From Magallana gigas (Eukaryota), in contig NC_088862.1 of assembly GCF_963853765.1 (NCBI RefSeq), positions 28,024,001-28,088,000 on the forward strand: a DNA stretch of 64,000 bases, given 5' to 3'. Shown here one piece after another: positions 1 through 64,000 of the stretch. The stretch's first letter is position 1; every line of letters starts with the position of its first letter. A model generated the notes under the pieces. The model saw only the letters and a program-made list of their open reading frames with translations. It was not told where the DNA came from and ran no database searches. Both the position numbers and the translations under genes were made by a program.

Positions 1-95
1 CAGTCACATGGTGACGTTAAAATTGCATATAAAAATATAGTTGCATGTTGTGGTATTTATGGACTTATTGTAAGTACGACCTAACTCAGACAGCG

Positions 96-533
96 CGTGC
101 AGGTGTCATAACAGTATTTCACTGACATGGCTGAGGCAAAATAATTCCCGAATTTTCCTTTGAATTCGGGGCGTTTCCGCACGCAACAGGAGCACATTTT
201 TTATAAGATAAAAAAAAACAATGTGTAAGAGGTCTAACTATCCCAGTTTTGTAATAATGCGAGGTCATTTGAATTTTTGATGTGTATTATTTCCGGAGGG
301 GGGGGGGGGGTTAAAGGCCCGGGCTTGATTTGCAAACACATGTGTAACTTGGAGGTAAACAAAGGCTCACGCCTTGCCGGATGCACGTGTGTATTTTGCT
401 AGAAGCATTGTTTAAAAATATGTCAAGAGGATTTTTTCGAGAAGTTCGTTTTGAATTTTTAATCTGTATGTAAAGTTGTGCAACTTTGGTAAGAATATAT
501 AGTAAAATTTAATATTGTAGTGACACCTGCACG
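96..533. mobile_element. Possible MITE with ~23-bp imperfect terminal inverted repeats
   Basis: cgtgcaggtgtca (96-108) is the exact reverse complement of tgacacctgcacg (521-533), extending imperfectly ~10 bp inward. No TSD established. Confidence 0.35.
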
Positions 534-811
534 GATCTCCGCGGGCACCCTGGTCGAAGACGGATGTGTCCCAGTGCACGGCGAGGGCTATTGTGAACTC
601 TTGTTGATGAACCCATGTTTTATGTGTATTTGTATGTTGTCTGCTTGGCAAAAATACTATAATATGTACGAATTTGGTGACACAAAATATTTTTATTCTG
701 ATATTAATTGATATACGACTATAGATACAGAAATTTAAATTAATGATACCTATCTTAAAGAAAATTTCAGCCTGAGGCCGTTGTGGGCGTTCTGGCCTTT
801 GATATGTATAG

Positions 812-2292
812 TGAAGACTCTAAATTGTACAAATCGTGACCCTCGGACCAAAACTGGAGCCCAAGGTGGGGTTCAAAATTTAACATAGAACTACATAGGA
901 AAAATGTTTAAAAATGTTCTTCTCAATAACTTCTGCACCAAAAATGCAAATATTTACACAAAAGGTTTTATATATAGTGAAGATTCTAATTTGTATAAAT
1001 CGTGACCCCGGACAAAAAGTGGGGCCCCAGGAAAGGTTTAAATTTTAACATATATAGAAAAATGTTTTAAAATCTTCTTCTCAAGAACTATAATGCAACA
1101 GTTTGGGATATTACTGTGCATACATGTACATCCTTAAGTAATGTAGATTCTAATTTGAAAAATCGTGACTCCCGGACAAATAATGGGGCTCCAAGGGGGG
1201 TTCAAAATTTAATCATTTTAAAAAATATAAAGGAAACGTTTAAAAATGTTCTTCTCAAGAACTGCAATGTTATAGTTTGTGGAATTACTATGCATGCATC
1301 CCTGGCTTATGTATATTTTTAATTGGTAAAATCATGACCCCCGGACCGATGCTGGGGCCCCAAGAGGAGGTCAAAGTTTATTATAGAAATATAAAGGTAA
1401 CATGTTAAAAAATTTTCTTCTCAAGAGTTACAATGCTTAAATTTGCGAAATTACTAGCATGCCTAAGACCGTGGATAATGTAGGTTTGATAGTTTTAAAA
1501 TAGTGACCCCTGGACTAATACTGGGGACCCAAGCTGGATTAAAAGTTAAATGTAGAAGTATAAATGGAAAATGTTTTAAAATCTTCTTTTCAAGAACTAC
1601 AATGCTTCAATTTGTCAGATAACGTAAGCATTCTTAAATAGTGTAGATTCGAAATAATAAAAGCCGTGACCCTCGATCTAATACTGGGCCCCAAGAGGTG
1701 TTCAAAGTTTAGCATAGAAATATAGAGGGAAAATGTTTAAAAATCTTGTGTAGGGAACTATAATGCTTCAGCTTGTGAGATTACTATGCAAGCATCCTTA
1801 AATAATGTAGATTCCAAATAAATAAAGCTTTAGTACTGGACTGATACTGGGGCCCCAAGATGGGTTCAAAGTTTAACCTAGAAAGATATATTGAAAATGT
1901 TTTTTAAAAGTTTTTCTCGAGAACTATAATGCTACAATTTGTGAGATTACTATGCAATGATCCTCAAATTGTGTAAACTCTAATGTAGTGGAACAAAAAA
2001 TTATCTTTCTTGATGTTGTTCTGTACAGTCTGAGAGTTATTCCTCTTGATGTGGAACTCTTCTACGTTCATTTTTTCAGGCTTTGTACGTGCAGTTTCGC
2101 CACAGTGCTACACATTTTCATTCCTATGTTACTATTTATGTTGTTAAAGCCAACTATAAACCTCGGACCAATACTGGGGCCCCATAAAGGTGTCAATGTT
2201 TAGGAATAGGGAAAAAAAAGCATATGCTACGAAATAGAATGTCACAAGGAACTGCTGTTCAGGTGAGCGATGTGGCCCACGGGCCTTTTGTT
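812..2292 (+). repeat. ~166-bp tandem satellite (Cg170-like) ending in a Helentron/HINE-type 3' terminus
   Basis: Monomer landmark cgtgaccc...ggggccccaag recurs near 835, 1002, 1165, 1334, 1503 and 1666, and again near 1845 and 2165. Ends in caggtgagcgatgtggcccacgggccttttgtt (subterminal repeat plus hairpin). No matching 5' end seen. Family name is from recall. Confidence 0.8.
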
Positions 2293-2513
2293 TCTTAATT
2301 TTTCAGAAGATGTAATTTCATTATTTGCGGTAAATCAAAACATATTATAGTGGTAAAGTCAACAATATAGTTACTTATCATTTTTCTCCAAAGAATTTGC
2401 GTTCTAGCTGTTTAATATTTTCTTTTTAGATTTAATAGATTTAGGATTTTTTTTGAAAGAGAGACCGATTACATGTGAATGATTGATTATTTTGGGGGTT
2501 TTTTTTTTGGCAG

Positions 2514-3490
2514 TATATAAGATTTATTCTACACTGCATTTGGACTACCAGGCTACTACAACCGAGTTGGCCAATACATTCACTGAATTTAAAAGTAAGT
2601 ATTGTATTCGTTTTAAACTTTTTATAACTATTTTTTAGTTATGTTTTTATGTAATTCGTTCATATGTGTACTTAGTTTGGTAAGAACCAATTATAAAAAT
2701 CATTGATTTTTTTTCTTTTAATGTTAGTTTACGTCTTTACTCTTTATTCATGTATTTTAAATGTTACTCTCCAAGTATCCAAATTTATTATTTATAAAAC
2801 AAAATCTAAACAGCAAATGCTTAAACATTTCAACAGCTTGAAATGTACGTTGGCGCAGTAAAATATATTAACATAGCCCTTTACATATAAACAAAAGCAA
2901 TAGAAACATAAAAAACCTATGGTTCTAACTGAATTGATATGGAATTTATTATTTGGTATATAAAATTATGTATGAAACGAACGCTAAAAGGAAAAACATT
3001 AGCACATTCTCCCGTAGCTGTTTCTATTTCCATTGATTGTAGCATACAATGTACAAGTATCATTAACAATTGCTTTAATTTTATGCTTACATTGTATCAG
3101 GAGTTTGCGAATCAAAATTGTACTAATGCATTGCAAAGCGCCAACAAATGAATACCTTTTTTTAGAATTGCAACGAAACATATCAGAAGTATTCTATATC
3201 TGTTATTTGTCTTAAGGAACCCTTATATCTGTTTTGCTGCTTAAGCATGTTTTTTTCACCTTTTGTAAATTGCTTTAGTATTCCTTTTACAGTTACTACA
3301 AATGCCAGAATGAAAAATGGTACGAATAAGAGCTCAATGGGTGTTGTCCTAAACAAAAACGAATCTAAAAGGATTTTTTTCTTTTAAAGTTGCGCTTATC
3401 AGACTAACGGTCGTGTTTTTGTTCACATGGATGATATATATTTACATCAAAATGCTAGAAAAACGCCAAATAGACATAAAAAAAGATTAG
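2514..3490 (+). pseudogene. Gene A (3' part only): stalk exon 2514-2594 and TM exon 3293-3490, with a +1 frameshift before the TM
   Basis: Close paralog of gene D exons 22851-22931 and 23620-23816, with AG/GT sites intact. An extra T in the run at ~3374-3380 gives TAA at 3385-3387 before the hydrophobic segment. The ancestral TAG is at 3488-3490. Confidence 0.75.
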
Positions 3491-5244
3491 TCCTATTTAT
3501 TATACATAAAAGGTGTATATATATTATAGATTAAATGATTATTTTTTTTAAAAATCAGCTCCTTTTTTAATAAATCATCAATCAGATTCCTCTCAGGAGT
3601 AAGAAGCTAAAATAAATCTTTACTATGAACTTAATAGCTGTGTCTTTTTAAAAAAAATTGCCTCAATCATTTTCCAAAACCACTAATTTGACATAAATTT
3701 TGAAGGATATTTAGTCATGTTTGCTTTTTTATATTGATAAACAGGTACATGTAATGCATACATGTATACGTAAAATGTCATAATATGATATATTTTAACA
3801 ATATCATTGGCGTCAAAATGCGTCCCTTTAGGTGTTTTTATATAAGCAGATAGGTGAACGTCATTGCAATACGAATGAGTTCTTTAAAGAAAATGCATAG
3901 TATACTGTTTTTTTAGCATGTTTGTCAAAACCCCATAGAATTATATTTTACATGCATTTGGATTATGTACATTTTTTTTTACAGGAAAAGCTGTAATTTA
4001 TATTGCATGTTTTCTTCGTACAGACTCAACTACTAGAGATCTTACATGTTATGAATTAAGTAAAACATTCCATTTTTTTAGATGACCGAGTCAATTAGAA
4101 TTACATGTATATGTCTATTTCAATCAAGAACAGTTAATCTTTTATTGATTGTACCATTTGTAAACAAAGTAAAGTTGTTTACATGTAATATTGATTACAG
4201 ATATCCAACATCTAATATCACAGCATGGCACTGTATTTGATATTCATGTAAAATCTATGATGCATAATTAATTGTTTCCATAACTTTATTTATGTTAAAC
4301 CCCTTCTTTACTTTTCAAGGCAGCATTGACGCTTGTTTGTTTCCATTTGAATAAAAACAGTAACACCTCTTGATTGTTAAAATTTTGTCATTTATTTAAA
4401 AATGACGCAAAATTATAGAACATATAAACATAAACAAAAGCGGCTGGAAGATCCCCGAACATTTGACTAGAAAACAAATTGGAGAGTAAAAAACAATAGG
4501 GGACTCCCATCCGCAAAATTGCTAAAACTAGTTCACATGCTAAAAAACTACCATTAATGAAATACAATGGAAACAAAAGTGGTGCATTAAAAAAGGCCAT
4601 CAACCTGAAAGGTTGAAGCACCACTCAAAATGTTGCCTTGGTAAAATATTGAGTACCATTGTAAAAAGTTAATACAATACAGCACCAAAAAATATATAAG
4701 AGTAACAAAGCCAGACAGCCAATTGCTGAACCTGACATTCATGGAAAGCAATGCACGATGGAAAGCAAAATACAACAATGGCATACATCAAAAATGAAAG
4801 GAATATAAAATATATCGTTTCCTAGCCATCAGGAAAAATGATTAAAACATCAAGTTGTAATCAAATTATATATTTCTTAAAAATTGTGGAGTAGGCTTAC
4901 AACAAAGCACAGATATTATAACCTGAAATCTGATGCAGACAATTGCTGAACATGATATATAAACATAGATAATAAAAAAAAAACCAGCTGTATTGAACTG
5001 ATAGACACACAACTAAGGTAAAAACAAGTCAATACCGGTAGTTGGATTCAGACAATTGCTGGACATGATATGCAAACTTAGAAAAAAAAACCAGGAACTA
5101 CAATGGATTAAAAAATACATAATTGAGGTAAAGACAAGTCAAATACTTTGATGCAGACAAATGCTGAACATCAAAAACACAATACACAAACGGATTGGAC
5201 GGCAAGTCAGCAACCTAAATGAACACTGTAATAGGACAAGGAAA

Positions 5245-6202
5245 CTAACAAAGTAAGGAATTAATGCGAATATATTTTTGTACAGCATCTGCTTTCCACC
5301 TACCAAGTTTTTGAATTTCAATTTGTGAAAGTCCTCGCTTAGCTGCCTCAGTGGCTGCTCCTATTCGAAAACTGTGACCTTTGTACCATTGTGAATTAAG
5401 CCCTATAAACTTCACAGTGTTTTGAAGGTTAGTTGAAACAAATTGATAAGATACTGGGGAACCTGAATGAAATTGAAACAAGGGTCCATTACTGTGTTTG
5501 TGAGCGGACAAATATAGTTGGAGGGTTGTGACTGGGCAAACTTGTGGTGGGGAGACTTTAGAGAGAGATATGGTTATAGGGTGGGTATTATGCATGGTTT
5601 TTGAATGTCGCAATATTAATTTAACTGAAGAGTTTCCATTGAAACTAACATCTTTCCGTTGAATTATGCATGCATGATTTGATGATGTTTTAGCAATCAG
5701 TTCCCCCATGCGAAAAAACCCATGAAAAGCTACAAAAAAAAGACATTGAAGCAAGAGTCTATTGAAAAAAAATTGGAATAGTAAATTGCAGGGCATTGAC
5801 TAGTTTGACTAAAATTGAAGATGTGATCGGTAGTCTGTAATCAGGTGCTTTTGCCGACTTGTTCGCCCCAAAAATAATTTTTCTGACCAAAAATGATTGG
5901 GAATGGTCTTGTATGTTAAAAATTTTGTGAACATAGCTAATAGCTGACACCATGGAGGTAATCGAAGATGGGCTATAGTTTTGTTCGAAAAGATAAGCAA
6001 TAAAATTGCAAAGAGTAATTTCAGATATTGGTAATTTATTGCTTACATTTCCTTGTAAACAAAACTGTTGAAAAAGCATCCAGCTGCGCTTATATGAAGC
6101 CTTTGTTGACTCTGAAAGTGAGGAATGAAGCAAAGCTAGGGCTGTGGTACTCAAATGTGAAGTAGGTTGGCTGGAATTTGCACTGGTGTTTTGTTCAGCC
6201 AT
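5245..6202 (-). CDS. Tyrosine recombinase, split by a +1 frameshift at ~5765-5772
   Basis: N-terminal LSESTKASYKRSW region, then catalytic residues FRMGE (R), HSKT (K), HSFRIG (HxxR), GRW and KYIR (Y). Removing one T from the T8 run joins ORFs 5759-6202 and 5245-5796. Confidence 0.92.
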
Positions 6203-7904
6203 GGTGCAAGAGTTAGTGCTTCCTGAAATTCGAGGCGAGACAATCTGTCAGCTAACACATTGAATTTTCCAGGGACATGTTTTGCTTTGAAAAAAATGTT
6301 ATTTTGTAAACAAGAAATAACTTATCTCCTTACTAACTTCATGATTGTCTTGTCTTTACTTGAAGTTTTATTGATAATTGCCACCACTGCTTCATTGTCA
6401 GTGAGAAATAAAATTTTGTGGTTTTGAAATTGGGAACCCCACATCTCTAGAGCTAGCACAATCGGGAAAAGTTCCAAAACTGTGATGTGAAACTGTTTGA
6501 ATGGTTCTAACCATTCAGATGCAAACCAAGTTGAACCTAAAACGGCTGCATAACCTTTTGTAGATGCAGCATCCGTATGCAATGTAAGATGGTCAGAAGA
6601 GGACCATGTGTCATTCAGAAAAACAGACTTGCCATTAAAATGTGAAATGAACTGAAGCCAACATTGAATGTCTGCTCTGGCTTCACATGTGAGGAGTATG
6701 AAATGCCGAGGATTGGTAACTTTTACAGTCAGGTCAATTAACCTACGTAGAAAAGCCCTACCAGGTGCAATGACTACACATGCAAAATTGAGCAAACCAA
6801 TGAGAGATTGCAGGTCATGCAAAGTGACCTTTTTACGATGAGACATGTTTGCTAAATGGGTTTGAATTTTCAATACTTTATCATTTGGTAAACGACATTC
6901 CATTGCAATAGAGTCAACTTCAATACCATAAATGATAATATTTGTGGTTGGGAGACAAGTTTTATCTGGGTTCAAAGGGACTCCTATTCTGTCACAAAGA
7001 GTAATGAAATTGTTTAAATCTGAAAACAGCTTTTGGATGCAGGAGGGCCAATAAAGAAAAAGTCATCAATCATGTGAGACATGCCTTTGGCAAAAAATTT
7101 GTTGAGCATAATCCACTGTAAAGAACTGCTTAGTTTTTCAAAAATCTGACATGAGCTACTGGCACCCATAGGGAGACACTTGTCATAATAATACAAATTA
7201 TCCCACATAAAACCCAGTAAATGATAATCATCGGGGTGTATGGGAATATTCCTAAATCCATCCTGAATGTCACACTTTGCCATCAAAGCTCCACTACCAA
7301 ACTGTTTGACAAGGTTTATAACCGTGTCGATTGAGTCATAGGAGACCTGGCTGTTAACTGCAGGTATTTGAGAATTAACAGAGTTATTTTCAGGATAGGA
7401 TAAATCATGAATCAAACGAAATTGGCCTTGAGCTTTTTTAGGGACCACTCCCAGAGGGGAGATGACCAGATTAGGGTATTGGGGATTTGTAGATGCCTCG
7501 GATATTCTACCATAACTTTGTTCTTTCTTAATTTTGTTAAGAACAATTTCAGGATGTTTATTAGTTGACCCATGGTTTTTGGAAGGGGTTGAAGAAGGGG
7601 TATTAAGGCAGCCTAACTGAAAACCATAAGTAAAGCCTGAAATGAGGTAGTTTGCTAAGTCTTGATCATAACCCTCTAAGTATGCTTTAAGAATTTCTGG
7701 CTTTACTGGAGTGGGCATTTTTTGAGGGTAATCGTTCCTCATTTGAGGGGAGTTTGGGGCACTTGAACCGAGGGTGCTGCTCTTTACAGTACTGACAGGC
7801 ATGCTTGTAGGTGCATGGGTCAGATCTACATTCCTGTCCTTGATTGAATGAGTAGCAAAATTTTGCTTTGGAGGTTTGAAAGTTGTTGGATTTGGATTTT
7901 GCAA
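6151..7904 (-). CDS. Reverse transcriptase / RNase H ORF, with a frameshift at ~7022 and an in-frame TAA at 6322-6324
   Basis: SPLGVVPKK, FRLIHDLS, KCDIQDGFRNIP, LPMGASSS, HMIDDF (RT); IGVPLNPDK continues in another frame; TDAA, ELFPI, TDNEAV and, past the stop, HVPGKFNVLADRLSR (RNase H). Natural stop at 6151-6153 overlaps the YR start. Confidence 0.93.
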
Positions 7905-8814
7905 GAAAGGACTGGTTTGAGGGACGAAATTTAAAGGGTTGAAGATTTGCCATCATAACTAACTCCTGTAATGGCTCTTGCCAAGGCAAAGGGGCAGACT
8001 GTCGTAATTTACGAAACTCTTCATCATAATACCGCCAGGAGTCGGTCTTGGTGGTAAAACTCATGTCTCTGATCATGTAGATGTATTTAAAGAGATGAGC
8101 TGCATCAGAAGGTGTTTTCTGAATGAAGATGGTTGCATATATGAGAAATGCTGATGTCCATTGGTTAATGGAAATGGGAAATTTTTGAAATTTACCTTGT
8201 TGGAAATTAATTGCCCCTCTTTCAACTGACACAGAAAAATTGTCATCTTGTTGATTGGGGAGCAACAGCCGAATATCAAAATATGAGTTGTCCCAAATTT
8301 TTTGCTTAAGTTTAGCTGACACAGTGGCCCCCAGGGGAATATTGTTGGAGAAATTTAGGGGTTGGGGGTCATGGTTGGTTGCTGACTCACCTCCAAATAA
8401 AGTATTTAGCACTGCAGGGACTGATAGTGTGTCTGGCTCCACGGAGGGTTGAGGGCAGGGTTGTTGGTTAGGCTCCGATGATACCTGTAGTGACACAGTT
8501 TGACTTGCTGGGATGGTGTCATTTTGGCTTAACACTGCAGATGGGTGATTCTGTTCGCATGCATTTCCGCTTGGCACTACTGAGGATGTGCTGATTTGTT
8601 CAGTGACTGGTGGTGGCACATTGTGATGTACTATGGTTGATGGGTTTGGGTTGAATTGGTTTTGTTTCTTCAGGATCGCGTCGGCGAGCAGATCATAGTC
8701 AATTGTTAAACTTTGACTTTGACTTCCTTTCTTCTGTCGTTTAGAGGGTGGATCAATCTCAGGAGGTGGTGATGTTGTTGATAAAACAGGTCGTCTACTT
8801 CTTTTTGGAGGCAT
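7687..8814 (-). CDS. Gag-like ORF1 (375 aa) with a C-terminal Cys/His zinc-knuckle cluster
   Basis: Uninterrupted ORF with a basic N-terminus and a P/S/Q-rich linker. CYSFNQGQECRSDPCTYKHACQYCKEQHPRFKC is typical of YR-retroelement gag. Overlaps the RT ORF. Confidence 0.85.
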   Translation of the reverse strand: MPPKRSRRPVLSTTSPPPEIDPPSKRQKKGSQSQSLTIDYDLLADAILKKQNQFNPNPSTIVHHNVPPPVTEQISTSSVVPSGNACEQNHPSAVLSQNDTIPASQTVSLQVSSEPNQQPCPQPSVEPDTLSVPAVLNTLFGGESATNHDPQPLNFSNNIPLGATVSAKLKQKIWDNSYFDIRLLLPNQQDDNFSVSVERGAINFQQGKFQKFPISINQWTSAFLIYATIFIQKTPSDAAHLFKYIYMIRDMSFTTKTDSWRYYDEEFRKLRQSAPLPWQEPLQELVMMANLQPFKFRPSNQSFLAKSKSNNFQTSKAKFCYSFNQGQECRSDPCTYKHACQYCKEQHPRFKCPKLPSNEERLPSKNAHSSKARNS

Positions 8815-9538
8815 TGTCTAAGGAAAAAGAGAGTAACAATCAATAATTTAGAAGCGCTGTTAGTCTGCAGCAAGAAACAAACTGAGCTCATACCCAGAGA
8901 AATCTAGTATTTCAATGTAAAAAAAAAAAAAAAATAATAAAAATTTGGCAACAATTGATACTGCTTCAAGACAATGATAATAAGTAGAACAAATTTGTGC
9001 CTAAATGCAATGGCACTTTAGAGCTCAAACTCTGTGCAGATAAATAACCGAACACAAAAGTTCATAAGGGTTATGATAATTGATAGAAGAGCTCAAACTC
9101 TGTGCAAATAAACAAACTGAGCTCATACTCAGGAAATTTTGAGTTGTTTAGTTCAGTAAGCATGGGAAAACACAACCAATGTGTTCGGATTCGCATAAAT
9201 GAACAACTGAGCGCATACTCAGTAAATTATAGGAATCAAGCAGCAGACTTGAATTGCAAATAAACTTAATGTAATAAGAACAAATCAGGCACACACTTGC
9301 AATTTAAAGCACAAACTCATAATAATTGACCAAAGTCAGATTAAGGCAAATAGACCTTAATAAAGTGAAACAAGTGAAGTGATGTAAGTATTGAAAACTT
9401 AATGTTAACTTGTGGAGTAATGCGACAAAACATTACACATAAAATAAGTTAACAATTTACAAGAAAATTACATGCATTTTCTTTATAATATTCCAAGTAG
9501 ATAGCTGTTTGCTATAATTGTGAACTAAAAAACCCCAC

Positions 9539-10151
9539 CTAAAGGTATTGGGTAACATGCAGAAAAGCAGATTTAATGCTTTGTATATACTTTCTGGAGT
9601 ATTTCCCATTCATGTCTTCACGAATATGCACTCCGTCGGAAGACAGAAAATCAAGGGACGCCCAAAAAACCTCGGTGCTTCCAAAAGGAAATGTTATCAT
9701 GTAATGCACACGCCGAAGCGAGTTGAAGGTTCAGAGAAATCACCTCCGAGTTGAATGCTGCTGACACGCGTTGGGAATTGCGCCTGAGAATTTGTCCAAT
9801 CACTACATGTTGTACGTTACAACCGTGCAACAAATATTGCGCATACGAAAGGATTTCTTGCGCCTATTTGGGTATGTTAGGGGAGCTGCAGCACAGGTCA
9901 TTTCCTCCAATTTGAATGAACACAATGTTGGGTCGCGCAACAAAATAGGTAAACTCACGTAGTGCACAAAGTCTAGAAATTGTCAAACCTCCTCTTGCCA
10001 CACAAGTTACATAATATTGATCCCGATTTAAACGTAGATTGTTGTCCTCAGGACTATTGTTCATGAAATCTCTGAGGCGACGTATGAAGGAATGACCCAC
10101 CAAAGTTACACGCAGGGGGTCTCTACCATTCGCCCTCGGTGTTCCCGCCAT
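9539..10151 (-). CDS. SGNH/GDSL-type hydrolase ORF within the element (in-frame TAG at 9864-9866, +1 frameshift at ~9664-9669)
   Basis: VTLVGHS (block I Ser), RGGLT (block II Gly), IQIGGNDL (block III Asn). Reads through TAG to QHVVIGQILRR...FWKHRGF; removing one T gives WASLDFLSSDGVHI (block V DxxH), ending at TAG 9539-9541. Confidence 0.88.
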
Positions 10152-12626
10152 CTTGGTAAAAGACGTAAACACACGCCTAGATGTTGGAACGAGTAAAAGA
10201 GTCAAAAATACTGACCTGAAAGTCCCGAAAGACGAATGAATACTGTATCCAGATAGATAGTATCTAAGTATAACTCAAATTCCACCCATGCACAAGCATG
10301 AAAATAAAATTAAAGCTCTGTCTTGAACGATCAAAAATATCGGTGCAGCTTCCCCTAGCATAAACAAAGAATGTAAAAATAGCCCCAGAGAGTGCGGCTT
10401 TCTGATTGGCTGATCGGTCATAGAATTTGCATACGGTAATAGAAAACCTTACGACCGGATAAAAACGGTGATGTACAACAAACAACTACGCAAGTCCTTA
10501 AAAAATGTTACACAAGTATAAATAACATGGTATGTAATTAAAAACAATAAGATATAACAATTAATAAATCAAGGATTAACATAAATTGCTTTATTTACAA
10601 AATAAACCCTATTTATACGTCAATATCTTTTATAATTATCCTCGTGCGAAAACTACTAACCATATATTATCTGATCATCAGACTTCGAAACTAACAAACC
10701 AAGACGGAAGTTCTACTAGCAGAAGAAAGAACTGATTTCGAAAAACTTAGATATAAATTATCAAAACTTTATCATGTCCTTTTTTTGAATATGATGCGAG
10801 TTTCTGTGTATCAATTGACATTTAACACGGCGAAAAGGCCTTTTAAGGAAAATATGTTCAAAGGTAGTGAGAAGGAATCTGACGTTATAATATTATAATT
10901 GATTATAATAAGAGAATGCTAAATCCGTACTAAAATTGTGAAAGTCACATTTGCCTTTAGAGAATCTGTAATGCTCTTTTTAATGACATTAAAAGATAAT
11001 CGATATCAATGTATGTATCTATGTAATTGAAATTTAATTTCTTTTTTTTTTAATAAACAATGATAGGGTGGTTTTTAGTATTTGACTTTACCATTGAAAT
11101 AGTTATAAACTGTGGTTATACACTGTGATGGCATCGTCCATAATGCATGGAGAAAGCAAAACAATTGAAATTGATGCATTCACAAATTAAAACACCAGAT
11201 ACCAAATTCAAAATGGAAGGTGCTTTTATGTTTTGATGAAACACCATTTATATATAAAGCATTATTTTTTTTAAGTTTATCCGTTTTAAGTATATGTTTG
11301 AATCCCTCCTGGATAAACTTTATGAAATAATAAAATACTTATCACATCACTAATTAAAAAAATAAGTCCAGTTTATAAATTTATCCTGTCCGTTTGAGTC
11401 AGTGATTGAGTTTGAATTTTGTATCTGGTGTAATGTTAATGCATCAATTTCAATTATTGTGGGTACTCCAAAATTCAAAATCAATCACTGACTGAAACGG
11501 ACAGGATAAACTCTACAAATAATGATTAATATTTAAATGGTGTTCCGTCAAAATATTGATACACTCATTTAGTTTCTGTTTCCTGTAATTTCCATGTTTA
11601 TTAGAATAAAGGTTATAAAATATACAGGTACAAGGTGGTCTTAGCAGAATTATTTTGCGGAAGACAGTGAAAGCATTTTTTAAAAAATTGATACTTTTTT
11701 TAAAAATCGGCCAAAAAAGAAATTTTTGACAAAATGTGTCATCCGTAACATTCGTTTCGTGCGAAATTTTTTGTGGCGTCAGCAAATCCGCAAGCTACAT
11801 TAACTTTTGGACTATAGCGTATCATACCTTCGGGGTTTGACGCAGACCATCGGATGTTGGCGCGACCATCACACTTTGGAGTCTTAGATATGTTTTAACA
11901 TTCGATTATGCAAATGAATTATTTGGCTATCACTGATCACTAAGTTTTTCCTCATATGGTGGAATTTTGGCGATACATACCACGTGATACTAAACTAGTT
12001 GTGTCCGATTTGGTTTCATTTTTATATACATATTCCCCATTGTACTCAAGCCCACATGTCCTTTTGTTTTTTTATTTATCAAAGGGGAAAGGTCCTAAAC
12101 CAAAACAAAATACGCAATTAAGTCAATAGAATCGTCGATTATTCGTCATTAATTACAAAATAAAACACAATGGAAGTTCACTCCATTAATCAGAATCTGT
12201 AAAAAAAAAAAACAACTCTTATACAGTAACTATCAACATGTTATATATTTTTTTAAAGATTCATTGATTAAAAGAGCAGTGACATTTTTTATATATTACA
12301 TGTATTATACAGAGTTACATTTTACTGCATGATACTTTTGAACTGTTTTGTCATTTATTTCATATAAATAAAGTTATTTCATGAATGAAGTTCCAAGGAT
12401 ATCGATCAAATAGTTCCGCAACGGGATTCATGGTAAAAGTCGGATTGTATAAACATGCGTTTTCAATTAACTATTAATTTTCATAAACGTTTCGCCACTA
12501 TTTGCAATGTTTCTATTCGATCGGATAATTTATTGAACACGGAACAATTAAAACGGACAAAAATACATTCTGAAAGTTCCAGACTTGAGTTTGAGTGTCT
12601 TTTAAAAACGCATACGTTTGAATACC

Positions 12627-15130
12627 ATGAAAAAAATAGTGACTGGATGCGTTGTTTTTATGATACTGTTTGGGTCTTTTCAAGCCAGACTTACGAAGAC
12701 TTGTGATGGGTAAGTAAACTATGAAGCATAACATTTCTGGTTTTGCTAATTTTTGTCTGTTATCATAATTATAGAAAAACTTTTCTTGTAGAATTAACGG
12801 AACATCATGTTGCATGGGGTTCAAGTGGGATCTTACAGAAAAAAAAATGTTTACGTAAATATAAGAACTAAACTATTTAATCGTGTAAATGGCATATCAA
12901 ATATGTTTCTTTTCATGTGCTAATATTTTATTCAAGCATTACAAAAGGTTGAATGTTTCAATTTAAAATACCAACTATGGGCATTAAATGAACTTTCAAC
13001 ATTATTAACAAAATTAAATGTATAAAGATTTCCGGGCATTAAATTTTATAAGAACTATCGCTTATAAGGTAACACTTAAATCACTTTAGTTTCTGTTAAT
13101 AAACAATAGTGTACACATGTATAATATCTAAGGTACTTAGTAAAGCTCCATCTTATAGGTTAGTTGATAGAACGCATCAAACTGAAAACATCATATTCAT
13201 TATTCAATACTTATATCTTTAGCTTGTGCCAAGGGGTATTGGGGATTAAGTTGTGAAAGCAAGTGCCCATTTCCTTCTTATGGGTTTAGATGTCAGTCAC
13301 ATTGTACCTGTATTGACAAAGACTGTGATCCTGCCAATGGCTGTAGACATTTGTCACGAGGTACATATGCTTCAAACTACAGCATATCAAGTATGCAATT
13401 TGCGTCTTTTATACAATTTCATGTAAAATGTTGTAGACATCACTTCTTCAGGGGATCCGAACACTTCTTTAATAGGCTTGGACTACAAGATTGTTACAAC
13501 AGAAGTTTTGAATCCCAAAGTCCAAACCTCTGAACGTAAATATGATTTCAATCAAACGTCCATGAGAACAAGTATTTCTCTACTAACATATCCTTGTAGA
13601 TTATACTCATATTTGAGAGAATTTCGGAAATTTTCCAGATGTACTATCAAGTTACAACAACATTTTAATAGTAAATTCTAAAAATACTTATGTCTAGACT
13701 TACATAAAAAAAACTAGTTTAAGCGTAGAAATATTTTGGTACGTTACATGAATGTCATTTTGGAATAGCTCTTTTGGAAAATGCAGTTTAATGTTGGTAA
13801 AAATTCGAAATACACCATTTTAAAAGAAAAAAAAATATGATGAAATAAATAGCTTTATCTCTGTTATCTTTCAAAACCGCGGCGCAATATTTTTTTGTAA
13901 ACTTGGCAGATGACAGAATAAGTATTAGTAACATATATTGTGCTGTATTTTGTTTACCTATCGATATCAATAAAACATTTCGGTCATTGTTGTGTACAAA
14001 ACAATATGTATTTAGCGTGTAAAAAGGGATATAATGGAACAAACTGCAGGCAAAAATGTCCCTTTCCTTCGTACGGACTTGGCTGTCAGAGAAAATGCAA
14101 CTGTATTGACAAAGTATGTGACCATATCAACGGATGTGTGCACCAAACTAGATATACATTTGTTATCAAAGATAATATTTTTTTTAATCATTTCAAACTT
14201 AAATGACTAAGAATCAAGCAAAATCCGTTTGTAGAAGATTGTATTTATAAATTTTAAAGATAGAATATAAAAATGATTCTGAATTTAATAATCAAACACA
14301 AAAAAATCCGTTTTTTAAAATTAATTTTGTCTTTTTATACTGTTTGCTTAGTTTTGAAATCAATTATGGGATCGGAATTAATGATTTGCATGATTTTTGA
14401 TTTAAATGTATGATAATAATATCCAATTAATGATTGAGTTAAGAGGAGAAACGAGTATCACTTTTTTTTTAAACGATAAAACAAAGTTGTACAAGCAACA
14501 TTTTACCTCAGGTTTTCTAAAACTAAGTCACGATGTGACAGTTACCAATATATTTTGAAAATAATCAATATTGTGTGGAACTATTTTTATAGGATATAAT
14601 TTTTAAAGACATTGCTTTGTTTCTTTTTCACACTTTACATCTTTTACTGACAAAAAACAAATATTAGGTTTATTACTTTTAAAATAATCACTTATTTATG
14701 TTGAGTTAATTAATCAAACCAGGATTGTTTAACAAGAGAAAATATAATTTAAGTTTTATTTATTGTTTTTCTTTCTATACTACCCCAGTCCTTCCATGAG
14801 CCTTAAACGCCAGATCGTAACAGCTTACATTTTCAAGTCTGAAGTCAATACCTTTGAAAGTAAAAATGTATTTTAGCTAAAATAAGACTTATTTAATTGA
14901 TGGATGGATGGATGGATGGATAATTCATAAAAAGGAAGTATTTCATATAAAAGAAATTAAATAACAATCAACTTATATTCACAGATAGCAAATCATATAT
15001 TGATAAAACAACTACCTGTACGACGTCGAATCAACCTGCTGAACCGAATAAATCTCTTATGTTTGCACTCATCGGACTATTTATTGTTGCTTTGATCATA
15101 TTCTTATTTATTCTCATGCTTGACTTATAG
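12627..15130 (+). pseudogene. Gene B: two-EGF receptor paralog, disrupted
   Basis: Exons 12627-12709, 12792-12854 (63 nt vs normal 62; A9 run), 13223-13360, 13452-13535, 14016-14171 (donor GT>AT), 14779-14859 (acceptor AG>AT), 14985-15130. Direct duplicate of gene E. Confidence 0.8.
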
Positions 15131-15773
15131 CGAAACATTCGCTATGATATCAAAATTTATATAACCTAGCTACATGCATTGTGCATCTTTTGCGTATTAA
15201 AAGAAATATCTCTTCTATTTCAATTATCTTTCATTTTCAAGTTTAAAAAGTTAAAGCTGCATAAATCGTACGACGTAGACACTTTTAAATAAGAAAACAA
15301 TCTTATATTAAAATGCGTCACCATCTAGTCGCATATAGAATAATTTTTAAGGCTATTACCTTAAATGAAAGATTCAGTTTAAAAAAAAATAAACAACATT
15401 GTGGCCGAATTTTATCAAAACTCAGTCCAAACAACCTATCAAATTTGTAACATGCGCGTATATTTTGAGCTTTTGGTTCGCCGTAGAATTCGCGTCATCT
15501 CTAATTTAAAGCAATTTAATTTTTCTTAAATTAAGACATTCAGTAAAATAAAAGAAACAGTGCCTGTTTGGGAGGGTAACCATTGTCAACCTCTGCTTCG
15601 CGTCGATAATGTGATTTAATAATTTTGGTTTGCAAGATGGCAATCAAAATTAATTACATGTAATTCATACATTTTTTTATGGACACGGAACAAACAAACA
15701 GGGAAATAAATCAATTCGAAGGGTTTCAGATAGAGAACTCGTGTTTCATTTCAAGCAAATGCATAGGTACAAA

Positions 15774-18700
15774 ATGGAAAATATAGTGACCTTTAGTATT
15801 GCATATATCACACTGTCTGAGTCTTTTCAAACTATGCCTGAAGGAATTTGTGAAGGGTAAGTAAAACTGTATCGCTTGAACTGTCGATAATTGAGAGGAT
15901 TGCCTTTATTCTACAATAATAAACTGTAACCACTGTTATTGCAGAATAAATGGAACTTCATGTTGTTTCGGATTCAAGTGGGACCTTGCACAAAAGAAGT
16001 GTATAGGTAAATATACGACATTCAAAACTTTCCCATCTAAAATAATGCTTTTTGGTGCAAATAATTTATAAACACAAATCTAATCAAAAGGTTGAATGTT
16101 ACAATTTGAGAGGCGAAAACTGAAAATACTTATACATATTTTTGAATAGATATTCGACTTTCTCAGACTCTTTATCATGAAATAAAAGGTAAAAATTCTT
16201 AAAAAGGTTAAAAAAGGGTGAAAATACGAGTAGCTCAAGTATATCGTTAATTAACTTGTTTATACTGTAACTAACTTCACTTTTTGTTGACTAGCCCGAT
16301 TGAATAATGATAATACTGATAATAGAAAAATGTGGCCCAACCGTATAATTACATGTGATATGGCTACATGTAATACGCCACAAATCGAATCATTTTTCAT
16401 TATTTTTTGTCAAGCATGTGGCAAGGGACATACGGGGTTTAACTGTGAAATAAAGTGCCCATATCCATTGTATGGAGAAGACTGTCAAATGAGATGTGAC
16501 TGTATTGACGAAGTCTGTGATCCTGTCAATGGATGTAATCAATGGCTGTCAACAGGTATCGATATGATTTTAATTTCATTATATCTAATATGCCAATTTT
16601 AGCTATTTACAAACACACAGCTGTATGTTAAGTTTTGTATACATCACTTATTTCAGAGTATCCAACGACTCATTTAAAAGAATTCGACTACAAGATGGTT
16701 ACAACAAAACTATTGGAATCTAAAGTCAGCATTTCTGAAAGTAAATTAATTTTTAGATCAAATCAATGTAATTAAAAGAATGTGTATGCAGTAATTAGTA
16801 TTTGCTCTTTACAAAAACATCTGGCAGAAAAATACGCTTTCATTCATATAAAAGAGCCAGCAGGTTTAGATATAAAGTATTTCCGCTTAAAATGTTCAAT
16901 TATAATTTAGAATGACTTTTTTGTGTATACATGTATTATATGTTTGTGAAATGCTCAGTGCGGAAATGTTAAATTATTAAGACTTTGAACACGAATCGAC
17001 TAAAACTTCCTAGAAACTCTCAAATACTTTCAATTGGCCCCTTTCACAACAGAACAGTGCAATCTAATTATTTGAATCACATGTGGGTACGGTAACAGTT
17101 ATTTACTGTAATATTTTGCTCTGTTTAAAAGTGATGTTTAAAATCTTTACAAAAAATAAAATTTACAATTTATTTCAACAAGAATACCTATTAATTAAGA
17201 ATCTATTAATAATTATCTGTTTAGACTTTCTCAAGGGTATTTGTGACGTCATAAACAGTGCATTTTTTCGTACTTTTCTCAAAATCTAAACTGAGTAGAA
17301 GACACAAAATGTTCAGTGTCATTGTGAATAGAAAACGATGACCGCAGCCGTCGCCCACTATGAAACATATTATCACTTTATCATGTCATTTTACAAAAAA
17401 GTATTTTTGTTTCGTAGTAGGCAACAGTTTCGAACACTTCCCCTTCATAAAAATATGAGAAAATATGCCATTATTTATCATTTTTGACTACATCTTAGAA
17501 AAATTTCAAAATTTTAAATTCAATTTTTTGTGTGTGTAAAATATGATAAAAGTGCTGAACTTGGCACTTTGTATGATCGTTTTTCATATATTATGTGTGA
17601 CTTTTCATCAGATTTAATGAACTTTTTAAAGGGCAAATATTGAAAGACACTTCACCTTCTTTTAGATATTTTACATCATGATTTTTAAACAAACAATAAA
17701 CTATTACTTCGTAAACACAGTTTGATCTCTGAGCATATATATGAAGACTCAAACCATACTTAAGGAAGGAGTCTTCTCGTCATTAAACATACTTTTTTAT
17801 AATAAGATATTCATGAAATTTTGACACAGTCAAACGGATCATATTACAAAATGATTCTATCAGTTTATTCAAATTTGACCTTTTTGTTTTTGCATAAAGG
17901 TCAGGTCAAAGTCATTACATTTTTCCTCAACGTAAAAGATGATAAAAAAAAATGTAGCTCTTTGTAGTTCTGTAGACATCTATTTAAGATTTGAAGATTC
18001 TATTCTTCAATGAAATGAAAGAACATCAGAATGTCATAATGTCATCAGATTATACTACTAAATTGGAATAAATAGTTATGCTAAAATTGATATTGCTTAG
18101 CCCGCATTTCTTCTAGTTTTCTTAAATTTTGAAGTTTTGATTATTTTTTATGAATCCAATAATAAAATATTTCTGATTTTTATGTATTATGAAGACTTTA
18201 TATAAAGATATAAATTGACAGAAAAACTGGTATATTGACCATCACAAAAATCAATGTATAGAATAGGATCTATAAAACACTTTAAAAAGGTAATTTGATA
18301 GGCAAATTATATTTTAAAAACATATATTTAAACCCAAGTACCTATTATTAGTTCACATTGGTAAAAAAATCAAACATTAATGTTATTGTTTTTAAAATGC
18401 TAAAACAGACTCATTAATTGCAGCAATCCTCAATTGCAAAACATGTGATATTTTCCTTCGCCAATATTACGCCGGCCAAAAATATAGTCCTTGTTAGATT
18501 CTTAAAATTGATTAGTTTCTCTATGCCAAGTTGTATGATAATAAATAAGAAAGAAAAATATACTTTTTTTCATTTTCTTTGATATTCATTTAATGAACAA
18601 TTAATCAAATTTACGTTTGACAAGTCGAAAACCAGAAAAGACTTCTTTCTTAAAAAAACAAACAGAAGCACGGCGTCCAAGTTAAGACAGCAACTAGTGG

Positions 18701-19285
18701 CGTCTGCTTAAAAAATGAATAAAACTGCAACACAGTTATGGAAACATGCGAATTATTTATGCAAACATGCGGCAGATAAGTTAACATGTGACTCATATCT
18801 TCCATCATACAAGATGGTTTTGTTGACATGAAAACTTCTTTTAAATCATATGGGCATTATCATTTGTAATATGAATCATACTGAAATAGATAATTTACCT
18901 GTCAATACTGTTATTTTGCATGTTGACAAAAAGGTTGCTTGTTAATAAAATTATAATGCATTTTGACATAACTTTATCATATTTAACTCACATGTAGATA
19001 TAAAGAAGTCAAAGTCAACACGAATATGTTACAAGAATAATGTCCGGTTATTACGATATATTCATCAGGAAAATTTGTATCATATTAATAACATTTATAG
19101 TTTTCTGACATGTGGACAATTATCTTGGATATCGATGTTGACATGACTTTTTGCTTATTGTATATATTTCTCTAACGTTAGGTTGGTCACTAAAACCGTC
19201 ATTGCAGTTTTGTATTTTATGTTTAATAGACCGCTTAACTTCAAAAGATCTCCAAACAGAGAAAAACATACAAAGCAAACATACG

Positions 19286-19323
<38 letters not shown>

Positions 19324-19572
19324 AACCCATTTTAATTTATAAATGATTAATTAAAAATGACTTAAATTATATCTTTATTTGCAGACTATCCTGATAACAC
19401 ACCACACAATGACGGAACAACAACATGTAAGACTTCGAACCAAGAACGTGAAAAGATTAATTTTCTTACATTTGCACTCATTGGACTTTTAATTGTTGCT
19501 TTTATAATAATTGTTGCCTACTTTTACACGCGGTTGTTAGTAAAACGTTTTAAAGTAACTAGGATTGTATAA
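15774..19572 (+). CDS. Gene C: small EGF-like single-pass membrane protein (MEGF10/Draper-like module)
   Basis: Exons 15774-15856, 15945-16006 (INGTSCCFGFKWDLAQKKCI), 16415-16555 (8-Cys EGF), 16657-16740, 19385-19572 (TM FALIGLLIVAFIIIVAYFY). All GT-AG and in frame. Confidence 0.85.
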
Positions 19573-21886
19573 TTAGCATGCTGTTAACATGCGAATGCAT
19601 TATCTATCCTTAAGTATCTGATATTTTTTTCAAATGCATATGCCGTTTTACAGCATCAAACTTAGGTTAAAAAATGTTTATGCTAATCAGCTGCTGGTTT
19701 TTTTTTTTTTTTTTTTTTTTTTTGGGGGGGGGGGGGGGCATTTCTGTCAAATAACTTTATCATACAAACCATATACCTAAGAAAGTTATAGACTTTCACC
19801 TATAATAAATCAACAAAATCTGTGTCTTGGAGGGAAAATACAAATATAATAAAATAAAGTTTATTGTAACTACCATGTTCATAAAAAGGTATCGGTTGAA
19901 TACGTCCCCTAACTGCTTGGGGTTATTCATCCTGCATATTATACATTGGTTCAAGGGAAAACAAACAACAGATAACATGCAAACAAAAGTAACACAGGTT
20001 ATTAATCAATGCTTATTTTCTAAAGCTTTCAAATGTCGAATCAATAATGCAATTATACCGGCATCGACATCGGCATAAGTCGTCAAGGGACAAAATCACG
20101 CGTTACCGTGTTTTGTAAATTTAAAAAGACAATCTTTGTACCTTATTTAAGCATAAAAGAGTCACTCAAAATATCGGGAAAATACTGCTTTGCCATACAT
20201 TTAAACCTGGTAAATACACAGTTTCGCTAACAAAAACTTCCATCTAAAAATTGGATCAAGAAGCTTAACACAGAAAAAAAACATTTGGCAGAAAGAATAA
20301 AATGATATTCAATGATTGTGTCATTGAGTTTAGTTGATAATGTCGTTCATGAAAAGAAAACCCCCAAAATATATTCCATATATATACAAGAATCAAATCA
20401 ACAATATCTATCCAATGAAATATATATATATATATATACACACTGCCAATAACTGTACTTTACTGTAGTATATTTGAGTTAATTTTTGACAAGCTGTATT
20501 CGAAGCAAACTCAAATTGTTTTTAATATTCGATGTTTTAAAATATCGATAGGTAACTTTCATTTGATTTTTATTATATGTCCATACATGTAATATTATTT
20601 GGCAGTGATTGAAACATATTTGAAGACAGAGAAATCATCTACTAAACAATTCTTATATATGTACACATACTTTTCTGTAAATTAAGAAGTCCCATTTATT
20701 TCCTCTACCTCCTAGTATTAACGGGGACAACTTTAAATAAAATGATTGTGTCCTTGAAATTAAACAAGGAAACATAATTCAAGGATAAAACAAATAAAAC
20801 ATAAAATACCAGTCTACATGTATCTGTATTTTTGCATGTAATGCTATCAGAGCATTTCGGGTATGGGAGGAAATACGTTTAACAAATATGATAAAAAACG
20901 TGTCGTTTCCGTGTGCTTTGGAAGAGTTTTATAATGATAGCATAATAGTACCAAATAGTCTCATAAATCCTTTTCTGCAACACAGACAAATACTTAGCGC
21001 AACTTTTAAATTTCTTTGCACTTAAAATCATAGTCATAATATTTCACTGTTATATTGGATGTTTTTTTTTATTATGTCCAATGTTTTAGTATAATGTTCA
21101 AATATTGTCATCATACTATTGTGTATTACGTTTACTATTAAAGGACTGGGCGTCTGTTGGTGATCCATTACTAGTAGGATTTTCATAAAAAGACATTTAT
21201 ATTACACTATTTAGCCTTGCCACATAAAACCATTATTATATCTATTCAGAACTCTACATTTTAAAACTTTGTTCTTTAGTTGTGTGAGTTTCCGTTTTCA
21301 AGAATAGAATTGTCGATATGATAAACTGTATTCAAAACGTTATATACGTCGAGCTTATACTAGTTTATGATGAAAACAGCTGCTAGAAAAAAAAAACATG
21401 ACAACTGCTAGGACATTTATATTTTCAAATACATTGTACTTAACAGAAACCATAATATTTTTTATATTATTATGGACAAATAAATGTTAGATTTTTATTT
21501 TGTTATGTGATTGTCATATGCATGCAAAATTTGTAGCATTTATCTTTTGGGGTAATGGGATTGGAAAACTCAACTGTTATATTAGATGTCTGCCATTTAC
21601 TGGTACGAAAGGGACGTGAATAATTATATCTATTGTTTTCAATACGAACATGACATGATAAAGCCTCGCTGTATTTGTTTGTTCAAAGTCTACTGGTATT
21701 TGTCATAATGAGTTCCTGATCTTATCACCTGTCATAGCGACATTTGTTTTAGTTGCCCGTATTGTATTTCCTTTACAAAGAACAAGGATACAAACTCGCA
21801 AACAGTGAACTAATCCTATCTTTTTATTAAGTTCAGAATATTATTTCTGGTGGACTTATCGATGTTCAGTTGGCAAAGATATTAGA

Positions 21887-23816
21887 ATGATGTTTGGCAT
21901 TTGTTTTGTGATATTGTTTACAATGTTCAACGTTAATTCTATTCATTTGTGTGATGGGTAAGTAAAAATACTTTTGAGTATGTATTTGGTCACGATCATT
22001 TCTGGAATACTTGAATATTCACATGTCTATGAAATTGTTATTTGTAAACTTTACTTTAGTTGATTGGAATACTAGAATTGGTATCAGTCGAATAAAACAT
22101 TTTCCAGGTAATAAATTCTTTTTGAAAATTTCCATGAATTCCTTTTCACTTTTAAGAAATAAAATAGTCAAATTGGATAAGATAAAGGAATTATATTATA
22201 ATTTCGCATTTACAAATATGTTTAAAGCGATACATGTTAACACTAATTGAGAAAATGTTTTTTAGAGAGTTCGATCCCGATCAAATTTGTTTCACGCAAC
22301 CACTTATAAAATGTGCAATATTTTTTATTTGGAATTAAGGGAATCTCATGTTGTGAAGGATATATGCTGGATCCTATCTCAAACAAATGTATACGTAAGT
22401 TTTCATCAAAAGTGAATACATATAGTTTAAAACATCGGCATAGCAGAAAATGATTAAAAATTAATCAAACTTTACAAATGTCATGTATAGCCTGTGCCAA
22501 GGGTTTTTATGGAGCAGAATGTGATATCAAGTGCCCTTATCCAGCGTTTGGACAAGCCTGTCAGTCTGTTTGTGTCTGTAGTGTCGGATATTGTGACCAT
22601 GTCAACGGCTGTACGCAGTCTTTCGGAAGTATTATTCTTCATCACGTTTTTCTTACTATGTAATTTCATTATTTGCAGTAAATCTAATCATACTATAGTG
22701 TAATAGTCAACGATATAGTTACTAATCATGTTTCCCCAAAGAATTTGCGTTTTCTGTTTAATATATTTTTTCAGATTTAATAGATTGAGGATGTTTTTTG
22801 AAAGAGAGAAACCGATTACCTTTGTATAATTGATTATTATTTTTTTGCAGTGTATAACATTTATTCTACACTGCATTTGGACTACCAGGCTACTACAGCC
22901 GAGTTAGCCAATACATTCACTGAAATTAAAAGTAAGTATTGTTTTCGTTTTAAACTTTTTTAATGTAATTCGTTCATATTAATACTAAGTGTGTTAAAAT
23001 CCAATCATAACATTCATTAATTTTTTTTTTCTTTTAATGTTAGTTAACGTCTTTACGCTTTATTTATGTATTTTAAATATAATTCTGCAAGTATCTACAT
23101 TTATTATATAAAAAAAAATTTACAAGCAAAGTAAAGAAGTAAATTCTTAAACATTTCAATAGCTTGAAATGTACGTTGGCGCACTCAGATATATTAACAT
23201 AGCACTTTCACAAATAAACAAAAGCAATAGAAACAGGAAAAATCTATGGTGCTAGCTAATTTGATAATGAATTTATTATTTGGTATGTACAAAAAACAAA
23301 ATTATGTAGGAAACGCTGAAAGGGAATACATTAGCACATTCTTCCGCAACTGTTTCTATTTCCATTAATTGTAGCTTACAATGTACAGGTATCGTTAACA
23401 ATAAAATTTATTGCTTTAATTTTTATGCTCTGCGACTTTAAAATTGTACTAATGCATTGCATAGCGCCAACAAATGAATACCATTTTTTTTAGGATCACA
23501 ACAAAACATATCAAAAGTATTCAATATCTGTTATTTGTTTCAGGAACCCTTACATCTGTTTCGCTGCTTGAGAAAGTTTATTTCACTTTTTATAAATCGC
23601 TTTTGTATTCCATTTACAGATACAACAAATGCCAGGATAAAAAATGGTACGAATAAGAGCTCAATGGATTTTGTCCCAAGCAAAAAGAAATCTAAAAGGA
23701 TTTCTTTTTTAACATTTGCCCTAATTGGAATAACGGTCGTGTTTTTGTGCACATGGATGATATATCTTTACACCAGAGTGCTAGAAAAACGCCAAAAAGA
23801 CATCAACAAAGATTAG
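21887..23816 (+). CDS. Gene D: small EGF-like membrane protein; exon 2 acceptor is non-canonical
   Basis: Exons 21887-21957, 22333-22394 (ISCCEGYMLDPISNKCI; preceded by GG rather than AG), 22491-22628, 22851-22931, 23620-23816 (TM). Frames are open. Confidence 0.7.
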
Positions 23817-26771
23817 TCCTATTTATTATACATGAAAGGTGTATATATATTATGGATTAAATAATTATTTTTAAAAAAAATCAGCTCCTTTTTTTTTATC
23901 AATCATCAATCAGATTCCTCTCAGTAGTAAGTAGCTAAAATAAATCTTTTTATAAATCTTGAAACTTAAATCTTGAACATAATAGCTGTGTCTGTTTAAA
24001 ATTTTTGCCTCAATCATTTTCCAAAAACAATTATTTGACATATTTTTTGGAGGACACTTATTCATGTTTGCTTTTCAGATTGATAAACAGGTACATGTAA
24101 TGCATACATGCATACGTAAAATGTCATAATGTGTTAAATTTAAAATATCATTGGCGTCAAAATTTGTCCATTGGTGTTTTTATATGAGCAGATAGGTGAA
24201 TGTCACTGCAATAAGAATGCGTTTTTAAAGAAAATGAATGTTATACTCTTTTTTTAGCATGTTTGTCAAAACCCCACTTAATTATATTTTACATGCATTC
24301 AGATTATGCACATTTTTTTTACACGAAAAACTGTCATTTATATTTCATGTTTTCTTCGTACAGACTCAACTTCTCGAGATCTTACATGTTATGAATAAAG
24401 TAAAACATTCCATTTTTTAAGATGACCGAGTCAATTAGAAGTATATGTCTATTTTAATCAAGAACAGTTAATCTTTTATTGATTGTACTATCTGTAAAAA
24501 AGTAAAGTTGTTTAATATTAATTACAGATATCCAACATCTAATATCACAGCATAGCACGGTATTTGATATCCATGTAAAGTCTATGATGCATAATTAATT
24601 GTCTCCATAACTTTACTATCATTATAATTATCCTCGTATGAAAACTACTAACCATATATATATAATCGATCATCATACTTTGACACTAACAAACCAGGAC
24701 GGAAGTTCTACTAGCAGAAGAATGAACTGATTTCGAACAATTTAGATGGAAATTATCATAGCATTAACATGTCCCGTTTTTAAATATGATGCGAGTTTGC
24801 GTGCATCAATTGACATTTAACATTGCAAAAAGGCTTTTTAAAGGACAAACATGTTCAAAGGAACTGAGAAGGAATTTGACATTTAATTAGCTATAATTTT
24901 AATTGATTATGATAAGAGAATTCTGAATCCATACTAAAACTGTGAAAGTCACATTTGCTTTTTAGAGAATCTGTAATATACTTTGTAATGACATTAAACT
25001 ATAATCGTCATTATCAATGTGTGCATCTATGTAATTGAAATTTAATCTTAGTTATCAATTATGCCATTGTATTTCATAACGAAATTGACACATAAGTTGA
25101 AATGTTTAACAAAATGCCTTGGAAACTCATCCATTTCGAAATCAGAAGACAACTTCAAATTGAATTATAAAAATTATGGTCACATTGTTATTATGGCAAC
25201 TCATGGGATTTTACGAATGGAGTCAACGAATACTTGTGATGGTTTTTTCATTATGGTTCTTAGCTGTGGTTATAAACTGTGAAGGCATCTTTCATAATGC
25301 ATAGAGAAAGCAAAACAATCAAAATTGATGCATTCACAAAACACCGGATACAAAATTCAAAATGAAAGGTGCTTTTATGTTTGGGTGGAACATCATTTAT
25401 ATATGAAGCATTAATTTTGGAGTTTATCCTTTTAAAGTATATGTTTCAATCCTTCCTGGATAAACTTTATGAAATACTAAAATAATAATCACATCACTGA
25501 TTAAAAAAATATTAGTCCAGTTTATGACTTTATCCTGTTCGTTTGAGTCAGTGATTGGGTTTGAATTTTGTATCTGGTGTAAGGTTAATGCATCAGTTTC
25601 AATAGTGTTGCTTTCTCCAAAATTTTAAATCAATCACTGACTCAAACGGACAGGATAAACTTCACAAATAATGCTTAATATATAAATGGTGTTCTTTCAA
25701 AACATTGATACACTCATTCAGTTTCTGTTTTCTATAATGTCCGTGTTTATTAGAATAAAGGTTTTAAATATACAGGTACAAGGTGGTCTTAACAGAATTA
25801 TTTTTCGGAAGACAGTGCAAGAAGCATTTTTGAAACAATAAGACTTTTTTTATAAAATCGGACAAAAACGAAATGTTTGGCAAAGTGTTTCATCTGTAAC
25901 ATTCTTAACGTGCGAAATTTATTTTGGCTTCAGCAAATCCGCAAGCTACATTAAACTTTCGGACTATAGCGTATCATACCATCGGGGTTTGAGGCAAACC
26001 ATCGGACGGTTGGGCGACCTTCACAGTTTGGAGTCTTACATATGTTTTAACATTTGTTTATGCAAATGCATTATTTGGCATTATCACTAAATGTTTCCTC
26101 AATGGTGAACATTTAGCGATACATGCCACGTGATATTGAACTAGTTTTGTCCGATTATTTTTTTCATATACTTATCCCCCATTGTACTCAATCCCGCGTA
26201 TGCTTTTTTATTTTATTTATCAAACGGGAAAGTTCCCAAACCAAAACAAAATACGCAATTAAGTCTATAGAATCGTCGATTCTTCGTCACTTATTACAAT
26301 AAAACACAATGGAAGTTCACTCCATTAATCAGAATATGTAAAACAAAAATGCCTTGTATACAGAAACTATCGAAAACATGCTATATGTTTTTAAAGATTT
26401 ATTGCATAAAAGAGGAACGTGATTTTTTATATAATATCATACAGAGTTACATTTTACTGCATAATAATTTTGAACTGTTATGTTATATAAATCATATAAA
26501 TAAAGTTGTTTCATGAATGTAGTTTCAAGGATATCGATCAAATAGTGCCTCAACAGGATTCATGTAATACCATAAAAGTCAGATTGTATATACATGGCAT
26601 TGCGTTTTCATTGAAATATTCATTTTTATCCACTTTTCGCCACTATTTGCAATGTTTCTATTCGATCGGATAATTTATAGAACACGGAACAATTAAAACG
26701 GACATTAATACATTCATAAAGCTCCAGACTCGAGTTTGAGTGCCTTTTAAAAAAACATACGTTTGGATACC

Positions 26772-29648
26772 ATGAAAAAAATAGTAAACGGATGCGTTGT
26801 TTTTATGATACTGTTTGGGTCTTTTCAAGCCAGACTTGCGAAGACTTGTAATGGGTAAGTAAACTTTGAAAAATGAAATTTCTGGTTTTGCTAACTGTTG
26901 TCTGTAATCACAATTATAGAAAAACTTTTCTTGTAGAATTAACGGAACATCATGTTGCAACAGGTTCAAGTGGGATCTCACACAAAAGAAATGTTTACGT
27001 AAATATAAGAACTAAACTATATAAAGCATTATAAGCTGCATTTTTCATGTTGAATTTTATTTTACTTAAATGTTCTTTCCTACTAAAATGACAAAAATAT
27101 CATGGGTTTTAAATTTCTGTTAGTCATATTTTTGTGGAAAAGGCCGTTAAGAAGCTTTATTTGGAGCACAATTGAATTATTGTCGTCCTGTAAAAAAATT
27201 GATATGCCATATATTCCTGAGAAGAGAAATATTTCCTTTGACAAAAATTAATGATGTTTTCAAATGTTATTTATAAGAAAGTTTACGTTATATGCAGACT
27301 TATCATACAAGCGGGTTTTAGCAGCAAAATAAAATTCTAAAAAATACAGCTCATATTGCTTTAATCATGTAAAATGCATATCAAATATGTTTCTTTTATG
27401 TGCTAATATTTTATTCAAGCATCACAAAATGTGGAATGTTTTAATTTAAAATATCAACTTTGGACATTAAATGAAGTTTCAACATTATTAACAAAATTAA
27501 ATGTATAAAGATTTCCGGCCATTAAATTTTATAAGAACTGTCGCGTCGCTTATAAGTCAACACTTAAATCACTTTAGTTTCTGTTGATAAACAATATTGT
27601 ACACTTGTATAATATTCAAGGTACTTAATAAAGCTCCATCTTATAGGCTAGTCGAACGCATCAAACTGAAAACATCACATTCATCATTCAATACTCATAT
27701 CTTTAGCTTGTGCCAAGGGGTATACGGGATTAAGTTGTGAAAGCAAGTGCCCATTTCCCTCTTATGGGCTTGGATGTCAGTCACATTGTAACTGTATTGA
27801 CAAAGACTGTGATCCTGCCAATGGCTGTAGACATTCGTCTAGAGGTACATATGCTTCAAACTACAGTATATCTAGTATGCAATTTGCTTCTATATACAAT
27901 TTCATGTAAAATGTCGTAGGCATCACTTCTTCAGGGGATCCGAACACTTCTTCAATAGGCTTGGACGACAAGATTGTTACAACAGAAGTTTTGAATCCCA
28001 AAGTCCACACTTCTGAACGTAAATATGATTTCAAACAAACGTACATGAGAACAAGTATTCCTGTACTCACATATCCTTGTAGATTATACTCATATTGGAG
28101 AGAATTTCCAGATGTACTCTCATTGTACAATACCTTTTTGATAGTAAATTCTAAACATACTTATGTCTAGACTTATATAACAAAACTAGTTTATGCGTAG
28201 AAATATTTTGGTACGTTACATGAATGTCATTTTGAAATATTTGTTCTTGAAAATGCAGTTTAATGTTGATATAAATTCGATATACACCATTTTAAAAGAA
28301 AATTATGATGAAAGAAATAGTTTTCATTCTGTTATCTTTCAAAACCGACAGCGCATTATTTTTTGTAAACTTGACAGATGATAGAATGAGTATTTTTAAC
28401 ATATATTGTGCTGTATTTTGTTTACTTATCAATATCAATGAAATTTCGATCATTGTTGTGTACAAAACAATATTTATTTAGCTTGTAAAAAGGGATATAA
28501 TGGAACAAACTGCAAGCAAAAATGCCCCTTTCCTTCGTATGGACTAGGCTGTCAGAGAAAATGCAACTGTATTGACAAAGTATGTGACCATATCAACGGA
28601 TGTATGCAACCAACTAGATACACATTTGTTATCAAAGGTAATATTTTTTTAATCATTTCAAACTTAAATGACTAAGAATCATGCTTCTTTTTCTTCAAAC
28701 AATAGTTTGAAGTATCAAGCAAAATCCGTTTGTAGAAGAGTGTATTTATAAATTTTAAAGATAGAATATAAAAATGATTCTGAATTTGATAATCAAACAC
28801 AAAAGAATCCATTTGTTTATTAATTTTGTCTTTTTATACTGTTTGATTAGTTTTGAAATCAATTATGGGATTGGAATTAATGATTTGCATGATTTTTGCC
28901 TTAAATGTATGATAATAATATCCAATTAATGACTGAGTTAAGAGGAGAAACAAGTTTCACCTTTCTTAAACGATAAAACAATGTTGTATAAGTAATATTT
29001 TACCTCAGGTTTTCAAAAACTAAGTCACGATGTGACAATTACAAATATATTTCAATGATAGATGATGCAGCAAAAAGCCATTGAAAATCATCAATATAGT
29101 GTGGAACTATATTCATAGGACATAATTTTTAAAGTCATTGCATTGTTTTTCTTTTACACTTTACATCTTTTACTGACAACAAACAAATGTTAGGTTTATT
29201 ACTTTTAAAATATTCACTAATTTATGCTGAGTTAATTAATCAAACCAAGATTGTTTTACAAGATTTAGATTGATTAATTGTTTTTCTTTCTAGACTACCC
29301 CAGTCCTTCCACCAGCCTTAAACGCCAGACCGTAACAGCTTACATTTTCAAGTCTGAAGTCAATACTTTTGAAAGTAAAAATTCATTCTATCTGAAATAA
29401 GACTTATTTGATGTATGGGTGAATCGATGGATGGATGGATAATTTATTAAAAGAAGTATTTCATTGAAAATAAATTAAATAACAATCAACTTATATTTAC
29501 AGATAGCAAATCATACATTGATAAAACAACTACATGTACGACGTCGAATCAACCCGCTAAACGGAATAAATCTCTCATGTTTGCACTCATTGGACTATCT
29601 ATTGTTGCTTTGATCATAGTCTTTTTTATTTTCATGCTCGACTATTAG
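26772..29648 (+). CDS. Gene E: intact 7-exon two-EGF membrane protein with almost no cytoplasmic tail
   Basis: Exons 26772-26854 (MKKIVNGCVVFMILFGSFQARLAKTCNG), 26937-26998, 27707-27844, 27935-28018, 28482-28637, 29294-29374, 29503-29648 (..FALIGLSIVALIIVFFIFMLDY*). All GT-AG and phase-compatible. Confidence 0.87.
27025..27360. mobile_element. Kolobok-like MITE (AG...CT termini, TTAA target)
   Basis: TIR agca(t/a)tat(a/g)agctg, flanked by ataa/ttaa. The paralogous intron of gene B has a single ttaa (~12877-12880). Second copy at 51387-51738. Confidence 0.75.
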
Positions 29649-32530
29649 CGAAACATTTGCTATGATACATGTATTATAATTAATATAACTTAGCTACGTG
29701 CATTGTGCATCTTTTGCGTATTAAAAGAAACATTTCTTCTATTTCAGTTGTCTTTCATTTCTAAGTTTAAAAAGTTAAAGCTGCATAAATCGTACGACAT
29801 AGACACTTTTAAATGAGGAAACAATCTTATTTTAAAATGCGTCATCATCTTGTCACTGATAGAATAATTTTTAAGGCATCAGTGTAAGTCAGCTGTTCAA
29901 TTATTCATATACTGTATATTATAAGTGCAACCCATTTATTTTATCTCATTTGTTTCATTATTTGTTGAAATTTCAATGAAAATCAAGAATCAAACAAGGA
30001 TCAAGGAAACAAAGTTTGATATCAAAAATGTCAATATTAAAAAAAAATCGTATGTATTAATTAATGTTTTCATTAAATTTAAATGTGGCAATGAAAGGAA
30101 ATTAACTTGATTATAATTTAACAGCAATGAAAGTTTCCGTATGTTTATAGAAATCCTTTCCTCTTGTGTTTGGCACAGAAACAATATTAAGCGCCTTAAT
30201 TGACTTTATCAAAACCCCGGTAACTATAACTCATATTCATCGCAATCACTTATTATTTTTAGCGTCTTTTGTGTGTTAATTAACTAGTGCCCATTATGCC
30301 CAGTACTATTTTGTCATGATGTTATTATTTTATTACATGTCCAGTATAAATATTTAACGAATGAATTGTTGTGACATGCAGTTAACTTTTCAAACGTGTG
30401 CTAATAAACATTTGCCGTTAGATTTTAATTGAAAGCCCTGAAAATCTATCTCCATAGGTCAACCAAAATATTCAATCATAATTATGTTTATCGAACAGCT
30501 TCTTATCTTTTTATCACTAAGGATCTAAGGAAATATCTGTAATAATTATGCTGATCGTTAGGCAATTGTTTTATATATGACCGTTACAATTTTCCTAAGA
30601 GAATTTCATAATTAATTTTTTGTTATATCTCTATTCATACATTATCAATTTAATTCGGGGTGTGATTCATTCAGCAATACATAAAGCATGATAATATAAA
30701 CACAACGACCTGGAATAGCTGAGATGCTGACATATGTGTTATACTATTTGATATAATAATACAATATAAGGCATCTTTTAAATCCATTACATATTTTATC
30801 TGAATCAGAAATAAAAAAATTGGAAGTGTGTATAGTGAAAGAAATGGGAGAATTCATTTGAATACATATACATACAGTAGCAGAACTGTAATCATTACAT
30901 GTAATTTTATTATATACACTAAAACACTAGCAGTACATAAAATAGTCTGAAGGTTAATGACGTACTAAACGAAATCTTTTGATAACATAGGATTATTCAT
31001 TATACATGTATTTGTATTCGTTACATTTAAAAATGAACATATTGTTACCAATAGCGTCCATATAGGCTAAATGGCTGCTGCCTACACATAATTTTATCCA
31101 GGTGTTAAAAATATATAGATATATCATCTTAAAATTGAAAAAAAATGAACTCGATAATCTTGGTTTAATTCATGTTCACAGACTTTGTGTCTGATTCTGA
31201 TAATATCAAAACAAGGTTTTTGTCTTAAAAAAAAAACAAACGAATGCGCCTATTGCTAGAATAAATACTGATTACTAGACAAAATATTGTGGTTATAATG
31301 CAAATGTTAAAGCTTTATGGCGTTTATGACTTAAAAAAATAATACACATGTAACACGAATTTGATTGTAGAAACAGACAATATATATTATATTTCAACAG
31401 TTTTGAACTCAGATAACCCCACGTTTCTATAGTTAAATTGACTTTAGACTTCTTTATTCAAATATCTATCATCTTCGTGGAGTCGTTATATAAACCTGTC
31501 ATTGTTTTAAATTTCTGATATCTTAGAAACGCGAGTGTAGTTTGCAGAAAAAGTCAAATCTTTAGATAAGGTAATGGAACAAACATAAAGATCTTTTTAA
31601 TTTTGGTCATTTAGATTTATCAACAATACGCCATATATAACTTTAAAATAAATCATCATTTGCATTCGGAATAATTTTCAGGAGGGAAGCATGAACAAGG
31701 TATTATACAGGTAATTCAATTCGGAATGATTTTTTAGGGTGGAATTTTCCATGTTTACTAGGTACTAAAAAAAGGTTCAAATGTTAACTTTGGCAAGTGG
31801 TATACAACGGTTTTAATTTCTGAATCATGTTGACCTAAAATATGTTGTCCTTAAATTATTATAATCATCAAGCAATTAACAATATGTGTTCAAATTCGAG
31901 AAAAAATTCTATTTTCCTATCGAACGATTTTTTCCTTCTTTATGTGGTACTACACACAGGGCGAAAAACCATCTTTAAGCAAGTCCTTAAAGGTGGCTTA
32001 AAAGTGACTTAAAGGAGCTTAAAGGCTATACAACCTTTAAGCCGCCTTTAAGTCACCTTTAAGCAAGTGCTTATAGGTCCTTAATGTCCAAACTTCTTTA
32101 AGCTACCTTTAAGCCACCTTTAAGCCACCTTTAAGCATCTTTAAGTGGCATTTACGCTCTCTTTACACTGCCTTTACACTGTCTTTAAGTGGCCTTTAAG
32201 TCAATATTGATCAAGCTGAACAATAAAAACATATATTAAATGCAAAAGCTCTTTTATAGAGATGGGAGGGGGTCATCCGAGTGATAATATAATTTCCAAG
32301 GAAGGGGGGGTGTTCCAGGCGGTTTTAATCGTCGCTCCATTAAACACAGATCGCTATCATCAGCACGTGCACCGGTCTGATGGACACAGATTGCCGTTAT
32401 AAAATTCTTTATAATTTTTGGGGGGTTTCAAAATTATTGTAGGTATGAGCGCAGTTTCTGTATCTTAATATGTGCATAAAACTAATTAAAGTATGTTTGT
32501 TTCCTATTATAAATTAATCGGTGAAAAAAA

Positions 32531-32533
<3 letters not shown>

Positions 32534-32594
<61 letters not shown>
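32534..32594. repeat. (TC)n microsatellite
   Basis: Direct read. Confidence 0.95.
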
Positions 32595-32598
<4 letters not shown>

Positions 32599-32800
32599 CA
32601 TCCGGTTATTAAACAAAATAAAGATAATGAACCAAAAATGCATGATTTAATTTGTTAATCGGTTTAAGGTTTGTATTTTTTTTTCAATTTTCATTATTTC
32701 TAACTGCTAGATACATGTTAAAGATGAAAAGACTCTCAACTGCCTTTGTTATATCGGGCAGGATATTACTGCTTTGTTTGTCTAGACATAGTTTTGTTCG

Positions 32801-33025
32801 TTTGTGTATATCTAATTAGAGTCTATTGTTTGTCCAACTTAAGAAAACCCCTGGAACTAACACAGAATATACAAGATATACAGAGCAGTTGTGTCGTGTG
32901 CCCAGGTGCATGTTTGTGTATATCTAATTAAAGTCTATTGTTTGTCCAACTTAAGAAAACCCCTGGAACTAACACAGAATATACAAGATATACACAACAG
33001 GTGTGTCGTGTGCCCAGGTGCACGT
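32801..33025. repeat. 112-bp tandem duplication (2 copies)
   Basis: tttgtgtatatctaatt...cccaggtgca starts at 32801 and 32913 and is nearly identical. Confidence 0.9.
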
Positions 33026-33840
33026 TAGGGTTTCTAAAGGCGTTGAATCTTAGTATGTACGAGTATACGATAAGTCTAGTGAATAAAAGTTAATTTACAT
33101 TTGTAATTCATTTTCAAAGTATTATTTCCTAGCTCTGGGTTTCAAAGATGTTACGTCTACAAATTAACGATACATGTATGTAAGAGTAAAATCTTGAGGC
33201 TAATTAATTAATGTACCGGTGATCATAAATAGGAGTTGATTATTTAAATATATGTATAAGGGTAAATATGTCAAATATACCCGGCCTGGCACATCATACA
33301 ATTGTATGTACAAGTCATTTGCAATTGCCACATGCAGTAAATACGTCACCGGTAATTGGTAATTTTATTTGTTATAGAATTGATAGTTTAAAAATCATGT
33401 ACATGTACATACAATTACATGTAAATATTTGAACATATTGGAACGGCGCCGCGATCATGAAAACCGGGAAATTGCGGGAAATTGAACAAATACCCTAAAA
33501 GTATCAATGCATTTAATAAAAGAAATAATTTCATTTTCTTTCTTACATTTTTATAGCTATAAATTAGATGAACGTATATCTACTCGGTTTAAATTTATTA
33601 ACTAAGAAAGCCTACTATAGTGAACCTAACGGTTTCCATTTAGGTATAATATATTTTTGTTCCCTGAAGACCAAGTTCCGTATTTCTTCTAAATACATGC
33701 ATGCATGTAATTTATAAATTAGATATAATTGATTGTTACAAACTGAATGGTTTGTCAAAATGTTTTCAAGTAAACACATTCAATACAGTGATTCAATATC
33801 CACTGATATATAGGATATTAAAACGCTTCTATATATGTAA

Positions 33841-33925
33841 GTTGCCGTGGCGCAGAGGACGTGTGGTGATGCTAGTAAGCTAAGGGTCCCGGGTTCAATT
33901 CTCGCCGTGGCCGGTTTTTTTTTTC
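33841..33925 (+). ncRNA. Degenerate tRNA-derived Pol III unit (SINE head-like), not a functional tRNA
   Basis: Box A tggcgcagagg, box B ggttcaattc and a following T-run. The acceptor and anticodon stems pair poorly. Confidence 0.55.
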
Positions 33926-35297
33926 ATTTTTCTTTCTAGAACAAAAACCGTTTTAATACCTTTTCTTTCATAAAGTTAATACATTTTGTTGGAAATTAAG
34001 CACAATATTGAATTAATTTTTTTTTAATGGCTTAAAGGTGGCTTAAAGGAAGCTTAAAGGTGGCTTAAAGGTGGCTTAAAGAAGTTTGGACATTAAGGAC
34101 CTATAAGTTGTCCTTAAAGGTGGCTTAAAGGTGGCTTAAAGATAGTCTTTAAGCTGCCTTTAAGCCATCTTTACGCTTTCTTTAAGCCACCTTTAAGCAA
34201 TACTTATAGCTTAAAGGTAGCTTAAAGGTGGCTTAAAGATCGTCTTTAAGCTACCTTTAAACACCTTTAAGCTATCTTTAAGGAGGACTTAAAGATGGTC
34301 ATTCATCCTGTGACATGTACAGCAAGTATTTTATTCTTTTATAATTTTAAATATACTAAATTTTTCCAATCTTGATATCATAAAATTGCGTGATTCGTGT
34401 CTATTTTTCAATTTTTTCTCGGAGATGCTCCCTAAACGGCACTAAAGGAAGGGGGCAACCCCTTCCGTACCACCCACCCCCCTTCGGCGCTTCACGCCTC
34501 AGGTGAATCTCCCATTCACATTTGCCTACACAATAGAAGAGAATACACGCCACTGGTTACATGTATCACTTAAGTTCAATATCTCTTTGAGATCAGGATA
34601 TCGGGCTCAATGTCTGCCATTTGTATACAGGTATTCAGGCAAATACAGTTCGGGAAGATGCATCATGTAATTTTCACGTTAGAATGTCAAGATGTTTTGG
34701 CTGGCATTTTGATATATCTTAATCATACTCTTTATTCAACAGCAGACCACCGTCATGAATGAAACTACCTTGTGGATAACGTCCTGCATTATGAACAAAT
34801 TAAACATTGCACTCATTATAATGCTTAAAGTCATTCCAAAAGTATCAGACTCACTTGTACTGATATCTAAAACATCTAATCTATACTCTATGATTAATAT
34901 ACTATTAAATAACGATTTAACGAAAAATTAAATATACCATGTAAATAAATAAAAAGTTTGACTACGTGGTCAGGAGAAAAGGGGAAATGTGAGAAGGAAA
35001 CAACAGTGCTGTTTTATGTATCACAGGGAAGTTGTCTACTGGTACGATAAGGATGTCTATACTCAGCGTCACCATGTGTGTATGAATTGATCAAGCATTA
35101 CAATACATGATCATAATTTATTGTTTTATAAATGTCCTCATTTAATCAGTTTCAGAAAATCCAATTAGTATAATAAACCCTATACGTTTTTAAAAAAAAA
35201 TATAGGGATATTAAACGCTGTAATCAACTAAAGCCAAGTATATTACACATTTCAAAGGAGTTATCCTTGTGAGCATTCGTAGAAAACGGATTATGTG

Positions 35298-37071
35298 ATG
35301 TTTCGTATTGCAAAAGTGATGATGCTTCAAAATTGTGCGGCAGTTTCTATGTATGTTTGTAATGGGTAAGTAAAGTGCTTTCAAATGAAAATTTGATCAA
35401 TTCCATTTCCCACCAGCACATTTCGAATTCATAATGTGGTAAATACGTAGAACATACGAAATCTTGTGTTGTTATGGACTTTTTATGTTGGATTATACTC
35501 CTAATAAATGTATAAGTAAGTGGTAAAATTGTTATGTATTTTAATGATTCTCTCGTTCAAAACTTAGTAAAGCGTACAATTAAATACTCAGCCTGTGACA
35601 AGGGATTTTATGTAGTTAACCGTGACGCCAAATGCCCGACCCGACGTATGTAAAGAAAATTGGTCTTCATGTGAATGTACATGTGATAGCTCAAACTGTG
35701 ATCATGCTACAGGTTATATACACTATTTCACTGTTACCTACATTGTTACTGATATTGCAATAAACGGCAACAATGAAGAATTTCGGGGTTTTTTTTAAAG
35801 TCAATTAACCATACATCAAGTAAAAATAAATTTAATACTTTTCAGGTGTTTGTTAAAAAAGGGAGGGAAACATATATTGTATATGACTGTTCATCTTTCT
35901 TTCTTTTTTAGAATATAAGACTAATTCTATGTTGCCTTTGGAAAACTGGACGTATACAACCGAAAGGGTTAGTAAATAAATTTCTTACATAACTATGACA
36001 TTTATAATGAATGTCTTTGAATCTAATTTGATCGTAATTTACACTGTAACATATTGAAAAAAGAAAATGAGTACACAGTATTTGATTTGAAAAAGAAAAA
36101 CAGTGAATGTAATTAATTTCCCTAATTTGTTTTAGTTTTAATGAATATTACTATGAAGTAATACGTTCAGTCTAATATGAAAAAAAGTTTAGAACTAGAT
36201 ATATGCCCATATATAAAAGCAAAAATGTATTTATTTTAATTTTTGACCATTTTATGCATTTACATGTACAATGCCTCATTTGCATCATTCTCACATGTAC
36301 GAGTTTACGTTAAAGGTACTAGAAATGGAATTTGTTATCGCTGCCGATTCAAATTTTATACCGTAAGCATTCTCAATAATATATTCACAATTTTTACATA
36401 TCAACTCTTGCGTCAGAAACAGGGAACACTGTTAAATTTCATTCTCAAAACTAATATTTACGAAAGAAAGTTGGAATCTAATTTATTATGATGTGAGTAT
36501 CAGAATGTATGTTCGGGTAAAATGAATGTACAGGAATGCATATTGCAGTATTACATGTAATCGTACATATGATCATTGATAGATACAATGTTCTATATAT
36601 GTGGCATACAATGACGCACGTACAAAGTTTAATATTATTCGGATCGGGGATAGGGTAATTGGATCCCTGTTAATGTATAACATGAAATCAACAATAGCAC
36701 GGTTGTTTATTTTTAACAATACATTAACAATACAATATGTTCAACAAAGCATATCAAAATCATATTGATTTAATACTCTTGAAAACACATTATCAGTTGA
36801 TTGAAATTCGGAATTACTTCCGTGTCTGAATCTTATCATCCTTTACGTCAACCTTTTTTAATTGCATTTTACAGATACTTCACATGCCATGCTAGAGAAT
36901 GCTATGAATAACAGCTCATTGGATTGTGTTACAAAGAAAACAGATACGTCAAGTGTTTATACTGAAGTTATCATAATCGGACTTTCAATAGTGTCAATAA
37001 TTATTTGTATGATATATATTTACACCCGTGTGCAAAATTGTTGCAAAATGTCAAACATCAATTCACTCTAA
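35298..37071 (+). pseudogene. Gene F: D-type paralog with a decayed EGF exon
   Basis: Exons 35298-35365, 35451-35515 (CCYGLFMLDYTPNKCI), EGF exon from 35592 with Cys>Arg, a frameshift and an early TAA, 35912-35971, and TM exon 36875-37071. Confidence 0.75.
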
Positions 37072-37396
37072 TATTATTATCATTCACAAACATTAGTATT
37101 GTTGTTTTTAACACGGTATTCAAAATATAAAACCAAATAATGGGACCTCAGCAGTATTCAGGGAAGGCCATTGATTGTTGTTAAGGGGACCTAAAACAGA
37201 ATCAAAACACTGTCAGTTTACATCATGTTTTTAAATTTTGAACTATCATTTTTATGTGCATATTATAGTTTGTTACAGTATGAATCTACAATAACAATCT
37301 GTGTATTATTAATGTCACATGTGTCTAATTGGAAGGGAAAATATATATGGTCAAATTTAAACCTGATTCAAATCAATCAAGACAGTTAAAATTTAT

Positions 37397-37850
37397 CTAT
37401 ATGACTGTGGTGATTTGGGTTGTACTATAACTCAGAAGAAAACACTGGAAAGACAAGCCAAGATAAATTTATGTTAGACAAGCAATTTCAATTAAAAAAT
37501 ATGAAGAAGATTTTAAAAAAGATTAATTGTGAAGAAAAGTTCACGCCAAAACCTCTTAGAAAAAGAATACCAGTTAAATATTTTTTTACACGGGAAAAGG
37601 AAATGGATATGCAAAATTAAATCTTAAGGCAATCAAACTTCACACAATTTAAATTTTCTCGTGCACATGTTTTCTATATAACTGTGTTGATTTGAGTTGT
37701 ACCCCCCTCACAAGAAAACTCTGGGAAGACATACCAAGATTTATGTCACACAAGCAATTTTAATAAAAAAATATATGAAAAAGATATAAAAAAGATTAAT
37801 TGTAAAAAAAGATGTTTATGCCAAAACCTCTAAGAAAAAAATACCAGTTG
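37397..37850. repeat. Diverged ~277-bp direct duplication
   Basis: ctatat(g/a)actgtg..gattt...aaacctct.agaaaaa.aataccagtt occurs from ~37397 and ~37674. Confidence 0.7.
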
Positions 37851-38772
37851 CATTTTAACAAATATACACTGAAAAAAGCTAATGGCAAGGTATTTTATTT
37901 GTAAATCACTAGAATCTTTGAAAAACAAAATAATGTGTTGTGGACAGATAACCTAACAATTTTTTTCATGTGGCTTAATTTGCTTCGCAGAAATGAAGAA
38001 AAGAGTTTTAAAACGAAAAACAACAAATAGCTTAGCATGTATACCAATCACAATAAGATCAGAGAATTAAAAAATCGTGATTGGGCTTCGTCCTGTTCGA
38101 TTAGCACTTAATCTAAATACAGAATGACGTACTGAATATAAGAATTCATATGTGCTGAGGTCAATTTCCTTATACATGTATTTGGATATATGAATTTTCC
38201 CTTTAAAGATTTTTTTCATAAATAAAAATATGATAGTCTGAATACATGTGTCTGCATAATGAAAACATTCATTTGTTGTATAAGTGTTCTGGCATATCAA
38301 AATGATAAGGAAAATACTAATATGCGCTGAAAAAAACCTCTCGCATCATGTTTTCTGTCTTCAAGCTTTCTCTATGTTTGCCGTACATGTATATAAGCCA
38401 AACACCTTTTTCTAACACTTTCAATACTGTTATTACCTTTGCTGCTGTTTTTCCTTCTTACGTGCTTAACCTGTAACAGTTGCTTAAAACAATGTATGTA
38501 CTTCTTTAAAACACGCCTGAAATGAGACTCTATAAAACATGGAAAGCAGTGTAAATAGTATGTAATCCTTATCATGTCTGCAATTTAGCATCAACATTCA
38601 AATACAACTACATACAGGATGTATCTAATTGAAATTAAATTTTAATTCCTCTAATAATATGTTTTCTCAAAATATATAAGTTCCTCACTAACATGGATAT
38701 AAGGAAGAAAAATATCAGAGTGTAAATTAAGCTAAATCTGTCTTAGCAACTCTAGACATAAAATAAGAAAAC

Positions 38773-40899
38773 ATGAAATATAACGTGAGGATTGACTTTG
38801 TAATAGTGCTATTGCTGGACAGTTTTGAAGTTGCACATATGCAGATTTGTCAAGGGTGAGTAGTACTATAGAAGGATTTTACCTCCTTTTAATGGAAATC
38901 TTGAAAATAAATTCAAAACCACTTACACAAGTGAATATATATAGATGTTTTAATACGTATATTGTAGACTGAACGGAACGATGTGTTGTTTCGGTTACGA
39001 GTGGGATCAGAACCAATCAATGTGTATACGTATGTTTTACATTCTTCTTACATATAATGTATATGTAACTTTAGATGTCTTTATTTCATGAGATTAAAAA
39101 AATACCATACATTTAGATCAATACTTTTATGTTAAACATTTTAAGCTTGTAAAAAAGGATATCATGGTAAGAATTGTGACGTGAAATGTCCACCCCTATT
39201 TTTTGGATTGGGATGTCAGTCACGATGCAACTGTTCCGACAAAGACTGTGATTACATCAGCGGATGTAGGCAATTAACAGAAGGTATTTTTTCAAACAAA
39301 GTAATTTTTATTTAAACAGTTAGTACAATTATCTTTATCAATGCAAAATATGATGCTGTTTAAATAACTTTCATCTGTTTCGAGTTTTTAAGGCTGAAAG
39401 TTAACACAAAATAATTCCTACCTTACATATACATAACAAAGTGTTTAATTGTATATCATTTCAGAACAACCATATACTTTTGCAATCGGTCCAAACTACA
39501 ACGTTAAAACATCAGAACTTAATGATTATGAACACAGCTTTAATGGTAAGATAAAATGTGACCATTATTTAATATAATGTTTGTTAAAATTAATTTTGCG
39601 AGGTAAACGTTTGTTTTAGTTGTCTTCTAATACAACTGTAGCTAGATATTATACATATACCAGTTGTATAGCTACAAAGAACTACTATCGTCAAAATACT
39701 GCGATATTTCTTTATTGTAAACATAAGGGGCCGTATTAACAGTAACTTGGAAACACCTTTCAGCAGGCCTACTGTGGTTTCATTAATAATTAAGGGTATC
39801 AGTTTTCGTAGATAAAGTGAAAATCACCAATTCAATGAAAAGTTAATTCGTGGCCATTGACCCAATCAATACAAAATGTTAATAGAAAACGCACTTCAAG
39901 AACTTTTAATTGTGTGGATAAACTTAACAACGAAATCCAAGGAAATTTGTATTCAACAAATATTGATGAAACCACAGTATATATGTTCCTGTGAATTTTT
40001 CCCAGAGAAAAAATCATAATGTTTGATTAAAATTATCTTTGACATATTTTCTTTTATAATTTTTATTGTACTTCTTCCACAGATATTTGTATTTTAACTC
40101 TTTGGAATATCGTTCCATTCATATAGGAGCTTTTAAAAACTCAGTCTCATATATCAAAATATGACACGTGTAAATAGATCCAAAAAAAATTAGGGGACAT
40201 CAAAAATGAGTCCAAACTTATAATCACTATACACTACATGCAATTCTAATGATATGACTCGTAGTCGTACAATGATGGCATGCAAAGATTAAAAAAGGCC
40301 AAACAGCTTTAATATTTTTTTTTAATTCCACTTGTTAACAAAACAAAAATGACCTCGAACAGTATACGCATTTGTAAATACATCAAGTATGTTGTTTCTA
40401 AAGCATGTTTACATGAGACAGGAGTGTGCCTATAGGTATGTAATGGTAATTATATATTTTATATATTGCATAATATGCCATAATTAAATGAAAAATACAT
40501 TTTTTTTTTAGAAAATAAATCATACAAATATCAACTCGGAATTTGGACATGTTCATTTCTATTACGTTTATATCATAAAAACACGTACATAACATTAATA
40601 AATGTTTATTAGATATACACATAAGCAGATGCATATTTTGTAGCTTTAATAAGCATTCTATTTTTACTACATTTATGCAGTAATATATTTGTTTTTCAGA
40701 GAAACCCAACGATACTCTATTTGAAGACAGAACAATAATAATACAGACGTTACTCACATCCAAGGACACGGCTCATTATCAATCTAATAGTTTAATGTAT
40801 GCTATTATCGGACTTTCAGTGGCTGCTGTTTTGATAACAATTACTTATGTATACATTTGTCAACTAGAGAAGCGTAAAATGTTTACTAGCACAGTTTGA
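38773..40899 (+). CDS. Gene G: small EGF-like single-pass membrane protein
   Basis: Exons 38773-38855, 38968-39029 (LNGTMCCFGYEWDQNQSMCI), 39146-39283, 39465-39545, 40700-40899 (TM; tail LEKRKMFTSTV*). GT-AG and in frame. Confidence 0.87.
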
Positions 40900-41537
40900 A
40901 ACCTGGATGTTTTGCTTTTTATTTTTTTAAGATGGTGCTACATTGTAAATGATGCACCAATGCTTACAACTTTTATGTAATCTATCAATATTTTTCAATT
41001 TATTTTTATTCCAACTTAAGATGATCTCTCTCTGATCATTTTAAGTGACACAAATGCTACAAAGTGACAAAAATTTTTTTTGATTCATTTCTATTATTGT
41101 GTATTGCAATGTAAAGCTTCATATTGTTTGTATGATGCTCATTAAGATCAACATTCCTAATATCAGATTTCATATTTCAATTTTTTAATTTGAAGAAAAA
41201 TATCAATTGTAAACAACTTATTACTTGTAATATCTTTAGAATAAAAAAAAGTCGAATGTAAAAATAATCATCATATATTATTTTGATTGTTATAGTAAAC
41301 TGATATCTAAATTGTGTTCATTCTATATGTTTTACTTGATTATTGATAAGATATTTAATCAGGAAAAGTATATACAGAATTGTTAACCTAACTGTGGAGA
41401 CAAAATAGGAAGGAAACGGTTCCTACGAGATGTAACTGAAAGAAAAGAAAATAGTCATGCTGTGAATTATTACAAACATATCACACCACACTTATTGTTT
41501 TAAAGAAAATGACTAAGCTTAGAATTAAATTTTTCAG

Positions 41538-41690
41538 GTGTAATAGATGTTACAATTGATTTATCATCAAATCACAACCATCTGTAACAATCATTCTTAT
41601 TTATTTCACTGATTGCAATTATTGCTGTGCTCATCATAATATTAGTTGATTGTTTTACACACAGCTATTTGAAAGCGACAACTGATCGCC
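41538..41690 (+). pseudogene. Relic TM exon homologous to the last exon of gene K
   Basis: aaccatctgtaacaatcattc...attgctgtgctcatcataat...acagctatttgaaagcgac aligns with 59905-60020 but has frameshifts and stops. No upstream exons recognised. Confidence 0.65.
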
Positions 41691-42954
41691 ATGATGACTG
41701 AGGGGTATAGGCAATGATTGCATTGGTACATGTATTTTTATCGTCTTAACTCAATTAATCTGTCTTTTAAAGTAATAAAGAGACAAAAATCAAAGCATAG
41801 ATTTGGTATAGATTGGGACAATAGTCGACATTCACATATGTAGGACAATTCATTTTTAAGATCACTTTTGTTTTCACATAATCTGTTAGTGATTCCATCA
41901 AAGTAAAAGTATTTTAGAAGGAATATCAAAATATCACAAATTGAAAACGGATACAGCACTGACATTAATAATCAGGTGAAAGTCCACTAAAAGTTACTTC
42001 AGAGTGTCTGCATAACTAAGCTGTGCCATTCAGTCACCTTTCAAGACAGTTTGGTTATCATTCATCGATTAAACGACCAAAGTCAATCCTGTAAATAATG
42101 ACAGACAAAGTGAAATAAGATTTATTTTTTTTTTTCCTAAAACATAAGATCATATTACATGTAACCACCAAAAAAATGTATTTCAAATATGGTAAAGTGA
42201 AGCATAATTTCTTATATGACATATATATAAGTTATGGAATAAAAGAAAATATTTCAATTTGTCACACGTGTGTGCACTTGTGTGATGTACTCTAAACTTC
42301 TAGTATTTATCACACAAAAGGTCATCTTTCTGTATTACACTAGTAAATATTTTTGGATGGTTCTGTTATGCTCAATGCGAATTGTGAACATCATATTGAA
42401 AATTTATTTTTTAAAGCACTTTTTCTTATGAGCAACAGGGAACGGATAAGTGCATTTGTATATGATCAAATTAAATTATCAGACCATGTGCCATTTGATA
42501 TTTATTTTTTTTATGACCAAATATATCTTATATACAGGAGATCTTTAAAATCTTTATTGTTGTGGTGTAGGATACTTAAAATTATGGAAAAACGAAACCA
42601 AAATTTAATTGCATATTGATAGAACGATGAAACTACAGGGAATACAAGTTTATCTAAATTTATTTGTACATGTAATTCACAAGAGAAAATTTAAAAGATT
42701 TCAAACGAGGAAATACAATATAAATTGATAAAATCAAAAATACATAAACAAACCAAAATACCAACAGTACCATTTCGGAATGTTACAATTAATTTGCTGT
42801 ATTTTTTTCCTCGAGATGTTTATATAATTACAAAGTTTTACAAGTATAAGGAAAATGTGGATTGAGTTGTATTCTATTAACATAAAAGATTCTGATTTTC
42901 ATTTTATATTTAAACAAGTACAGTTTTTTAAACCGATTTTTCTTCGGCAAAACA

Positions 42955-44965
42955 ATGACAATACAAAAGTTTTGCTTTGTTTTGCTAAATCAAATATTTC
43001 TAATTCAATCTGACCTGTGTCCAGGGTAAGATATTTTATTTTGGCTGCTTGAAACTTATCAATTTTTTTGGGGGGGGAATCAACTTTTGTCTAACATTTT
43101 AAGTTCAATATTTAAGAGAAAATGACAGAAAATGTTGTATTGGATTCAAGTGGAATGGTGCACTTAAGATATGTTTACGTAAGTACAATTACATGTATTA
43201 TGCTGTCCTTACTATTTGTATTAATTTTAAATTTAGAGATAACGACCAAATTGTATTTATATATTATTCATACACTTATTTTTCTTTAACATTTTAATCT
43301 TGTTTACTAGCGTGTGATGCGGGATATTATGGACGTAACTGTAGCTCAAAGTGCCGCTTCCCTTGGTATGGATTAAACTGTATATCATACTGTAACTGTT
43401 CTGCAATCGACTGTCACCATGTCTACGGATGTGTGAAGTCCGATGATGGTATTGTATTTTTTCTTTTTTTTATTTCCTACTGTATTCACATCTTTTAATT
43501 TTACATTTATCATATAAAAAGTGCCTGTTTGGGAGGGTAAGAGTTGAAATTGACACCCCGAGAAAACCGACGCGAAGCGGAGGTTGACAATGGTTTTTGA
43601 GGGTTGTTAATTTCAATTCCTACCTTCCTAAATAGGCACCATTTATTTTATTATACTGAATGTCTTAATTTCAAAGAATCAGATTTCAGTATTTAACATT
43701 AAAGTATGATAACAACATATACCTCATTAAACCAGGGATATTTTAATTGCACGTGTATATCTGTTGTATAAAAGTTATGAAGGTATCGAGCTTTGCACAA
43801 TAGATTTGTATGTTTTTCTGCATTGATTAATACCTTCATAGAACGCATGGAACACAACAGAAGTGATTTACCTTTTTATAATTTTATCTACTTTTAAATT
43901 ATTAATTTCAATCAATGACAAAAAAAAAAAAATTAGTATCAGTATTGTCTATCAGCATTTTAGACAGACGGAATAGTATTTTTGATAGATAAAAAAAGAT
44001 AGATTGTTGTATCCATAACTACTTGCAAGTCCATTAAGTTTACTGCATTATCCCATTGTAGCTTCATTTTTGATCGACAACAAAAAATGTACATAAAGTT
44101 AGCAAGTACAAAATCAATATCATTAACCAATTTAGATATCGTTTATTGTAGCTACAGTACTGATCAGAAGTAGTTTTGAAAGCAGACACTATACGTGTAT
44201 TTGAAACATACAAGGGCAGGAATTACAGACAGTAAGATGATAAAATAAAAGACGGGTCTGCTTCATGCTCCAGTGCGTACACCAAAACTCCAAAATTAAA
44301 TCCCTAGCAAACCCAAACGAAACCCCAAGTGGACCTAAAAACCTAGTGGACGCAAATTTTAAAAAAAGCTGACCCAGATTAAACCCCAAGTAAACCCCGG
44401 AAGTAAACGTAGGGTTTAGTTGGGCTCTGCTTTGGTGTTAGGTTGGGTCTGGTCAGTACTGGACTTTATCAAATCTGAAAATTATTTAGTCAAACAATGC
44501 ATTTAAAAACTCTTGCAAAAGTAAGTACATTCAAATGTGAGCAGATCGTTTTCCTTGATAGCAAAATGTCATACTGGTTAGTTTATATGAATGAAGATAT
44601 ATTTTCTTTAAAGGCAAGTATAGTATAAAAACCCAGCAAAGAGTAATCAAATAAAATAGTTGTATCTGTCTCTCTATTCCCATGTATGTTATTACATTAT
44701 TTTAATCATTTTATAACAGAAATGCTATTATTATACCTAAAATCATATCAAAACTTTTTTTACATTTTTTTTTACAGCAAATGTAACCACTACTGACTAT
44801 TTATATGAATTTGTGACGGTTATCAGCAAAAAAGAAGAGGAACCATTCAAAATTAATGGTGCTGTATACTCAATCATCGGACTTGCAGCAACTTCTGTTC
44901 TGTTAATAATTCTATATCTGTGTTCACACCTACAATGTACTAGAGAAAAGCTAGGTTCGAAATAA
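42955..44965 (+). CDS. Gene H: small EGF-like membrane protein (4 exons, no stalk exon found)
   Basis: Exons 42955-43025, 43117-43178 (CCIGFKWNGALKICL), 43311-43448, 44778-44965 (TM YSIIGLAATSVLLIILYLC). Confidence 0.83.
43521..43639. mobile_element. Palindromic foldback mini-element (partial second copy at ~15530-15606)
   Basis: Arm gtgcctgtttgggagggtaagagttgaaattgacacccc pairs with gagggttgttaatttcaattcctaccttcctaaataggcac. The same arm and core motif gtcaacct..gcttcgcgtcg occur near 15560-15606. Confidence 0.7.
44155..44461. mobile_element. Tc1/mariner-like MITE with GGGTTTACTTT-type internal repeats
   Basis: TIR cagtactga(t/c)caga with a left TA flank. Related copy in opposite orientation at 60785-61218 sharing gaagcagacccgtcttttat. 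Confidence 0.65.
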
Positions 44966-47558
44966 GACCTCTTATTATATTTTTAAATATTCACAATTAT
45001 ATGATTTAAGTTTCCAATAGCATCTGCTTATGAATTTTTCCGAGATTCTGTGTTATGTTCAGATGTAATCTGGATTTATTTGTTGCGCAACCGTTTTAGA
45101 GATTATAATACAGCTTTTGCCTCGTAAGCACCGTGCACAAATTTGTCGAACCACGTTCCGTCAGGTTTTATTTGTGATACAGACACCCCACAGTGTATGG
45201 TTTTTTTTAACTTATAAACAGTAAACTCTTTTATTATGCGATTTGATTGGTATGCAAAGAACTGAAGTACTGACAAGAGGTTGAATTTATTGATTATTAT
45301 TTATTTTGATATGAACATGTTTCGCATGGCAAGTACGTTTTTAGGTGTATTTGAATTATTACGCACATTGTTATCTTACGTGAATTATCGGGCTTTTCTG
45401 ACAAGAATTCCGAGCTATAGACGAAAAATTCACTGTGAGTCACGTTGTGTAATATTCAAAGGTAGAATAACACCGTCACACTCTACGTATATTGTGTGTC
45501 AGTAAGCGAAATATTTCTGCAAAAGTGTATCTAAGCAATATTTAATAAAATGATAATAAGGTTTCAGTACTAGTTCTAACTTTATATTGGATAGTCTCTC
45601 GCTACCACTGTAATCAAACTCTGGCGTAGGAATACATACGACAACAAAAATATCTAAATTGTTCATACTTTTAAAAAACCTGATTAGTTTTAGGATATTT
45701 ATAAGTAAGTTTCCTGGAAAACAATGCCTCTAAATACATTGAATCGAATTTATAGATTATTCTTAAGTACTACGTTTCGTCAGAGTTGATTATTTGTGGT
45801 TTAATCCAAACATTGTTTTACTTCCGGTTTGCCAGAGTAACTGCATGGGAGAGTTGATTAAAATCAACTCCAAAAAATTAAACCAAGTTTGTTAATTAAT
45901 AAAAACTTATTGGTTGTCAATTTTGTTTGAAATATTAAGTTACCCGTTCACGCATTTCCTCGTTTTGTGTAAATTAAATAGAAGTAGACTGATACAATTA
46001 TAGTACTAACAAATATTCTAGCTAGGAATGTAAAATAATACTTGATAACACAGTTATTTATTGATATGAAATACCTTTGTTTCTTTTGTATAAATATCCA
46101 TCTGACATATATAACAGTGATTTCCCATTACTGTTTTGCAATGCAACAAATGCATCTAATCATTTTACAACTTGCGAAATAAATAAACTTTTGTGTTTAG
46201 TGTAAAAATAGATCACTCCGATATGCTGTATGACCATATATCTACATTATAAATCATTGTTTAAGTTCCTTGTTTTAGAAATGATGATATATAAATAAGC
46301 CATGAAAATTATGCGATTAATAACATCCCCTTTGTCCACAAAAACCCTACATAGGAAATTGATAAGCTGATTTTTAATTGATTATTTTTTTCATATCTAT
46401 GCATATCATAAAAACAACTTTTTACTTTGTAGGGTTTGTTTTCATCATATTTCTATACTAAATAGATATGATGTTTTGTGTTTAAGTGTGACATTGAGTA
46501 AATAGTTATCGATCTTGATGAGACTAATAATAGTACTTTGAGAGTTCATGTTCTTTTTTTATTGCAGCCATTACACACCTCTGTAGGCAATTGTTGCCTT
46601 TTTCAGTGTTATGTATCATTAATTTTTTTTAATCATTTTTTTTATTTAGTTGTATTGATTTTGGTTTTTTTATAACAATGTTTTCGTGTGTTGAATCGTA
46701 TTACTAATATGACTTCATTAGTACGCGTAATGTAATAAATGTAACAATGTAATTGGGTCTCTTTAAAATAAAGCACGTGAATGCATGTTTGCACAAGGCT
46801 TTCAGTAAATATTAAAGTATTTTGTTTCAAAATAATATCAAAACATTTGCGATTGGGCAAAGATCTTTATTATACCTAAAGATATTCTATCGTCCACTCG
46901 ATTGTTACAGAAACGTTTTTCTTGTAGATTAAATAAATGAATTCCATCTATATGTAAACAGTTCTTTAGAAGTATTACTTTATAATAAAAATCGCTCAAA
47001 AAGTCAAAACAGTCTATATTCAACAAAACCACATTTCAATGAAATATGTTACAAACAACACATTACTCAAGAGCAATTATTTGGTTGAGATTAATTTACA
47101 TATATATAAGTGTCAATCACAATGTGTACTCTTTCATTACTGATAATTTTACGCCTATAACATGTACAGTAAATGACTCTTCACATTAAAATCCTTTATT
47201 TTGCATTTTATCAACTACCATTAGCGTTATTTTAAAGAGTTTTTTTTTTATTAAAGCTCTTAGTGTTCTGTTGTTTAAAGTTGAGAATATTTCCAGCGAT
47301 ATTATTCGTTTCTTCGGCTTTATAAATGCAATTGCATAACACATGTGTCAATTTAAAAGTTTAATGAAGTATCATCATTACCTATTTCCGCTTTTAAGTA
47401 TTTACATTAAAACAATTTGTTTCAGTCAATATTATAACAATGAACAAGGACAAAGAGCGTAATATTAAATATCACTAATCCACGTGAACGGTTTATCAAC
47501 GTTTTCTTTCATATGGATTAAAATGGACAAGAAGAAATATTCAGAACCAGTAACAAAT

Positions 47559-49480
47559 ATGAGGACGATTTACACTGTTTTTGTTATACTGTTTCAAATC
47601 TTTGTAGTTGGGTCCTTGCACTTATGCAGCAAGTGAGTAAAAATTACTTTTTTAATGACTATTTCAGAATTGTGTTTAACCTAACTACTCACAACTGTAT
47701 TTTTTACAACTTTGTAGCACAGATGGAACGTTGAGTTGTTGCCAAGCGTACAAGTTGGATCATGCACAAACAAGATGTATACGTATGGTTTTTTTATTCC
47801 ATACAAATATGCTAAATAATCAGGGGTAATCTATCTAATTCCAAAGCGTAAACATTTTCTTAAGAGCCTTTCACATGAACAGCATCTTGAACAGGAAAAT
47901 TGATTGAATATATTATTAATTAAACGTATTTCATGAAACATGTCAACATTATAACAAATTCATTGAACATTATTGTCATTTGATTTAGCATGTGATAACG
48001 GATTTACTGGAATAAACTGTGTCACCAAGTGTCAATATCCTTCGTATGGACAAGGCTGTCAGTCTTTGTGTGACTGTAATGCTACAGTTTGTGATTCTGT
48101 CAATGGTTGTATTAATGCTTCAGAAAGTAAGATTCCATATCAGTATTATCCATTGAGCTCTATTTGACACATGATTTCAAATAATAATAATAAAGTTGAG
48201 GATTTCATACGTTTGCGTATAATAGCAATCTATCCTTTTTTTCCCCCATAATATTTGTTGTACATAAAGAATAATTGTTTTGCAATTCCTGTGATGTAAC
48301 AAAGATAAAAATAATTCTGTGTAAGAAATTATGATTGTTTTGCATAAAAGCGTGTTATTTATATTGTAGATCATCAGATTCAATCTACAATACACATAAA
48401 CTACAAGAATGCCACAAAAGAACTTATGATTACTATGAAAGATAATGTCAATAATGGTCAAAGTAGGTACTATTCTGCATTAGTCAAATATCATTTAATT
48501 TTTTAAATTTGTCTGTATTTTGCCTATTTTGAACGGCAGAGTATTACTACTGAACGAGAACACATACATGTGACAGATTTAGAAAGACACGCATTCCCTG
48601 GCTACAACAACTTGTACAAGAAAGCGTTGCGAAATTTCATGACATTTTTCAATATCACTCCTCGGGGTAGAATTATTTTATATATATATACTTTGATTAT
48701 AATTAAAGTGTATGTGTGTGTTACACTCATACAAAGTATATGATCAACTATAACAGCGTATCATTTAATTACTAATAATAATTTTTCTGTGAAAGTCGTC
48801 TTTAATCCATTTATAACATTAAAGAATTAGGTGAGAACAAAGAGAGGCTGGTTTCTATTCCCCAAATACTAACAAATTGAATATAAAATGTATTAATGCT
48901 AAAGAGTTTCTTATTATATGTGCATAAGATATGATTACATCAAGTATCGTTATATCAAAACATACTGTTAATAGAATTGTTTGTATTGTATATCTAATGT
49001 TATACGTCATATATGATATCGGTACAGCATTTATACATTCATTAATGATATTTTTAGTAATTATAGACTACATTCACATATTCATATTTCTGAATACGTA
49101 AGTGTCTTTTAAAAATATTTACAATGAGACCAGATGTTTTCGGTGTGAAATTATCCATGAAATGCTTAAATACTTTTGAAAAATCCTTTTTAGGTATGCA
49201 TGCCAATCTTGACTTTACAAATTGAAATAAACATATCGACCGTTAATATTTATGGGTTTTTTTTATTTGTGGTATTTTTTTAGGTACTTCCAATGTTACG
49301 GACAATACAGCAAAAAACGACACTTCTTCGTGCTATAAGGAAACGGAATCTAGTAGGGTTCACAGATTAATGTTTGCAGTAATTGGACTAACATCAGTGT
49401 CTTTTATCATTTATATGGTGTATATTTACACACGAGTACTAGGAAAACGTCAAACAAATACTAGCGCATTCGAAGGATGA
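47559..49480 (+). CDS. Gene I: small EGF-like single-pass membrane protein
   Basis: Exons 47559-47632 (alternative in-frame ATG at 47523), 47718-47782 (CCQAYKLDHAQTRCI), 47989-48126, 49284-49480 (TM; YTRVLGKRQ tail). Confidence 0.83.
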
Positions 49481-51386
49481 AAGTCTGTCACTCAGTCAAC
49501 TGAATGCTCAATTATCTGTCTGTGAAATTTATTAAATGGCAAAGTTATGCTATTCAATCACATTTTATTTACCTTTTAGACAGCTTGCAGTTGTTTTATT
49601 CCGTGTGATTTTTGCGTAATACGTTTTTAAATGGTCCGAAACAATTTTTGCCTTTTTAAGCAAATAAAAAAAAGCAACGTGTCCAATTGATTGAAGTTTT
49701 GATTTCAACTTCAAGGTAAATCATATTTATGTGTGTTAAACAAGATACAAAATTGATTACTTTACAAACGACAACGATTTTGAGCCATTGAACGTTATAT
49801 TATATATATTTTTTTTTTTGCTTATTAAACGGCCAGTACTTGACTTTCTTAATAATATTGATATGATATCCTTTTTCTCCGGAAGATATCTTACACTGAT
49901 TTGCTGATTTTAAAAATGAAGTAAAAAATTACGAAACAATATGTTGTAAACCAACTGTTATTGGTGACTGCTTCCTTTTTTTATTCTCAAGCGATCGAAT
50001 TGTATGCAGTTTTTTATATTCGTGTCAAAGTATTTCGGTTTGTGGTCAACATTCAAGGTAAGTTTCACGACAAAAACAAATCTTGCAAACCACTCGTGAT
50101 ATATCGGCAAACGATCAAAAGATGATTTTACAATATTCAAATAATATGGTATAAAACTACATGTAGTACTCAAACTAAACATCTATTGGAATCATGTTAT
50201 TTACTGCTAGTACAATGGCATAAAAAGATAAAAAGATTGGTTCTAGATAAATATTTTTTTTAAGTCATGTAGCTTAATATCATAGTAATTTCCTGATAAA
50301 TGTGACATGAAATTCAAACTGGGAGTGAAAACATGATCTTGACTTTATGCATATTTTGTTTTACAACTACATTGTACTGAAGCAGTCTAATATGTATCCT
50401 AATTAAAACGTCTACTAAAAAGAAGTTAACGTGTGAACATGAATTTAGATTTTTGCAATAAAATATCATATTTGATGTACGATACGAGTTTATTCCGAGA
50501 AAATGTATTATCTCCAGAACAACTTCCGTTCAAACATATAACGCTGTTCAGTCACCAATGTAATTTGTGGACCAATTTTAGCGGATTTTGTTTGGAGTTT
50601 ATCCCTCGAATTAATTGATCATTGAATCGTTATTTTTAATAGCGCATTGTATTAAGAGAATTGTTGGCAAGGAGTTTTCGTATCTTTAAAACTGTGATTT
50701 TATCTAAATTTCTTAAAATTGACGAATATCAGTGTAACCACAGTGCTCAGTCTAAACTTGACATAATCTCAGATATCTTAGATTTCTTTCTGTTTTCCGA
50801 AAATGTCGCCGTTATGAATTGTTCGTGCTCTTACCTGGACTGTATGACTGTATCTGATTGCGAAATGGCAGTTTTGCGATTTTATGTGTCGCTAAATTGG
50901 TTGAAAATGAAACCGACAAACATGTATTGACACAAAAAAGGTATTGTGCTCACAAGAGACTCTTTTTAGAAGCATATATCATGGTATTATAAATATGCAT
51001 GTAAGGTTACCTTCCTTTAATTTGCTTTGATTTAATCTAACTTTATTAATTAAATTTGAATTAATAGTTCTTAAACCAAAATACCAAATCATTTTCTGTG
51101 ATCGGATTAAGTATAGTGTGAACTTTGCTTCATTTGTTTTTTTATTTATTTTAATCATCTAATGGATTAATATCTCTATATATGTTTGTACACTTCCTTT
51201 TCTTATTAAGATTAAATTTTCATTAAAAAAAAATTGAAGTAATCAATATTAATATTTGTACATGTATATACAGTTTGAAAGCTAGAAATTTATATTGTAG
51301 GCAATAAACGGTAGCGCATGATGGGGGTATTTGATTCGTGCTCATTGAACATGTTATGCATCGGTTTGATATTTCTTTTATTTTAA

Positions 51387-51738
51387 AGCAATATAAGCTG
51401 CCTTTTTTAATGCTGATTTTCTTTTACGAAAATGTTATTTTTTTACTAACATGACAAAAAATGTTATGGTCTTAAAAATTTCTGTTAACCATAATTTTGT
51501 GGGGAAAGCCTTTAAGAATGTTTAATGAAAGCAAAACTAAATTATTGTCGTCCTGTACAAAAATTGATCTACTATATGTTCCTAAGAGGAGAAATCTCCC
51601 TTTTCACAAAAATTAATGATTTATAAAAGTCTTGAATATCATAAAAGTTTAAGTTACATGCAGACTTATCATACTACATGTAGCAGGTTATAATTTATTG
51701 CAGCAAAATAAATTTCAAAAAATACAGCTCATATTGCT
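51387..51738. mobile_element. Kolobok-like MITE, second copy
   Basis: ttaa|agcaatataagctg ... cagctcatattgct|ttaa; internally colinear with 27025-27360. Confidence 0.78.
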
Positions 51739-53305
51739 TTAATCGTGTATTACATGTACATTTAACTAATATTAAAAATCTTGTTTAGGTCAAAATGCTT
51801 AACTGCGTGTAGATTGTTATACATTCTCGTGTTCTTCGTTTTTCATGCTAAAGCAAAAAAAAAAGGGATATCATTGTTTTTTAAAACAAAATGGTAGTTT
51901 ACGCAAAATGCATTGAAATAAAAATAATTTGCATCTTCAATCAAACTAAAATTCACACAAACCAATCTCCCGCATTACAAATATATGCCATTTTAGTGTA
52001 TTTGCCACTCATTTGAACACGCACAGAAAAACAGGAAGTATCGGTATGTTCCAAGATATTTTTGAACAAATTAGAATAAGATTAAACTTCCAATTTTTAT
52101 ATCTGCAATGCCAGTATGTAATTAACAATCTGAAGCTTCTTATTAATAATAAAAGAATAAAACATACCAAACGGATTGCTCAATTAAAAACAGGTGAACA
52201 AATGATAAATGAATACAAGTTCTAACCGTTTCCAAAAAAGGTATCACTTTTTGACTTGCTATGCTGTTGTATTTGATATCTTATAAATATAACATGGTCA
52301 AGTCAAATATATATATCATAATAAACCGATCATATATTACAAGTCTTGATTCTAAAAAATACAGTTAAGTAGGTATACTTTAATCACACGACATACATAT
52401 CGACATAACTTTCACTATTACTGTAAGAAGTATTCAAAATTCTCTTTTCATCAACTTTTTTTTTCATTTTATGCTACATTTATGATACATTTATGATACA
52501 TTGTTAGTTTGTTTTATAGTATCTTTAGTGATACAGTGCAACTCAATGTTTCACAATGTTATGTCATTTGTTCGGGACATCTGTAAAAAAAAAAACGTTT
52601 TAAGAGAAAAAAGCACTTGTCAATCGTATTAAATAGCCATAAAAGTCATTTAATACAGGTAACTCTGATACTCATTTAAAAGAAACGTTGTCAGAGACCG
52701 GAATATGATTTAAAGAAAGAAAATCAATTCCACAATTTTGAAAAGTAATTCAAACTCTTGTACATACACTGTACATGTATAACAAAATTTAGATGCAATA
52801 GAAAATATCGTCGTTTTGAATTGAATCTGTGATTTGATGGACATGCTTGAAGTGAATATATATTTTAGGGTGAATAAATAAAATATTCATATTGATTATA
52901 TCAAAAATTGTTAAAAAATTTTGAAACACAAAGTCTCTCCGTTATAGCTTAATTTATGTTTGAATATGAGGGTAAATCCTGCTACATGTACCATGGTTTA
53001 GATTAGGGTTAGGGTGAGACAGACCTTGCACAAAACAGATGTAAATGTACGTTGTAAATGGGTTTTTTTTTATAAATTACTTACATGTGCAACATCAAGG
53101 GTTTCCTGATGTTTGCATCATCAGTTTATTGCAAATCGTTATGGGTTTTTTTTTTGCATACATGGTTGTCCAAACGATTAGACTTTTGTTTTCAATATAT
53201 TTTATGCCAGGTGATGCAATTGAATAAAAATGTGTAACTCTCGTGTAACATGTACGTATATTAGTCATGTCAATCTCCCTTCCTCTATCTATCTCCTCTG
53301 TCTCT

Positions 53306-53453
53306 NNNNNNNNNNNNNNNNNNNNNNNNNNNNNNNNNNNNNNNNNNNNNNNNNNNNNNNNNNNNNNNNNNNNNNNNNNNNNNNNNNNNNNNNNNNNNNN
53401 NNNNNNNNNNNNNNNNNNNNNNNNNNNNNNNNNNNNNNNNNNNNNNNNNNNNN
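53306..53453. other. Assembly gap (N run)
   Basis: Direct read. Confidence 1.
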
Positions 53454-53758
53454 TGGTTGCGTTTGAAAATTTTACTGATCAGGATTTTCACAAGCATGTA
53501 AATGGCAGTCAAAAATATGTAAGCAAAATATTATATTTTTCAGACAGTATTATTGATATCATCAATATAGATACAGGATGCATTGGGTGAAAACAATGTT
53601 TTATTTCCTCTTTATTACAATTTTAATTAAAACTTGCAATTCCCCATATCGCTGTCATTCTATTTAATATTTAGAGGGGAATTCGTTGTATGTTAATACG
53701 ACTAGATAATTTAAACATATTTTTTAGAGTCTCGGGATCAGAAAATATAACAGAAAAA

Positions 53759-55511
53759 ATGAAAACAATCAATGTTGTAGTTATGTTGCATTGTGTGTTC
53801 ATGTATGAGTATGCATGCCTGGACCTGTGTAAAGGGTAGGTTAATTTGTACATTGTGTTACTAACGCAATTTCTTTTAATTTTTCAATTAAGTTTTACAA
53901 ATGTTGATTCTATAAATAGAGAAATGTACGAATATTGTAGAATAAATGGAACACTGTGTTGTTCTGGATACAAGTGGGACCAGGATCAAGCAATGTGTAC
54001 ACGTATGTTATACTACCATTTATACAGATTAATACCAATATATAAAACACATTATTAAATGAAATTGTTTTATAGTTACTTCTATCTTATACAATGTTCC
54101 TTAGGTTGTAACATAGGATATGTTGGAATAAACTGTGCCATAAGATGCCCTTTCCCTTATTATGGATTGGACTGCCAGTCAAAATGTAATTGTTTGGAGA
54201 AAATCTGTGATAATGTCAACGGATGTACACATTCAACAAAAGGTAGATGTGTATGTTTTATGTATGACTGATTGTACCAATCCAAATATATGTTAATTTA
54301 TCTTCTGACTGGGATTTTATAAACATACATAATTTCAAAATGTTACATTTCTAGGAAACATGCAATGAATGGAAACCAATAACGTTCAATTTTTTTTCGA
54401 TTTAGAGGTTTTGAAATCAAGATCATAATACATGTACCAAACAAGGTGTGTGTTTCTGTGCCAATTTTGGACTGGTTAATGAAAAAAAGGACAAAAACAC
54501 ATTTTATAATCTTTTCATTAATATTATATGGACAATTTCATAACACAGACATGATTGTTTTATTCAATACACCAATACATTGTTATCTATATCTTTCTTA
54601 CTGTTTTCATTTTTTTCCCCTAGAACATCCACCTTCTTCGTCTAGATACAGGGAGTTCAACTTCATAGCTATCATAACAACACAATATACCATTGGCAAT
54701 CATAAAAGTAAATTGAAATCCCTCTAACATCTAATGTAATCTTTATCTTGTATTGATATTGTTTTCTTCATATTTTGTTATTATTTTAGACGAAAGGGTT
54801 GGACTAACGTCTTAATAACAAAACAAACCTTTATCATAATATCAAAATCTTAATTGCAATCATAAAACGTATTTAGATAAACAAACATATGTTCGATAAA
54901 ATTAACACTTACTGATTAATAGTTTGTTTTTTTTTATTTGCAAAATTTGAAATAAAAAGGATTAAAAAAAGCACAGGAAAATAATCTCAAAATGTGTACA
55001 AGTTATACTTGAACAGATGTATATATAAACGTCTGATTTCACAGATTAAAATAAAAACAAGCATATTGTAAAAAAAGTTCTTTTTGAAAAAAAAAGAGTC
55101 CGGACGTAGCAGGTATGTTAACTTCTGTTCCCTTTATCTAGTAAGTATTTCTTATCAAAATATCCAACGACAATCAGAATTTTGTGTTTCGCATAAGATA
55201 CTATTACATAATTTTGGCCCATACTTTAGCATATTGTTAAACATGTTTTCTTGATTTGTATAACATTAAATGTTTAACATCAAATATACTGATGTAAGAT
55301 TTATTTTACAGAGAGTTTCAACGTAACCGTAGTTAAAGGCGGTGCAAAAGATTTACAGATGGATCTCAAAACCACGGAGACAGCACCTTATGAAGCAAAT
55401 AGTTTAATTTATCCAATAGTCGGACTTTCAGTGACAGCTGTTATAATAACTGTATTATACATATACACATGGAGAGTAGAGAAGCGTAGATTACACACTT
55501 ACTCAGTTTAA
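53759..55511 (+). CDS. Gene J: small EGF-like single-pass membrane protein (G-type)
   Basis: Exons 53759-53835, 53941-54002 (INGTLCCSGYKWDQDQAMCT), 54105-54242, 54624-54707, 55312-55511 (TM; tail VEKRRLHTYSV*). Confidence 0.86.
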
Positions 55512-56435
55512 TTTATGCAATGAAATTAAAGTTTGTACATGTATTGTGTTATAAATCCATTTATTTTTATGATGATGATTGACGCTAAAATTAGCTTATT
55601 GATCTTTCAGGCATAACTTTAAAATAAAGCATAATTCCTGTATTTTATTAATTTGAATTTCTATAATTAATTGTTTCTATATTGTGTTTTCTGTTGCAAT
55701 TGAATCACAAACCAAGGAGATGTTTTATCAAGAACGTAAATATTAGTAATTCTCACACGACCTATTGTAGCGGAACAGTTACGCAATCAGTTTAATAGTA
55801 ATAGAAATATCGTCCTTTAGCTACATATAGTACCAATATTTCCACAGAAGCGCGTGGTAGATAAAATTGCTATCATAAATCCATCCCATATCTTATATTG
55901 TTTTCCCTTGGACTGAAATGTCTCACTTTCATTGGTTTACACATAGCACTTGATTGCCTCATATATCTCTTTATTTGTTCGGTGAGAAATAATATTAGGC
56001 AATATGGCCGTCATTGGCCGACGCTTCGGTTACTCATTTTGACATTTCATAGAATTTAATACATAAACCGCCTGCCGTAAGTTCTTAAAGTGTTTGGAGT
56101 AGTTGCCCTTTGAAATTCTAAAAAATTAGAGTAGTTGCCCTAAGAATATTGACGTCACATTGTTTTGTCTGGAGCAGAACTTTGCTCAAAATTTGCTCAA
56201 ATCGCTGCAAAGGAAAGGGAGAAAATATTTAAAATCGAATAGCAACAAACCATTGTAAGTAAACATGGGTGAAGCAAAACAATTTAAAGAGTATTTGAAA
56301 AGTGAAATTGAAAATGTTGAAGAGTTTAAATGAGTAAGATTGAACGAGATATTAAGCATCTTGTGAATGGCTTTGCGAAGATTATCGCTATTTGTGAATA
56401 AATATGTCGCTTGATAGTCCTTTGGAAAACAAAAC

Positions 56436-56505
56436 ACTTATAAGGTTAGTTACTGACTCACTACGGACATATTTCCGTAGTGAGTCAGTAACTAACCTAA
56501 TAAGT
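56436..56505. repeat. Near-perfect 32-bp-arm palindrome
   Basis: acttataaggttagttactgactcactacgga / catatt / tccgtagtgagtcagtaactaacctaataagt; one mismatch. Confidence 0.9.
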
Positions 56506-57478
56506 AATAGTCAAAACCCTGATATACGTTTCATTTGTGAGGTCGTAAGTCTATAAAAGATTTATAGTACATTATACATGTACCAATTTTTGTACCATAT
56601 TGTAATTAAGATATTATTAGGTCATGAGTATTTACAAAACCAATTTTCAGATTTCAGAACTAATTACGGAATGTAGTCAACTAATTTAGATATTAATAAA
56701 AATTAATCGATATAAATTGATAAGTATAATGCATGTATTTGTTAACATATTGAAAACAATTTAACACATTTTAAAATAATGGATTGATTGATACATATGA
56801 CGTGCAAAGATTGATGCATGTCACTATCAACAATTCTTTACGTCAATATCCCGTTTTAAATACCAAGCCATATATTGACCATTTATCCGACTAAATCACT
56901 ACCGTGCCAAGAAAAACTAGCAGAAGAAGAGACTTCTAAATACCTATATACAAATCTAATGAACATTAAACATTTCTTCTTTCTAAGGTTAAGGCAGATG
57001 TTCGTGTATTTGTCGACATTGAAAATAGTAGATGGAATTTGGTTTTCGACTTTTTTTATACCTTAAACACAAATGTTCACAAGACTATAGACACCAGGCA
57101 AATTCATCAATTATATTTAAAACAATGCACGTTTTATGCTTATGTAGGTCATACTGTACTTATTTTTTTGGGTAGTAGGAAGGGAATTATATTTTTTACT
57201 ATTACATAATCTTGATTAAGCGAATCCTTAGTTCTTTTATAAATTGCAATTATCACGTTTGCTATCTATGAAATCTGGTGTAAATTATTATGATGTTGAT
57301 ATATTATAATCATTATCAATGAATACATCTATTTAACTGAATTCTCATTTCCTTATTTTGATAATAACAAAGTCATTTTTTTTAAATTGTATACAAGGAA
57401 ACGGACACATTAAATCAAAATAATTAAACCAATGCCTCAAGGAACTCAATCTTTTTGAAACCACAAGAAAAAGTTAAA

Positions 57479-58580
57479 ATGGAAACTTTATTGACGTTGT
57501 GCATTGCAACAGTGACAGTTCTGGGACTATTTGGAAATAACTCGACAAACAACTGTGATAGGTAGAAGTTATTAATTAAAACAAAAAATTCACGAAAACA
57601 TTTATAATATGTATATTTGTATATAATGTTGACTGTGTCATTATTGTAGCATAAATGGAACCAGATGTTGCTCTGGGTACATGTGGGATTCCTTGAAAGA
57701 ACAGTGCATAAGTAAGTGCCAATGCAATATGCATGTGATAATAATAAGTATCTTTAGTTATATATTACCATTTTATTCTATTCAAACACACACTTAATGA
57801 ACTTCTACGGGTTTTTTTCAGATTGTAAAGAAGGATATACAGGAATACACTGTTCAATTGCATGTCCTTTACCTTCATATGGACTGAACTGTCAGTCGAC
57901 ATGTAGTTGTACTGATGAAGACTGTAATTATGTCACCGGATGTAAATATCATGCTGGAGGTATCTATTAAAATGTTTTCATTGACAATCTTTTCATCTCA
58001 TTTGGTAATGTTTTCTTCCCAGAACAAATTTCTCTTTGTTCAATATCTTCAAAATGTTATTAACCTAATTATTGTTAGTGTACATTAACCTCGGCTCATT
58101 TGCTTAAAAAACAAACATATCATATTTTGACAATTTGAGTATGATATCATCATGATTATTTTGCACAGTCCGTGGTTGTTTTAGGTTGGTGTAGGCTTTG
58201 ACCAATCAATAAACAGGACGAGTAGATTTTAGATCTATCAAGGTTTTACTTTTTTTCATTACTATGAATTACAATAAGTTTCCGTAAGAAATAGAAGGGA
58301 TCACACTTGGACTTTAACAGCAGTTTGCTACTTATATCATACTTGCATTTGGGGTGAAAATATACCAAAACGTTGATGAATGGGATTACATTTTATGATG
58401 TATGGGACCTTCATACATCAATGCTGTAAAATTGTTCCCAGTCGTTAAAGGCCGAAGCCAACATTTCTGTCTAAAAGTCCAACAAATGTTATCTTCGTAC
58501 CCAGTTAATAATTGTAAAAAAGGATGGATATCGCTATTGATGTTACAACCCTTATTGTACTATGTAACTTTTCAGAACAC

Positions 58581-58673
<93 letters not shown>

Positions 58674-60037
58674 GTGTTACGAAAAAAATGAAGTCATTAA
58701 ACATTTATTAAGAGCGTGAAATTAAACTAAAGGACTATGTGGGGTATGGTCAAATATCTGCCCCCAATTTTAACCAATATCTAAATAGTATCGTTCTAAG
58801 ATCAAATCGTCATAAATAATTGTACAGTGGACGCCTATCTTTAATCTTGATTTAGTCATCATTGCTCATTCGCTGTTTTTCTATGACGTCACCCAAATGA
58901 CCTAATTCCCGCAAATTTTCAAACAAATGAAAATTTTCTCATTTTTGCTTTATATTTTGCATTCAGATATATAGAGCGCAGATCTGCTCAAGTACGATTT
59001 TAACATATGTTTATCTCCAGATAAATATACACCTTATGCTAAAAACCGGTACTTGAGCAAGTCGGAAAACCATCGGAAAACACCCACTTTTTGCTACAAA
59101 ACATCAATTTATCAAAATAAGGCATCTTCATGACGTCATTTCTACATTATGACGTCAGTGTTGTGATAACCTTTTACACCCTTATTTTCAATATGATTTC
59201 AACTATCTTCCTCCTTGTTTTTAAAGCTCGTTATGAAACTTTAATATTGGGGGGCAAAAAATGCATGATACCGCACATAGTCCTTTGTAATTTAAATAAT
59301 GACTCTACTATAAAATACGTAAACGTACTAGACACTCAATCTGAAATAAAGATTACAAAGAATATTTTCGTAAAATTCCACGCATTATTCGATGTGAAAT
59401 AAATCACGTACACAAAGAAATTAGCAGAAATGTTAGAAGAAAATATTCAATTTTTACAATACATTTTCATCATGTATGAAATCATGTTTTATTGATCGCA
59501 AATAATATACAGGTACCAGTTTTGATAGTTAAATGTAAAATACACTTTAACTTCTTACATTTTTATAGTTACGATTGAAAGGAAAAAGAGATCATCATTT
59601 TGCAAAGTTTCGTAAGTTAACTTAACAATACAATTGTCTAAAACAACACATGCTGCTTTTCTTTAATTCCAAACACTGTGACAAATAAAGTATGAAAGAG
59701 ACGCAAATAATGTAATGTAATGCTGGATTGTAATTTATTGAACCAGTCATGTTCTTTATAAAACAATGTCTATACAATATATGTAATGATAACAAAACCT
59801 AAATACAATTTTCCTTTCATTTTTGTAGATTTGTTATATCATACAACAGACAAATCATCAAGATTCAACAAATCAGTCTCCAATATTCCAAACATTACTC
59901 CAAAACGTGAACCATCTGCCAACAATCGTTTCTTTTTATTTTCAATGATTGTAGTTATTGCAGTGCTAATCATCATATTTGTTATTTTCCTTAACACTCA
60001 GCTATTTGAAAAGCGACGAGTTGTCGCTAATTTGTGA
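57479..60037 (+). CDS. Gene K: small EGF-like single-pass membrane protein
   Basis: Exons 57479-57561, 57650-57711 (INGTRCCSGYMWDSLKEQCI), 57822-57959, 59829-60037 (TM FLFSMIVVIAVLIIIFVIFL). Confidence 0.85.
58585..58668. repeat. (AG)n microsatellite (a shorter one lies at ~19287-19323)
   Basis: Direct read. Confidence 0.95.
58731..59284. mobile_element. MITE with AG...CT termini (Kolobok-like)
   Basis: TIR aggactatgtggggtat / ataccgcacatagtcct; the TTAA-like flanks are degenerate (ctaa / ttgt). Confidence 0.6.
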
Positions 60038-60784
60038 CCAACTATAATATTTTTATCTTCATAGTCAAGCTATTCCGTAATTTTAACTTACTTAACTTCA
60101 ATAACGTCCTACCCAGGGACGAGGGAGGAGAGATAATCGAGAAAAAATGGCACGTAGACTTGTAAATGACCATCAACCATGGATTATATTACTGTGGAAT
60201 CGTTAGAATTCATGGTGGCTCAGTTTTTGTTGTATTTGTGAATAGCCCTACTCAACGAACTTACATCTCCGAGGAAAACAAACTTTAAAAGAGTTTTTAG
60301 TTATCTTACTGAAACCAAAAACCAATGCATCCACGAAATAACATCGGATTCCTAAGGAATAACAAAAGAATCCACAATCCACGAATTTATCTCTCTCAAA
60401 CTACAAGGATACCACAGTCACTTGTTATGGATATAAAATCCCAAATTGGATATAAATTGAAAAGTGAAATTACATGCAATATTTTTTTTTTAGTTTTGCA
60501 AGAGAAGTCAATTCTGTCTATGATTAAATGCAATGTCACAACTTTAAGAAAATAAGTCTTGTTGTTGTAGCTTACTATCCGTAAATTGATACCTAAATAT
60601 AGGTATATAGCTATATATGTATATTTCAAACTTCTTGGTGATCAATTTGACAAACTTCTGGATTAAAAAAAACTAACTCATTGTCGACGCATTTGATTCG
60701 AGTTTATGCATATTTATTCTGGAAATAAGAAGATCAAAAAATTTATTTGTTTGCATTTATATTTCATAAAGGGTATAACATGTA

Positions 60785-61218
60785 TAATACCGATCAGACC
60801 CAATCTAACACCAGAGTAAACCCCAACTAAACCCCGGGTTTACTTTTAGGGTTTACTTTGGGTTTACTCTAGGTTTATTTTTTGAAAATTTGGGTCCACT
60901 CAGGGTTTACTTTGGGTTTAGTCGGGGTTTACTTTGGGTTTACTAGGATATTGCTTTTGAGGTCAACTGTACGCACTTAAGTGTGAAGCAGACCCGTCTT
61001 TTATGTAATCATCCTACTACCTGTAATTTCTGCCCCTTGTATACTCCGAATACACAGTTAGCGTCTGTTTAAGGGGTATACTTCTGACTGGGTGTACTCT
61101 CTGTTTCCACTCTGGGTTTACTTTGGGTTTACATTGGGTCCACTCTAGTAAACGCGGAGTAAACCCAGAAAGTAAACCAAGGGTTTACTTTCTGTTAAGT
61201 TGGGTCTGATCGGTACTG
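60785..61218. mobile_element. Tc1/mariner-like MITE, TA-flanked
   Basis: ta|taataccgatcagacccaa ... ttgggtctgatcggtactg|ta; many gggtttacttt repeats. Confidence 0.7.
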
Positions 61219-62244
61219 TATATCCACAACAGATAATTATATCCAATTTAAGAGATTGGTCGTAACCTTTTGATAACTTAATAATTTTTATCAATCAAAT
61301 ACATGTCTTTCTTTATCGCCTCTATCGAGGATAACATACAAGAACATGTATACGCTAACTCTATAAAAACTAGCACTTTTTAAAGATATGAAATATATGA
61401 AGGAAAACTATTCAGATTATTTTTTTTGGTCTTTTATTACATATATAGTATGCATTGTGTCTATGAATGTTACAAATCAAGTCTTATATTGTGTAATGCA
61501 CTTGCCTTCAGAAATATCATTGCCTACACAACAAGAATTACCAAATGAATATTGTCAGTGAAGTAAGTCTTCTTATACAAGATATAGTAAAGTTATGGAA
61601 TAAAGGACAGCATGCATATTTTTCACACTTGTAAGATATGCACACTATAGCTAGAAGGAATTATACATTTTTAAAAATATAATTATATCAAGCGAGTAGT
61701 TTTTACACGTATCACGTAGAACAGATGTTGGACGACTAACATCTAAATTTACCGCGGAAAATATAGCCCGGGATAACTTTGAAGTCAAACATAAACTTCT
61801 TTTTTTTGTACAAAAGGAGAATGGCACTGGGGCGTAGTAGATTTTTTGGTTCTTACCAAAGCTTGTGCAATACTCAAGTTGAGTCTTCAAAGTTTACAGA
61901 TCCGTTAATTACATGTACAGGACATGTGGTAAAAACGAACAATGTTCGACATCAAAAGTCCAAACAAAAAAGAAAAAATAAGAGCAGAGCAAACATGGAC
62001 CTCTAATTTAGGGGTAGGGTCAGGTGCCATGGAGGAGTGAGCAACTGTATGTTGTATGATGAAAAGGCCAGTCTTTTGGGGCTTAGCACTACAAGAGCTA
62101 GTAGGAATGCTACCATTGCAGCCATCATTTTTTTTTTCCTGAAGAATCTGTAGTTTAATCTCATTCTTTTATCCCACGCACTGGCTTTTAAGCCTGAGAT
62201 AAGTGGAATAGAAACAATCTTAGTATAACGGTCATGAAAATTTA

Positions 62245-62383
62245 NNNNNNNNNNNNNNNNNNNNNNNNNNNNNNNNNNNNNNNNNNNNNNNNNNNNNNNN
62301 NNNNNNNNNNNNNNNNNNNNNNNNNNNNNNNNNNNNNNNNNNNNNNNNNNNNNNNNNNNNNNNNNNNNNNNNNNNNNNNNNNN
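62245..62383. other. Assembly gap (N run)
   Basis: Direct read. Confidence 1.
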
Positions 62384-62634
62384 TTTAAACGGGGAAATGT
62401 AGTTTGGTTTCAAATATTAAAAATTGAAGGAAAAACCTAAAATATCAATAGTAATGAATCAAAATGTTTAAAAGGCATTTAATGGGTATTATGTTTTCCT
62501 TATCACGATACTTTATATTTTATAAACAACTGTACTCAATTATATGTATTAAGTTAAATAATATAAACATTTTTAATTTCATTCAAAATAAGAACAAGTC
62601 GTGTATTGTCTTTGCCATCGTTTGCGTTGAAATA

Positions 62635-63121
62635 ATGACAAAACATTTGCTTTGCTTTGTTTTGCTGGTTCAGATTTCTCTCTTTCAGTCTGAAATTTGT
62701 CTTGGGTAAGATTTTTCTTTGTTATTGTAATTGTCTTTTATAATTAAACGGATTTTTTTACTTATACGTTCAATATTAAAGTGAATCCGGAAAACATTGC
62801 TGTGTTGGATTTAGATGGAACGATACACAAAAGATATGTTTACGTAAGTATAATAATTTTTCTTTTTTTTTCTTCTTTAAATTATATTTGTTTTGGTTAA
62901 AAGTTATATTTAACGAATGAGTGTTTCATTCATTCGTTACTATTACAATGATGTTTTAACTAAACATTTTATTACATCACCAGCATGTGTTAGCGGATAT
63001 TATGGAATTAACTGTAGCTCGGATTGCATATTTCCTCTGTATGGAATGAACTGTATGTCAAACCGTAACTGCTCTGAGAACGACTGTGATCGTGTGTACG
63101 ATTGTTTAAAGTCTAATGAAG
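62635..63121 (+). CDS. Gene L (5' part; H-type paralog); TM exon not seen in the window
   Basis: Exons 62635-62705, 62782-62843 (CCVGFRWNDTQKICL), 62984-63121 (EGF with one Cys>Arg, MSNRNC). Confidence 0.78.
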
Positions 63122-63754
63122 GTATAAATTCCGTTTTTACTTTTCTCATTTGGTACAGAATATAAATCTTTGCATTTTACTTAAATTTACCTCACGTCTT
63201 AAAATTTCACTTTATAAAACATGATACTTGTCTTTGTCTGAAGTTTTAAAACAAAAACACTGACATCCGTGTATAATATATCTGCTGTTGATAACGCTTT
63301 GGCGTTTATTGCTGAAAATTAAAACTAGCTAACTTAGTGAGATGTGTATTTTTGCAATGATTGTTGCGTTCTTACACCGTATTAAACACAAAAGAAAACA
63401 CTTTCCTTTTTATACGTATAACTTAGGTTTTAAAAATCGTTTGGTCAAATACAAGCATCCATAAAAGACAAGTGCATTTGTAATTATTGTTGATCAGCAT
63501 CACAGAGGAAAAATATTACATTTTTTTTTTATAAATATGATAAACACCCTAATATCTACGACTACTGGCAATTCTAGGTTCAGTCTTTTAATATGTGCAA
63601 AGTCTATAACAATTGTATTATCTTAGCTTTATTTTCGACCGATAAAAAATACACACAAATTTAACATTTTTTCAGTTATGGCTAAATTCTTTAAGTTGAC
63701 AATAATTTAGATAAACAAAGCCTTCGGTTTGTTTACGTTATTTATGTCGTTTAA

Positions 63755-64000
63755 GGCCCTGTCACACCAACCGCGTCCCCGCGGCGTGTTTACGGCGTTG
63801 TAAAATTCATTGAATCGCTGTAGGATCGCAAGGAAAATTAAGAAAAAATGTACAGTTTTATTTGAAAAATTTACAAGTGGAGTTGTCACGGCGTCCTGAC
63901 GGCGACCGAGGCGTTCTTACGGAGCTCACACTGCGTGTAACTGCGTTTCCACGGAGTTCTACTTGGCGATTAACTGCCCTCTCACTGAGTCTCCGCCGCG
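63755..64000. mobile_element. Start of a GC-rich PIF/Harbinger-like non-autonomous element, running off the window
   Basis: taa|ggccctgtcacacc terminus with an abrupt shift to GC-rich sequence. The other end is not visible. Confidence 0.45.

What the first reader, a model, noticed from the sequence alone, without database searches (positions are those of the whole stretch)
2514..63121. Dense tandem array of 12 miniature, diversified Draper/CED-1/MEGF10-like receptor genes
Seen: about one gene per 5 kb, all on +, with near-fixed exon lengths (62-65 nt CCxG exon, 138-141 nt EGF exon). Cys spacing is invariant while residues between the Cys vary strongly between paralogs. Predicted products are only ~155-245 aa. 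Established: Draper/CED-1/MEGF10/Nimrod receptors have a CCxG[YW] motif followed by many EGF repeats and act in recognition and phagocytosis. Inference: this is a minimal one-module version expanded as a variable surface-receptor repertoire (immune or self/non-self recognition) under birth-and-death evolution. Short exons make it easy for annotation to miss.
Basis: partly seen in the sequence, partly recalled or inferred. Interest (0 to 1): 0.82.

Follow-up and report, generated by a model that had tools for sequence, protein, structure and literature searches.

The report
Oyster array of tiny EGF membrane-protein genes
This stretch of Pacific oyster chromosome holds twelve tandem copies, about a third of them broken, of a small gene for a membrane-anchored protein with one EGF-type module; the genes are real and partly annotated already, but they lack what makes Draper/MEGF10 a signalling receptor.

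Summary
All on the + strand, the window carries 12 units built from a signal-peptide exon, a 62-65 nt CCxG[YF] exon, a 138-156 nt eight-Cys EGF exon and a stalk+TM exon. Cys spacing is invariant. RNA contigs from three studies show the predicted GT..AG joints. The G6 model (187 aa) is identical to RefSeq XP_065929875, "uncharacterized protein", of Magallana gigas, so annotation did not miss it. Relatives are auto-named MEGF11.

- The EGF unit is of the Tie2/SCARF1/MEGF type.
- Pfam finds no EMI or EGF domain.
- Each gene has 1-2 EGF units, and the cytoplasmic tail is 2-16 aa without NPxY or YxxL.
- In neighbouring genes the CCxG+EGF exon pair repeats 2-3 times, so it is a module, not an N-terminal EMI remnant.
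- Birth-and-death evolution is supported: a segmental duplication, a retrotransposon insertion, four broken copies and three with changed invariant residues.
- Diversifying selection is not supported. dN/dS is 0.03 at scaffold columns and 0.54 at variable columns.

The window is the core of about 40 such genes on C10 27.5-28.2 Mb. Function is unknown; a surface binding module that needs a partner is my best guess. Interest is modest.

The parts
2299..4288 (+). G0: 3' fragment of a gene copy (intron after the EGF exon, stalk/TM exon remnant at 3293-3487 with a frameshift, 3' region). Exons 1-3 are absent. Pseudogene.
   Evidence: 84% nt identity to 22647-24615 of G3. The TM exon is split over two frames.
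12627..15130 (+). G1: exon 1 12627-12709, CCxG exon 12792-12854 (63 nt, one extra A in an A-run, frameshift), EGF exons 13223-13360 and 14016-14153 (second has no in-phase donor), TM exon 14985-15130. Probably a pseudogene.
   Evidence: stop at codon 60 of the spliced model
15774..19572 (+). G2: exon 1 15774-15856, CCxG exon 15945-16006, EGF exon 16415-16555 (141 nt), stalk/TM exon 19385-19572. The minimal model has an intact 157-aa frame.
21887..23816 (+). G3: exon 1 21887-21957, CCxG exon 22333-22394 (acceptor is GG instead of AG), EGF exon 22491-22628, TM exon 23620-23816. The frame is open (155 aa) only if the defective acceptor is used.
26772..29648 (+). G4: exon 1 26772-26854, CCxG exon 26937-26998 (CCNRF: the invariant Gly is Arg), EGF exons 27707-27844 and 28482-28637, TM exon 29503-29648 with a stop two residues after the TM segment. 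194 aa.
   Evidence: It is the duplicate of G1 at 86-87% nt identity.
35464..37071 (+). G5: weak CCxG remnant 35464-35514, EGF exon remnant 35591-35723 split over two frames with the second Cys lost, TM exon 36875-37071. Pseudogene.
38773..40899 (+). G6: exons 38773-38855, 38968-39029, 39146-39283, 39465-39545 (27-aa stalk exon), 40700-40899. 187 aa. The 3' UTR probably runs to about 42550.
   Evidence: GT..AG joints in RNA contigs. The spliced model is identical to P0103 = XP_065929875/8/9.
42955..44965 (+). G7: exons 42955-43025, 43117-43178, 43311-43448, 44778-44965. 152 aa.
   Evidence: Joint 43178>43311 in two runs; one contig differs at 3 of 199 letters. Model.
47559..49480 (+). G8: exons 47559-47632, 47718-47782 (65 nt; CCQAY, the invariant Gly is Ala), 47989-48126, 49284-49480. 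157 aa.
53759..55511 (+). G9: exons 53759-53835, 53941-54002, 54105-54242, 55312-55511. 158 aa. Closest paralog of G6 in the window.
57479..60034 (+). G10: exons 57479-57561, 57650-57711, 57822-57959, and a TM exon from 59829 to the stop near 60034. 163 aa.
   Evidence: A C. angulata counterpart is called as a 166-aa product.
62635..63121 (+). G11: exons 62635-62705, 62782-62843, 62984-63121 (the EGF exon lacks one Cys, C27R, and has G39D). The rest lies at or beyond the window end.
4289..10580 (-). Retrotransposon insertion (reverse transcriptase, RNase H, tyrosine recombinase; the reading frames are fragmented). It is present in copy 1 of the duplicated block and absent from copy 2. It marks turnover in the array and is not part of the gene family.

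Best explanation
The window is the core of a lineage-specific tandem array on one chromosome of the Pacific oyster (Magallana/Crassostrea gigas). About 40 genes share this stalk/TM exon between 27.5 and 28.2 Mb.

Shown: each gene encodes a 150-195-aa type I membrane protein. From N to C it has a signal peptide ending in a Cys, one two-exon module, an S/T- and N-x-S/T-rich stalk, one TM helix, and a cytoplasmic tail of only 2-16 residues. The module is a CCxG[YF]xW exon, often preceded by an NGT sequon, followed by an eight-Cys EGF exon of the Tie2/SCARF1/MEGF type. G1 and G4 have a second EGF exon.

Shown: the array grows and decays by segmental duplication, exon-module duplication (all module exons are phase 1-1), transposon insertion and pseudogenisation.

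Inferred: because the tail has no NPxY/YxxL or other recognisable signalling motif, these proteins cannot signal as Draper/CED-1/MEGF10 do. Most likely they display a small glycosylated, disulfide-knotted binding module at the cell surface. They would act either as the ligand-binding partner of another signalling protein or as a ligand or tag read by other cells. What they bind is unknown.
For: Gene structure.

Spliced RNA: joints 38855>38968 (3 runs), 39029>39146 (2 runs), 39283>39465 (1 run) and 43178>43311 (2 runs), all GT..AG.

Identity and species: the G6 model is 100% identical to XP_065929875.1 on a contig of 37,310,742 bp, the same length as the window's contig.

EGF type: profile hits to PDB 6u11_A (1e-10), Tie2 EGF3 (1.6e-7) and SCARF1 (1e-4). 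The nearest Atlas clusters are mollusc 'MEGF10' of 161 aa and EGF_laminin/EGF_PEAR1L families.

Short tails: the stop falls 7-9 codons after a conserved KR in most copies, and there is no conserved donor there. Full-length database relatives end at the same place.

Constraint: dN/dS is 0.03 at the 13 scaffold columns.

Array size: 44 stalk/TM-exon hits, 40 of them on C10 27.47-28.23 Mb. The first look found 1992 EGF-exon candidates genome-wide.

Turnover.
Against: - There is no experimental or tissue-level expression information.
- The signal peptide and TM helix are judged from hydrophobicity only.
- The RNA contigs over the G6 EGF exon carry the letters of a sibling copy or allele (for example 39182 T>C, which is V61A of P0006). 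They show how this gene type is spliced, not that the window's own G6 is transcribed.
- A sampled polyA RNA run (about 1 in 100 of its reads) gave no reads on the exons.
- AlphaFold models were poor (pLDDT 46 and 63), so the fold rests on sequence matches.
- A third of the copies are broken, so some 'intact' ones may also be decaying.
Confidence: 0.65

Rival explanations
1. One reading: miniature Draper/CED-1/MEGF10-type phagocytic or immune recognition receptors, forming a variable repertoire kept diverse by positive selection.
For: - The EGF unit is of the SREC/MEGF type and relatives are auto-named MEGF11.
- Inter-Cys residues vary a lot.
- 'MEGF10 family' transcripts respond in oyster infection studies (PMC9892467), though those are not shown to be these genes.
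Against: - The tail of 2-16 aa has no NPxY/YxxL.
- There is no Pfam EMI hit.
- There are only 1-2 EGF units per gene.
- dN/dS at the variable columns is 0.54, not above 1.
- Recent copies differ mainly in the stalk/TM exons.
Confidence: 0.15
2. Membrane-anchored precursors that are cleaved in the stalk to release a soluble EGF-like factor, in the manner of pro-TGF-alpha or Spitz.
For: The layout is the same: signal peptide, one EGF-type module, short stalk, TM helix and a short tail. Many tails end in T-x-V or x-T-V, which recalls the C-terminal valines of pro-TGF-alpha (from my own knowledge).
Against: - The EGF unit has eight Cys of the Tie2/SCARF1 type plus a four-Cys CCxG part, not the six-Cys pattern of EGF-receptor ligands.
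- No cleavage site is recognisable.
- Neighbouring genes carry 2-3 modules.
Confidence: 0.1
3. A largely decaying array: most copies are non-functional leftovers of recent duplication, and the transcripts are noise.
For: Four of 12 units are broken and three more have changes at otherwise invariant residues. RNA depth is low. dN/dS is 0.4-0.5 overall.
Against: - Scaffold columns are under strong constraint (dN/dS 0.03).
- Splice sites, phases and exon lengths are kept between paralogs that are only 40-60% identical in protein sequence and whose introns no longer align, apart from the recent G1/G4 copies and weakly G7/G11.
- Reading frames are intact in G2, G6, G7, G9 and G10.
Confidence: 0.08
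4. The exons belong to one long multi-EGF gene of true MEGF10 type, and the 'genes' are artefacts of reading.
For: RefSeq groups G6 and a copy about 29 kb downstream as isoforms of one gene. Isoform X2 joins G6 exons 1-4 to the downstream copy's TM exon.
Against: - Every unit has its own ATG/signal exon and its own TM exon with a stop.
- No joint in the 6 kb laid links G6 to G7.
- RefSeq products are 171-224 aa.
Confidence: 0.02

Closest known systems
[quoted passage not shown]
   Same: These are the same genes or direct paralogs. XP_065929875.1 equals the G6 model residue for residue.
   Different: Nothing differs in sequence. The names are automatic, and I found no paper on the family.
Draper / CED-1 / MEGF10 / MEGF11 / PEAR1 engulfment receptors
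   Same: Type I membrane proteins. A CCxG[YW] motif precedes EGF repeats of the same C-x2-G-x2-G-x2-C-x3-C... type (plus my own knowledge of the family).
   Different: - 1-2 EGF units instead of about 15 or more.
- No Pfam EMI hit.
- The CCxG part repeats with every EGF unit in neighbouring genes.
- The tail of 2-16 aa lacks NPxY and YxxL.
SCARF1/SREC-I and the Tie2 EGF domains (PDB 8hn0, 2gy5)
   Same: The EGF exon profile matches Tie2 EGF3 (E 1.6e-7) and a SCARF1 EGF (E 1e-4) over 41 of 45 positions.
   Different: Those are large receptors with several EGF units and long cytoplasmic domains (a kinase in Tie2).
Drosophila Nimrod gene cluster
   Same: A tandem cluster of genes for CCxGY-motif proteins with Cys-rich repeats (from my own knowledge).
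   Different: The repeat here does not follow the NIM consensus (CxPxCxxxCxNGxC...), as seen in the A4 consensus. Here the CCxG motif is part of the repeating module.
Pro-TGF-alpha / Spitz-type membrane-anchored EGF ligands
   Same: Size and layout: one EGF-type module, a stalk, a TM helix and a short tail that often ends in valine.
   Different: The Cys pattern differs (8+4 Cys, not 6). No evidence of shedding or of a receptor.

Membership tests
Draper/CED-1/MEGF10-11 | N-terminal EMI domain | tested here: not met
   Pfam scan of P0103 (= G6) and seven full-length relatives at E up to 1 gave no EMI hit. Only a CCxG[YF]xW motif is present, and it recurs inside multi-module neighbours.
Draper/CED-1/MEGF10-11 | Long series of atypical/laminin-type EGF repeats | tested here: not met
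   One EGF exon per gene, two in G1 and G4. Neighbouring genes have 2-3.
Draper/CED-1/MEGF10-11 | EGF repeat of the MEGF/SREC/Tie sequence type | tested here: met
   Profile A1 against PDB sequences: Tie2 1.6e-7, SCARF1 1e-4, 6u11_A 1e-10. The Atlas neighbours are mollusc 'MEGF10' and EGF_PEAR1L clusters. Pfam EGF models themselves do not reach threshold.
Draper/CED-1/MEGF10-11 | Cytoplasmic NPxY and YxxL (ITAM-like) signalling motifs | tested here: not met
   Tails are 2-16 residues long, for example CQLEKRKMFTSTV. Neither motif is present.
Draper/CED-1/MEGF10-11 | Role in engulfment of cells or microbes | not testable with these tools
   No functional data exist. The literature only lists 'MEGF10' transcripts among responsive genes.
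Nimrod (NIM-repeat) proteins | CCxGY motif followed by NIM repeats (consensus recalled from memory) | tested here: not met
   The CCxG[YF] motif is present. The repeat consensus CxxGYxGxNCxxKCxFPxYGxxCQSxCNCxxxDCDxVxGC is not the NIM pattern.
Oyster small 'MEGF11-like / uncharacterized' membrane proteins (RefSeq) | Same exon set and protein sequence | tested here: met
   G6 is 100% identical to XP_065929875.1. The stalk/TM-exon profile finds 171-224-aa oyster proteins named MEGF11.
EGF-receptor ligand precursors (TGF-alpha/Spitz) | Six-Cys EGF domain | tested here: not met
   The EGF exon has eight Cys at fixed spacing, and exons 1-2 add four more.

The most novel reading that the evidence does not exclude
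Tandem copies may be combined at the RNA level. RefSeq isoform X2 (P0102) joins exons 1-4 of G6 to the stalk/TM exon of a sibling copy about 29 kb downstream, across five other genes. RNA contigs also show skipping of the phase-symmetric EGF and stalk exons (39029>40700). If such joints are real, the array could produce mix-and-match ectodomain/anchor combinations. That would be a small-scale analogue of clustered-protocadherin-type diversity in a mollusc.
Probability: 0.08. Interest if true: 0.65.

Novelty: new variant of a known kind. Interest (0 to 1): 0.35.

Why it matters
Oyster transcriptome papers routinely list 'MEGF10/11' genes as immune-responsive and read them as phagocytic receptors. 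This work shows that at least this subfamily of about 40 genes lacks the signalling tail, the EMI domain and the long EGF array that justify that reading. The automatic name is therefore misleading.

The family is a clean example of module-level (two-exon) and gene-level birth and death. It may be a surface recognition set, but no function is shown. Its value is mainly corrective, and a lead for binding studies.

Tried and rejected
- Pfam on single exons and on full-length relatives gave nothing above threshold.
- The search for homologous proteins with a stop-free genomic frame returned only unspliced Logan frames. With P0103 and with alignment A3 it returned only Magallana proteins and unnamed Logan contigs, so the range beyond Crassostrea/Magallana could not be settled.
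- AlphaFold gave pLDDT 46 for the whole protein and 63 for the EGF exon. Foldseek against the PDB found no match. I draw no structural conclusion.
- The look-up of encoding contigs had no record for P0103.
- Tiling the whole array failed.
- A tree-based count of changes needed ancestral states, which the machine does not offer. I did not attempt them another way and used ten independent nearest pairs instead.
- A bacterial promoter scan near gap 1 was irrelevant for this genome.
- Literature searches for the family, for the gene's locus name and for PDB 6u11 found nothing specific.
- The reading 'one long gene' was rejected (see rivals).
Full report
**What is in the sequence**

The window is AT-rich (28-36% G+C) and has two N runs, at 53306-53453 and 62245-62383. 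Translating all six frames, CCxG[YWF] occurs eight times on + and never on -. Cys-rich open stretches with the pattern C..G[YF].G..C...C........C...C.C....C.....C occur 12 times, again only on +.

The motif sits in a short exon with a clean acceptor (tattgtAG) and donor (GTAAGT/GTATGT). This exon is 62 nt in most genes, 63 nt in G1 and 65 nt in G8.

The EGF exon starts two bases before the first Cys. The first-to-last-Cys distance is 117 nt in all twelve. It ends five codons plus one base after the last Cys, giving 138 nt in ten cases, 141 nt in G2 and 156 nt in G4b. Both kinds of exon are phase-symmetric.

About 100-130 nt upstream of each CCxG exon lies an ATG exon that encodes a hydrophobic leader ending in a Cys, with a GTAAGT-type donor in the right phase. 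Downstream lies an exon encoding an S/T/N-rich stretch, a 23-residue hydrophobic segment around a conserved IGL, then Y.YT..LEKR and a stop 7-9 codons later.

HMMs made from these exons find 11, 12 and 11 copies in the window, all on +.

**The gaps**

Gap 1 lies 306 nt upstream of the G9 start codon. Gap 2 lies 252 nt upstream of the G11 start codon. No modelled exon crosses either gap.

For gap 2, both flanks align collinearly to a Crassostrea angulata locus (L021), with about 100 nt between them. For gap 1 I had no comparator. I read no letters into either gap.

**Gene by gene (and the calls cited)**

- Intact and canonical: G2 (157 aa), G6 (187 aa), G7 (152 aa), G9 (158 aa) and G10 (163 aa).
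- Open frame but changed at an otherwise invariant residue:
  - G4: CCNRF, and a stop two residues after the TM segment.
  - G8: CCQAY.
  - G11: C27R and G39D, and cut by the window end.
- Broken:
  - G0: only the 3' part, with a frameshift in the TM exon.
  - G1: an extra A in an A-run of the CCxG exon, and a lost donor in the second EGF exon.
  - G3: the acceptor of the CCxG exon is GG.
  - G5: the EGF exon is split over two frames and the second Cys is lost.

The blocks 2299-4288 plus 10630-15353 and 22647-29877 are duplicates at 84-87% nt identity. The first copy carries a 6.3-kb insertion that encodes reverse transcriptase, RNase H and a tyrosine recombinase on the - strand. G7 and G11 are an older pair, 67% identical through their introns.

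**RNA**

One 10-kb stretch was used to find runs, and 6 kb (38700-44699) was laid on three contig sets and one raw polyA run.

GT..AG joints appear exactly at the predicted borders:
- 38855>38968 in three runs.
- 39029>39146 in two runs.
- 43178>43311 in two runs.
- 39283>39465 in one run. This revealed an extra 81-nt stalk exon at 39465-39545.

A joint 39029>40700, seen in two runs, skips the EGF and stalk exons. No joint links G6 to G7.

Caveats:
- The contigs over the G6 EGF exon carry letters of a sibling copy or allele (for example 39182 T>C).
- Two of the joints carry an unexplained extra 'AT' after exon 2, which would break the frame.
- The sampled raw reads gave nothing on the exons.

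For G7, one contig matches at 196 of 199 letters, while the sibling copy in L021 is only about 85% alike. G7 itself, or an allele of it, is therefore transcribed.

**Identity**

A profile of the stalk/TM exon (A2), run against 1.84 billion representative proteins, gave 99 hits. Among them were full-length proteins of 135-224 aa with the match at their C-terminus.

One cluster holds XP_065929875/8/9 of Magallana gigas. That sequence is identical to my G6 model, and it lies on a contig of 37,310,742 bp, which is the length of the window's contig C10. The organism is therefore the Pacific oyster, and G6 is already in RefSeq as an 'uncharacterized protein'. [quoted passage not shown]

RefSeq treats G6 and a copy about 29 kb downstream as isoforms of one gene. 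Isoform X2 is G6 exons 1-4 plus the downstream copy's TM exon.

**Family and array**

In the oyster's own genome the EGF-exon profile has 1992 first-look candidates. All 150 that were scored are significant. They lie mostly on C10 27.44-28.23 Mb, with further clusters on C10, C9, C3 and C2.

The stalk/TM profile is much more restricted: 44 hits, 40 of them on C10 27.47-28.23 Mb. The window therefore holds a quarter of one subfamily.

In ten-kb tiles of the neighbouring part of the array, the CCxG exon and the EGF exon recur together two or three times within a gene. The pair is thus a roughly 67-residue module. It is not an N-terminal EMI remnant followed by an EGF.

**What kind of domain**

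Pfam gives nothing above threshold for exons or for full-length proteins. The EGF-exon profile matches PDB 6u11_A (1e-10), Tie2 EGF3 (1.6e-7) and SCARF1 (1e-4). The Atlas neighbours are mollusc 'MEGF10' (161 aa) and EGF_laminin/EGF_PEAR1L clusters. Structure prediction was too weak to use.

**Selection**

Among the 12 EGF exons in the window, median dN is 0.42 and median dS is about 1.0.

In ten independent nearest pairs drawn from 34 EGF exons, dN/dS is:
- 0.40 overall.
- 0.03 at the 13 scaffold columns.
- 0.54 at the other 32 columns.

G6 against its C. angulata-type sibling gives dN/dS of 0.42 over 187 codons. Of the 18 replacements, 15 fall in the stalk and stalk/TM exons, 2 in the EGF exon and none in the CCxG exon.

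This is a constrained scaffold with relaxed loops. It is neither demonstrated diversifying selection nor uniform purifying selection.

**Mechanism**

Shown: a small single-pass membrane-protein architecture with a 12-Cys ectodomain module and a very short tail, evolving by birth and death.

Inferred:
- Surface display with N-glycosylation. An NGT sequon lies directly before the CC in six window genes, and the stalk carries many sequons.
- Binding through the EGF module.
- Dependence on a partner for any signal, since NPxY/YxxL are absent.

Many tails end in T-x-V or x-T-V. That could serve export or PDZ binding, but this is speculation.

**Known or new**

The genes are annotated, so they are not new as sequences. 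I found no paper on the family. Oyster papers treat 'MEGF10' as a responsive family without looking at architecture. An earlier first-reader note of this scan (s1-380958) describes a similar array of miniature EGF receptors elsewhere in the same genome; I did not test it.

I file the finding as a new variant of a known kind: a MEGF/SREC-type EGF module in a minimal, tail-less, modular format. Interest is modest.

Noticed in passing
window 803-1983: Satellite-like tandem repeat with a period of 166-169 bp, about 7 copies at 71-80% match. It lies directly upstream of the truncated G0 copy.
   Followed up: partly
window 4289-10580 (- strand): Retrotransposon with reverse transcriptase, RNase H and a tyrosine recombinase (DIRS-like make-up). 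Its reading frames are fragmented. It is inserted in one copy of the duplicated block only.
   Followed up: partly
window 39700-40100 and 43500-43900: Intronic stretches with very high depth in all RNA contig sets (500-2900, against 5-17 on the exons) and many loose ends. These are presumably high-copy transcribed repeats.
   Followed up: no
window 39029/39146 and 39029/40700: Some RNA contigs carry two extra letters, 'AT', between the end of the CCxG exon and the next exon (X2 into the EGF exon; X1 and X5 into the TM exon). This would shift the frame. The cause is unknown; it could be a variant allele or paralog with a 64-nt exon.
   Followed up: partly
window 39029 > 40700: A joint in two runs skips the EGF and stalk exons. 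Without the extra 'AT' it would stay in frame and give a protein with only the CCxG part.
   Followed up: no
P0102 (XP_065929876.1) versus window G6: RefSeq isoform X2 equals G6 exons 1-4 joined to the TM exon of a sibling copy about 29 kb downstream (outside the window, near C10:28093740). It is either real inter-copy splicing or a mapping artefact between 90%-identical paralogs.
   Followed up: partly
L002, L006, L009, L017, L018, L020 (C10 27.45-27.82 Mb): Genes of the same array carry two or three tandem [CCxG exon + EGF exon] modules. Some are near-identical between loci (L009, L017, L018), which points to recent block duplications.
   Followed up: partly
L021 (C. angulata CM046784.1:29755457-29779169): The gene order there is G10-like, G11-like, G6-like, G7-like, G8-like, so the array has a higher-order repeat. 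Only two of the five units are called as genes in that record (166 and 187 aa).
   Followed up: partly
P0003 and P0045 (fish 'protocadherin alpha-C2-like' proteins): The stalk/TM profile matched these proteins in 9 and 3 separate stretches (TM plus juxtamembrane part of the profile). This is probably composition or TM similarity in concatenated cluster models, not kinship.
   Followed up: no
window 32799-33026: A 112-bp unit repeated twice at 94% identity, between G4 and G5.
   Followed up: no
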